From NCBI GenBank assembly GCA_016209685.1, contig JACQVQ010000012.1, forward strand, positions 79,584 to 111,583: a stretch of 32,000 bases of DNA. The letters are read 5' to 3'. The notes below the pieces were generated by a model. That model was not told where the DNA came from, did no database searches, and saw only the letters and a list, made by a program, of their open reading frames with translations. The position numbers and the translations under genes are program-made. This document shows positions 1 to 32,000 of this stretch, piece after piece. This DNA comes from Planctomycetota bacterium (GTDB lineage: Bacteria > Planctomycetota > Brocadiia > Brocadiales > Bathyanammoxibiaceae). Positions within the stretch are counted from its first letter, which is position 1. Each line of letters starts with the position of its first letter.

Positions 1-69
1 CCTCTTCCCAAACTCCTCTTCATGGGTCCATATATGTTCCAGGACTTCTTCTATCTTCGGTTCTGTCAT
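1..69 (-). CDS. Partial CDS (first 23 codons, runs off the window): possible DtxR-like metal-dependent regulator
   Basis: Minus-strand ATG at 69-67 opens MTEPKIEEVLEHIWTHEEEFGKR with no stop before position 1. The EE.LE.IW...E.G pattern recalls N-termini of DtxR-family iron regulators. It lies directly downstream of feoB. No SD, and too short to be sure. Confidence 0.3.
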   Translation of the reverse strand, partial: MTEPKIEEVLEHIWTHEEEFGKR

Positions 70-75
70 GTTTCA

Positions 76-100
76 GTAGGGTGGGCATTGCCCACCCTAC
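76..100. repeat. REP-like palindrome, GTAGGG...CCCTAC subtype
   Basis: gtagggtgggc-att-gcccaccctac: perfect 11-bp stem with a 3-nt loop, in the 33-nt gap after the feoB stop. Confidence 0.7.
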
Positions 101-102
101 AT

Positions 103-2400
103 CTAAAAGGTCTTCATAATAAGGTTCAATACGCCTCCTACCAGGAAGGCGTAAGGAACGATAAAACCTATAATGAGGGCCGCCGTGGCAATCCCTCTCT
201 CCTTGATTATAACCAAAAAGTTGGCCAGACAAGGGACAAAAAGGGTGATGACCACCAGGGCCACCAGGAGTTGGGCAGGCTCGGCCCCCACACTCCCATG
301 GACCCTCTCCAGGGCCTTGAAGAGGCTTACTGCCCCATAGTCCCTCCTGAGGAAGCCCAGGATGAACCCCTCCGCAGTCTCCGGAGGGAGCCCCAACCAG
401 TTACTTACCACCGGCCTTCCGGCCAGTTCAATGTATTTTAGTGCCCCTGTCTTGCTGAGGATAAAGAGGGCAAACGTCCCTATGAGGAAGAGGGGGACTG
501 CCTCACGCAGGAACCACTTGACCCGATAAGCCGTCTTTAACAGGATATTATACAGCTTGGGACAACGGAAAGGGGGCACCTCCATGATAAAGTCAGAGCG
601 TCCCCCGGGCAGTATCTTTGAGGCCACAAAACCTACCAGGATGAGTTGGGAGGCGATAATAAATACGTAGAGGGCAAAATAAAACCCGGAAATACTCCCC
701 ATGACAAAGGCAATGACCCCTAGCTGGGCCGAGCACGGTATGGCAAGGGCCATAAGGAGGGTGGCAATTATCCTCTCTTTCCTGGTGTCCAGTATCCTCG
801 TAGTAAGCGTGGCCATGGTGCCGCAACCCAGGCCGAGGACCATGGGCAGGACGGCCTTCCCCGTCAGGCCAATCCTCTTGAACAGCTTGTCCAGCATCAC
901 TGCCAGGCGGGGGAGGTACCCGCTATCTTCCATGAGGCCAAAGGCCAGGAAGAAGAAGCCCACTATGGGGAACACAATGGCTATAGCATACGTCAGGCCT
1001 ACCTGTATAAGTCCTGCCTGACCATCCAGGAACAGTTGGTAGCCCAGGTTCTGCGGGCTGACCAGCATCTGTCCCAGTAAGCCCAGGTAGTAGTTTATCC
1101 CATTGAAGGGGACATGGAAAAGGGTAACGTCTTTTCCAGCAAAGGGTACGGGGAACCAGAGGTCAAAACCCCCGGAGGGCGTACCGGCATATCCGAAGAC
1201 CTTCTTTTCCATAAAGTCCACGCAGACCCCCGCACCGAAGACCCCTACCAACTTGTAGATTGCCCATAGGGCAGTGATGAGTATGGGGTAGGCGGCAACA
1301 GGGTGCATGGTAAGGTCTCCCAGTACCTCGGATATGGTCCGCTTAGTCCTGAGGTCTTTACGGTACAAATGGAGACAAAAGAGGATACAGGACGCCATCC
1401 CACTGACTAACTTGAGAATCAGCCCCAGGGGGGGAGCGGAGGAGAGGTACCCTTGAAAGAAAAAGAGGAGCATGTCCATGATTTTGTAGCCCAGGGCGAA
1501 GGCAAAGACTGGCACAAAAAAGAAGAAGAAAGAGGCCCGCAGGAAGGGGTGGGATTCCATCCGCTTTGGGGCCGTGTATACGGTCTCTTGAAATAGCCTC
1601 TCCACATAGGCTGCCCTGATGCGGTTTATTGCATAGCTAAGCGGGTCACTGAATTTCCTCTGAATAGAGTTACGGATTTTAGAGACCTCCCCCTGTACGG
1701 TCTTTGAGTAGCCCAATTTTTCTGCCACGGTGAGGTCCCCGGACAAGAGCATGAGGGCCATGGCCCTCCTGGGGTACCCATTGGGGATAAGGGGCTCTAT
1801 CCTGGAGATGCCCTCCTCAATCTCCCGTCCGAAATCCACCTTGAGCGAAGGGACGTCCGCCTGGGGTAGTGCATTTAAAAGATGCCCTATACCTTGCTTT
1901 TCAGTGGCCACAGTCCTGACCACAGGGATACCCAACAGGGACTGTAGTTTACCTGTGTCTATGCTAATACCCCGTTCCAGGCACTCATCCCACATGTTGA
2001 GGTCAAGGACCACGGGTAGGCCCATCTCAGCCAATTGGGAGGTGAGGAACAGTGCCCTGCGGAGGTTCTTGGCGTCGGCCACCTGAACGACCCTCCTATG
2101 CCCCTTGTCGGGGGTGGCCCCGCCACCCCGGAGGAGGATGTCCCTGGCCACCCTCTCGTCCTCGGATTGGGGGATGAGGTTATTGACCCCTGGGGTGTCT
2201 ATCACCTCTACCCTCCCATCTATACCCTTACAGGTACCCCTGGATACCTCCACTGTAGTCCCCGGATAATTGGAGACGATTACGTAGCTCCCGGTAAGGA
2301 GGTTAAATATGGCACTCTTCCCTACGTTTGGGTTCCCCACCAGGGCGATGGAGGGGGTATGTGGCCCCGCTTTTTGTGGTCTTGATTTCTTTTTAAGCAT
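103..2400 (-). CDS. feoB: Ferrous iron transporter FeoB
   Basis: 765-aa ORF. N-terminal G domain (G1 GNPNVGKS, G3 DTPG) followed by a long polytopic membrane domain, the typical FeoB architecture. ATG at 2400. Confidence 0.95.
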   Translation of the reverse strand: MLKKKSRPQKAGPHTPSIALVGNPNVGKSAIFNLLTGSYVIVSNYPGTTVEVSRGTCKGIDGRVEVIDTPGVNNLIPQSEDERVARDILLRGGGATPDKGHRRVVQVADAKNLRRALFLTSQLAEMGLPVVLDLNMWDECLERGISIDTGKLQSLLGIPVVRTVATEKQGIGHLLNALPQADVPSLKVDFGREIEEGISRIEPLIPNGYPRRAMALMLLSGDLTVAEKLGYSKTVQGEVSKIRNSIQRKFSDPLSYAINRIRAAYVERLFQETVYTAPKRMESHPFLRASFFFFFVPVFAFALGYKIMDMLLFFFQGYLSSAPPLGLILKLVSGMASCILFCLHLYRKDLRTKRTISEVLGDLTMHPVAAYPILITALWAIYKLVGVFGAGVCVDFMEKKVFGYAGTPSGGFDLWFPVPFAGKDVTLFHVPFNGINYYLGLLGQMLVSPQNLGYQLFLDGQAGLIQVGLTYAIAIVFPIVGFFFLAFGLMEDSGYLPRLAVMLDKLFKRIGLTGKAVLPMVLGLGCGTMATLTTRILDTRKERIIATLLMALAIPCSAQLGVIAFVMGSISGFYFALYVFIIASQLILVGFVASKILPGGRSDFIMEVPPFRCPKLYNILLKTAYRVKWFLREAVPLFLIGTFALFILSKTGALKYIELAGRPVVSNWLGLPPETAEGFILGFLRRDYGAVSLFKALERVHGSVGAEPAQLLVALVVITLFVPCLANFLVIIKERGIATAALIIGFIVPYAFLVGGVLNLIMKTF

Positions 2401-2415
2401 TTCTAAAAATATATT

Positions 2416-2430
2416 TGAAAATGAGTCTCA
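2416..2430. promoter_or_regulatory. Fur-box-like 7-1-7 inverted repeat in the feoB leader
   Basis: tgaaaatgagtctca matches TGATAATnATTATCA at 11 of 14 defined positions on either strand. It lies between the predicted -10 and the feoB ATG. Confidence 0.4.
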
Positions 2431-2443
2431 ATTACACGCACTT

Positions 2444-2472
2444 AGTATATTCCCTTCCCCTTAGTAAGTCAA
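2444..2472 (-). promoter_or_regulatory. Sigma70-type promoter for feoB
   Basis: Minus strand: TTGACT (2472-2467), 17-nt spacer, TATACT (2449-2444), about 45 nt upstream of the feoB ATG. Confidence 0.45.
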
Positions 2473-2494
2473 CGCCCTTTTATGGTGGGAGGTG

Positions 2495-2989
2495 TTAAGG
2501 AGTAGGGGTGACCTGGTGGGTCGCCTCTGCTGTGGCCTGGCCGAGGCTGATTTGCTGTATGGCCGAGAAAGGGTAAAGGGTCCCTCTGTCTATCCCATTG
2601 CAGTATTTCTTAAGACTGGCCCATGCCTCATAATTCTTTAGATTGCCGGGCCAGAAGGGAAAGGTGCTGCACTGCTTTGGCCTCACCGGGTATATCTGGC
2701 ATCCACCAGGTCCGCCCCCTACCAATACAGTACTGGACCCACTGCCTGTCTTATACATCACACAGTCCCCACCGGAGAGTTCCTTCAGGCTGAACCTGTT
2801 GCCTCTTCTCCTGAGGTATCTCCTGGCAAATTCTTCCACCTGGAGTCCGAGGTAGAGGGCAATATTTTTTACCTCCTCGTGTGTGGTCCATACATAACCA
2901 GCATCCCCCCTACAGCAATTGCCGCACTTCTGGCACTGGAAACGGAGGCCGTTTTTATACCATAGTCCCTTTTTTTCGCGGTTCTCCAT
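2495..2989 (-). CDS. YkgJ/UPF0153-family Cys-cluster (CxxCxxCC) protein
   Basis: FQCQKCGNCCRG motif. The likely start is the internal ATG at 2989 (MENREKKG...), preceded by GGAG. The longer ORF to 3073 would read through a REP-like element. Confidence 0.75.
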   Translation of the reverse strand: MENREKKGLWYKNGLRFQCQKCGNCCRGDAGYVWTTHEEVKNIALYLGLQVEEFARRYLRRRGNRFSLKELSGGDCVMYKTGSGSSTVLVGGGPGGCQIYPVRPKQCSTFPFWPGNLKNYEAWASLKKYCNGIDRGTLYPFSAIQQISLGQATAEATHQVTPTP

Positions 2990-2995
2990 GACTCC

Positions 2996-3092
2996 GTAGC
3001 GTGCAACCTTGTGTCGCACAATGGAAACCTGACCAACGTGCCAGACGAGTCCGCCAGAGGCGGATCTGCCCAAGGTATGACTGGCACGCTAC
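2996..3092. repeat. REP-like nested palindrome, GTAGCGTGC...GCACGCTAC subtype (97 nt)
   Basis: 9-bp terminal inverted repeats gtagcgtgc/gcacgctac enclose sub-hairpins and a tccgcc-aga-ggcgga core (3051-3065). Confidence 0.7.
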
Positions 3093-3098
3093 ATGGTT

Positions 3099-3139
3099 AA
3101 AAAAGAAAGAGAGGAATACATCAACCCCTTCCTCTCTTT
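3099..3139 (-). terminator. Rho-independent terminator after the first lipoprotein gene
   Basis: Minus strand: aaagagaggaa / ttcctctcttt, an 11-bp stem (3139-3129 with 3116-3106) and 12-nt loop, followed by CTTTTTT (3105-3099). Confidence 0.6.
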
Positions 3140-3160
3140 TAATCAAAAATATTAAAAAAA

Positions 3161-3706
3161 CTATTCGTAGTGGTCAGGTACCCAGACCTTTTCCTCATAC
3201 TCCTCCCAGTAACCGCCTGGAACGGACCTGTCTTCATAATGGCCATCTATGCGTTTGTCGCCCTCCGTGTGCTCGGGGACATAGACTCTTTCTATCTTGG
3301 TGGTATCCACCCACCTCTTATTCTTATTGTACTCCCAGTGGCCTGCCACGAATTTCTTTCCTGCGGCGCCACCAGGAGTCCCAGGGGTGGCGGACTCAGG
3401 AGACGTGGCCTTCTTGGTGGCCTCCAGTTCCTCCACCTTCCGTTTTAACTCCTCTACCTCTTTCTTGTCGTCCTTCCTCTGCATCTCGTCGCCAACGGTC
3501 TTACCGATGAGGGCGCCGCCACCAGCGCCTATGGCCGCACCAAGACCGGGGGCGCCAAAGGCTGAGCCTATAGCGGCACCCATGGCGGCACCACCCAGGG
3601 CACCAGCGCCTGCACCTGTAGCCCCTTTGTGCTCCGACATGCTTGCACAGCCAGCACCCACAAAGGCCAACGCCAGGAGTAAAATAATTAAAGAGTTTTT
3701 TCTCAT
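3161..3706 (-). CDS. Glycine-zipper lipoprotein paralogue P1 (SlyB/Pcp-like N-module, charged coiled coil, W/Y-rich C-module)
   Basis: Signal peptide MRKNSLIILLLALAFVGAGC with lipobox-like Cys. GAGAGALGGAAMGAAIGSAFGAPGLGAAIGAGGGALIG glycine zipper. KKEVEELKRKVEELE coiled coil. C-terminal GHWEY...GGYWEEYEEKVWVPDHY. Confidence 0.8.
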   Translation of the reverse strand: MRKNSLIILLLALAFVGAGCASMSEHKGATGAGAGALGGAAMGAAIGSAFGAPGLGAAIGAGGGALIGKTVGDEMQRKDDKKEVEELKRKVEELEATKKATSPESATPGTPGGAAGKKFVAGHWEYNKNKRWVDTTKIERVYVPEHTEGDKRIDGHYEDRSVPGGYWEEYEEKVWVPDHYE

Positions 3707-3748
3707 CTTACATCTACTACTGTCAAACAGACGAACAGACTAAAATTT

Positions 3749-3803
3749 GTAGCGTGCCAGCTTGTCTGGCACGTTAAACGTGCGAGATAAACTCGCACGC
3801 TAC
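3749..3803. repeat. REP-like nested palindrome, GTAGCGTGC...GCACGCTAC subtype (55 nt)
   Basis: gtagcgtgccag-cttgt-ctggcacg ttaaa cgtgcgag-ataaa-ctcgcacgctac: two sub-hairpins inside the same terminal repeats as 2996-3092. Confidence 0.75.
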
Positions 3804-3815
3804 ATTTAAGCCACC

Positions 3816-3842
3816 CTCCCCCTCCCCTCAAGGGAGGGGGAG
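3816..3842. other. Perfect C/G-tract stem-loop
   Basis: ctccccctccc-ctcaa-gggagggggag, an 11-bp stem, downstream of minus-strand gene P2. No T-run follows. Confidence 0.5.
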
Positions 3843-3923
3843 AATCAGGGGTATTTACAGACTTTTTCAGAGACTTCCAACCCTAATTTGCCTCACAAAA
3901 AAAGAAGGACTTCCATTACTTTG

Positions 3924-4199
3924 CTATTCCGGGAGCCACATCTCTTTGTACTTGCCACTGCCCGCCGGTTCTTCAATGAGGCCCTTCTTGTACCACTTGC
4001 CGTCTATGAGCTTCTTGTCTGCAGAGGCCTCTGGGGTAGTTGCCTTCTTGGCGGCCTCCTGTTCCTGTGCCTCCTTTTTCTTCTCCTCCTCCTTCTTCTT
4101 ATGCCGCTCTTCTACGGCATGACCTACAAGGGGGGCTGCACAACCAGCCCCTGCAAGGGCTACTGCCAGGAGGAAGATAATCAGAAGATTTTCTCTCAC
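3924..4199 (-). CDS. Lipoprotein paralogue P2 (no glycine zipper; charged linker plus KxIDGxWYK...EPAGSGKYKExWLPE module)
   Basis: GTG start. MRENLLIIFLLAVALAGAGC is homologous to the P1 signal/lipobox. The C-terminal 32 aa are about 75% identical to the P3 C-terminus. Confidence 0.7.
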   Translation of the reverse strand: MRENLLIIFLLAVALAGAGCAAPLVGHAVEERHKKKEEEKKKEAQEQEAAKKATTPEASADKKLIDGKWYKKGLIEEPAGSGKYKEMWLPE

Positions 4200-4227
4200 C
4201 CCTTACGTTCCTACCTCAGACATGCCT

Positions 4228-4295
4228 GTAGGGGCGTATTGTTCGCTCCGCCTCAGGCGGACGAATCTGCCTAAGGCACGACAATACGCCCCTAC
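4228..4295. repeat. REP-like nested palindrome, GTAGGGGC...GCCCCTAC subtype (68 nt)
   Basis: 15-bp outer stem gtaggggcgtattgt/acaatacgcccctac enclosing tccgcc-tca-ggcgga (4247-4261). It fills the gap between P3 and P2. Confidence 0.75.
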
Positions 4296-4298
4296 AAC

Positions 4299-4727
4299 CT
4301 ATTCCGGGAGCCAGACCTCTTTGTACTTACCACTGCCCGCTGGTTCTTCAATCATGCTCCTCTTGTACCAGCGACCGTCTATAAACTTCCTGTCTGCAGT
4401 GGCTTCTGGAGCGGCAGTCTTCTTGGTGGCCTCCAGTTCCTGCACCTTCTGTTTTAGCTCCTCCACCTCTTTCTTCTCCTCTTTCTTCTGCATCTCGTCG
4501 CCAACGACCTTACCGATGAGGGCGCCACCACCAGCACCTATGGCCGCACCAAGACCGGGGGCGCCAAAGGCTGAGCCTATACCTGCACCAGCCGCAGCAC
4601 CACCCAAGGCACCAATACCTGCACCTGCAGCCCCCTTGTGCTCCGACGCAGCCGCACAGCCAAACGTCACAAGGCCTAAGGCCAGGAGACACACAAGTAA
4701 TAGGGACGATGTCAACCTGTTTGCCAT
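4299..4727 (-). CDS. Glycine-zipper lipoprotein paralogue P3 (P1-type N-module fused to P2-type C-module)
   Basis: MANRLTSSLLLVCLLALGLVTFGC signal. The glycine zipper and coiled coil are about 85% identical to P1, including a 45-nt identical DNA run (3528-3572 = 4537-4581). The C-terminus matches P2. GGAGG SD. Confidence 0.85.
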   Translation of the reverse strand: MANRLTSSLLLVCLLALGLVTFGCAAASEHKGAAGAGIGALGGAAAGAGIGSAFGAPGLGAAIGAGGGALIGKVVGDEMQKKEEKKEVEELKQKVQELEATKKTAAPEATADRKFIDGRWYKRSMIEEPAGSGKYKEVWLPE

Positions 4728-4859
4728 TTTATTAATACCTCCTTCCAGGGTATATTTCCCGCCCGAGGCGGATTTTCAACTTCCAGGGTATATCTTTTTT
4801 TGTCCCCGAAAAGCTATTCTAATAAACAATGCCCAAAAGTCAAGGAGATAGTTATATCA

Positions 4860-4904
4860 AATCCCCCTTAGTCCCCCTTTTCTAAAGGGGGATTCAGGGG
4901 GATT
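4860..4904. repeat. Doubly nested C5/G5 palindrome
   Basis: Outer aatccccct/agggggatt (4860-4868 with 4896-4904). Inner tcccccttt-tct-aaaggggga (4872-4892). Confidence 0.6.
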
Positions 4905-5021
4905 ACTGTCCCAGAGGCAAGGCATAGAGGGTAGGCCAGGGTCACACCCTAACCTCGCTGTTTGTGTCAAGGCGTGGCCTTGACTTACCCACCGCTTTAC
5001 TGTCCTAGAGGCAAGGCGTAG
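4903..5021. repeat. 25-nt direct repeat duplicating the 3' end of the DUF3365 gene
   Basis: ttactgtcccagaggcaaggcatag (4903-4927) versus ttactgtcctagaggcaaggcgtag (4997-5021), 23/25 identical. The second copy encodes YALPLGQ* of the gene. A gtcaaggc-gtg-gccttgac hairpin (4966-4984) lies between the copies. Confidence 0.7.
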
Positions 5022-5506
5022 ATAATGGATCCCATGACCTCTTCATCTTTTACATATACGTGGCACATCTTACATTCCTTAAGTACTACCGGGACCGGGG
5101 TTGCGGCCCTGTAGACCTTCTTGCCCTCTACTGTTTCTGTCTTTTCAAAGAAGACCTGACCCTCTCTCAAGACCTTCACGGCCTCTTTCTCAAATTCGTC
5201 TTTTGGCATGTTTTCTTTATTAAGGGCCTTATCAGTAGCCGAGATAAGTCTTGCTGAGTGCCACCCCTTCTTTTCCATCTCTTTAAAGACCTGTTTGGTA
5301 GTGGTAGCGGCTGGTGTCTTGCCCTGGTTGTCCACATGGTTAATGGTGTCAAAGACTATGTAATACTTGTAGACGTCGTCTAAGAGCTTTACTATGGTTC
5401 TTGCCTCTTCTGGACTGAGGTTGTTCCACTGTTCAAAGGAGTATACGCCCTTTACCAGGCAGAAAGAGAGTGCTGTGATTAGGAAGACCTTCGATAGATT
5501 TTTCAT
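4997..5506 (-). CDS. Secreted mono-haem c protein, DUF3365 (Tll0287-like) family
   Basis: Signal peptide MKNLSKVFLITALSFCLVKGVYS, about 145-aa domain, single CKMCH (CxxCH) near the C-terminus. GAGGG SD. Confidence 0.65.
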   Translation of the reverse strand: MKNLSKVFLITALSFCLVKGVYSFEQWNNLSPEEARTIVKLLDDVYKYYIVFDTINHVDNQGKTPAATTTKQVFKEMEKKGWHSARLISATDKALNKENMPKDEFEKEAVKVLREGQVFFEKTETVEGKKVYRAATPVPVVLKECKMCHVYVKDEEVMGSIIYALPLGQ

Positions 5507-5958
5507 GTTTATAACCCTCGGATTTTAGATTGTATGAAGACCTTAAATTTAATAATATCGTTAGAGACCAGTTAAAACAAACTCCATGCCTAACTTTGAC
5601 AGACGACAGTAATCCCACTTTAACGCATTAGTTAAGGTATTAGTTGACAATGAGTTGCTTAGGTGGGGCATCCATTTTTTTATTCAAAACATAAGTTGCG
5701 TGAAAACTTTAGAGCACATGTTGTGTAAACATAAGTACACACTTCGTTGCCTAGTATAGAAAACATCCCGATGAGTACACTGAAGGAGGAAATGTCCTGG
5801 CAAATCTAAGATAATGGTATATAGAATGTTAGTTGATATGGTCTATAATAATTAGGCGGAATAGAGAAAGGATTATTGATGGTATGCCAATTGCTCATTC
5901 GGAACAGATTGTTGTGTTCTTTACCCGGTCTCTATAAATAATAGAAGAAGGGATATTT

Positions 5959-7272
5959 ATGGGCAAGATAACGCCTGAGATGACCTTCCAAGAGGTCGTC
6001 AAGAAATATCCAATAACTAGGGATTTTTTCGCCCGTTACGGGGTGCTGAAATACGCAGAAAGGCACCTCTGGCAGAAACCACTCTCCTCTTGTGGAGAGG
6101 TCTTCTCTATTAACTCAGGCACCCTGGTAGAGGAACTAAATAAGTTCCTGAAGGCCAACGAGGATAATAAACCCAGAGAGAATCCGATAAAGGCCTTTCA
6201 GGCAGTGTGGTTCGCCATGGTCATGTCCACAGGGATAGTATCAATAGCCAGCCTACGGGTCGCTGGTCTTTATCATGGAAAGGTCTTTTCCGACATACTT
6301 CTGGGTTTTGCCTATGCACTCTTCTGGATAAACGTGGCTGCCTATCCGGTAATGGTAATTATGAAGCTGAGCCGTTGTGCCGCCTTCTGGAAAGAGGTAG
6401 TGGCCGACCTTTCTAACCCAAAGACCTGCCTCACGTTTTTTACTATCGTGGCAGGGACAAACGTCCTGGGGGCACAGATTGCCATATTTGGCTACTACGA
6501 GGTAGCCAAGATTTTCTGGTACTGGGGACTCTTCCTCTGGGTTCTCATTACCATAAGCACCTTTAGCTTTCTTTTTATTAAAGGAATATCCCCCTTAGAG
6601 GAGAGTATCAACGGGGGCTGGCTCTTGGCCACGGTAGGGACCCAATCTGTGGCGGTCTTAGGGAGCATAATTGCCCCCTACTATATTAAACACGGCTACT
6701 TCATCTTCTTCCTATCTTACGTCTGGTGGCTCATAGGGTGCTTTCTCTACATTATCATTATGACCCTTGTCATGCACCGCTTGATATTCTTTAAATTAAA
6801 TCCCAAAGAGCTTGTGCCTCCCTACTGGATAAATATGGGGGCGGTGGCTATCACTACACTGGCAGGGGCCCTCCTGGTCCTTAACGGTATGAAGCTCCAG
6901 AGGGGTTTTGGGGAACTAATGTCCTTTACCAGGGGCTTTACCTTCTTCTTCTGGGCCTTTGGTACCTGGTGGATACCCCTGCTGGTAGTGCTGGGATTCT
7001 GGAAATACATCTTCCGAAGGACAAAACCTGTCTTTAACCCCGCCTACTGGGGCATGGTCTTCCCTTTAGGTATGTACACCGCCTGCACCTACCAACTTGC
7101 CTACGCCATGGATTTGTACTTTCTGCTGCATATACCCAAATACTTCTGGTTTTTTGCCATAACTGCCTGGGTTCTAACCTTTATATGGACGTGGGCCTTT
7201 ATTGCGAAACCAAGGAAGAAGCTGTTGTACCCCGCACGAAATGCCTTCCTATCGCTAAAGAGGGGAAGCTAA
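5959..7272 (+). CDS. TehA/SLAC1 (TDT) family anion channel/transporter with an N-terminal DUF1858-like soluble domain
   Basis: Residues 1-70 (ITPEMTFQEVVKKYPITRDFFARYGV...LVEELNKFL) resemble DUF1858. About 10 TM segments follow, with TDT-type motifs WFAMVMSTGI and NPAYWGMVFPLGMY. Confidence 0.7.
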   Translation: MGKITPEMTFQEVVKKYPITRDFFARYGVLKYAERHLWQKPLSSCGEVFSINSGTLVEELNKFLKANEDNKPRENPIKAFQAVWFAMVMSTGIVSIASLRVAGLYHGKVFSDILLGFAYALFWINVAAYPVMVIMKLSRCAAFWKEVVADLSNPKTCLTFFTIVAGTNVLGAQIAIFGYYEVAKIFWYWGLFLWVLITISTFSFLFIKGISPLEESINGGWLLATVGTQSVAVLGSIIAPYYIKHGYFIFFLSYVWWLIGCFLYIIIMTLVMHRLIFFKLNPKELVPPYWINMGAVAITTLAGALLVLNGMKLQRGFGELMSFTRGFTFFFWAFGTWWIPLLVVLGFWKYIFRRTKPVFNPAYWGMVFPLGMYTACTYQLAYAMDLYFLLHIPKYFWFFAITAWVLTFIWTWAFIAKPRKKLLYPARNAFLSLKRGS

Positions 7273-7294
7273 CCAGTTTTCCTGGAGGAGGACT

Positions 7295-8500
7295 ATGACA
7301 AAACGAGTACAAACTACAACGGCAGTAGGAGTACAGACACCGCAAGGAAATACACAGGTACTCCTCCTGTCCACCCTATCATTTGCCGTCTGTTTTGCCG
7401 TATGGTGCCTCTATTCACCCCTCGGTCCCCATCTGCGAGAGGAGTTACATCTTAGTGAGACACAGTTAGGTCTACTGGTGTCCATACCCGCCCTGCTGGG
7501 GTCGGCCTTTCGCATACCGATGGGGATCCTCACTGACATGTACGGGGGGAGAAAGGTATTTACCGCCTTGATGGTGTTCTGCTTCGTCCCCACGGTGCTG
7601 GGTATGTACGCCAGCAGTTACGCCTACCTCATCATTTGCGGCTTCTTCTTTGGCATGGCAGGGACGAGCTTCGCCGTGGGCATACCCCATGTCTCTAAGT
7701 GGTATCCCCCTGAAAGACAGGGCCTTGCCCTGGGTATATACGGGGTAGGCAATCTAGGGGCCGCCTTGAGCACCCTCTTTGCCGAAAGGATTATACATTA
7801 CTACCTGAACGACCAGTGGCGTAACATCTTCCCTATATACGCCCTTCCCCTGCTCCTGATGGCCTTCCTGTACTGGAACTATACCAGTGATTCCCCCACA
7901 GCCGCCAAGCCTAAGAGTTTTAATGAACTCCTCCAGGTATTCAAGAAGACCCCCCTGGCCTGGGTTTTTTGCCTCTTTTACTGGGTAACCTTTGGTGGGT
8001 TTGTCTGCTTCGCACTCTATCTGCCTACCTATTTCGTAAAGGTTTATGGTATCCCTCATATCAAGGCAGGTGACCTTGCCACTGCCTTTATCTTCACCAC
8101 CTCCCTAATCAGGCCACTTGGCGGGTATATGGCTGACAGATTTCAAGGGAGAAAGATATTGCAGGGGGTATTTACCATTGCGGCACTATGCCTGATTATA
8201 GAGGGGTTAGCCCCCTCCCTGACGCTTGCGACCTGTGCATTCATACTGTTTGGGGCGTGTCTTGGCATAGGGAACGGCGTAATATTCAAGCTCGTGCCCA
8301 CCTATTTTGCCAGGGAGACCGGGGCCGTAGGAGGTCTTGTGGGGGCGGCAGGAGGTCTCGGTGGATTCTTTACCCCTATAATCCTGGGCGTCTCTAAGGA
8401 CTTTACTGGTAGCTACTTTGGTGGTTTTGCGGTAGCGGCCTCCTTCTGCCTTATATGCCTCTTCCTGGCCAGAAAGGAGTTCCAGAGGGTAGAATCATAG
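7295..8500 (+). CDS. narK: MFS nitrate/nitrite porter (NNP/NarK family)
   Basis: 12-TM MFS protein. Nitrate-signature-like motifs GIYGVGNLGAA and GLVGAAGGLGGFFTP. GGAGGAGG SD. 22 nt after the TDT gene. Confidence 0.65.
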   Translation: MTKRVQTTTAVGVQTPQGNTQVLLLSTLSFAVCFAVWCLYSPLGPHLREELHLSETQLGLLVSIPALLGSAFRIPMGILTDMYGGRKVFTALMVFCFVPTVLGMYASSYAYLIICGFFFGMAGTSFAVGIPHVSKWYPPERQGLALGIYGVGNLGAALSTLFAERIIHYYLNDQWRNIFPIYALPLLLMAFLYWNYTSDSPTAAKPKSFNELLQVFKKTPLAWVFCLFYWVTFGGFVCFALYLPTYFVKVYGIPHIKAGDLATAFIFTTSLIRPLGGYMADRFQGRKILQGVFTIAALCLIIEGLAPSLTLATCAFILFGACLGIGNGVIFKLVPTYFARETGAVGGLVGAAGGLGGFFTPIILGVSKDFTGSYFGGFAVAASFCLICLFLARKEFQRVES

Positions 8501-8591
8501 GCAGTAGGCAGTAGACAGAATACAGTAGACAGTATAAAATCATTCTGTATCCTGACTACTGACTACTGTTTACTGACTACTGTCTACATTT
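8501..8591. repeat. Phased heptamer twin-arm array A (13 x 7 nt)
   Basis: GCAGTAG GCAGTAG ACAGAAT ACAGTAG ACAGTAT | AAAATCA | TTCTGTA TCCTGAC TACTGAC TACTGTT TACTGAC TACTGTC TACATTT. It fills exactly the 91 nt from the narK TAG to the next ATG. Confidence 0.9.
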
Positions 8592-8861
8592 ATGGAAGGG
8601 GAAAAACCCACCTCAAGTCGGCACTTCAAACTGGGCATAGCCCTTATTATAGGTAGTACATTATGTGGTTATGCGGCCCTGGCTGTCGTAGGAGAGTCGG
8701 CAGTAACCCATAATCCCAGGCTGAGGACCATAAGCCTCGTAATCTGGTTCCTCACCTGGATACCCTTCCTCCTGGGATTTGCCCTGAGCGGTAAAGAGGG
8801 CTACAGATACGCCAAAAGGCTCATCAGCGAGAGACTATTTGGGAAAAACAGTAGGCAGTAA
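8592..8861 (+). CDS. Small two-TM membrane protein, unknown function
   Basis: 89-aa ORF with two hydrophobic segments. The last codons (..NSRQ*) are made of CAGTAGG/CAGTAAG repeat words. No SD. Confidence 0.45.
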   Translation: MEGEKPTSSRHFKLGIALIIGSTLCGYAALAVVGESAVTHNPRLRTISLVIWFLTWIPFLLGFALSGKEGYRYAKRLISERLFGKNSRQ

Positions 8862-8862
8862 G

Positions 8863-8889
8863 GTAGGGGCGGGGTTACCCCGCCCCTAC
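8863..8889. repeat. REP-like palindrome, GTAGGGGC subtype
   Basis: gtaggggcgggg-tta-ccccgcccctac: perfect 12-bp stem, 3-nt loop. Confidence 0.75.
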
Positions 8890-8941
8890 TACCTTTCGCA
8901 CTTGTCCCGACCCCAAAATATTGTTAGAATCTTTCTTTGCC

Positions 8942-10036
8942 ATGAGACACCTTCTTTTCCTTATATCCCTTTCTCTTTTGCCCCTATCAGTGGTAGGGGC
9001 AGACCAGGGAGAGACAGAGAAGTATTACAACCAGGCCCTGGAGTGTTATCAGAAGGGGTCTCTGGAAGAAGGGCTGCAGGCCTGTCAGAGGGCACTTGAA
9101 ATAGAGCCTACCTCGCCAAGGCCACACAACTATATGGGACTGTTTTATAAAAGGATGGGAAAGCTGGATGAGGCCATTAACCAGTTCAAAAAGGCCCTGG
9201 AGCTAGACGCCAACCTCCCTGAGGTCCATGCCAACCTGGGTAACGCATACACGGAGAAAGGCCTTATAGAGGAGTCTATCAAAGAACACCAGGTAGCCGT
9301 AGGACTGAGTCCCGATACGGCAGAACTCCATAATAACCTGGGCTACGCCCTGGAAAAGAGCGGTGAGATAGAGGAGGCAGTGGGCGAGTACCTTCGAGCC
9401 AACAGGCTCAACCCAGACCTGGCCGAGCCCCACGGTAACCTGGGGAGACTGTACCTCAAGAAGAGGATATTTCACAGGGCCATGAGCGAACTGGAAAGGG
9501 CCGTTGAAATCAACCCCTCTCTGGTAGAGTCCCACTACCTCTTGATAGAGGTCTATGTAACAAAGAACGCCCTGGAGAAGGCCACAGGACAGTGTGGGAT
9601 ACTCCTGGAACTAAACCCCAGAGACGCCCGGGCACGTACCCAGTTAGGGATGATACTGGCCAAGAAGGGGCAGACTGAAGGGGCCATCAAAGAGGGGTTA
9701 AAGGCACTGGAAATAGACCCACAACTGGCCGAGGCCCACACCCTCCTGGGAGACCTCTACTCCGCTCAGGGAGATACCGGGGAGGCCCTCAAGAGTTACC
9801 AGTCAGCAATAAAGGCCGACCCGAACTGTGCCGGTGCCCATCTAGGCCTTGCACTCCTCTATAACAAGGCCGGTATGCTTGAAGAGGCCATGGCCTCCTT
9901 TAAAGAGGCCGTCCGTCTTGACCCCGCTAACCCTGAGGCGAGGAAGGGCCTGGGACTGGTCTACGAACTCCTTGGAAAGGGACGGGAGGCAGACGAGGAA
10001 TTTAGGGTCTACGAGGCCCTCATTAGGAAGTCTTAG
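8942..10036 (+). CDS. Secreted TPR-repeat protein
   Basis: Start at the internal ATG 8942 gives the signal peptide MRHLLFLISLSLLPLSVVGA. About 9 tandem 34-aa TPR units follow (e.g. AHNNLGYALEKSGEIEEAVGEYLRANRLNPD). Confidence 0.8.
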   Translation: MRHLLFLISLSLLPLSVVGADQGETEKYYNQALECYQKGSLEEGLQACQRALEIEPTSPRPHNYMGLFYKRMGKLDEAINQFKKALELDANLPEVHANLGNAYTEKGLIEESIKEHQVAVGLSPDTAELHNNLGYALEKSGEIEEAVGEYLRANRLNPDLAEPHGNLGRLYLKKRIFHRAMSELERAVEINPSLVESHYLLIEVYVTKNALEKATGQCGILLELNPRDARARTQLGMILAKKGQTEGAIKEGLKALEIDPQLAEAHTLLGDLYSAQGDTGEALKSYQSAIKADPNCAGAHLGLALLYNKAGMLEEAMASFKEAVRLDPANPEARKGLGLVYELLGKGREADEEFRVYEALIRKS

Positions 10037-10055
10037 CCGGGGAACATTATTGTTT

Positions 10056-10277
10056 CTACAACACCTCCAAGAATTCCTCTACACTTATCCCTGCCTTTGT
10101 AATTAGGCTTCGCAAAGTGCCACGGGCGACCGTCGGATGGTTTGGCACTGAGAGTGCCGCTATATGCCCTGGCTTCGTCAGGATAATATGACTGCCTCGT
10201 TGACGTGTGACTTCCCAGCCAAGTTTTTCAAAGGCCTTCACTACCTCATAAGGTCTCAATATTGGGACACGTGGCAC
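10056..10277 (-). CDS. hicA: HicA-family mRNA interferase toxin
   Basis: 73 aa. MPRVPILRPYEVVKAFEKLGWEVTRQRGSHIILTKPGH is a typical HicA/YcfA pattern. The GTG start overlaps the hicB stop (TAGTG). Confidence 0.8.
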   Translation of the reverse strand: MPRVPILRPYEVVKAFEKLGWEVTRQRGSHIILTKPGHIAALSVPNHPTVARGTLRSLITKAGISVEEFLEVL

Positions 10278-10483
10278 TATACATTGACCTCTACCTGGCG
10301 AATCTCCACAGTCAAAGGCATCCCCTTTTCAGCTCGCACTTCCAAGCACTCCTTGATTGCCTCCCTAATATTACCCTCGGCCTCTTGTTCGGTCTTGCCC
10401 TGGCTCACACAGCCAGGGATAGATGGACATTCGGCTATGAACATTCCATCCTCATCTTGGAATATGGTTACAAGGAATTTCAT
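10277..10483 (-). CDS. hicB: HicB-family antitoxin (UPF0150 fold)
   Basis: MKFLVTIFQDEDGMFIAECPSIPGCVSQGKTEQEA. ATG at 10483 is preceded by GGGAGGA. The longer ORF to 10513 lacks an SD. Confidence 0.75.
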   Translation of the reverse strand: MKFLVTIFQDEDGMFIAECPSIPGCVSQGKTEQEAEGNIREAIKECLEVRAEKGMPLTVEIRQVEVNV

Positions 10484-10578
10484 TCCCCTTTTCCTCCCTG
10501 CATAATATTGCACACTTGTTACTATCTTGCAACGCCCAAAATGACATCGTTTCTCCCCTTGTGGGTCACGCCGACTTG

Positions 10579-10595
10579 GTCCGCCTCAGGCGGAC
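10579..10595. repeat. Solo copy of the REP core palindrome GTCCGCC-TCA-GGCGGAC
   Basis: The same 17-mer occurs at 20090-20106. Its 15-nt centre tccgcctcaggcgga also occurs at 4247-4261, and in TGA-loop form at 28632-28646 and 31054-31068. Confidence 0.7.
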
Positions 10596-10627
10596 AGATC
10601 GGTAGACCCGGCCACCACGCTTTGATC

Positions 10628-10981
10628 CTATTTAGGCTCATCGCCCGTGGGGAAGAGCATCAGGTTCGTGTCCTTTACCAGATGGTACATCCTTTTGGCG
10701 TCTAGGAGGGCCTTTTCCTGGGGCACAAGCGGGGTAATCTCTATTTTGGTAAAGAACGGGAAGAGGGGGAGTTTTGTTACGATTGCCTCTATCTCCTCGC
10801 TGGAGTCTGCATCAAAGATGGCGGCGGCGCCGCGCCTACCGGCCAGTTTTCCACCGGCCAGCACCTTCCCTCTCTTCTTCATCCTCTCGTAATACTCCCA
10901 TTCCTTGATGAGCAGTTCAAAGAAACTCCTGGTGGGTATCTGAGGGAGTTTTTCTATCTCAACCTTTACCAGAAAGAGCAT
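10628..10981 (-). CDS. Muconolactone delta-isomerase-like (dimeric alpha+beta barrel) protein
   Basis: MLFLVKVEI...LAGRRGAAAIFDADSSEEIEAIVTKLPLFPFFTKIEITPL parallels CatC (MLFHVKM...LPLFPYMDIEV.PL). ATG at 10981 is preceded by GGAGG. The longer ORF reads through an array. Confidence 0.65.
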   Translation of the reverse strand: MLFLVKVEIEKLPQIPTRSFFELLIKEWEYYERMKKRGKVLAGGKLAGRRGAAAIFDADSSEEIEAIVTKLPLFPFFTKIEITPLVPQEKALLDAKRMYHLVKDTNLMLFPTGDEPK

Positions 10982-10990
10982 GGTTCCTCC

Positions 10991-11053
10991 GAATGAAGAA
11001 TGTGGAATTCGGAATGCGGAATCCCGCATTCGGCAATCTGCAATCCGCAATGA
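10991..11053. repeat. Phased heptamer twin-arm array C (9 x 7 nt)
   Basis: GAATGAA GAATGTG GAATTCG GAATGCG GAATCCC | GCATTCG GCAATCT GCAATCC GCAATGA. It abuts the fabG stop codon. Confidence 0.9.
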
Positions 11054-11797
11054 CTACATGGCCAGGCCGCCGTCTACGTTCAGGACGTGGCCTGTGGTAT
11101 AACTGGAGGCGTCTGAGACCAGAAACGCAACGGCCCTTGCCACCTCCTCTGCCTTACCAACGCGGCCCATGGGGATTAGCTTCAGGGCCTCTTCCATGTA
11201 CTCTTTCTTCAACCCCTGGGTCATCTCCGTGTCTATGAACCCTGGGGCTACGGCATTTACTGAGATATTGAACCTCGCCAACTCCTTGGCGAGGGACTTC
11301 GTGAACCCTATAAGCCCCGCCTTGGAGGAGGCATAATTGGTCTGCCCCATCATCCCTATGATTCCACTTACCGAGGTTATATTTACTATGGAACCACTTT
11401 TTTGCTTCATCATGGGGAACACCACGGCCCTGGTGCAATTGAAGGCCCCGTTCAGGTTGGTATCTATTACCTCCCTCCATTCCTGCTCGCTCATCCTCAT
11501 CATCAGATTATCTCTGGTGACCCCTGCGTTATTTACTAGGATATCTATCTTCCCAAAGTGTTTTATGGCCGTACTGACCATCTCTTTGGACTGATTGAAG
11601 TCTGCTACGTTACTCTGTAGAGGCAGGGCCTTTACGCCGAGGTTACTTAACTCTGTTTCCACCTCCTTGGCCTTCTCTACGTTCTTGGCGAAGCTGAAGG
11701 CCACGTCCACACCTCTCTGGGCCAGTTCCAACACGATAGCCCTTCCTATACCTCGCGTCCCCCCCGTTACGATTGCCACTTTACCTTTTAAGGACAT
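11054..11797 (-). CDS. fabG: 3-oxoacyl-ACP reductase (SDR)
   Basis: 247 aa. TGGTRGIGRAI cofactor motif, NNAG, and catalytic YASSK (YxxxK). FabG length and layout. Confidence 0.9.
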   Translation of the reverse strand: MSLKGKVAIVTGGTRGIGRAIVLELAQRGVDVAFSFAKNVEKAKEVETELSNLGVKALPLQSNVADFNQSKEMVSTAIKHFGKIDILVNNAGVTRDNLMMRMSEQEWREVIDTNLNGAFNCTRAVVFPMMKQKSGSIVNITSVSGIIGMMGQTNYASSKAGLIGFTKSLAKELARFNISVNAVAPGFIDTEMTQGLKKEYMEEALKLIPMGRVGKAEEVARAVAFLVSDASSYTTGHVLNVDGGLAM

Positions 11798-11817
11798 AAA
11801 TAGTCTCCATTCTTTTT

Positions 11818-11889
11818 AGACAATAGACCCTGGACTTTAGACTTTGGACTTCTTACCATTGTCTAAAGTCTAGTGTCAAATGTCCAAGT
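11818..11889. repeat. Phased heptamer twin-arm array B
   Basis: AGACAAT AGACCCT GGACTTT AGACTTT GGACTTC | TTACCAT | TGTCTAA AGTCTAG TGTCAAA TGTCCAA. Between the reductase stop and the fabG start. Confidence 0.9.
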
Positions 11890-13896
11890 TCATATCTCCA
11901 GTGAGACCTTAAAACCCTCGTGGACGGCCTCCATAGCCGTCCTGACCTTTACGCAATCCCCTATCGTATACACCTCCGGCACCAGGCTGTCCAGTTGCTG
12001 ATAAAGGGAATTATTGGGCATGTAACCCGTTGCCAGGATTACCGTCTCGGCCGGTAGGAAGGTCTCCTTACCTTCTTTCTCAAACAAGATTCCACTGGAA
12101 GGCCCTTCTCGTATCTCCTTCACCTTTACCCCTGTCAGAGTCTCTATGCCTGCCTCTTCCATCTCCTGGAGGATGACCCAGCGGGTGGAGAGGCCAAACC
12201 CGCTCCCCACCCTCTTCTTCATCTCCAGTACAGTAACCTTGCGATGACCACGGGTGGTCCTCAGGAGGGCATTAGGGAGGTCAATTACTTGGTTCTTCAG
12301 GAGGAAGAGGGCCACCTCCGGGCTCATACCCCCCAGTTTGGCCGCGTAAAGGGCCACTTCACACCCCACAGACCCTCCCCCTATAATTGCCACAGGATTC
12401 CCCACCGGGACCCTCTTCTCCAGGATATCCCTGGCCAGTACCACGTTCTTCCCCTTTACCCCTGGTATGGGAGGGATTACCGGTAAAGAACCGGTGGAGA
12501 GGATGACTACCTGGGGACGTTCCCTTTCTATAAGCCCTATGTCAACCTTTACCCCTAGATTTACCCTCACCCCTAATTTCGCCAGCTGTCTCTCAAAATA
12601 ATTTATGACGTGCTGAAACTCTCCCCGACCTGGGGGTTTATAGGCATAATGGAGTTGTCCTCCCAGATAGGAGTCGTTCTCGTAAAGGGTCACCTGGTGT
12701 CCCCTCAAGGCGGCCACCCTGGCGGCCTCCATACCACCCGGACCACCCCCGACAATCATTACCTTCTTCTTAACTGGTGACTCCTTGATGACGTATTCCC
12801 TTTCGTGACCTACCTGCGGGTTATAGAGGCAGGAGACAGGTCTCATGTTCAGGAGTTCATCAAAGCATCCCTGGTTGCATGCAATGCACGTCCTGATGTC
12901 CTCCCATCTGCCTTCTTGGTATTTTTTGGGTAGTTCCGGGTCTGCGATGAGGGGGCGGCCCACTGCTATGAGGTCTGCCTGACCATCCATGAGGAGTTCT
13001 TCAGCCACTGCCAGGTCGTTTATCCTCACCCCTGCTATGACAGGGAGGTTGACGTTTTCCTTAATAGACGAGGCCAGGAAGGTATAGGCCATCCGTGGGA
13101 TGGCCATGACCATTATAGGGGTCTTGCTCTCGTGCCACCCTGGGGAGACGTGAAAGGCATCTACCCCGACCCGGGCGAGTTCCACGGCAATCTCTATGTT
13201 CTCATTTATTCTGTTCCCCCCCTTCATGAGTTCATCCCCGGAGAGCCTGAAGATAATGGGAAAGTCCTTGCCCGCCAGTTCCTTCGTCGCCTGCACCACC
13301 TCTTTGGCGAATCTGAGCCGACCCTGGAGGTCTCCTCCATACTCGTCTTCTCTCTGGTTGGTTATGAGGGATAGGAATTGGTTTATCAGGTAACCCATCC
13401 CGCCGTGTATCTCTACGGCGTCAAAGCCTGCCTCCCTGGCCCTGAGGGCGGCCCTGGCGTAGCTGGTTATTATCTCCTTTATCTCAGGGATGGTGAGTGG
13501 TCTGGGGACGTCCCTGGCAAGGCGGGTGGGGACGCTGGAGGCAGAGACGGGTTGCCTCTTAGTGAAGAGGCTGGAGGCATAGCGGCCCCCATGAAGGAGT
13601 TGGGGGGCGGTCTTTGCCCCGAGCAGGTGCATTGCCTCGGTAAACCTTCTAAGGCCTGGGATATAGCGGTCATCGTCCAGGCCGAGGATACTCTTCCATG
13701 CCTTACCGCTCTCATGGGGGTAACAACCCCCTATTATTATGAGCGCCACGCCGCCCTTCGCCCTCTCGGCGTAAAAATCTATGAAGCGGTCGTTGACGAA
13801 GCCATCGGTAGAGAAGCCCACGTCCATGGCCGTCATGACCAGACGGTTCTTGAGTTCCAGGGGGCCAATGTTTGTACGGTCAAAAAGGCTTATCAT
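11890..13896 (-). CDS. FadH-like 2,4-dienoyl-CoA / enoate reductase (OYE FMN domain, 4Fe-4S, FAD/NAD(P) domain)
   Basis: N-terminal LFDRTNIGPLELKNRLVMTAM (OYE). CIACNQGC...C cluster motif. VMIVGGGPGGMEAA Rossmann motif. I prefer the ATG at 13896; the alternative GTG at 13917 lies inside a REP palindrome. Confidence 0.85.
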   Translation of the reverse strand: MISLFDRTNIGPLELKNRLVMTAMDVGFSTDGFVNDRFIDFYAERAKGGVALIIIGGCYPHESGKAWKSILGLDDDRYIPGLRRFTEAMHLLGAKTAPQLLHGGRYASSLFTKRQPVSASSVPTRLARDVPRPLTIPEIKEIITSYARAALRAREAGFDAVEIHGGMGYLINQFLSLITNQREDEYGGDLQGRLRFAKEVVQATKELAGKDFPIIFRLSGDELMKGGNRINENIEIAVELARVGVDAFHVSPGWHESKTPIMVMAIPRMAYTFLASSIKENVNLPVIAGVRINDLAVAEELLMDGQADLIAVGRPLIADPELPKKYQEGRWEDIRTCIACNQGCFDELLNMRPVSCLYNPQVGHEREYVIKESPVKKKVMIVGGGPGGMEAARVAALRGHQVTLYENDSYLGGQLHYAYKPPGRGEFQHVINYFERQLAKLGVRVNLGVKVDIGLIERERPQVVILSTGSLPVIPPIPGVKGKNVVLARDILEKRVPVGNPVAIIGGGSVGCEVALYAAKLGGMSPEVALFLLKNQVIDLPNALLRTTRGHRKVTVLEMKKRVGSGFGLSTRWVILQEMEEAGIETLTGVKVKEIREGPSSGILFEKEGKETFLPAETVILATGYMPNNSLYQQLDSLVPEVYTIGDCVKVRTAMEAVHEGFKVSLEI

Positions 13897-13907
13897 CTTT
13901 TTAAGCA

Positions 13908-13935
13908 GTAGGGGCACGGCATGCCGTGCCCCTAC
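13908..13935. repeat. REP-like perfect palindrome, GTAGGGGC subtype, inside the operon
   Basis: gtaggggcacggcatgccgtgcccctac, a 28-nt perfect palindrome between the KS-partner stop and the reductase start. Confidence 0.8.
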
Positions 13936-13947
13936 ATTCCTGGGTGT

Positions 13948-15219
13948 TTACTGTTGGTTCCTCTTCAGGACTAAACAAGAGCCATTTCCTGCAGGGTCTA
14001 GAGAGTTTACCATAGCAGAGCGTATGTCTATTTGTAGTGCCTTCTTTGTAACCAGGTTGAGGTTACATTCGGGGTCGGGGTCTTCCAGGTTGGCGATAGG
14101 TGGGACGAGGGAATTTTCCATGGCCAATACACATGAGACCACCTGCAAAGCACCGGCGGCACCGTAGCACTCTCCGGCAAGGGGTTTTACGGAGGTCACT
14201 AACGCCTTCTTTGAGGAGTCCCCGGAGAGGCCCTTGATTGCCCTGGCCTCTATCATATCCAGGAGATTACTGGAGTTCCCATTGGCATAGATGAGATCCA
14301 GGGACTCGCCAGAGAGGGACCCGTCCTCCAGGGCTAGTTCCATAACCCTTTGTGCCCTGCTGATTTTTTCTTCCAGGCTGAACCTGTTACTCCCTATATA
14401 GGTGGTGCCGTAGCCTACCACTTCTCCGTATATCTTTACCCCTCTACTGCGGGCTGACTCCAGTTCCTCCAGGATGACTACGTAGCCCCCCTCGCCGAGG
14501 ACGAAGCCATTTCTGTGCCTGCCAAAGGGCCTGCTCAGTTCAGGCCCAGAGTTATTGGAACCCGACAGGAGTCCCTGCAGGAGGAATATGAGGTAGCTGT
14601 CCAGCGATAACTGCTCCACCCCACCTGCGATTAGGAGGTTGTCCCTGCCGCTCCTGATGAGGTTAAAGGCGTTGCCTATGGCATCCATGCTGGAAGTGAA
14701 ACCAGAGGAGATGGTCCTGGAAGGGCCCTTTAGTTTGAAGAATACGGAGGCAAAATTGATGGAGGAGTTGAGGGCCACGTCAAAGCTGGCCATGGGTAAT
14801 AGCTTTTCAGGGCCCAGCTTAAAGATGTTATAGGTATAGTCAGTAGTCTGGGAGTAGTTGCCCAGTGCAGAGCCTATTATAACCCCTGCATGTTCAGGAA
14901 AATGTCCGTTGGTATTGAGGCGGGCATCCTCCAGTGCCATCTTAATGGCTGAGGTAAGGAACTTAGTGCCTTTCGTGAGGTACTTGAGGCCCTTGTCCCC
15001 CAGGTAGTCTGCAGGATTAAAACCCTTGACCTCGGCGGCCAGCTTGCAGGGGTAGGAGGTAACGTCTATGGAGGCTATAGGGGCAACCCCCGAGCGGCCT
15101 TCTACCAGATTCGTCCAGAACTCTTGACGGCCAATGCCCAGGGGTGAGACGATACCGATACCGGTTATTGCTACCCTCTTCCTTACGTCTGCCTGCCCTG
15201 CTCCATTAGGTTGAGTCAT
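13948..15219 (-). CDS. Ketosynthase-like partner subunit lacking the Cys-His-His triad (CLF/KS-beta-like)
   Basis: Thiolase-fold KS homologue. TISSGFTSS (Phe where KS has Cys), ANGNSS (Asn for His), AGECYGAAG (Glu for His). 2-nt gap to the upstream KS. Confidence 0.85.
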   Translation of the reverse strand: MTQPNGAGQADVRKRVAITGIGIVSPLGIGRQEFWTNLVEGRSGVAPIASIDVTSYPCKLAAEVKGFNPADYLGDKGLKYLTKGTKFLTSAIKMALEDARLNTNGHFPEHAGVIIGSALGNYSQTTDYTYNIFKLGPEKLLPMASFDVALNSSINFASVFFKLKGPSRTISSGFTSSMDAIGNAFNLIRSGRDNLLIAGGVEQLSLDSYLIFLLQGLLSGSNNSGPELSRPFGRHRNGFVLGEGGYVVILEELESARSRGVKIYGEVVGYGTTYIGSNRFSLEEKISRAQRVMELALEDGSLSGESLDLIYANGNSSNLLDMIEARAIKGLSGDSSKKALVTSVKPLAGECYGAAGALQVVSCVLAMENSLVPPIANLEDPDPECNLNLVTKKALQIDIRSAMVNSLDPAGNGSCLVLKRNQQ

Positions 15220-15221
15220 TG

Positions 15222-16457
15222 CTAAATAACACTTCCTCTTTCTACGGGCAGGTGTACCCTACCAAAGACAACACTGGCATTATTGCCGCCGAAGGCAAAG
15301 GAGTTATTCAAGGCATAATTTGTCTTACACTCCCTGGCCTGGTTAGGGACGCAGTTAAGGTTACATTCGGGGTCTTCGGTCTCATAATTAATCGTGGGGG
15401 GGATAGCCCCTTCTTTTATGGCCATACAGCAGACTATGGATTCAATGGCGCTGGCCGCCCCCATGGTATGCCCTATCATGGATTTTACGGAACTACAAGG
15501 TATATCCTGTGCCATCTCCCTGAAGACAGTTTGAAGGGCCAGGGTCTCCATCTTGTCATTGAGGGGCGTACCGGTGCCGTGGGCGCTTATGTAGTCAATG
15601 TCTTTGTAGGAAAGTCCGGCTGAGGCAAGGGCCACCTCCATAGCCCTCATCGGTCCCTCTCCACTGGGGTGAGGGGCTGTCATGTGGTAGCCGTCACTGC
15701 TGAGGCCGTATCCCCTCACTTCTGCGTATATCTTGGCATCTCTCCTGTGAGCCAGCTCCATAGATTCCAGTATGAGGACCCCTGCCCCTGCCCCCACCAC
15801 CAATCCCTGGCGGTTCTTATCAAAGGGCTGGCATTTCTCGGGGGCCAGGGACTTCAGGTTGTGGAAGTGAGTAAATTCCGTCTGTGGCACTACGTCACTC
15901 CCTCCCACTATCATGGCGTCTACCTTGCCCTCCCGTATGGCATCAAAGGCCCAGCTGATTGCGTGGTTACCTGAACTGCAGGCATTGATGAGGATAATGT
16001 TGGGCCCTTCCATGTGGAACTCTTCTGCCAGTTGGGTGGAGAGAGTCATGGGTGGATAGCTCAGGGCCACCTCTATATCAAATCCGTCTGCCTTGTTCAG
16101 GTGGTGGTTCCTCAGCCTCTGTTCAAACAGGGAGAGTTCGCCGGCAAGGGTACCTATTGAGACACCAACCCTGTCCCGTCTCAAGGGTTCATAGCCGTCC
16201 AGACCACTGTCTTCCAGGGCCTCTCTGGCCGATGCCAGTAGACAATCATACACGGTGAAAGGCTTTTTCGTGATTATGTGGCCGTTGAAGTTCAATTTCT
16301 TCACCTCGCAGGCCCGGTGGACCTTGTACCTGGAGGTATCAAAGGAGGTTATCTCTGAGATGCCGTCTTTACCAGCTAACATTGCCTCCCAGGATTCTTT
16401 TACGTTGGCACCGAGGGCTGTTACTAGACCTATACCTGTTACTACTACTCTCCGCAT
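15222..16457 (-). CDS. Beta-ketoacyl-ACP synthase, FabF/KS-alpha-like, catalytically intact
   Basis: INACSSGNHAI (active Cys), SAHGTGTPLND and GHTMGAASA (both His) are present. 411 aa. Confidence 0.9.
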   Translation of the reverse strand: MRRVVVTGIGLVTALGANVKESWEAMLAGKDGISEITSFDTSRYKVHRACEVKKLNFNGHIITKKPFTVYDCLLASAREALEDSGLDGYEPLRRDRVGVSIGTLAGELSLFEQRLRNHHLNKADGFDIEVALSYPPMTLSTQLAEEFHMEGPNIILINACSSGNHAISWAFDAIREGKVDAMIVGGSDVVPQTEFTHFHNLKSLAPEKCQPFDKNRQGLVVGAGAGVLILESMELAHRRDAKIYAEVRGYGLSSDGYHMTAPHPSGEGPMRAMEVALASAGLSYKDIDYISAHGTGTPLNDKMETLALQTVFREMAQDIPCSSVKSMIGHTMGAASAIESIVCCMAIKEGAIPPTINYETEDPECNLNCVPNQARECKTNYALNNSFAFGGNNASVVFGRVHLPVERGSVI

Positions 16458-16468
16458 ACTAACCCCTT

Positions 16469-17944
16469 TTATGTCTTTGTAGCCATTAGGTTGGTGGGCT
16501 CATCGTATCTCTGTTTTTTGCCGATACGCTCAAGGGCAGCCTCATACACCCCAGAGGCCTGAAGGGTCTTCAGATTTTCCAACAAATGTTTGAATACGTT
16601 CCGCCAGTCCCAATTTACCTTCAAGGCGAAGAGGGCAGAATTGTTGTTCTGGAGGACGTCTCTTGAGTTCTGGAAGCGTTTCCTTATGACCTCAGTAGAG
16701 TAGAGCTTGTTATAAAGTTTTTGCATCCCGTCAACGAGTTCCGGGAGGGAGAGTTTCTTCAGGATATACACAAGGTGGTGGGAGGTGTAGTAAATCCAGT
16801 CCTCGGGGAAGTGATTGCGGAACAGCCTGTTGTCTGACTCCAGCCGCTTGTACAGCGGGGTATTGATGAAGGGGCAGAGGATACCACAGGTCATAATATC
16901 TATCTGGGAGTTCAGGATGAAGTCTGCTACCTCGTCAAAGGTCTCCGTGGTGTCGGTATCGTTGCCGAAGATGAAGGTACCCCAGACGGCTATGCCGTGT
17001 TTGCGGATGTTCTTGACTGCCTCGTAGTACCTTTCAATGGTAATCCGCAAGTTCACGTTTTTGTTCATGGAGTAGAGGGCATCCTTGTTGAGGGATTCTA
17101 TGCCGATGAGTACCCCCACACAACCGCTCCTGACCATGTAGTCCAGGGTCTCGTCGTCCTTGTAGATGTTAAGGGAGGTGAAGCCGAACCAGTTCTGATA
17201 TATCCCCCTTTCCACCATGCCCTTAAAGAGGTCTCTTACCCTATCATTTGATTTTTTGCTGTGGCCATAGAAGTTTTCGTCCGTAAGGACAAGTCCCCTG
17301 TACTGCCCCTTTATGGCCGCAAACTCGTTCAAGACGTCCCCAATGGGTCTCTCTCTATATTTCTGCCCCTGAAACTGGGGTACGGAACAGAATTCGCAAC
17401 TGAATGGACATCCCGCCGTAGTGATGATACCAGAATAGCGGTACTTGTATTTTGCCTTCAGGAAATCCCTGGCAGGGTAAAGACCGTTAAGGTTCTCCAG
17501 GGGCGTCAGCCCCCCGTCGTAACGCTTCTGGAGTTGCCCGCACTCAAAGTCAGCCAGTAACCTTCCCCATATTGAGATAGCCTCTTTTGTAACTACGCAG
17601 TCTACGTGTTGGGCAACTTCGTGGGGATATATGGTGGCATGGACCCCACCCATTACTACAGGAATGCCCCTTTTCTTACAGGCATGGGCAATGGCATAGG
17701 CCCGTGGTGCCTGATAGCTTACAGACGTTATCCCAACCAGGTCTGCCCCCTGGAAAGCCAACTGGTTATTTGCATCTAATGCAAGCTCCGTGGTCTCATC
17801 TATAACGTCCACCTCCCAGTGTTCGGGCATAAGGGTTATCAGGTAACCCAGATTTACAGGCATCTGATTGAGCACCGACACATTCTCTTCCCCCACGTTT
17901 CCTATGGGGTGAGGGTTTATGAGTACGAGCTTTCTCTTCTTCAT
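16469..17944 (-). CDS. Class B (B12-binding domain) radical SAM enzyme
   Basis: N-terminal Rossmann-like B12-binding region (LVLINP...DLVGITS...VVMGGVH). CPFSCEFC is the Cx3Cx2C motif. 491 aa. Confidence 0.85.
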   Translation of the reverse strand: MKKRKLVLINPHPIGNVGEENVSVLNQMPVNLGYLITLMPEHWEVDVIDETTELALDANNQLAFQGADLVGITSVSYQAPRAYAIAHACKKRGIPVVMGGVHATIYPHEVAQHVDCVVTKEAISIWGRLLADFECGQLQKRYDGGLTPLENLNGLYPARDFLKAKYKYRYSGIITTAGCPFSCEFCSVPQFQGQKYRERPIGDVLNEFAAIKGQYRGLVLTDENFYGHSKKSNDRVRDLFKGMVERGIYQNWFGFTSLNIYKDDETLDYMVRSGCVGVLIGIESLNKDALYSMNKNVNLRITIERYYEAVKNIRKHGIAVWGTFIFGNDTDTTETFDEVADFILNSQIDIMTCGILCPFINTPLYKRLESDNRLFRNHFPEDWIYYTSHHLVYILKKLSLPELVDGMQKLYNKLYSTEVIRKRFQNSRDVLQNNNSALFALKVNWDWRNVFKHLLENLKTLQASGVYEAALERIGKKQRYDEPTNLMATKT

Positions 17945-17956
17945 CTTCTCTCTCTT

Positions 17957-18343
17957 TTAAGGGATTTTTGGAACTCGGGATTCGGAATTGGGCATGAGGA
18001 GCACCTGGGCAATGGCATAGTCCTTTGTATGAGTTAGGGAGACTTCACAGTTACCAATCCCCTTCGCATCCGCACGCTCCTTTGCCCTTCCGTAGAGCTG
18101 CAGGTAAGGGCGGCCAGTGGGGTCGTTAAGCAGTTCTATATCCTTCCAACCTGCCCCCCCTCCTAAAGCCTTAATAACTGCCTCTTTTGTGGCAAATCTT
18201 GCGGCTAGGTGCTGGAACCTGTTCTTCCTGTTCCGACAATACTCTACTTCTTTAGGGGTATAAATACGGTTCAGAAAAGATTCATTGCGGGAGAAGAGGT
18301 CTTCTATCCTCTTCACCTCCACCAAATCTATTCCTATGTACAC
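17957..18343 (-). CDS. acpS: Holo-ACP synthase (4'-phosphopantetheinyl transferase)
   Basis: MYIGIDLVEVKRIE...FATKEAVIKALG...SLTHTKDYAIAQVLL. GTG start. The last 12 or so codons (MPNSESRVPKIP) are encoded by GGAAYYC heptamer words. Confidence 0.85.
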   Translation of the reverse strand: MYIGIDLVEVKRIEDLFSRNESFLNRIYTPKEVEYCRNRKNRFQHLAARFATKEAVIKALGGGAGWKDIELLNDPTGRPYLQLYGRAKERADAKGIGNCEVSLTHTKDYAIAQVLLMPNSESRVPKIP

Positions 18344-18429
18344 CCCTCTAAAATCCTCTCCTTATGCTTTGAAAAAAATTCTACTCAGTGTGCCAGAGAT
18401 TGTCAACCACAATTTCCTGGGGGCTTCTG

Positions 18430-18457
18430 TTGACTATATCAGTAGATAAAATATAAT
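18430..18457 (+). promoter_or_regulatory. Sigma70-type promoter reading into array D and the MATE gene
   Basis: TTGACT (18430-18435), 16-nt spacer, TATAAT (18452-18457). Confidence 0.5.
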
Positions 18458-18466
18458 GCCCCAATT

Positions 18467-18613
18467 GAATGCGGAATTGGGAGTGCGGAATGCGGAACAT
18501 TCTAAATGTAGAGTGCGGATTTCGGAATGCGGAATTAAAACAACTCCGCACTCAGCACTCCGCATTCCGCACTCCGCATTCTGTACACTCAGCACTCCGC
18601 ATTCCGCATTGAC
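18467..18613. repeat. Phased heptamer twin-arm array D (21 x 7 nt)
   Basis: Ten G-rich words (GAATGCG GAATTGG GAGTGCG GAATGCG ...CGGAATG CGGAATT), centre AAAACAA, ten complementary words (CTCCGCA CTCAGCA CTCCGCA TTCCGCA ... CATTCCG CATTGAC). It ends 1 nt before the MATE ATG. Confidence 0.9.
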
Positions 18614-18614
18614 A

Positions 18615-19964
18615 ATGCTCCCACTGGAACTCACGGAAAAAAACCTTAACAGGAACATCGCCCGCCTTGCCATCCCTGCCGCCGCAGAAAATGTCCTCCA
18701 CATGTTGGTCTTCATCGTGGACATTATTATGGTGGGCAGGCTGGGGACAGAGGCAATAGCCTCTGTGGGGCTTGCTGGTGCCCTGAATTTTGTCCTTACC
18801 ATAGTCTTCTCCTCCCTATCAGCCGGGACCTTGAGCCTGGTAGCCCGACATACCGGGGCAAGAGAAAGGTCTATGGCAGAGAGGGTTGCCGCCCAGTCCC
18901 TCCTCCTTTCTATAGTAGTAGGGGTCACGGTAGCCCCGGCCCTATTTCACTACTCCGACGGCATCTTTCACCTCATGGGTGCAGAGCCTGAGGTGCTGAG
19001 GCTGAGTACCCTCTATTTCACCATAGTGATATGCTTCCTGCCCTGCAGGTTGATAATCCTCACCAGCAGTGCATCCCTCAGGGGTGCAGGGGACACACGT
19101 ACCCCCATGCTTATAACCCTGGTCATGAACCTCACCAACGTATTCTTTAACTGGTTGCTAATATTTGGTATATGGATATTTCCCAGGATGGGGGTGGCGG
19201 GGGCGGCCTGGGGTACCGTCATTGCCTATATGGTAGGCGCCACCCTGAGTCTGGCCATCCTTTTTAGGGGAAAGGCCCTGGTGACGTTACACCTGAGGGA
19301 TATGATGGGTTTTGACACGGGAGTAATAAAGAGGGTACTCTGGATATCCCTCCCTGCCACCCTGGATGCCTTGCTCATGCAAATGGGCTATCTGGTGTTT
19401 ATCAAGATAGTTACCATGCTTGGGACAGCGTCTCTGGCCGCCCACCAGATTGCCGTAAGGATAGAATCCATCTCCTTCATGCCCGGCTATGCCCTTGGGA
19501 TGTCCACCGCCACCCTGGTAGGGCAGAGCTTGGGGGCAAAAAAGGAAGACCTGGCCCGTTTGAGCATGAAGAGGAACTGTCTCTTTGCCCTCCTCCTTAT
19601 GTGTACCTTCGGGGTAATCTTCCTGATTATGCCTAGACAATTGGGCATGATATTTGGCCCGGAAGAGGAGGTGCTCCGCCTATCCAGCCTCTGTGTGATG
19701 ATATCTGCCATAGAGCAACCTGCCCTGGCCATCTACATGGTCTATGCAGGGGGTCTACGGGGGGCAGGGGATACCATGAGCCCAATGCTAATCACCATAG
19801 TGGGGACGTTATTCTTTCACCTCCCCATGGCCTATATATTTGGTATAGTCATGGGCTGGGGACTGGCGGGGATATGGTTTGGGGCCGCCCTGGACTGGAT
19901 AGGCCGTGCTATCGCCGTGTACATACTCTTCCGCCGGGGGAGGTGGCGGAGGCTAAAAATGTAG
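18615..19964 (+). CDS. MATE-family efflux transporter
   Basis: Starts at the internal ATG 18615 (MLPLELTEKNLNRNIARLAIPAAAENVLHMLVFIVDIIMVGRLG, a typical MATE N-terminus), with 12 predicted TM segments. The ORF-track start at 18456 translates array D. Confidence 0.85.
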   Translation: MLPLELTEKNLNRNIARLAIPAAAENVLHMLVFIVDIIMVGRLGTEAIASVGLAGALNFVLTIVFSSLSAGTLSLVARHTGARERSMAERVAAQSLLLSIVVGVTVAPALFHYSDGIFHLMGAEPEVLRLSTLYFTIVICFLPCRLIILTSSASLRGAGDTRTPMLITLVMNLTNVFFNWLLIFGIWIFPRMGVAGAAWGTVIAYMVGATLSLAILFRGKALVTLHLRDMMGFDTGVIKRVLWISLPATLDALLMQMGYLVFIKIVTMLGTASLAAHQIAVRIESISFMPGYALGMSTATLVGQSLGAKKEDLARLSMKRNCLFALLLMCTFGVIFLIMPRQLGMIFGPEEEVLRLSSLCVMISAIEQPALAIYMVYAGGLRGAGDTMSPMLITIVGTLFFHLPMAYIFGIVMGWGLAGIWFGAALDWIGRAIAVYILFRRGRWRRLKM

Positions 19965-19981
19965 GGGCGGGCCACCCCTAC
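19961..19981. repeat. REP-like palindrome containing the MATE TAG stop
   Basis: gtaggggcgggccacccctac. The TAG at 19962-19964 is the stop codon of the MATE gene. Confidence 0.65.
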
Positions 19982-19982
19982 T

Positions 19983-20024
19983 GATGCGGATTGTGGCATT
20001 CCGCAGTCTGCATTCCGAATTCAG
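19983..20024. repeat. Heptamer array E (6 x 7 nt)
   Basis: GATGCGG ATTGTGG CATTCCG CAGTCTG CATTCCG AATTCAG. Confidence 0.8.
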
Positions 20025-20053
20025 TTGACAGTCCCAAGCCTCTCTGTTAACAT
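20025..20053 (+). promoter_or_regulatory. Putative promoter for the tRNA cassette
   Basis: TTGACA (20025-20030), 17-nt spacer, TAACAT (20048-20053), about 10 nt before the tRNA-like sequence. Confidence 0.4.
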
Positions 20054-20063
20054 ACCATTTTTA

Positions 20064-20130
20064 GGGCGATTAGCTCAGTTGGCTAGAGCGTCCGCCTCAG
20101 GCGGACAAGAGGTCAGGGATTTAGGTTCAG
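20064..20130 (+). pseudogene. tRNA-Val pseudogene: intact 5' acceptor/D arm, anticodon arm replaced by the REP core, T arm decayed
   Basis: 20064-20090 is identical to the first 27 nt of the downstream tRNA. gtccgcctcaggcggac follows (7-bp stem, 3-nt loop, not an anticodon arm). The shared aagaggtcag comes next, then no T stem or acceptor 3' strand. Confidence 0.7.
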
Positions 20131-20152
20131 TTTTAAGACGACCAATTTCTTG

Positions 20153-20229
20153 GGGCGATTAGCTCAGTTGGCTAGAGCGCTTGCTCGACAAGCAAGAGGT
20201 CAGTGGTTCAAGTCCACTATCGCCCACCA
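20153..20229 (+). tRNA. tRNA-Val (anticodon GAC), CCA encoded
   Basis: Hand-folded cloverleaf: GGGCGAT/ATCGCCC acceptor, GCTC-AGTTGGCTA-GAGC D arm, CTTGC-TCGACAA-GCAAG anticodon arm, AGGTC variable, AGTGG-TTCAAGT-CCACT T arm, then A-CCA. 77 nt. Confidence 0.9.
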
Positions 20230-20230
20230 T

Positions 20231-20270
20231 GTTCCGAATGTGGAATTCGGAATGCGGAATTTGGAATGTT
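20231..20270. repeat. Heptamer array F (single arm), ending at the thrS ATG
   Basis: ..GAATGTG GAATTCG GAATGCG GAATTTG GAATGTT|ATG. 20236-20260 is identical to 10998-11022. Confidence 0.85.
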
Positions 20271-22193
20271 ATGGTTAAGATTAGGTTACCTGACGGCGTA
20301 GAAAAGACTTATAGGGAAAATACTACTGTAGGGCAGATTGCCAGAGACCTTGGAGAGTCCTGCTATAGTAAGGCGGTTGCAGGAAAGACTAACGGCACCC
20401 TGGTAGACCTCAGTTTTCCCCTCACAAAGGATACCACCCTATCTGTCATCACTGAGGATACCCCCGAGGGATTAGACATCCTCCGCCACAGTACAGCCCA
20501 TATAATGGCACAGGCAGTGCAGAGACTCTTTCCTGAGGCAGAGTTGGGGATAGGGCCTACTATAGAGAATGGCTTTTATTATGACTTCCGCCTGGAGAGG
20601 CCATTAACCCAGGAAGACTTGGAAAAGATAGAGGCCGAGATGGGGAAAATTATAAAGGAAGACCTGGCCTTCCAGAGACAGCTCTTTCCTCGCCGGGAGG
20701 CCATAACCAGGATGGAAGAGATACGACAACCGTTCAAGGTAGAACTCCTCAAAGATATAGAGGAAGAGACGGTCAGCCTCTACACCCAGGGGGAATTCCT
20801 TGACCTCTGTCGTGGACCGCACCTCTTCACCACAGGTCGGGCAGGGGCCTTCAAGCTCCTCAACGTGGCCGGGGCATACTGGCGGGGCAAGGAAACTAAC
20901 CCCATGCTCCAGCGCATCTACGGCACCGCCTTTTTTAGTAAGGAGGAGTTGGATAGATACCTGCACCTCCTGGAAGAGGCAAAGAAGCGGGACCACAGGA
21001 AGCTGGGAAGGGAGCTGGATCTGTACAGCTTCAGAGAGGAGTGTGGTCCCGGCCTAGTCCTCTGGCACCCAAAAGGGGCCCGTATCAGGAACGTCATAGA
21101 AAGGTTCTGGTCCGAAGAGCACTACAAAAGGGGTTACGAGATTGTCTATAGCCCCCATATAGCCAGGGCCAGTCTCTGGCATACCAGTGGACACTGGGAC
21201 TTCTACCGCCAGAGCATGTTTGCACCCTTTGAGCTAGAGACAAGCCAATACTTAGTGAAGCCCATGAACTGCCCCTTTGCCGTACTCATCTTCAAGTCAG
21301 ACATGAGGAGCTACCGAGACCTCCCCATCCGGTTTGCCGAGCTAGGGACGGTATATCGCTACGAACGCTCGGGGGTACTCCACGGTCTCCTCAGGGTAAG
21401 GGGGTTCACCCAGGATGATGCCCATATCTTCTGTACACCCGAACAGTTAGAAGGAGAGATACTAGGGGTCATAAACCTGGCCCAGTACATGCTCTCCTCC
21501 TTCGGGTTCAAGGAATACGAAATAGAGCTGGCCGTCAGGGGGAAGGGGGAAAAGGACAAATATATCGGGAGTGATGGGAATTGGGAGTTGGCCGAGACGG
21601 CCCTTAGGCGGGCACTTGAGTCCAAGGACCTCCCCTTCGTAGTAGGTGAAGGAGAGGCCAAGTTTTACGGGCCCTCCATAGACATAAGGATAAAAGACGC
21701 CCTGGGTAGGGGTTGGCAGGGGCCCACTATACAGGTAGATTTCAACCTCCCAGAGAGGTTTGACGTCAACTACATAGGCCCGGACGGTAAAGAGCACAAG
21801 GTAGTAATGATTCACCGCACGGTGCTGGGTGCCCTGGAGCGATTCCTGGGATGTCTAATAGAGCATTACAGCGGGGCATTCCCCCTGTGGATAGCCCCGG
21901 TACAGATAAAGATACTCACCATAAAGGATACCCACGCCGATTACGCCCACAGTCTGAAGACCCGATTGGAAGAAAAGGGTATCAGGGTCCAGTGTGACCT
22001 CAGAAATGCAACCGTCGGTTACAAAATCAGGGAGGGGAGGACAGAGAAAGTGCCCTACCTCCTGATTATCGGTGACAAAGAGGTAGAAGAAGGTACAGTC
22101 TCCCTCAGGAGCCGGGAGAAAGGAGACGAAGGTCGTCTCCCCCCAGACGCCCTTCTGGCACGTCTGGAAAGGGAAGTCAGGGAAAGACTCTAA
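20271..22193 (+). CDS. thrS: Threonyl-tRNA synthetase
   Basis: MVKIRLPDG (TGS domain), HSTAHIMAQA editing-domain motif, HRKLGRELDL, class II core, C-terminal anticodon-binding domain. The ORF-track start at 20181 lies inside the tRNA gene. Confidence 0.95.
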   Translation: MVKIRLPDGVEKTYRENTTVGQIARDLGESCYSKAVAGKTNGTLVDLSFPLTKDTTLSVITEDTPEGLDILRHSTAHIMAQAVQRLFPEAELGIGPTIENGFYYDFRLERPLTQEDLEKIEAEMGKIIKEDLAFQRQLFPRREAITRMEEIRQPFKVELLKDIEEETVSLYTQGEFLDLCRGPHLFTTGRAGAFKLLNVAGAYWRGKETNPMLQRIYGTAFFSKEELDRYLHLLEEAKKRDHRKLGRELDLYSFREECGPGLVLWHPKGARIRNVIERFWSEEHYKRGYEIVYSPHIARASLWHTSGHWDFYRQSMFAPFELETSQYLVKPMNCPFAVLIFKSDMRSYRDLPIRFAELGTVYRYERSGVLHGLLRVRGFTQDDAHIFCTPEQLEGEILGVINLAQYMLSSFGFKEYEIELAVRGKGEKDKYIGSDGNWELAETALRRALESKDLPFVVGEGEAKFYGPSIDIRIKDALGRGWQGPTIQVDFNLPERFDVNYIGPDGKEHKVVMIHRTVLGALERFLGCLIEHYSGAFPLWIAPVQIKILTIKDTHADYAHSLKTRLEEKGIRVQCDLRNATVGYKIREGRTEKVPYLLIIGDKEVEEGTVSLRSREKGDEGRLPPDALLARLEREVRERL

Positions 22194-22219
22194 GACCATT
22201 TTAAGAAAGGAGGTTGTTT

Positions 22220-22717
22220 ATTTCTCAGGAATATAGGATAAACGAAAGGATCTTTGCAAAGCAACTAAGGGTTATAGATGATGAGGGTGCACAACTAGGG
22301 ATCCTCACAAAGGAGGAGGCGTTACAGAAGGCAAGGCAATTAGAACTGGACTTAGTAGAGGTGGCGCCTCAGGCAGACCCACCAGTCTGCCGACTCATGA
22401 ATTTCGGGAAATTCAAGTACCGCCAGAAGAAAAAGACACACAAACACCACGCCAGTCAGCTAAAAGAGTTGCGAGTGAGGCCAAAGATAGACCCCCATGA
22501 CCTCCAGACTAAGACTCAGCAGGCCAGAAAATTCCTGCAAAGGAAAGACAAGGTGCTGGTGAACATGATCTTCAGGGGAAGAGAAAGGGCACATGCAGAG
22601 CTGGGTAAGGAGATGCTCATGAAGGTTGCCCAGGAGCTAGAGGACGTTGCCAAGGTAGAAAAGGGGGTAACACTGGACGGCAGGAAGATGAGTCTGCTTC
22701 TTGCCCCAAAGACATAA
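22220..22717 (+). CDS. infC: Translation initiation factor IF-3, probable ATT start
   Basis: ..YRINERIFAKQLRVIDDEGAQLGI... GGAGG at 22209-22213 sits 6 nt before ATT 22220, whereas the TTG at 22214 has zero spacing. AUU starts are the known autoregulatory feature of infC. Confidence 0.9.
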   Translation: MSQEYRINERIFAKQLRVIDDEGAQLGILTKEEALQKARQLELDLVEVAPQADPPVCRLMNFGKFKYRQKKKTHKHHASQLKELRVRPKIDPHDLQTKTQQARKFLQRKDKVLVNMIFRGRERAHAELGKEMLMKVAQELEDVAKVEKGVTLDGRKMSLLLAPKT

Positions 22718-22719
22718 AC

Positions 22720-22740
22720 CCCGTACCGGATTGGTACGGG
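22720..22740 (+). other. Stem-loop between infC and rpmI
   Basis: cccgtacc-ggatt-ggtacggg, an 8-bp stem. No T-run follows, so it is a possible attenuator or L20-operator-type structure. Function is inferred only. Confidence 0.4.
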
Positions 22741-22755
22741 TAAAGGACACTCATT

Positions 22756-22950
22756 ATGCCAAAGCTAAAAACTCATAAGGGACTTTCCAAGAGGGTAAAG
22801 GTTACCGCTAGCGGTAAGATCATCCACAGCAGGGCCTATAAGGGCCATCTCCTGTCGGGAAAATCGGCTAAACGCCGCCGCCACTTGCGGAGAAAGACCC
22901 TCATCCACGAAACACAGCTCAAATCAATGAGGCCTCTACTGCGCGGGTAA
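22756..22950 (+). CDS. rpmI: 50S ribosomal protein L35
   Basis: MPKLKTHKGLSKRVKVTASGKI..., 64 aa, conserved position between infC and rplT. Confidence 0.95.
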   Translation: MPKLKTHKGLSKRVKVTASGKIIHSRAYKGHLLSGKSAKRRRHLRRKTLIHETQLKSMRPLLRG

Positions 22951-22952
22951 TT

Positions 22953-23050
<98 letters not shown>

Positions 23051-23071
23051 AATTAAGGAGGAGTGTGAACC

Positions 23072-23428
23072 ATGACCAGAGCAATGAAAGGGGCCGCCAG
23101 AAAACAGGCCAGGAAGAAGGTCCTTAAGGCGGCCAAGGGTTTTTGGGGGGGAAGGAGTAAACTCTACAGAAAGGCCAAGGAGACCCTCCTGAGGGCCGGG
23201 GCTTACGCCTACCGCGACCGCAGGACAAGAAAGCGGAATATCAGGAGTCTGTGGATTGTCCGCATCCATGCTGCGGCCATGCAAAGGGGACTCTCTTACA
23301 GCCAGCTCATGGGTGGCCTCGCAAAGGCCGGACTGGATATAAACAGAAAACTCCTGTCCGACATGGCCATCAATGACGCCAAAGGTTTTGACCAACTGGT
23401 ACAGACTGCCCGTGCCAATATAGGCTAA
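23072..23428 (+). CDS. rplT: 50S ribosomal protein L20
   Basis: ARKKVLKAAKGFWGGRSKLYRKAKETLLRAGAYAYRDRR..., AAGGAGG SD. Confidence 0.95.
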   Translation: MTRAMKGAARKQARKKVLKAAKGFWGGRSKLYRKAKETLLRAGAYAYRDRRTRKRNIRSLWIVRIHAAAMQRGLSYSQLMGGLAKAGLDINRKLLSDMAINDAKGFDQLVQTARANIG

Positions 23429-23540
23429 GGGAGTAGGGGGTAGGGAGTAGAAACACATTAAATTGCAAATTTTAAATTTAAAATTTCTAATTTACAATTT
23501 CTAATTCCTTTAACCCCTAGTCCCTAGCCTCTAACCCCTA
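23429..23540. repeat. Phased heptamer array H (16 x 7 nt)
   Basis: GGGAGTA GGGGGTA GGGAGTA GAAACAC ATTAAAT TGCAAAT TTTAAAT TTAAAAT TTCTAAT TTACAAT TTCTAAT TCCTTTA ACCCCTA GTCCCTA GCCTCTA ACCCCTA. It fills exactly the gap from the rplT TAA to the galU ATG. Confidence 0.9.
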
Positions 23541-24422
23541 ATGAAAAAGCCACTTCCTACAAGAGTAAGAAAAGCGGTACTGCCAGTGGCAGGTCTGGGT
23601 ACCAGGTTTTTACCCGCCACCAAGGCCTTCCCCAAGGAGATGCTCCCCATAGTTGATAAACCCATGATACAGTACATCGTGGAAGAGGCAAAGGAGTCAG
23701 GGATAGAGCAGATAATCCTGGTAACGGGCCGGGGGAAACAGGCCATAGAAAACCACTTTGACACCTCCTTTGAACTGGAGCGCATACTGGAACAGAAAGG
23801 GGAGGAAAAACTCCTCCAGGAAGTACAGAAGGTCTCCAACCTGGTAAGTTTCTGCTACGTAAGGCAGAAGGAGGCACTAGGGTTGGGGCATGCAGTCCTC
23901 TGTGCAAGGGAGGTAGTGGGTAACGAACCATTTGCAGTACTCCTGGGAGACATGATAATAGACTCCAAGACCCCCGCTTTAAGGCAACTACTGGAGGTGT
24001 ATAGGCATTACAAAGCCCCTGCTATTGCGGTGGGCGAGGTAGAACGGTCTGAGGTATCTCGCTACGGGATAATCAAGGCCAATCATGTAAGCACCGGGGT
24101 CTACAAGATATTAGACCTGGTGGAAAAACCCTCCCCGGAAAAAACCCCTTCCAACCTGGCAATCATTGGTAGATACATCCTGCCGCCAGAGATATTTGAC
24201 ATACTGAAAGACCTGACACCCGGAGCCCTCGGAGAGATACAGCTTACAGACGCCTTGAAGAAACTGCTAGGCAGTTCTGCCCTCTATGCCTGTGAGGTAA
24301 AAGGGAAACTATACGACGGCGGGGACAAGCTCGGCCTCCTGAAGGCTACGGTAGAACTGGCCCTGAAGAACCAGGAGCTTGGGGATGAGTTCCGTCAATA
24401 TTTAAGGGGGTTGAATCTTTAG
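23541..24422 (+). CDS. galU: UTP-glucose-1-phosphate uridylyltransferase
   Basis: RKAVLPVAGLGTRFLPATKAFPKEMLPIVDKPMIQYIVEEA, the GalU signature N-terminus. 293 aa. Confidence 0.92.
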   Translation: MKKPLPTRVRKAVLPVAGLGTRFLPATKAFPKEMLPIVDKPMIQYIVEEAKESGIEQIILVTGRGKQAIENHFDTSFELERILEQKGEEKLLQEVQKVSNLVSFCYVRQKEALGLGHAVLCAREVVGNEPFAVLLGDMIIDSKTPALRQLLEVYRHYKAPAIAVGEVERSEVSRYGIIKANHVSTGVYKILDLVEKPSPEKTPSNLAIIGRYILPPEIFDILKDLTPGALGEIQLTDALKKLLGSSALYACEVKGKLYDGGDKLGLLKATVELALKNQELGDEFRQYLRGLNL

Positions 24423-24483
24423 GTTGTATGAATCTCTTTATGCGGGCTTTTCTGGACCCCTTGATTATTGTGAGGGAGAAACT

Positions 24484-24500
24484 ATCCGCCTTGGGCGGAT
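24484..24500. repeat. Variant of the REP core palindrome
   Basis: atccgcc-ttg-ggcggat. Confidence 0.5.
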
Positions 24501-24579
24501 GACTTTACGTAACAATCCAAACTGTTAGGTTTGATTTAAACTAGGACATATGTACGATAATTAAGCATTTTTAGAAGAC

Positions 24580-24601
24580 GGTGCGTCCTGACGCACCCTA
24601 C
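24580..24601. repeat. REP-like hairpin with CTAC tail
   Basis: ggtgcgt-cctg-acgcacc followed by ctac. Confidence 0.45.
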
Positions 24602-24649
24602 ACTACTAGGACAATAAGTCATTCTGTCCCGTTGAATTTCGGGACGTTC

Positions 24650-26227
24650 CTAAACTTTCCACCCATCCTCCAAAATATCCAAAGGCATTCCCGGTACAAT
24701 ATTGTTTTTAATCTCTCTCCTTTTTGCTCGTTGCTGCTCTTCGCAATGGATAGCTAAAGATAGATAAATCAGAGCAGCTCTTATCATTTTAAGAAGCCTA
24801 AGTGTTTTTGCCTGAAATTCGCCACGATAAATTGAAAATGCAAGGGTATCCCTCAAGGCTAAAAATACCTCCTCATTGTTAGAGGGTGGCCCTGACCAAT
24901 CATTTTCATGAAGCTTCAGGTACTTGTGTTCCAGATGGTTGCGGGTTTCTGAAAGTGCCTGAGCATCAGGCTCTATGGATTTTTTGAAATCTGGCTCATT
25001 TTCATACAAATCCTTACTGAGCCAGAAAAGTCCACGAAGTGGCCAGTTTTCATATCGCTGGAACTCCGGTCGTAAACCCTTTTTTTTATGTTGGGAGGCA
25101 TACCAAAATTTTCTGAAGGTAATTTCTTTCTCTGGTATGGAAAGATGCAGATAATGGTTTAAAAAATAAGCAATCTTATCAAATAGAGAATAGGACACCC
25201 TGAAGGCAGTCTTCACTTTTTCGACAGCAAGGGAATATGAGGGGTAGTCAAGTGTATTGAAAAGACGAACATCCCTGTCTGAAAAGTGAGGCCTCCTTAC
25301 ACTAATCCCTTCGTGATAAAGATACCTTGCAGATACGAATTCTTGCTTCATTTGATTGAAGTAGCCGTGATAATATGGCCCCTCTTTAATACCCACTACG
25401 ATGGAGGGGGTATGAAAAACATCACGTGCAGCAATTGGATAAGGTCCAAGGTCATTCAAGGGATTTAGGAACAATCGATTTGAGAGACACCACTTCCGAT
25501 ACCGAATCTCCGATTGTGAATCACCAAGAGAAAATGAATGCATATCAATCCCTTTGGCCAAATGTTCTGGTGAGAGTACAGACTCAATTTGTGTCTTGCA
25601 CTTTTTAAAACCTCTTTGTGCGTCTGGATGAAGCGCAGACAGAGGGGCTGTGCTCAAATCAATGTGGGCTTGTCTAAGAAAAACTGCCGTATGGCCTTGG
25701 TCGTAAAGGGCCTTAGCATAGTAACTGAGAGCAACTCCCCTGTTGCCAAGAGCCATAGCAAATGAAGGTACAATCTCTAGCGTTTTATCCCAATATCCGA
25801 TAGCCTCTACGAAACGGCCAACATGGTTTAGACAGTTGGCCAGATTAGTCAAAATTTGGCACTGTCGCTCCTTTGGTAATTCTTGAAAACCCTCCTCCTG
25901 TAAAGCAAGGCGGAGATGAATAATCTCTTTTTCTATCTCTTCCTGCTCCCAATCCCAAGCTAGTTTGCTGCCCGTTCTTGATATTAATCTTAGATTTCCC
26001 CAGGCGTTAGCCGAAAAGTAGTGTAATATCGCCTTTTGCCCAGCGTTCATCTGTCTTTTTTGTAATTCTTCAGATAGTGTAATAGCACGCCTCAAACCTT
26101 CAATCTTTCTCAAATCCAGGGATATATCAGTTAGCTCTCCTATATGCTCAAGTGCAACTTCAGTTGATAGGCTATCTAGGGTTTTAGCAGATATTAGGGA
26201 TTTGTATTTGTTTAAATAATCATCCAT
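24650..26227 (-). CDS. TPR-repeat protein with C-terminal HEPN-type (R-x4-H) domain, LA2681-like architecture
   Basis: 525 aa. Central TPR units (LANCLNHVGRFVEAIGYWDKTLEIVPSFAMALGNRGVALSYYAKA). C-terminal ETRNHLEHKY is R-N-x3-H, the HEPN RNase signature. The gene is markedly AT-rich compared with its flanks. Confidence 0.65.
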   Translation of the reverse strand: MDDYLNKYKSLISAKTLDSLSTEVALEHIGELTDISLDLRKIEGLRRAITLSEELQKRQMNAGQKAILHYFSANAWGNLRLISRTGSKLAWDWEQEEIEKEIIHLRLALQEEGFQELPKERQCQILTNLANCLNHVGRFVEAIGYWDKTLEIVPSFAMALGNRGVALSYYAKALYDQGHTAVFLRQAHIDLSTAPLSALHPDAQRGFKKCKTQIESVLSPEHLAKGIDMHSFSLGDSQSEIRYRKWCLSNRLFLNPLNDLGPYPIAARDVFHTPSIVVGIKEGPYYHGYFNQMKQEFVSARYLYHEGISVRRPHFSDRDVRLFNTLDYPSYSLAVEKVKTAFRVSYSLFDKIAYFLNHYLHLSIPEKEITFRKFWYASQHKKKGLRPEFQRYENWPLRGLFWLSKDLYENEPDFKKSIEPDAQALSETRNHLEHKYLKLHENDWSGPPSNNEEVFLALRDTLAFSIYRGEFQAKTLRLLKMIRAALIYLSLAIHCEEQQRAKRREIKNNIVPGMPLDILEDGWKV

Positions 26228-26399
26228 GATAAATATGTTTAAGCGGTGCTGGAGCTTTAATAGAGCTAATAAAAGACTTTATGTAAATTCCGCATACCAC
26301 CTGTGGTCAAGTCCTTTTTTTTCTGTAAAAACTAAGAGGCGTAAGTACCTCCTTAATTAACATTAAGCCACAGTTCTCAAGGGGTGGAGTTCTTCCCTC

Positions 26400-26594
26400 A
26401 GGCGGTTAAGTTCTCTAAGGATACTGGGCGTCATCTTCACCCCATGCCACCTCACCATCTCAACCACAGCCTTACACAGTATTTCACCTGATAGCCTGGC
26501 GGAGTGCAGGGCTGACTTCAAAGACGAGCTTCTTTAGGTCTTCGCCCAGTACCACGCTGGCATCCAGGATTTCCAGCCCAGCCAAGAGTATTGC
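26400..26594 (-). pseudogene. Possible decayed gene remnant (frameshifted short reading frames)
   Basis: Minus strand reads ..LEILDASVVLGEDLKKLVFEVSPALRQAIR* then, in another frame, GEILCKAVVEMVRWHGVKMTPSILRELNRLREELHPLRTVA*. Both look protein-like. GC is higher than the surrounding islet. No ORF of 60 aa or more. Confidence 0.2.
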
Positions 26595-26942
26595 TTATTT
26601 TTCTATTTCTTTTAATATCCGTTCTACTGCCTCTTTTAGTGGCTGTAAATCCTGGTTTACTGTGCTCCAGACTCTTTCTAAATCAGTCCTGAAGTACTCG
26701 TGCATAAGTATGTCTCGCATACCGGCAATATCACGCCAGGGTATTTGTGGATATTTGGACTTTATGGAATCGGGTACCTTCTTTACCGCTTCGCCGATTT
26801 TTGCCAGAAGGTATACCGTAGCATAAGCCTTCTCTTTACTATTGACAAATGAGTTGAAGTCTTTCAAACCACTTATAAATCCTTCAATCTCTCCGACAGC
26901 GTCTAAAATATCTTCAAGATAGTCCCTGATTTCTCTTTTCAT
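26595..26942 (-). CDS. hepT: HepT-type HEPN toxin (DUF86)
   Basis: MKREIRDYLEDILDA...WRDIAGMRDILMHEYFRTD (R-x4-H). The ATG at 26942 overlaps the mntA stop in an ATGA junction. Confidence 0.85.
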   Translation of the reverse strand: MKREIRDYLEDILDAVGEIEGFISGLKDFNSFVNSKEKAYATVYLLAKIGEAVKKVPDSIKSKYPQIPWRDIAGMRDILMHEYFRTDLERVWSTVNQDLQPLKEAVERILKEIEK

Positions 26943-27238
26943 AAATAGGCGACCTCTTGCAAAATTCTCCTGCCTATGTAAGGCTTCAGGCATTTTTTTT
27001 CTACTAAATCTACCTTTACACCCAGCAGGTCGCTTAAAAGATTCTGTAAGTGGATGAATTCAATCAGGCTTAATTTTGCATCTTCTTCAAACTCCACTAA
27101 AACGTCCAAATCGCTATTTTTCTCCTGCTCATCCCTTACGTAAGAACCAAAGATGCCTATCTCTTTCACCTTGAATCTTTTTCTTAGTTCCTCCTTATGT
27201 TGTTTCAGTAAGGTCTTTATTTCTTTAAGGGTTTTCAT
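26939..27238 (-). CDS. mntA: MntA-type minimal nucleotidyltransferase antitoxin
   Basis: GIFGSYVRDEQEKNSDLDVLVEF (GS...DxD NTase motif). ATG at 27238 is preceded by AGGGGA. The ORF track extends to a TTG at 27268. Confidence 0.85.
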   Translation of the reverse strand: MKTLKEIKTLLKQHKEELRKRFKVKEIGIFGSYVRDEQEKNSDLDVLVEFEEDAKLSLIEFIHLQNLLSDLLGVKVDLVEKKCLKPYIGRRILQEVAYL

Positions 27239-27368
27239 ATCTATATCCCCTGCATCCGAAGAGTTCAAAGCCCTGAAAACAGTCTTTATCCTTAGGACAT
27301 TAAGTCGAGGGGCATTTTATCACAAGGACGGCCCTTTTCAAAGAATTAAGGCTACCCCCAAAAGCTGT

Positions 27369-27397
27369 TTGACTTTTCAGAAGAAACCAGATAAAAT
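27369..27397 (+). promoter_or_regulatory. Sigma70-type promoter for prfB
   Basis: TTGACT (27369-27374), 17-nt spacer, TAAAAT (27392-27397), 29 nt before the prfB ATG. Confidence 0.5.
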
Positions 27398-27425
27398 ACT
27401 TTTGTAAATTCAAAGGTACAAAACT

Positions 27426-28557
27426 ATGCTGAAAGACTTTAATCTCTTCCAAACACGCCTCGTAAGCCTGAGGGACTCTCTTTGACCTGGGGGCCAAAGA
27501 AAAAGAGCTAGCCCTGCTTGAGGAAAAGCTAGCCTCCGGGAACCTGTGGAAGGACAAAGACAAGTCTCAGGAAACCCTGAAGAGACTCAAGGCACTCAAA
27601 GAGATAACGATTCCCTTTAAAGAATTGGAAAAGTCCTGGGAGGAAGTGGTGCTTCTTGACCAGCTTGCAGAAGAAGACTCAAGTTTTACAGAAGAACTAG
27701 AACAAAACCTCCGTACCTTCCAGGGAAAGCTGGACAAGTTTGAACTCAAGACCCTCCTCAACCAACCCCATGACCACTGCAACGCCTACCTCAGCATCCA
27801 TGCCGGGGCCGGCGGGACGGAGTCCTGCGACTGGGTTGCCATGCTCCTGAGGATGTACCTACGCTGGATGGAAAAAAACGGTTATACCCAGGATACGGTG
27901 GACCTCCAGCCCGGTGAGGAGGCAGGGATAAAGAGGGTGGTCTTACACGTAAAAGGAGAAAGGGCCTATGGCTACCTCTGCGGAGAGGCAGGGGTGCACA
28001 GGCTGGTAAGGATTTCCCCGTTTGACGCCAACCAGAGGAGACACACCTCTTTTGCCGCCGTAGACGTCCTCCCTGAGATTGAGGAGGAGGGCGAAGTGGA
28101 AATCCGAGAGGAAGACCTGAAGACAGAGACCTTCCGGGCCGGCGGGGCAGGAGGACAACACGTCAACAAGACGTCTTCTGCCGTCAGAATAATCCATATC
28201 CCCACAGGAATCATTATACAGTGCCAGAACGAGCGCTCCCAGCATCAGAACCGCAGGACGGCCATGAACATGCTCAAGGCAAGGTTATACCAGATAAAGG
28301 AGGCCGAAAGGATGAAGCAACTCTCCCAGCTCTACGATGAAAAGGGGGAGATTGCCTGGGGCTATCAAATCCGCTCCTACGTACTCCACCCCTATAACCT
28401 GGTAAAAGACCTCCGCACGGGAAGAGAGACCAGCAATGCCCGGGCGGTGCTGGATGGCGACATAGATGCCTTCCTGGATGCCTATCTCAGATACAGACTG
28501 GCCAATCGTGAGGCCTCCACCTCAGGTGGAAACACGCCACAGACCAAGGCCACTTAA
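27426..28557 (+). CDS. prfB: Peptide chain release factor 2, with programmed +1 frameshift
   Basis: Frame 0: ATG 27426, MLKDFNLFQTRLVSLRDSL, then in-frame TGA at 27483 in the context CTT TGA C. The +1 frame from GAC 27484 is in phase with ORF 27625-28557 (141 nt = 47 codons). SPF and GGQ motifs are present. Confidence 0.92.
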
Positions 28558-28574
28558 ACATAGTTCAGAGAGTA

Positions 28575-28657
28575 TAGCGTGCGAGCTTGTCTCGCACGCC
28601 GTTTAAACGAAGGACCAAAATCCGTGCGACATCCGCCTGAGGCGGATCGCACGCTAC
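28575..28657. repeat. REP-like nested palindrome, (A)TAGCGTGC...GCACGCTAC subtype (83 nt)
   Basis: cgtgcgag-cttgt-ctcgcacg sub-hairpin, then cgtgcga-c-atccgcc-tga-ggcggat-c-gcacgctac. Confidence 0.75.
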
Positions 28658-28691
28658 ATAAAACGGGTGTGCTGAGGGAAAGGAAATAAAA

Positions 28692-29948
28692 ATGGACCCC
28701 CTGAAACAAGTTGACCCTGAAGTATGGCAGGCCATTAAAGGAGAGATTGAGAGACAAAAGACCCACCTGGAGCTTATCGCCGCAGAAAACTACTGTAGCC
28801 CGGCAGTGCTCCAGGCCCAGGGCTCCGTCCTTACCAATAAATACGCCGAGGGCTATCCAGGCAAGCGATACTACGGAGGTTGTGAACACGTTGACGTAGT
28901 GGAGAGGCTTGCCATTGACAGGGCTAAGGAACTCTTCGGGGCCGAACACGCCAACGTCCAGCCCCACGCCGGCTCCCAGGCCAACATGGCCGTCTATTTC
29001 ACCGCCATAGCCCCGGAGTGCAAAGTCCTGGGTATGGACATCACCCACGGTGGACACCTGACCCACGGGTTCAAGAAGAACTTCTCAGGTCAACTCTATG
29101 AGGCAAGGACCTATGGGGTGGATAAAGAGACCAAGCTCCTGGACTATGCGGCCATCCGTAAACAGGCCCAGGAGTTCCAGCCCGACCTCCTCATTGCAGG
29201 GGCCAGTGCCTACTCCAGGGCCATAGATTTCAGCAAGTTCAGGGAGATCGCCGACGAGGTAGGGGCCATCCTTATGGTAGACATGGCCCACATAGCAGGG
29301 CTCATTGCTGGCAAGGTACATCCCGACCCCGTCCCCTACGCCGACTTTGTTACCTCCACCACCCACAAGACCCTCGGAGGGCCAAGGGGAGGACTCATCC
29401 TGTGCAAGGCCAAATATGCCAAAAAGATAGACCAGGTGGTCTTCCCGGGGATGCAGGGAGGGCCGATGATGCACATCATTGCCGCCAAGGCTGTAGCCTT
29501 TAAAGAGGCCATGACCGAGGCCTTTGCAGAGAGACAGAGGCAGACCGTCGCCAACTCCAGGGCCCTGGCCCAGGCACTCCAGGAGAGGGGTTACTCCATC
29601 CTCACCGGAGGTACCGATAATCACCTATTCCTGGTGGACCTCACAAATAAGGGCCTCACAGGAAAGGAGGCCGTAAGCTACCTGGGAGAGGCCGCCGTAA
29701 CCGTAAATAAGAACCTTATACCCTTTGATACCCGCAGTCCCTTTGAAACCAGTGGAATAAGACTAGGCACGGCCGCCAGTACCACTAGGGGGATGAAAGA
29801 GACAGAGATGGCCCAGATTGCACAGTTCATAGACCAGATACTTTCTGCCCCAAAGGATGAAGAGATAAAAAAGAGGGTGAAAAAGGAGGTCCACGAACTC
29901 TGCGAGGCCTTCCCTATCTATGAACAAGAGGCCCTGGCAACCCTTTGA
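28692..29948 (+). CDS. glyA: Serine hydroxymethyltransferase
   Basis: 418 aa. [13 protein letters not shown], and the PLP-lysine motif [14 protein letters not shown]. Confidence 0.95.
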
Positions 29949-30025
29949 ACTAGGGGGTAGGGAGTAGGGGATAGGGGGTAGTAAAAAGATTGCTACTCCC
30001 CACTCCCTACCCCCTAACCCCTAAC
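29949..30025. repeat. Phased heptamer twin-arm array I (11 x 7 nt)
   Basis: ACTAGGG GGTAGGG AGTAGGG GATAGGG GGTAGTA | AAAAGAT | TGCTACT CCCCACT CCCTACC CCCTAAC CCCTAAC. It fills exactly the gap from the glyA TGA to the gpsA ATG. The arms pair at 25 of 33 positions. Confidence 0.9.
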
Positions 30026-31048
30026 ATGAAGCCTATTAAAAAGATAGCTGTCCTGGGTAACGGTGGTTGGGGTACCGCCCTGGCCATCCTCCTCTATAAA
30101 AAGGGACTGGACGTCCTCCTCTGGGGGAATTCTAAGGAATACATGGAATTCCTTGAGAAGAAGAGGGAGAACGTAAAATACCTCCCTGGGGTAAGCCTCC
30201 CTAAAGGGCTGTCCCTTACCTCCGACCTAACAGTCGCCTCTAAGGAGAGGGAACTCTTCGTAGTAGCCATTCCTACCCCTTATCTGCGTTCAGTCATGGA
30301 GAGGTTCAGGCCCCACTATCCCCCCAAGGCCCCCCTCTTGAGCGTAGCCAAAGGGATAGAGAACGAGACCCTCCTCATGGCCAGCCAGGTCGTATCAGAC
30401 GTACTAGGGGATTCCGCCTCAGGCAGACTGGCCCTCCTCCTGGGACCAAGCCATGCCGAAGAAGTAGCCAGGGACCTGCCCACCACGGTAGTGGCCTCCT
30501 CCAGGAGACAGGCCCTGGCTAAAGAGGTCCAGCATATCTTCACCACCGAACGTTTCAGGGTCTACACTAACCCGGACACGGTGGGTGTGGAGGTGGGGGC
30601 GGCAGTAAAGAACGTCATTGCCATCGCCGCCGGGATATGTGACGGCATGGGGTTCGGGGACAATACCAAGGCCGCACTCATTGCCAGGGGACTGGTTGAG
30701 ATTGCCAGGCTTGGTGTAAAGATGGGGGCCGAACGGGCCACCTTCTCTGGCCTTACTGGACTGGGAGACCTTATAACCACCTGCACAAGTAAGTACGGCA
30801 GAAACCGCTCCGTGGGGGAACAGCTGGGAAAGGGCCGAAGGCTAAAGAATATACTGGAGGGGATGGAACAGGTGGCCGAAGGCATTTATACCACCCGCTC
30901 CGTGAAATTATTGGCCGAGAGACACAAGGTAGAGATGCCCATCTCTGAGGAGATATACCAAATCCTTTATGAGGATAAAGACCCCCGCCAGGCCGTCAGT
31001 GACCTCATGATGCGCAGCCCCAGGGCAGAGATGGAAGAGTTGGAGTAG
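30026..31048 (+). CDS. gpsA: NAD(P)H-dependent glycerol-3-phosphate dehydrogenase
   Basis: MKPIKKIAVLGNGGWGTALA Rossmann start at the internal ATG 30026. The GpsA layout runs throughout. The ORF-track start at 29990 translates array I. Confidence 0.92.
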   Translation: MKPIKKIAVLGNGGWGTALAILLYKKGLDVLLWGNSKEYMEFLEKKRENVKYLPGVSLPKGLSLTSDLTVASKERELFVVAIPTPYLRSVMERFRPHYPPKAPLLSVAKGIENETLLMASQVVSDVLGDSASGRLALLLGPSHAEEVARDLPTTVVASSRRQALAKEVQHIFTTERFRVYTNPDTVGVEVGAAVKNVIAIAAGICDGMGFGDNTKAALIARGLVEIARLGVKMGAERATFSGLTGLGDLITTCTSKYGRNRSVGEQLGKGRRLKNILEGMEQVAEGIYTTRSVKLLAERHKVEMPISEEIYQILYEDKDPRQAVSDLMMRSPRAEMEELE

Positions 31049-31082
31049 GGGCATCCGCCTGAGGCGGACAACGTGCCCCTAC
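31045..31082. terminator. REP-like palindrome acting as a probable bidirectional terminator; contains both convergent stop codons
   Basis: gtaggggca-tccgcc-tga-ggcgga-caac-g-tgcccctac. The gpsA TAG (31046-31048) and nadC TAG (complement of 31079-31081) are the GTAG/CTAC ends of the 9-bp outer stem. Confidence 0.6.
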
Positions 31083-31942
31083 ATTTTCAGGGATATATCC
31101 AGTGCCTTTGCAGAGTGGGTGAGGGCGCCCACAGAAATCCTGTCCACCCCAGTCCTGGCAATGGCCTCTACGTTCTCCAGGGTAACCCCTCCGGATACCT
31201 CCACCATCGGGGGATGGAGGGGGTGGGTCTGGCGGATGCTTTTTGCGGCCTTTGCTATCTCTTCCACAGTCATATTGTCCAGGAGTATGATGTCTGGTTT
31301 TGCGGCAATGGCCTCCTCCAGTTCCTCCGGGGTCTTCACCTCTACCTCTATCAACATCCACTGGGGGGCCTTCTCCCTGGCCAGTCGTACGCCTTTAGCC
31401 AGTGCCTTTCCAGCCTCCAGGGCCATAAGGTGATTATCCTTGATGAGTACCTGGTCATAAAGCCCCATCCGGTGGTTCAGCCCCCCGCCCACCCTTACGG
31501 CGTATTTTTCCAGACTCCTCCACCCCGGGACCGTCTTGCGGGTGTCGTAGATTTTGGCATGATAATCCTTAATCTTCTCTACAAACAGGGCGGTGAGGGT
31601 GGCTATCCCTGAGAGCCTCTGGATAAAGTTGAGGGCCACACGTTCTCCAGCCAGGATGCCCCTGGCAGGGCCAGAGACCTCCGCCAGGACTCTACCTGGC
31701 AACACCCTAGCGCCCTCTTCCACGTTAGGGCTGAAAGAGACCTTCTTGTTGATTTGCTGATAGACCCTGCTGGCCACGGGAAGTCCAGCCACAACCCCAG
31801 TCTCTTTGGCCATCACCTCTCCCCTGGCGGTCTGCCACTCCGGGACGAGGACATCGGTGGTAACATCACCACCGCCGATGTCCTCCCTTATGGCCATCTC
31901 TATGAGCTGGTCTATCTCTTTCAGGTCAAGTGGTTCCAACAT
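31079..31942 (-). CDS. nadC: Nicotinate-nucleotide pyrophosphorylase (quinolinate phosphoribosyltransferase)
   Basis: 287 aa. ..DIGGGDVTT.. N-terminus, ..TRKT.PG.R.LEKYAV..GGG.NHR.GL.D..LIKDNH.. core, typical of NadC. Confidence 0.92.
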   Translation of the reverse strand: MLEPLDLKEIDQLIEMAIREDIGGGDVTTDVLVPEWQTARGEVMAKETGVVAGLPVASRVYQQINKKVSFSPNVEEGARVLPGRVLAEVSGPARGILAGERVALNFIQRLSGIATLTALFVEKIKDYHAKIYDTRKTVPGWRSLEKYAVRVGGGLNHRMGLYDQVLIKDNHLMALEAGKALAKGVRLAREKAPQWMLIEVEVKTPEELEEAIAAKPDIILLDNMTVEEIAKAAKSIRQTHPLHPPMVEVSGGVTLENVEAIARTGVDRISVGALTHSAKALDISLKM

Positions 31943-31966
31943 GCAATCGCCATCCTTACAAAAGAA

Positions 31967-32000
31967 GGTAACAGATTTCTACCTGTTACCTGTTACCTGT
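31967..32000. repeat. Heptamer array J (truncated by the window edge)
   Basis: ggtaacag-atttcta-CCTGTTA CCTGTTA CCTGT..., upstream of nadC. Confidence 0.7.

What the first reader, a model, noticed from the sequence alone, without database searches (positions are those of the whole stretch)
8501..32000. Intergenic spacers built from phased heptanucleotide words arranged as two complementary arms
Seen: eleven loci in 32 kb are tandem arrays with strict 7-nt phase: 8501-8591, 10991-11053, 11818-11889, 17970-17990, 18467-18613, 19983-20024, 20231-20270, 22953-23050, 23429-23540, 29949-30025 and 31967-32000+. The 5' arm is a degenerate run of one word and the 3' arm is a run of its complement. The arms are often separated by an A-rich central heptamer (AAAATCA, AAAACAA, AAAAGAT). 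The word families are CAGTAG/CTACTG, GGAATGC/GCATTCC, RGACTTT/AAAGTCY, GGGGTAG/CTACCCC and CTGTTAC. Array D is symmetric, with 10 words, a centre, then 10 words. Because both arms are tandem, they can pair in several registers; array I pairs at 25 of 33 positions in the zero register. The arrays lie inside operons (rpmI-rplT, rplT-galU, glyA-gpsA, reductase-fabG) and in 5' leaders. Established, from memory: heptanucleotide STRR repeats are known in heterocystous cyanobacteria, but I recall them as simple tandem arrays. I do not recognise this twin-arm, multi-family organisation as a described element class. Inference: they could be RNA-level punctuation or stability hairpins, slippage-prone length-variable structures, or DNA cruciform or protein-binding sites.
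Basis: partly seen in the sequence, partly recalled or inferred. Interest (0 to 1): 0.8.

Follow-up and report, generated by a model that had tools for sequence, protein, structure and literature searches.

The report
Heptamer-repeat hairpins filling intergenic spacers
In this planctomycete (Brocadiales-like, not cyanobacterial) genome piece, many gaps between neighbouring genes are filled by 7-base repeats arranged as two complementary arms that can fold into long hairpins; similar repeats are already described in cyanobacteria and Xanthomonas, so this is a dense new example of a known but functionally unexplained kind of repeat.

Summary
Nine of the eleven loci are period-7 arrays. No other period and no shuffle gives any. 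Seven or eight are complementary twin arms predicted to fold far better than shuffles. Locus 17970-17990 fails, and 20231-20270 has one arm.

The source is a Brocadiales-like planctomycete, not a cyanobacterium. Array density is about ten times that of other bacteria sampled.

Genomes about 94% identical show how the arrays change. Shared arrays differ only by 7- or 21-nt indels. Whole spacers are swapped for another word family or a REP-like palindrome, with the stop and start codons kept. Substitutions are rarer than at synonymous sites. Strain-level copies are identical.

Pairing favours neither strand, and unit order is not mirrored. So complementarity comes from the word family, and RNA-level selection is not shown.

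Most likely these are slippage-built heptamer repeats acting as interchangeable intercistronic hairpin modules, like REP elements. Function is inferred.

The architecture is already described: Xanthomonas convergent GGGAATC pairs, cyanobacterial hupS-hupL STRR hairpins, and the Nostoc trnL P6b stem.

New points are the phylum, the nesting, the exact spacer filling, and a G-rich-arm-first polarity (21 of 22 arrays, against 59:60 in controls).

The parts
8496..8591 (.). Twin-arm heptamer array. The words are GCAGTAG/ACAGTAG x5, centre AAAATCA, then TACTGAC-type x7. It fills the spacer from the MFS stop codon (TAG at 8498-8500, in phase with the units) to the ATG of ORF 8592.
   Evidence: RNA fold -38.6 kcal/mol, z = -5.5. 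Gene context.
10991..11053 (.). Short twin-arm array, GAATGYG x5 then GCAWTCB x4. It lies between the fabG stop (11054) and the SD and ATG of a MIase-like gene, in a minus-strand operon.
   Evidence: Weak fold, z = -2.1. MIase domain. SD GGAGG plus ATG.
11818..11889 (.). Twin-arm array, RGACTTT-type x5, centre TTACCAT, then WGTCTAR-type x4. It lies between the OYE-like reductase stop (11890) and the SD of fabG on the minus strand.
   Evidence: Fold -31.6 kcal/mol, z = -6.2. Unit order beats permutations at p about 0.05.
18467..18613 (+). The largest twin-arm array: 10 GAATGCG-type words, AAAACAA, then 10 CTCCGCA-type words. It occupies the whole predicted 5' leader of the MatE gene. It runs from just after a TTGACT-16-TATAAT promoter-like site (18430-18457) to 1 nt before the ATG at 18615.
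   Evidence: Fold -68.3 kcal/mol, z = -8.0, MFE frequency 0.014, meaning many registers. Promoter. Absent in L002 and L090, which have a short REP-like hairpin there.
19983..20024 (.). Small twin-arm GGAATGC-family array. It follows the MatE stop and a REP-like palindrome (19961-19981) and directly abuts the -35 of the tRNA-Val promoter-like site (20025-20053).
   Evidence: Fold z = -3.7. One-unit (7-nt) indel against L002 and L088. Promoter.
20231..20270 (+). Single-arm array, GGAATKY x5. It fills the gap from the 3' end of tRNA-Val (20229) to the thrS ATG (20271). In sister genomes a 100-nt twin-arm array of another family (GCYAGTA / CTAGCTA) replaces it.
   Evidence: Alleles.
22953..23050 (+). 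Twin-arm array, CAGTAG-type x5, a loop, then CTGTCTA x7. It lies between rpmI and the SD (AAGGAGG) of rplT. The 3' arm is 21 nt (3 units) longer than in L002.
   Evidence: Fold -44.3 kcal/mol, z = -6.0. Indel.
23429..23540 (+). Nested twin-arm array. The outer arms are GGGAGTA x3 / CCCCTA-type x4. The inner part is AT-rich AAATTTN heptamers that are themselves palindromic. It fills the spacer from the rplT stop to the galU ATG (23541).
   Evidence: Fold -39.1 kcal/mol, z = -5.1. L001 has only the outer family.
29949..30025 (+). Twin-arm array, TAGGGGG-type x5, AAAAGAT, then CCCCTA-type x5. It fills the spacer from the glyA stop (29946-29948) to the gpsA ATG (30026). It is the best-conserved array.
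   Evidence: Fold -48.1 kcal/mol, z = -5.0. 0 of 77 differences against L003 and 1 of 77 against L088, with diverged flanks.
31966..32000 (-). Small twin-arm element, GGTAACAG, ATTTCT, then ACCTGTT x3, which runs past the window end. It lies between uvrB and nadC on the minus strand. The repeat units encode the last residues and the stop codon of uvrB. This is the only array that also looks terminator-like.
   Evidence: 7-nt indel against L003.
17970..17990 (.). It has three degenerate units inside the ACPS coding sequence.
   Evidence: Not found by TRF or the lag scan. The coding context is conserved in L002 and L090.
13908..13935 (.). REP-like palindrome GTAGGGGC..GCCCCTAC in the KS>OYE spacer. 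It is the functional alternative to a heptamer array, because L002 carries a TAGCYAG twin-arm array at exactly this junction. Further copies are at 8863-8889, 19961-19981 and 31045-31082.
   Evidence: At the gpsA/nadC spacer the exchange goes the other way: REP-like in the window and L003, heptamer array in L004.

Best explanation
These are heptanucleotide simple-sequence repeats of the STRR kind, in a Brocadiales-like planctomycete. They have grown into pairs of complementary arms. The G- or purine-rich arm comes first, then a short A-rich centre, then the C- or pyrimidine-rich arm.

Shown:
- They change by gain and loss of whole 7-nt units, as replication slippage would produce.
- Between sister genomes a whole spacer is exchanged for another word family or for a REP-like palindrome. 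The neighbouring stop codon and the start codon or SD are kept.

Inferred:
- The arrays sit inside operons and leaders, so they are transcribed.
- The RNA folds into a 20-50 bp imperfect, register-degenerate hairpin. It takes up everything between one gene's stop codon and the next gene's start.
- I commit to the view that they work as sequence-independent intercistronic and UTR hairpin modules, like REP/BIME or Correia elements and as proposed for cyanobacterial hupS-hupL STRR hairpins.
- In that role they protect or punctuate the upstream mRNA 3' end. They also keep the stop codon and the next start codon physically close despite a 40-150 nt insertion.

Identity as slippage-built heptamer repeats is near certain. 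The RNA-hairpin function is the likeliest of several options, not demonstrated.
For: - Periodicity is exclusive to lag 7 and absent from shuffles.
- The arms are complementary. Folds reach z = -5 to -8.
- All indels in shared arrays are 7, 7 and 21 nt.
- Eight of the nine accepted arrays lie between co-directional genes, a tRNA gene counting as one. The ninth occupies a predicted 5' leader.
- Five arrays end 0-1 nt before an ATG. They begin at or in phase with the upstream stop codon.
- The same junction holds a heptamer array in one genome and a REP-like palindrome in another. This happens at KS>OYE and gpsA/nadC. So a hairpin, not a word, is what is exchanged.
- Substitutions in shared arrays total about 10 of 270 nt (counted from the alignments). 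About 28 would be expected from the 8-12% third-codon divergence.
- glyA>gpsA shows 0-1 differences in 77 nt, although the flanking codons differ right up to its borders.
- The arrays are not intrinsic terminators, with one exception.
- Literature precedents propose the same role (PMC2670836). In Xanthomonas most such repeats are transcribed (PMC4692102).
Against: - Pairing has no sense-strand signature. The sense strand is more stable in 8 arrays and the antisense in 8. G-U pairs number 37 sense and 48 antisense.
- Unit order is not mirrored in 8 of 10 arrays. All registers pair about equally well. So fine-tuned selection on one RNA structure is not evident.
- A relative at 83% identity (L091) has short, hairpin-free spacers at the same junctions. 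L005 and L006 have no heptamer arrays. The arrays are therefore dispensable.
- One L002 array lies between two divergent promoter-like sites and may not be transcribed.
- There are no expression data. Promoters, operons and folds are all predictions.
Confidence: 0.5

Rival explanations
1. Neutral or selfish by-product. A lineage-specific quirk of replication or repair makes 7-nt slippage frequent. Complementary arms arise at the DNA level by fold-back or template switching. The arrays expand until they hit selected borders (stop codon, SD, ATG, promoter). They persist only because a self-folding insert is harmless. They have no function of their own.
For: - No strand asymmetry and no mirrored unit order.
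- Presence, absence and family differ among genomes 94% identical. All four allele combinations of two spacers occur.
- Arrays are absent in L091, L005 and L006.
- Heptamer arrays are the commonest non-triplet period in 1.29 Mb of other bacteria. This fits the polymerase-slippage idea that PMC4692102 cites from a 2007 survey of bacterial simple-sequence repeats.
- Some arrays spill into the ends of coding sequences.
Against: - Shared arrays carry about one third of the substitutions expected from synonymous sites. glyA>gpsA is nearly invariant, with diverged flanks.
- The arrays are stable at strain level.
- Replaced spacers nearly always receive another hairpin-forming repeat rather than nothing.
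Confidence: 0.3
2. Translation-initiation elements. The pyrimidine-rich 3' arm that abuts SD-less start codons, often ..CTAAC-ATG, is a binding platform for ribosomal protein S1 or another RNA-binding protein. Alternatively, the hairpin couples termination at the upstream stop codon to re-initiation at the adjacent ATG. This is as suggested for TAACTGA repeats in Beggiatoaceae.
For: - Arrays end 0-1 nt before the ATG of ORF 8592, MatE, thrS, galU and gpsA, none of which has an SD. Genes with an SD (rplT, fabG, MIase-like) keep it between array and ATG.
- The same holds in relatives: L002 thrS and OYE, L004 gpsA.
- In Beggiatoaceae the largest class of TAACTGA repeats ends 1 nt before the start codon, without an SD (PMC4679880).
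Against: - Arrays also sit at 3' ends, between convergent genes (L004), and in front of an SD.
- Five unrelated word families argue against one sequence-specific binder.
- thrS in L091 starts after an 18-nt repeat-free spacer.
- The thrS array follows a tRNA gene and the MatE array occupies a predicted 5' leader, so neither has an upstream ORF to couple to.
Confidence: 0.12
3. DNA-level elements. The arrays would be cruciforms or G-quadruplexes. Or they would be arrays of contiguous 7-bp protein-binding sites, like the heptad arrays bound by the omega repressor of plasmid pSM19035 (from memory). They would act on supercoiling, replication or transcription.
For: - Strand symmetry of pairing.
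- AT-rich centres.
- G-rich families (TAGGGGG, GGGAGTA) resemble the G4-forming GGGAATC and GGGGATT repeats studied in PMC4692102.
- One array in L002 and one in the window abut promoter -35 sites.
Against: - At least five word families in 32 kb, degenerate units and variable copy number argue against specific protein sites.
- Most families cannot form a G4.
- The placement is overwhelmingly inside transcription units rather than in promoter regions.
Confidence: 0.06
4. Miniature mobile elements (MITE or REP-like) that insert and excise at intergenic sites.
For: - The same word family recurs at several loci in one genome. GGAATGC is at five listed window loci (one not accepted as an array), and TAGCYAG at two L002 loci.
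- Spacers differ between sister genomes by whole-element replacement with sharp borders.
Against: - I noticed no conserved termini or target-site duplications at the filled-versus-empty junctions I read.
- No two copies I read had the same unit number or order.
- Length changes come in 7-nt steps.
- None of the window ORFs scanned against Pfam matched a transposase or RAYT-type family.
Confidence: 0.03

Closest known systems
Xanthomonas GGGAATC heptamer repeats in convergent (inverted) pairs (Rehm et al. 2015, PMC4692102)
   Same: They are intergenic heptamer arrays, many of them paired as G-rich arm then C-rich arm and able to form stem-loops. Length varies between related species while the repeat type is preserved. 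Most are transcribed. Function is unknown.
   Different: Xanthomonas has one dominant word per genome, in a gammaproteobacterium. The repeats lie near the upstream ORF end rather than filling the spacer from stop to start. They were studied as G-quadruplexes. Here there are at least five families, most unable to form a G4, with nesting and a much higher local density.
Cyanobacterial STRR sequences, including the hairpin-forming 7-bp repeats between hupS and hupL (PMC2670836). The founding STRR description in Calothrix is recalled from memory.
   Same: The unit is 7 bp, repeated in tandem, and dispersed in intergenic and intercistronic positions. Hairpin potential is noted. Transcript stability or translational coupling has been proposed.
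   Different: The phylum differs (Nostocales against Brocadiales-like Planctomycetota) and so do the words. No STRR1-3 tandem copies occur here. In Nostoc PCC 7120 only a few arrays are paired (PMC4692102), whereas here most are.
Nostoc tRNA-Leu(UAA) intron P6b stem-loop built from heptamer classes I and II (Kaasalainen et al. 2015, PMC4476775)
   Same: A stem is made of a heptamer word and its complement. Indels of 7 nt occur on one or both sides. One word class is repeatedly replaced by another at the same site. Side hairpins are inserted near the loop.
   Different: It is a single locus inside a structured catalytic RNA, where the RNA-level role is clear. Here there are many loci in mRNA spacers.
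TAACTGA direct repeats of Beggiatoaceae, cyanobacteria and Bacteroidetes (MacGregor 2015, PMC4679880)
   Same: They are heptamer arrays that end about 1 nt before SD-less start codons, including in ribosomal-protein operons. The words contain stop codons.
   Different: They are direct repeats only (one inverted case in 170 sets), with a single word and no predicted structure.
REP/BIME elements of enterobacteria and Correia/NEMIS elements of Neisseria (from memory)
   Same: They are abundant imperfect palindromes in transcribed intergenic spacers. They act as mRNA 3'-end stabilisers or RNase III processing sites. This is the role I infer here. The window has its own REP-like palindromes that swap places with heptamer arrays.
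   Different: Those are fixed-sequence elements with defined ends, some mobilised by dedicated transposases. They have no internal 7-nt periodicity and no unit-number variation.

Membership tests
Heptanucleotide simple-sequence repeats / STRR-type arrays (generic class) | Tandem head-to-tail copies of a 7-nt unit, more than chance would give | tested here: met
   TRF period 7 at nine loci. Ten lag-7 segments, against 0 at other lags and 0 in shuffles.
Heptanucleotide simple-sequence repeats / STRR-type arrays (generic class) | Dispersed at many intergenic loci of one genome | tested here: met
   About 2.8 arrays per 10 kb in the window and 2 more in the next 10 kb. About 20% of intergenic bases. 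Only about 42 kb of the genome was seen.
Heptanucleotide simple-sequence repeats / STRR-type arrays (generic class) | Length variation by whole units between related genomes | tested here: met
   Indels of 7, 7 and 21 nt. No variation among assemblies 99-100% identical.
Cyanobacterial STRR1-3 sequence families | Unit sequences CCCCAGT, TTGGTCA, CAACAGT (from memory) in a heterocystous cyanobacterium | tested here: not met
   No tandem copy of any of the three words. The nearest genomes are Brocadiales / Brocadiaceae MAGs.
Xanthomonas-type convergent heptamer pairs | Two arrays of the same word on opposite strands, close together, with the G-rich array first | tested here: met
   26 of 32 lag-7 segments in the window and close relatives have a reverse-complement array within 130 nt. 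21 of 22 hairpins have G>C in the 5' arm.
Xanthomonas-type convergent heptamer pairs | The word GGGAATC or a GGGANTN consensus | tested here: not met
   No tandem GGGAATC. The words here are CAGTAG, GGAATGC, RGACTTT, GGGGTAG and GTAACAG.
REP/BIME-like intercistronic hairpin elements (function class) | Imperfect palindrome in a transcribed spacer between co-directional genes | tested here: met
   Position. Palindromy. Transcription itself is inferred, not measured.
REP/BIME-like intercistronic hairpin elements (function class) | Stabilises or processes the mRNA in vivo | not testable with these tools
   This needs RNA-seq, Term-seq or half-life measurements.
REP/BIME-like intercistronic hairpin elements (function class) | Conserved consensus sequence with defined ends | tested here: not met
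   Units, copy numbers and families differ from locus to locus.
Intrinsic (Rho-independent) terminators | GC-rich hairpin followed by a U-run | tested here: not met
   Only 31991-31966 (minus strand) qualifies. The other arrays have no T-run.
MITEs | Terminal inverted repeats with target-site duplication and near-identical copies | tested here: inconclusive
   Filled and empty junctions were only read by eye, and no duplication was noticed. The copies I read all differed. No dedicated search was run, and only about 42 kb of the genome was examined.
Curated RNA families (Rfam 15) | A match at the gathering score | tested here: not met
   Only tRNA-Val matched. Sub-threshold miRNA-precursor look-alikes reflect hairpin shape only.

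The most novel reading that the evidence does not exclude
Twin-arm heptamer arrays obey a general building rule that no one has explained. The G- or purine-rich arm is always 5' of its complement on either strand (21 of 22 here, across Planctomycetota and Selenomonadaceae, and implied for Xanthomonas). New word families appear nested at the centre. The two arms share a word family but not a mirrored unit order.

This pattern is what one would expect if each arm were synthesised independently. That could happen by reiterative G-rich 3' extension at the two ends of a break at a hairpin tip, giving a structure like a head-to-head telomere fusion. Alternatively, selection may forbid exposing a C-rich arm first in nascent RNA, for example to avoid Rho loading.

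Either way, the arrays would report a widespread, undescribed repair or transcription constraint that builds palindromic repeats in several bacterial phyla.
Probability: 0.15. Interest if true: 0.7.

Novelty: new member of a known kind. Interest (0 to 1): 0.45.

Why it matters
Surveys have long noted that heptamer repeats are over-represented in bacterial genomes. Their origin and role are still unknown. PMC4692102 states that no detailed literature on them existed in 2015.

This lineage packs them densely, at about one per 3 kb and a fifth of intergenic DNA. Several word families occur side by side, and sister genomes about 94% identical are available. Gain, loss, unit slippage and wholesale replacement can therefore be read directly.

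That makes it a good natural system for three questions:
- Do such arrays act as mRNA hairpins?
- Why is the period 7?
- Why does the G-rich arm always come first?

Practically, gene callers mis-place starts and stops at these arrays. Examples are the ORFs that run through 18467-18613, and the OYE start called at 13917 rather than 13896.

Tried and rejected
- **Cyanobacterial origin:** rejected. The L20-anchored scan returned Brocadiales / Planctomycetota genomes.
- **Assembly artefact:** rejected. The arrays are identical in independent NCBI and Logan assemblies.
- **Strain-level hypervariability (contingency loci):** rejected. There is no length change at 99-100% identity.
- **Sense-strand G-U enrichment as a test of RNA-level selection:** no signal, 8 against 8. 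The sample is small, and a mutational bias could confound it either way.
- **Mirror-order test by permuting units within arms:** significant for only 2 of 10 arrays. The arms are not decayed perfect palindromes.
- **Intrinsic terminator role:** rejected for all arrays but one.
- **Rfam:** no family beyond the tRNA.
- **Literature on heptamer repeats in Planctomycetes or anammox bacteria:** nothing found in the held library.
- **Growth from the loop or from the outer ends:** the few indels I could place gave no consistent answer.
- **Vioque 1997 (STRR in RNase P RNA):** the paper is not held. I cite it only by its title, as listed.

Full report

Yes. Tandem Repeats Finder reports period-7 arrays at nine of the eleven loci. 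In a sliding 28-nt window needing at least 21 matches, lag 7 gives ten segments. Lags 5, 6 and 8-12 give none, and 100 shuffles give none.

The inverted-repeat search finds arms that are 71-91% complementary at 8511/8564, 11816/11856, 18475/18552, 22955/22998 and 29951/29993. Folded as RNA, six arrays reach z = -5.0 to -8.0 against dinucleotide shuffles, and none of 200 shuffles folds as well. 19975-20030 gives z = -3.7, 10988-11056 gives z = -2.1 and 20225-20275 gives z = -1.6.

Complementarity of 70-80% recurs in registers exactly 7 nt apart. For glyA>gpsA the zero register has 26 Watson-Crick and 3 G-U pairs of 35. So the several-registers remark is correct.

Corrections:
- 17970-17990 is three degenerate units inside the ACPS coding sequence, and no method detects it.
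- 20231-20270 has one arm only.
- The phase inside 18467-18613 is not strict (6% indels).
- 31980-32000 encodes the last residues and the stop codon of uvrB.
- 10991-11053 lies between fabG and a small MIase-like gene.

The arrays make up 782 nt. That is 2.4% of the window and about a fifth of its intergenic DNA. They are identical in three NCBI assemblies and several Logan assemblies, so they are not assembly artefacts.

**2. Whose genome is it?**

It is not a cyanobacterium. A scan of 185,579 species genomes with the L20 protein returns Candidatus Brocadiales / Brocadiaceae and Planctomycetes MAGs as nearest relatives (L001-L003 at 93-97% protein identity). Their DNA is 92-96% identical to the window. 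The JGI metagenome scan gave further members of this clade (L086-L090). L004 and L091 are about 80-83% identical, L005 about 77% and L006 about 71%.

Rfam finds only tRNA-Val at gathering score. Relaxed thresholds add only eukaryotic miRNA-precursor look-alikes, which merely means "long hairpin".

**3. Gene context**

The genes were assigned with Pfam and with the gene calls of the matching NCBI contig. Of the nine accepted arrays, eight lie between co-directional genes, a tRNA gene counting as one:
- MFS>ORF 8592
- fabG>MIase-like
- OYE-like reductase>fabG
- MatE>tRNA-Val
- tRNA-Val>thrS
- rpmI>rplT
- rplT>galU
- glyA>gpsA

uvrB>nadC adds a small tenth element.

The ninth array occupies the whole predicted leader of MatE. 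It starts just after a TTGACT-16-TATAAT site (18430-18457) and ends 1 nt before the ATG.

The arrays typically run from the upstream stop codon to the next start. The MFS stop TAG is in phase with the GCAGTAG units. Five arrays end 0-1 nt before an SD-less ATG (ORF 8592, MatE, thrS, galU, gpsA). rplT, fabG and the MIase-like gene keep a GGAG-type SD between array and ATG.

Only the uvrB>nadC element looks like an intrinsic terminator.

**4. How the arrays evolve**

*Strain level (99-100% identity).* The arrays have identical lengths. The only differences are two point changes in the AT-rich core of 23429-23540 in L083.

*About 94% identity.* Three behaviours appear.
- (a) Shared arrays differ by whole units only: 21 nt in the 3' arm of rpmI>rplT (window against L002), 7 nt in MatE>tRNA (against L002 and L088) and 7 nt in uvrB>nadC (against L003).
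- (b) Whole spacers are replaced with sharp borders.
  - tRNA-Val>thrS is a 40-nt GGAATKY single arm in the window, L087 and L088. It is a 100-nt GCYAGTA / CTAGCTA twin arm in L002, L086 and L090.
  - rpmI>rplT is CAGTAG-type in the window and L002. It is REP-like plus ATTCTGT-type in L001, L086, L087, L088 and L090.
  - All four combinations of these two alleles occur.
  - The MatE leader array is absent from L002 and L090. L002 instead has a GGGNCTA twin arm, with nested palindromes, upstream of the promoter.
  - At KS>OYE the window has a REP-like palindrome (GTAGGGGC..GCCCCTAC) and L002 a TAGCYAG twin arm. At gpsA/nadC the window and L003 have the REP-like palindrome and L004 a heptamer twin arm.
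- (c) Substitutions are scarce. Using one relative per array, I count about 10 differences in 270 aligned array bases in the alignments. About 28 would be expected from the 8-12% divergence at third codon positions. glyA>gpsA has 0 of 77 (L003) and 1 of 77 (L088), although the flanking codons differ right up to its borders.

*More distant relatives.* L091, L005 and L006 have no heptamer arrays. L091 has short plain spacers at the same junctions.

**5. Tests of how the arrays might work**

- *Strand asymmetry.* If pairing were maintained in the mRNA, G-U pairs should favour the sense strand. They do not. The sense strand is more stable in 8 arrays and the antisense in 8. G-U pairs number 37 against 48.
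- *Mirrored order.* Shuffling the order of units within arms lowers stability significantly in only 2 of 10 arrays. This fits the equal complementarity in all registers. The arms are therefore complementary because they share a word family. They are not decayed perfect palindromes.
- *Polarity.* A [G-rich arm][C-rich arm] element stays so on the opposite strand, so its polarity is an intrinsic property. Of 22 twin-arm heptamer hairpins with unequal G and C, 21 have G>C and purine excess in the 5' arm. They come from the window, its relatives, and unrelated Planctomycetota and Selenomonadaceae loci. Non-heptamer hairpins in the other bacteria split 59:60. The Xanthomonas pairs are reported only as "convergent", which is the same polarity (PMC4692102).
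- *Nesting.* 23429-23540 has a GGGAGTA / CCCCTA shell around an AAATTTN core. An array 10 kb left of the window (L169 21457-21604) has a GGCTAGG shell around a CAGAATT core. In both cases each level has the purine-rich arm first.
- *Breadth.* Density is 2.8 per 10 kb in the window, 4.2 in the ~94% relatives and 1.5 in L004. In 1.29 Mb from 148 other loci it is 0.28. There, 7 is still the commonest period that is not a multiple of three.

**6. Best explanation**

The arrays are heptanucleotide simple-sequence repeats that grow and shrink by slippage in 7-nt steps; that they change only in whole units is shown. They are arranged as complementary arms, so the spacer is self-folding.

Four facts point to a sequence-independent hairpin role in the transcript:
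- The arrays sit in operon spacers and leaders.
- They trade places with REP-like palindromes.
- They keep exact borders at stop codon, SD and ATG.
- They accumulate few substitutions.

The role would be protection or punctuation of the upstream cistron's 3' end. It would also keep the stop codon and the next start codon close together. This step is inferred.

The same idea has been proposed for 7-bp STRR hairpins between hupS and hupL in cyanobacteria (PMC2670836).

The main rival is that they are tolerated by-products with no role. It is supported by the lack of strand asymmetry, the unmirrored units, the patchy presence among close relatives and their absence in L091. I put about 0.5 on the hairpin-module reading and 0.3 on the by-product reading. 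The rest goes to start-codon-proximal translation elements (compare TAACTGA repeats, PMC4679880), DNA-level structures or protein sites, and mobile elements.

**7. Comparison with what is known**

It is described in pieces:
- Xanthomonas carries 70-75 convergent pairs among about 185 GGGAATC arrays. Length varies between species and most arrays are transcribed (PMC4692102).
- The P6b stem of the Nostoc trnL intron is built from one of two heptamer classes. It shows 7-nt indels on one or both sides, class replacement at the same site, and side hairpins inserted near the loop (PMC4476775).
- Cyanobacterial intercistronic STRR hairpins are noted (PMC2670836).
- A 2007 survey cited in PMC4692102 reported general over-representation of heptameric repeats in bacterial genomes and proposed a polymerase-slippage explanation.

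The words here are not those of any of these systems. I found nothing on Planctomycetes. I therefore file this as a new member of a known kind.

What may be new:
- the phylum;
- the density;
- several families side by side;
- nesting;
- stop-to-start filling;
- interchange with REP-like palindromes;
- the quantified polarity rule.

**8. Limits**

Only about 42 kb of this genome and a few tens of kb of sister genomes were seen. Promoters, operons and folds are predictions. Several relatives are not independent: L003 equals L089, and L086 is nearly L090. The substitution comparison rests on five arrays. No expression data were available.

Noticed in passing
window 8863-8889, 13908-13935, 19961-19981, 31045-31082; CCGCC-N3-5-GGCGG cores at 3051, 4248, 4759, 10581, 20092, 24486, 28633, 31055: There is a second class of intergenic repeat. 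REP-like palindromes GTAGGGGC..GCCCCTAC often enclose a small CCGCCTNAGGCGG hairpin. The same element occurs in L006, only 71% identical. The stem word GTAGGGG equals the unit of the GGGGTAG heptamer family, so heptamer arms may be seeded from REP-like stems.
   Followed up: partly
window 20066-20152: A degenerate tandem duplicate of tRNA-Val lies just upstream of the real gene (20153-20229). Its anticodon arm is replaced by the CCGCCTCAGGCGG hairpin and its T-arm is decayed. L002 has a single copy.
   Followed up: partly
window 24650-27268: An island with a HEPN (LA2681-like) gene and a HepT / nucleotidyltransferase toxin-antitoxin pair lies between galU and prfB. It is missing in L088, L003, L004 and L091, where galU is followed directly by prfB.
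   Followed up: partly
window 10628-18343 (minus strand): This is an operon-like run of MIase-like, fabG-type SDR, OYE-like / 2,4-dienoyl-type reductase, two ketoacyl synthases, a B12-binding radical SAM enzyme and a phosphopantetheinyl transferase. It recalls the lipid (ladderane-candidate) clusters discussed for anammox bacteria. That link is from memory and was not tested.
   Followed up: no
window 27426-28557: prfB carries the canonical +1 frameshift site, CTC TTT GAC at 27480 with an upstream GAGGG. The NCBI gene call is 1132 nt for 376 residues.
   Followed up: partly
window 4860-4904; L005 18479-18525: A twin-arm element with 10-11-nt units (AATCCCCCTT AGTCCCCCTTT / AAAGGGGGATTC AGGGGGATT) is 98% identical in L005, whose genome is only about 77% identical. 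Its C-rich arm comes first, the opposite polarity to the heptamer arrays.
   Followed up: no
L032 4309-4397, L019 1597-1652 (Selenomonadaceae); L139 2069-2193, L154 5889-5996, L159 (metagenome contigs whose L20 is 49-52% identical to the window's): Twin-arm heptamer arrays with other words (TGRGGAA / AATTCCT, AAGAATT / AATTCTT, GAGGGAT / TCCCTCA, GGATTAG / CCTAATC) occur in unrelated lineages. Single-arm GGGATTA and CCCCAAT arrays are common in Pirellulales-type contigs, some ending at an ATG (L027 11576-11676).
   Followed up: partly
window 13894-13917 and 18456-18614: Gene starts are mis-set by repeats. The OYE-like gene is called from GTG 13917, but conservation with L002 ends at ATG 13896. 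An ORF from 18456 reads straight through the stop-free GAATGCG array into MatE.
   Followed up: partly
window 10056-10483 (from L169 gene calls 1918-2345): A HicA/HicB toxin-antitoxin pair sits between the TPR gene and the MIase-like gene.
   Followed up: no

Follow-up and report, generated by a model that had tools for sequence, protein, structure and literature searches.

The genes kuste2802-2805 of Kuenenia stuttgartiensis encode a holo-ACP synthase (acpS), a B12-binding radical SAM enzyme, a FabF and a non-canonical 'FabB', and form a candidate cluster for ladderane biosynthesis (Rattray et al., 2009, PMC2649909; Javidpour et al., 2016, PMC4790861). The published description of this cluster ends at these four genes; when they were expressed in E. 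coli, most of the protein was insoluble and no new fatty acid appeared. Cluster I (kuste3603-3608) encodes amxACP, amxFabZ, amxFabFmut, amxFabF2, a phytoene-desaturase-like enzyme and a B12-binding radical SAM enzyme (bioRxiv 10.64898/2026.05.19.726425). The same study described amxFabF2 and amxFabFmut as a ketosynthase (KS)/chain-length-factor-like heterodimer that decarboxylates malonyl-ACP and prefers the dedicated amxACP, with Iga11 as the closest structural homologue of amxFabF2.

Here we analysed a 32,000-nucleotide stretch of DNA (the window), which belongs to a member of the anammox class Brocadiia and shares about 95% DNA identity with groundwater Brocadiia genomes of the Ca. Tripitaka/Hypogeohydataceae group. 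It carries a minus-strand operon with the gene order acpS, B12-binding radical SAM, KS, dead KS, FadH-type reductase, fabG and muconolactone-isomerase (MIase)-like gene. Judged by their sequences, the first four genes are orthologues of kuste2802-2805, with the same genes, the same order and the same Phe/Asn/Glu states in the dead KS; identity to the Brocadia counterpart is 65% for acpS, 71% for the radical SAM enzyme, 56% for the KS and 51% for the dead KS. The initial annotation had pointed to a ladderane proposal for radical SAM plus multi-FabF clusters, and this proved correct, as the orthologous genes are those of that very proposal. Unlike the K. stuttgartiensis cluster, the window has three more co-directional genes downstream. 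The extended operon thereby adds a FadH-type reductase, a FabG and a MIase-like protein as candidates to a long-suspected ladderane cluster, three enzyme genes that are kept here while the model organism is without them at this locus.

Organization of the operon

The following features were located, in the order of transcription of the operon and followed by its upstream neighbourhood:

17957..18343, minus strand: acpS, holo-ACP synthase, 128 aa, the first gene of the operon (Pfam ACPS, E 6e-21)
16469..17944, minus strand: B12-binding radical SAM enzyme, 491 aa, with B12-binding, radical SAM core and DUF4070 domains; orthologue of kuste2803
15222..16457, minus strand: active KS, 411 aa, Cys-His-His intact; orthologue of kuste2804
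13948..15219, minus strand: dead KS, 423 aa, Cys to Phe, His to Asn and His to Glu; orthologue of kuste2805
11890..13917, minus strand: FadH-type reductase, 675 aa, with FMN, 4Fe-4S and FAD/NADPH domains (Oxidored_FMN and Pyr_redox_2)
11815..11851: array of 5.3 copies of the heptamer TTTAGAC, between the reductase gene and fabG
11054..11797, minus strand: FabG-type 3-oxoacyl-ACP reductase, 247 aa (TIGR01830, 327 bits, equivalog cut-off 298)
10998..11051: two adjoining heptamer arrays, GAATGCG (3.6 copies) and CCGCAAT (4 copies), between fabG and the MIase-like gene; initially read as a palindrome
10628..10981, minus strand: muconolactone-isomerase-fold protein, 117 aa from the predicted ATG at 10981 (Pfam MIase, E 1.5e-14)
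18378..18406, minus strand: promoter-like site, TTGACA, 17-nt spacer, TAGAAT (11 of 12 consensus matches), 35 nt upstream of acpS
18467-18608: heptamer arrays upstream of the operon
18456..19964, plus strand: divergent MatE-family transporter (Pfam MatE, E 1e-62)

All seven co-directional ORFs of the initial annotation are present, its spacing of 12, 11 and 2 nt between the first four genes matches the ORF coordinates, and its enzyme identities were borne out by strong Pfam and NCBIfam domain calls. Further downstream the gaps measure 30, 92 and 3 nt, the last becoming 72 nt with the corrected start of the MIase-like gene. The claimed absence of ACP, acyltransferase and FabZ/FabA genes from the window also held in Pfam searches of the larger ORFs, and tblastn of the window with E. 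coli AcpP as query gave a best match of only E 0.27. The operon is flanked by housekeeping genes.

The acpS product scored 94 bits against TIGR00516 (cut-off 60), and acpS is the leading gene in most of the complete orthologous loci. Because kuste2802, its Kuenenia counterpart, is the sole acpS of the K. stuttgartiensis genome, the phosphopantetheinyl transferase of the operon is probably the general AcpS of the genome and not a dedicated enzyme. The position of the promoter-like site fits an operon promoter; the site is called from its consensus match alone, and the region has no more such sites than expected from shuffling.

The heptamer arrays described before are real, and further ones lie upstream of the operon. 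The reported REP palindrome turned out to be one of many intergenic heptamer arrays across the whole window and is not specific to the operon; the array between the reductase gene and fabG belongs to the same class. Since the 5' end of the MatE ORF falls within such arrays, its true start probably lies near 18615. The gene has the same divergent position in the clade of the window and in Scalindua loci, making the transporter a conserved neighbour but not necessarily a member of the pathway.

The ketosynthase pair and the radical SAM enzyme

Both KS domains were found in each of the two ketosynthase-like proteins. As initially annotated, the first protein retains Cys-His-His and in the second, whose start codon lies 2 nt past the KS stop codon, all three catalytic residues are replaced, by the same residues as in Kuste2805 (Phe163, Asn298, Glu333). 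The best solved relative of the KS is 9s5h_B, amxFabF2 (420 bits, 48% identity); we take PDB 9S5H to be the amxFabF2/amxFabFmut heterodimer. The KS is 41% identical to B. subtilis FabF and scored 424 bits against the canonical FabF model, below the cut-off of 494. It also matched the ishigamide KS 6kxd (289 bits) and the cispentacin AmcF model (250 bits, cut-off 325). The dead KS shares its Asn and Glu ('GECY') states with amxFabFmut, 9s5h_C, and its search matches were only Brocadiia relatives (51-97% identity). With amxFabF2 and amxFabFmut as its best solved relatives, the pair falls outside housekeeping FabF, of which anammox genomes have a separate canonical copy. By analogy with amxFabF2 and amxFabFmut, and in line with the 2-nt spacing of the two genes, KS and dead KS would form a KS/chain-length-factor-like heterodimer.

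In the radical SAM enzyme the predicted Cx3Cx2C motif was found as CPFSCEFC, together with the Radical_SAM, B12-binding and DUF4070 domains. All of its orthologues (64-98% identity) come from Brocadiia, and its identity to the Cluster I-type radical SAM enzyme of anammox bacteria amounts to 42-51%. No curated NCBIfam model was matched above its cut-off; TIGR04072, for example, gave 74 bits versus 360.

The three-gene extension

The reductase aligned over its full length with E. coli 2,4-dienoyl-CoA reductase 1ps9 (E 1.8e-130), and equivalents of Tyr166 and His252 are retained, as is the CIACNQGC...C cluster motif. Its gene is next after the dead KS gene in the 7- and 8-gene loci, and FabG is kept in the extended loci at 50-97% identity.

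The MIase-like protein scored 41 bits against TIGR03221, under the cut-off of 131. In its AlphaFold2 model (pLDDT 90) the predicted MIase fold was confirmed, with ClcF and muconolactone isomerase as best fold matches (TM 0.80-0.87). The fold of the annotated protein stood; its start at 11050 (a 140-aa TTG ORF), which runs into the repeat array, probably does not. As a GGAGGA ribosome-binding site precedes the ATG at 10981 and the homologues are 103-124 aa long, this ATG is most likely the start. The protein is 61-82% identical across anammox lineages. The family has 74 members found, most of them unnamed; every organism name attached is Brocadiia or Planctomycetota, and no Kuenenia or Brocadia name is among them.

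Conservation and linkage to Cluster I

Conservation of the cluster extends to 75 species-level loci, which are labelled as Brocadiia or unresolved Planctomycetota-type except for a mis-binned contig and another whose origin is uncertain; all anammox genomes surveyed have the cluster. In three loci (L003, L005, L006) the same seven genes lie between different flanking genes. About 25 Scalindua-type loci, as well as Jettenia ecosi, have an 8-gene form that includes a crotonase gene; in the Scalindua-type versions the crotonase would supply the missing dehydratase. Locus L062 is without acpS and the radical SAM gene and combines KS, dead KS, reductase, crotonase, FabG and MIase-like genes. In L087 the gene order differs, and the set comprises radical SAM, KS, dead KS, MIase-like, crotonase and SDR genes. 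Together these loci speak for a link between the core genes and the extension.

Early-branching lineages retain the reductase-FabG-isomerase extension, of which no literature account was found. At this locus it is absent from many Brocadia genomes and from Kuenenia hertensis, which have the four core genes only. Ladderanes have been reported from four anammox genera, Kuenenia and Brocadia among them (Rattray et al., 2008). Given these four-gene loci, and the lack of Kuenenia- or Brocadia-named MIase-like homologues among the mostly unnamed members found, the extension may be dispensable for ladderane formation itself.

In L006 and L017 Cluster I genes lie 1-3 kb downstream of the module, and in two other organisms (L089, L087) the module and Cluster I are fused in one co-directional array. 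Such contiguity argues for one shared pathway. Both fused loci encode their own ACPs, and the paralogous anammox KS pair prefers the dedicated amxACP, so that use of the housekeeping ACP, as first suggested, is unlikely.

Proposed pathway and alternatives

We think it reasonably probable that the operon is an extended, apparently ancestral form of the anammox acpS/radical SAM/KS/dead KS cluster, working with Cluster I on lineage-specific acyl chains, most plausibly ladderane lipids. The earlier suggestion of a specialised lipid or reduced-polyketide pathway gains support from the kuste2802-2805 orthology, the Brocadiia host, the placement of the KS pair and the conservation in 75 loci. From gene content, orthology, catalytic-residue states and conserved synteny we infer the following steps. 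AcpS would produce holo-ACP, and the KS/dead KS heterodimer would prime and elongate an acyl chain that is carried by a dedicated ACP, whose gene would lie elsewhere. FabG would reduce the 3-keto group, and a dehydratase (presumably the operon crotonase in Scalindua, and an enzyme encoded elsewhere for the window) would give enoyl or dienoyl intermediates. The FadH-type flavoenzyme could then reduce a conjugated double bond adjoining the thioester, and the isomerase-fold protein may move a double bond. The radical SAM enzyme might carry out a radical C-H functionalisation, in the form of either C-C bond formation or methylation, and the module and its paralogue Cluster I would jointly yield the final chains. 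Related modules in GC-rich genomes unlike those of anammox bacteria (L084 59% GC, L087 65%, L085 69%) count against a ladderane product, as no ladderanes are known from such organisms.

Characterised B12-binding radical SAM enzymes are mostly methyltransferases, and anammox bacteria have abundant branched fatty acids, 10-methylhexadecanoic acid being typical. The module could accordingly be thought to make such mid-chain methyl-branched fatty acids, with the radical SAM enzyme methylating an unactivated carbon and the KS pair, FabG and reductase supplying or finishing the chain. Methylation was among the options first listed, the enzyme has the B12-binding and radical SAM architecture, and its top partial NCBIfam matches include the methyltransferases PhpK and HpnR and the Mmp10-type model TIGR04014. 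However, these matches are far under their cut-offs (64-97 bits versus 360-650) and the non-methylating BchE, HpnJ and AprD4 score about equally. We consider this product unlikely, as it leaves the KS/dead-KS pair, the dienoyl-type reductase, the isomerase-fold protein and the tight linkage to Cluster I unexplained.

A highly reducing type II polyketide-like pathway to a non-membrane product, such as an exported polyene or a small carbocycle, would agree with the 6kxd and AmcF matches of the KS, with the conserved MatE neighbour, with the MacB-type transporter genes at the end of the fused L087 cluster and with the dehydratases of L087 and L089, which match the aryl-polyene ApeP/ApeI-like families. 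It is nevertheless rather improbable in our view: the operon is headed by what is probably the only AcpS of the cell, its presence in all surveyed anammox genomes is more in keeping with a core membrane function than with an accessory metabolite, and no thioesterase, ligase or secondary-metabolism tailoring genes were found in the window. That variant housekeeping fatty acid synthesis genes are merely grouped with acpS, and yield no special product, seems very unlikely. In its favour, the flanking genes are housekeeping, and acpS and a FabG that exceeds its equivalog cut-off both belong to ordinary type II fatty acid synthesis. Against it, the KS scores too low for a canonical FabF and has a catalytically dead partner, anammox genomes have a separate canonical FabF, and the radical SAM enzyme, dead KS and MIase-like protein proved nearly confined to Brocadiia, with a few related clusters as the exception.

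Comparison with known systems

Like Cluster I, the operon combines a radical SAM enzyme, an active KS and a dead KS, and these trios are paralogous: the KS is 48% identical to amxFabF2, and the dead KS has the His to Asn and His to Glu changes of amxFabFmut. The Cys position, in contrast, is Phe in the window and Val in amxFabFmut, with an overall identity of only 34%. AcpS, FadH-type reductase, FabG and MIase-like protein (in some lineages also crotonase) stand against the ACP, FabZ and phytoene-desaturase-like enzyme of Cluster I.

Highly reducing type II PKS-like systems (ishigamide Iga11/Iga12, aryl polyenes, cispentacin AmcF/AmcG) similarly pair an active KS with an inactive KS-like partner and use a FabG-type ketoreductase, a dehydratase and ACP-bound chains. 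They are without the B12-binding radical SAM enzyme, FadH-type reductase and MIase-fold protein of the window, whose KS is under the AmcF cut-off (250 bits versus 325). Actinorhodin-type chain length factors have Gln at the Cys position, where the window partner has Phe.

The reductase resembles E. coli FadH (1ps9) in its architecture over the full length, in its Fe-S motif and in the conserved catalytic Tyr and His, but acpS and the KS pair as operon partners give it a biosynthetic setting. It is grouped with a crotonase-family enzyme, an SDR and an isomerase-fold protein, which parallels the reductase/isomerase/hydratase/dehydrogenase set that acts on conjugated enoyl thioesters in the beta-oxidation of unsaturated fatty acids, although the isomerase of the window has a muconolactone-isomerase fold and not a crotonase fold.

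Gene content of the operon

All seven minus-strand ORFs proposed in the initial annotation were found where it had placed them: acpS, a B12-binding radical SAM gene, a ketosynthase (KS) gene, a KS homologue with all three catalytic residues replaced (dead KS), a FadH-type reductase gene, fabG and a muconolactone isomerase (MIase)-like gene. The gaps of 12, 11 and 2 nt between the first four genes were borne out by the coordinates. The accompanying reading, a pathway for a specialised lipid or reduced polyketide, was supported, and clusters of this kind are already known. We found that the operon is the extended form of a known, biochemically uncharacterised cluster kind, with the first four genes as the core and the reductase, FabG and MIase-like genes as an extension, joined in some genomes by a crotonase gene.

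AcpS passed the model TIGR00516 (94.4 bits, cut-off 59.8). The radical SAM enzyme has an N-terminal B12-binding domain (PF02310, 37.5 bits, cut-off 32.1), predicted to bind cobalamin, followed by a radical SAM core (PF04055, 69.8 bits) with CPFSCEFC as its CX3CX2C motif and by DUF4070 at the C terminus; these domain and motif calls agree with the class B (cobalamin-dependent) architecture proposed earlier. The reductase, of 675 aa, is predicted to comprise an FMN (OYE) domain, a 4Fe-4S site and an FAD/NADPH domain (Pfam, NCBIfam). It aligned end to end with E. coli FadH (1ps9), and the equivalents of Tyr166 and His252 (in GYLINQF and GWHE) as well as the Fe-S cysteines (CIACNQGC...C) are kept, so that at the sequence level the predicted enzyme has the domains, cysteines and Tyr/His residues of a FadH-type 2,4-dienoyl-CoA reductase. 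FabG, an SDR, passed the equivalog model TIGR01830 (327.3 bits, cut-off 297.75).

As had been noted, the window was found to contain no ACP, acyltransferase or FabZ/FabA gene (Pfam on the larger ORFs and tblastn with E. coli AcpP), and the AcpP query gave no match in the window (best E 0.27) or in 83 related loci from other genomes. An Rfam search of the window returned tRNA-Val only, with no cobalamin riboswitch or other element before the operon. The genes flanking the operon are housekeeping genes, encoding FeoB, an MFS transporter, a TPR protein, MatE, tRNA-Val, ThrRS, IF3, RF2, SHMT, GpsA and NadC.

The MIase-like gene and its fold were present as annotated, with a revised start: ATG 10981, giving 117 aa, is preferred over 11050 and is probably the true start, since a GGAGGA ribosome-binding site precedes it and the homologues measure 103-124 aa. 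The protein stayed below the cut-off of the muconolactone delta-isomerase model TIGR03221 (41.1 bits, cut-off 130.6) and passed only the fold-level Pfam model (54.4 bits, cut-off 26.7). Its AlphaFold2 model (pLDDT 90) has the ferredoxin-like MIase fold, with ClcF and 1mli as the top Foldseek matches (TM 0.80-0.87, rmsd 1.4-2.0 Å). In muconolactone isomerase Glu27 is catalytic, and the PDB holds an E27A mutant of ClcF. Glu27-Trp28 is nearly invariant in the MIase-like family, the alignment to P0314, a sequence of the true MIase type, being off by one residue at a loop gap. We found 74 members of the family, and those with an organism name are all labelled Brocadiia or Planctomycetota; across anammox lineages they are 61-82% identical, better conserved than the dead KS. 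At two further loci (L084, 8551-10363; L085, 8547-10309), in GC-rich genomes unlike anammox bacteria in appearance, a MIase-like gene is kept together with genes for FabH and a small 2x[4Fe-4S] ferredoxin, which suggests that the function of this isomerase-fold subfamily is linked to fatty acids.

Heptamer arrays and other features of the window

Many of the intergenic gaps of the window are filled by tandem heptamer arrays.

Tandem heptamer arrays in the window
8498-8587, heptamer array
10998-11051, heptamer array
11815-11851, heptamer array
18467-18608, heptamer array
20232-20268, heptamer array
22955-23050, heptamer array
23428-23541, heptamer array
29951-30025, heptamer array
31980-32000, heptamer array

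The arrays are often paired, adjacent ones having roughly complementary units, and such pairs could form long imperfect hairpins. In a MAG with about 95% DNA identity to the window (locus L011, with an array at 9488-9576, for example) the arrays lie at the same places with different heptamer units, and the alignments to the window break exactly at the array gaps, which indicates that the arrays are hypervariable between near-conspecific genomes. Of the REP palindrome and heptamer arrays annotated in the operon, the arrays were confirmed; the palindrome proved to be an array of the kind found throughout the window. We therefore rejected both as regulators of the operon, as the same kind occurs window-wide and varies between near-identical genomes.

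The longest-ORF starts of the MatE and MIase-like genes extend into arrays, at 18456-18614 and 10982-11050, and the peptides translated there ('AECGVRNAE/SAFRIPHS') are artefacts; the true MatE start is probably near 18615. The longest ThrRS ORF (20181-22193, TTG start) begins inside tRNA-Val (GAC, 20153-20229); thrS must in fact start beyond both the tRNA and the array at 20232-20268. The RF2 ORF (27625-28557) matches the Pfam PCRF profile only from position 49 onwards, and upstream of the ORF the sequence CTTTGAC occurs at 27480-27486 in the RF2 reading frame; the two features taken together are evidence for the classic programmed +1 frameshift site known from prfB. Between 24650 and 27268 the GC content falls to 41-46%, from about 52%, and the genes in this stretch, for an LA2681-like HEPN protein with TPR repeats and for a HepT-like ribonuclease, probably make up a small toxin-antitoxin or defence islet.

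Host and identity of the core genes

Judging from its sequence relatives, the host is a member of the anammox class Brocadiia. The MAGs RIFCSPHIGHO2_12_FULL_52_36 and Yes70-17 share about 95% DNA identity with the window, and the 90%-identity protein cluster of the dead KS has members named Ca. Tripitaka, a genus in the recently proposed groundwater anammox family Hypogeohydataceae, and Brocadiales. No hydrazine synthase gene lies inside the window, which thus gives no direct evidence of anammox metabolism. In the protein search the relatives of the dead KS came from Brocadiia only, with identities of 97% to Rifle groundwater MAGs, 79% to Ca. Hypogeohydataceae and 51-53% to Scalindua, Brocadia and Jettenia. 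A scan of 185,579 species genomes gave 75 loci, titled Brocadiia or unresolved Planctomycetota-type with two exceptions (L060 and L062). The title 'Thermodesulfobacteriota' of L060 was rejected: with a crotonase sharing 90% identity with the Scalindua japonica enzyme, the contig is probably mis-binned Scalindua.

The window has acpS, the B12-binding radical SAM gene, the FabF-like KS gene and the non-canonical KS gene in co-directional order, and the same order was found in two Brocadia loci (L001 and L002) and in most loci long enough to show it. This Brocadia-type order is that of kuste2802-2805 of Kuenenia stuttgartiensis. In the alignment the first KS of the window was intact (Cys-His-His) and the second dead, as annotated, with Phe, Asn and Glu in place of Cys, His and His; the dead KS of Brocadia and of Scalindua have the same residues, and the pattern is exactly that of kuste2805, which is listed as a non-canonical 'FabB' with Phe163, Asn298 and Glu333 (Rattray et al. 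2009, Table 2, PMC2649909). In the same study kuste2802 was the only acpS of the K. stuttgartiensis genome and kuste2803 was named as a candidate for radical cyclisation. Expression of the four genes kuste2802-2805 in E. coli gave mainly insoluble proteins and no new fatty acids (Javidpour et al. 2016, PMC4790861).

We used tblastn to survey 83 related loci for the core and extension genes. The four core genes were found in all lineages surveyed. In the clade of the window (Hypogeohydataceae, JP1 and the Rifle MAGs) the reductase, FabG and MIase-like genes follow the dead KS, while the genes flanking these seven-gene loci differ widely. In Scalinduaceae and Jettenia ecosi the operon has eight genes, crotonase lying between reductase and FabG, and several Brocadiaceae have only the reductase and crotonase of the extension. 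In many Brocadia, in Loosdrechtia and in Kuenenia hertensis none of the four extension genes was found within 10 kb of the core. The three extra genes of the window are a conserved part of the operon, and in the literature searched we found no paper linking these extension genes to ladderane clusters.

The ketosynthase pair and the radical SAM enzyme

An active Cys-His-His KS adjoining a triad-less homologue is the arrangement of KS/chain-length-factor pairs; here the two genes are 2 nt apart. Neither protein reached the cut-off of the canonical FabF model TIGR03150 (493.75 bits), the KS scoring 423.7 bits and the dead KS 322.4 bits; the KS passed only the broader subfamily model NF005589 (408.8 bits, cut-off 387). 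It is 48% identical to amxFabF2, the KS of the anammox Cluster I (amxACP, amxFabZ, amxFabFmut, amxFabF2, a phytoene-desaturase-like gene and a radical SAM gene), and 41% identical to B. subtilis FabF. The dead KS has the His to Asn and His to Glu ('GECY') states in common with amxFabFmut, at an identity of only 34%. Chain length factors of the actinorhodin type carry Gln where an active KS has its Cys. The dead KS has Phe and no Gln in this column, and is in this respect more like amxFabFmut (Val) than the classical chain length factors.

In a preprint of May 2026, amxFabF2 and amxFabFmut were reported to form a heterodimer like a ketosynthase/chain-length-factor pair, which decarboxylated malonyl-ACP and favoured C6-C8 acyl probes on amxACP in crosslinking (bioRxiv 10.64898/2026.05.19.726425). 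The best solved-structure matches of the window proteins were chain B (KS, 420 bits) and chain C (dead KS, 275 bits) of PDB 9s5h. This code is not cited in the preprint itself, and we assigned the entry to it by residue pattern, as chain C has the Val/Asn/Glu pattern of amxFabFmut. Given the match to these two chains and the paralogous Cluster I pair, we infer by analogy that chain length would be set by the window KS and dead KS acting as a physical heterodimer.

Orthologues of the radical SAM enzyme are 64-98% identical to it, and a second tier at 48-58% includes one K. stuttgartiensis protein; compared directly, window-type and Cluster I-type enzymes are 42-51% identical. These tiers, together with the KS and radical SAM identities, show that radical SAM enzyme, KS and dead KS are a module duplicated with Cluster I. 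Membership of TIGR04072 (rSAM_ladder_B12, lipid biosynthesis B12-binding/radical SAM) was rejected for the window enzyme (74.3 bits, cut-off 360), and the Cluster I-type enzymes also stayed below this cut-off (62-78 bits); the model is for another radical SAM family. A PDB search returned distant matches only (AprD4 and a tryptophan methyltransferase), with no functional clue. A third, stand-alone B12-binding radical SAM paralogue, 54% identical to the window enzyme, was seen in Brocadiia bacterium JP1 (L088, 10001-14327), adjoining MlaD/MlaE/ABC lipid-transport genes on the opposite strand.

Linkage to Cluster I

At two loci (L006 and L017) Cluster I genes for the radical SAM enzyme, phytoene-desaturase-like enzyme and KS lie 1-3 kb downstream of the operon, on the other strand. 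In L089 (2119-14797; SRR13254584, 55% GC) both modules form a single co-directional array.

Gene order in L089, 2119-14797, all genes co-directional
Gene 1, ACP
Gene 2, FabZ-like dehydratase
Gene 3, KS, 64% identical to amxFabF2
Gene 4, dead KS, 57% identical to amxFabFmut
Gene 5, phytoene-desaturase-like enzyme
Gene 6, radical SAM enzymes (n=3)
Gene 7, KS, 58% identical to the window KS
Gene 8, dead KS, Phe/Ala/Glu at the triad positions
Gene 9, crotonase, followed by the contig end

A similar contiguous super-cluster was found in L087 (2457-20017; GCA_037446155.1, 65% GC). Both have a Cluster I-type ACP, FabZ-like dehydratase, KS pair and radical SAM gene, with or without the phytoene-desaturase-like gene, and in addition crotonase, another KS pair and two further radical SAM genes; L087, with two ACPs in all, also has FabH, AcpS, a MIase-like protein (50% identical), an SDR and MacB-type transporter genes. 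In L084 (GCA_008501825.1, Planctomycetota, 59% GC) FabH, ferredoxin and MIase-like genes are accompanied nearby by radical SAM, KS, truncated KS-like and SDR genes. L062 (8682-15313), from a MAG titled Blastocatellia, has KS, dead KS, reductase, crotonase, FabG and MIase-like genes, with no acpS or radical SAM gene upstream and with aspartokinase and M50 peptidase genes as flanks; it is either a true occurrence outside anammox bacteria or a binning error. The recurrent linkages in varied gene orders are the strongest evidence that core and extension cooperate, in a pathway common with Cluster I. The clusters also show that such modules are not strictly limited to recognised anammox bacteria.

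Proposed pathway and significance

In the mechanism that we propose as the most likely, AcpS would activate ACPs, and the KS/dead-KS heterodimer would prime and elongate a chain on a dedicated ACP encoded elsewhere, most likely of the amxACP type since the fused clusters have their own ACPs. The 3-keto group would be reduced by FabG, and a dehydratase, which the window operon lacks and for which the crotonase may serve in Scalindua, would give enoyl or dienoyl thioesters. The FadH-type enzyme would reduce a conjugated double bond, the isomerase-fold protein may shift the remaining one, and the B12-binding radical SAM enzyme would carry out a radical step on the chain.

The working assumption in the field is that such modules serve ladderane synthesis. 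Dietl et al. favour separate pathways for the linear and the ladder portions of the lipid, a scheme that a second radical SAM and KS-pair module would fit. A ladderane role calls for caution. Related clusters occur in genomes that are not anammox-like in appearance, and the extension is missing at the locus, perhaps altogether, in K. hertensis and many Brocadia, whereas ladderanes are reported from four anammox genera including Kuenenia and Brocadia (Rattray et al. 2008). Mid-chain methyl-branched fatty acids are a live alternative as the product of the operon, because most known B12-binding radical SAM enzymes are methylases. A bolder reading of the ladderane assumption, which we offer tentatively and consider rather unlikely, is that the operon and Cluster I are halves of one ancient cluster, fused in L089 and L087, and that the reductase, crotonase, FabG and isomerase-fold protein supply the missing steps to ladderanes or related strained-ring lipids. 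The extension genes would then have escaped the earlier candidate lists because these drew on Kuenenia, whose operon is truncated. If this were true, non-anammox carriers of fused clusters would make ladderane-like or otherwise radically cyclised lipids, and could be more tractable for solving the pathway.

Ladderane biosynthesis has been an open question since 2002: ring formation still has no assigned enzyme, and anammox bacteria lack a genetic system. The window alone leaves this question unsolved; the comparison with the known systems yields three leads absent from the literature searched, which give a bigger and sharper gene set for reconstitution as well as alternative source organisms. 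The cluster kuste2802-2805 appears to be the remnant of a longer, ancestral seven- or eight-gene operon that also encoded a dienoyl-type reductase, crotonase, ketoreductase and isomerase-fold protein; radical SAM enzyme, KS and dead KS together are a duplicated module common to this operon and Cluster I; and some genomes, GC-rich ones unlike anammox bacteria in appearance among them, carry the two modules as one contiguous stretch.
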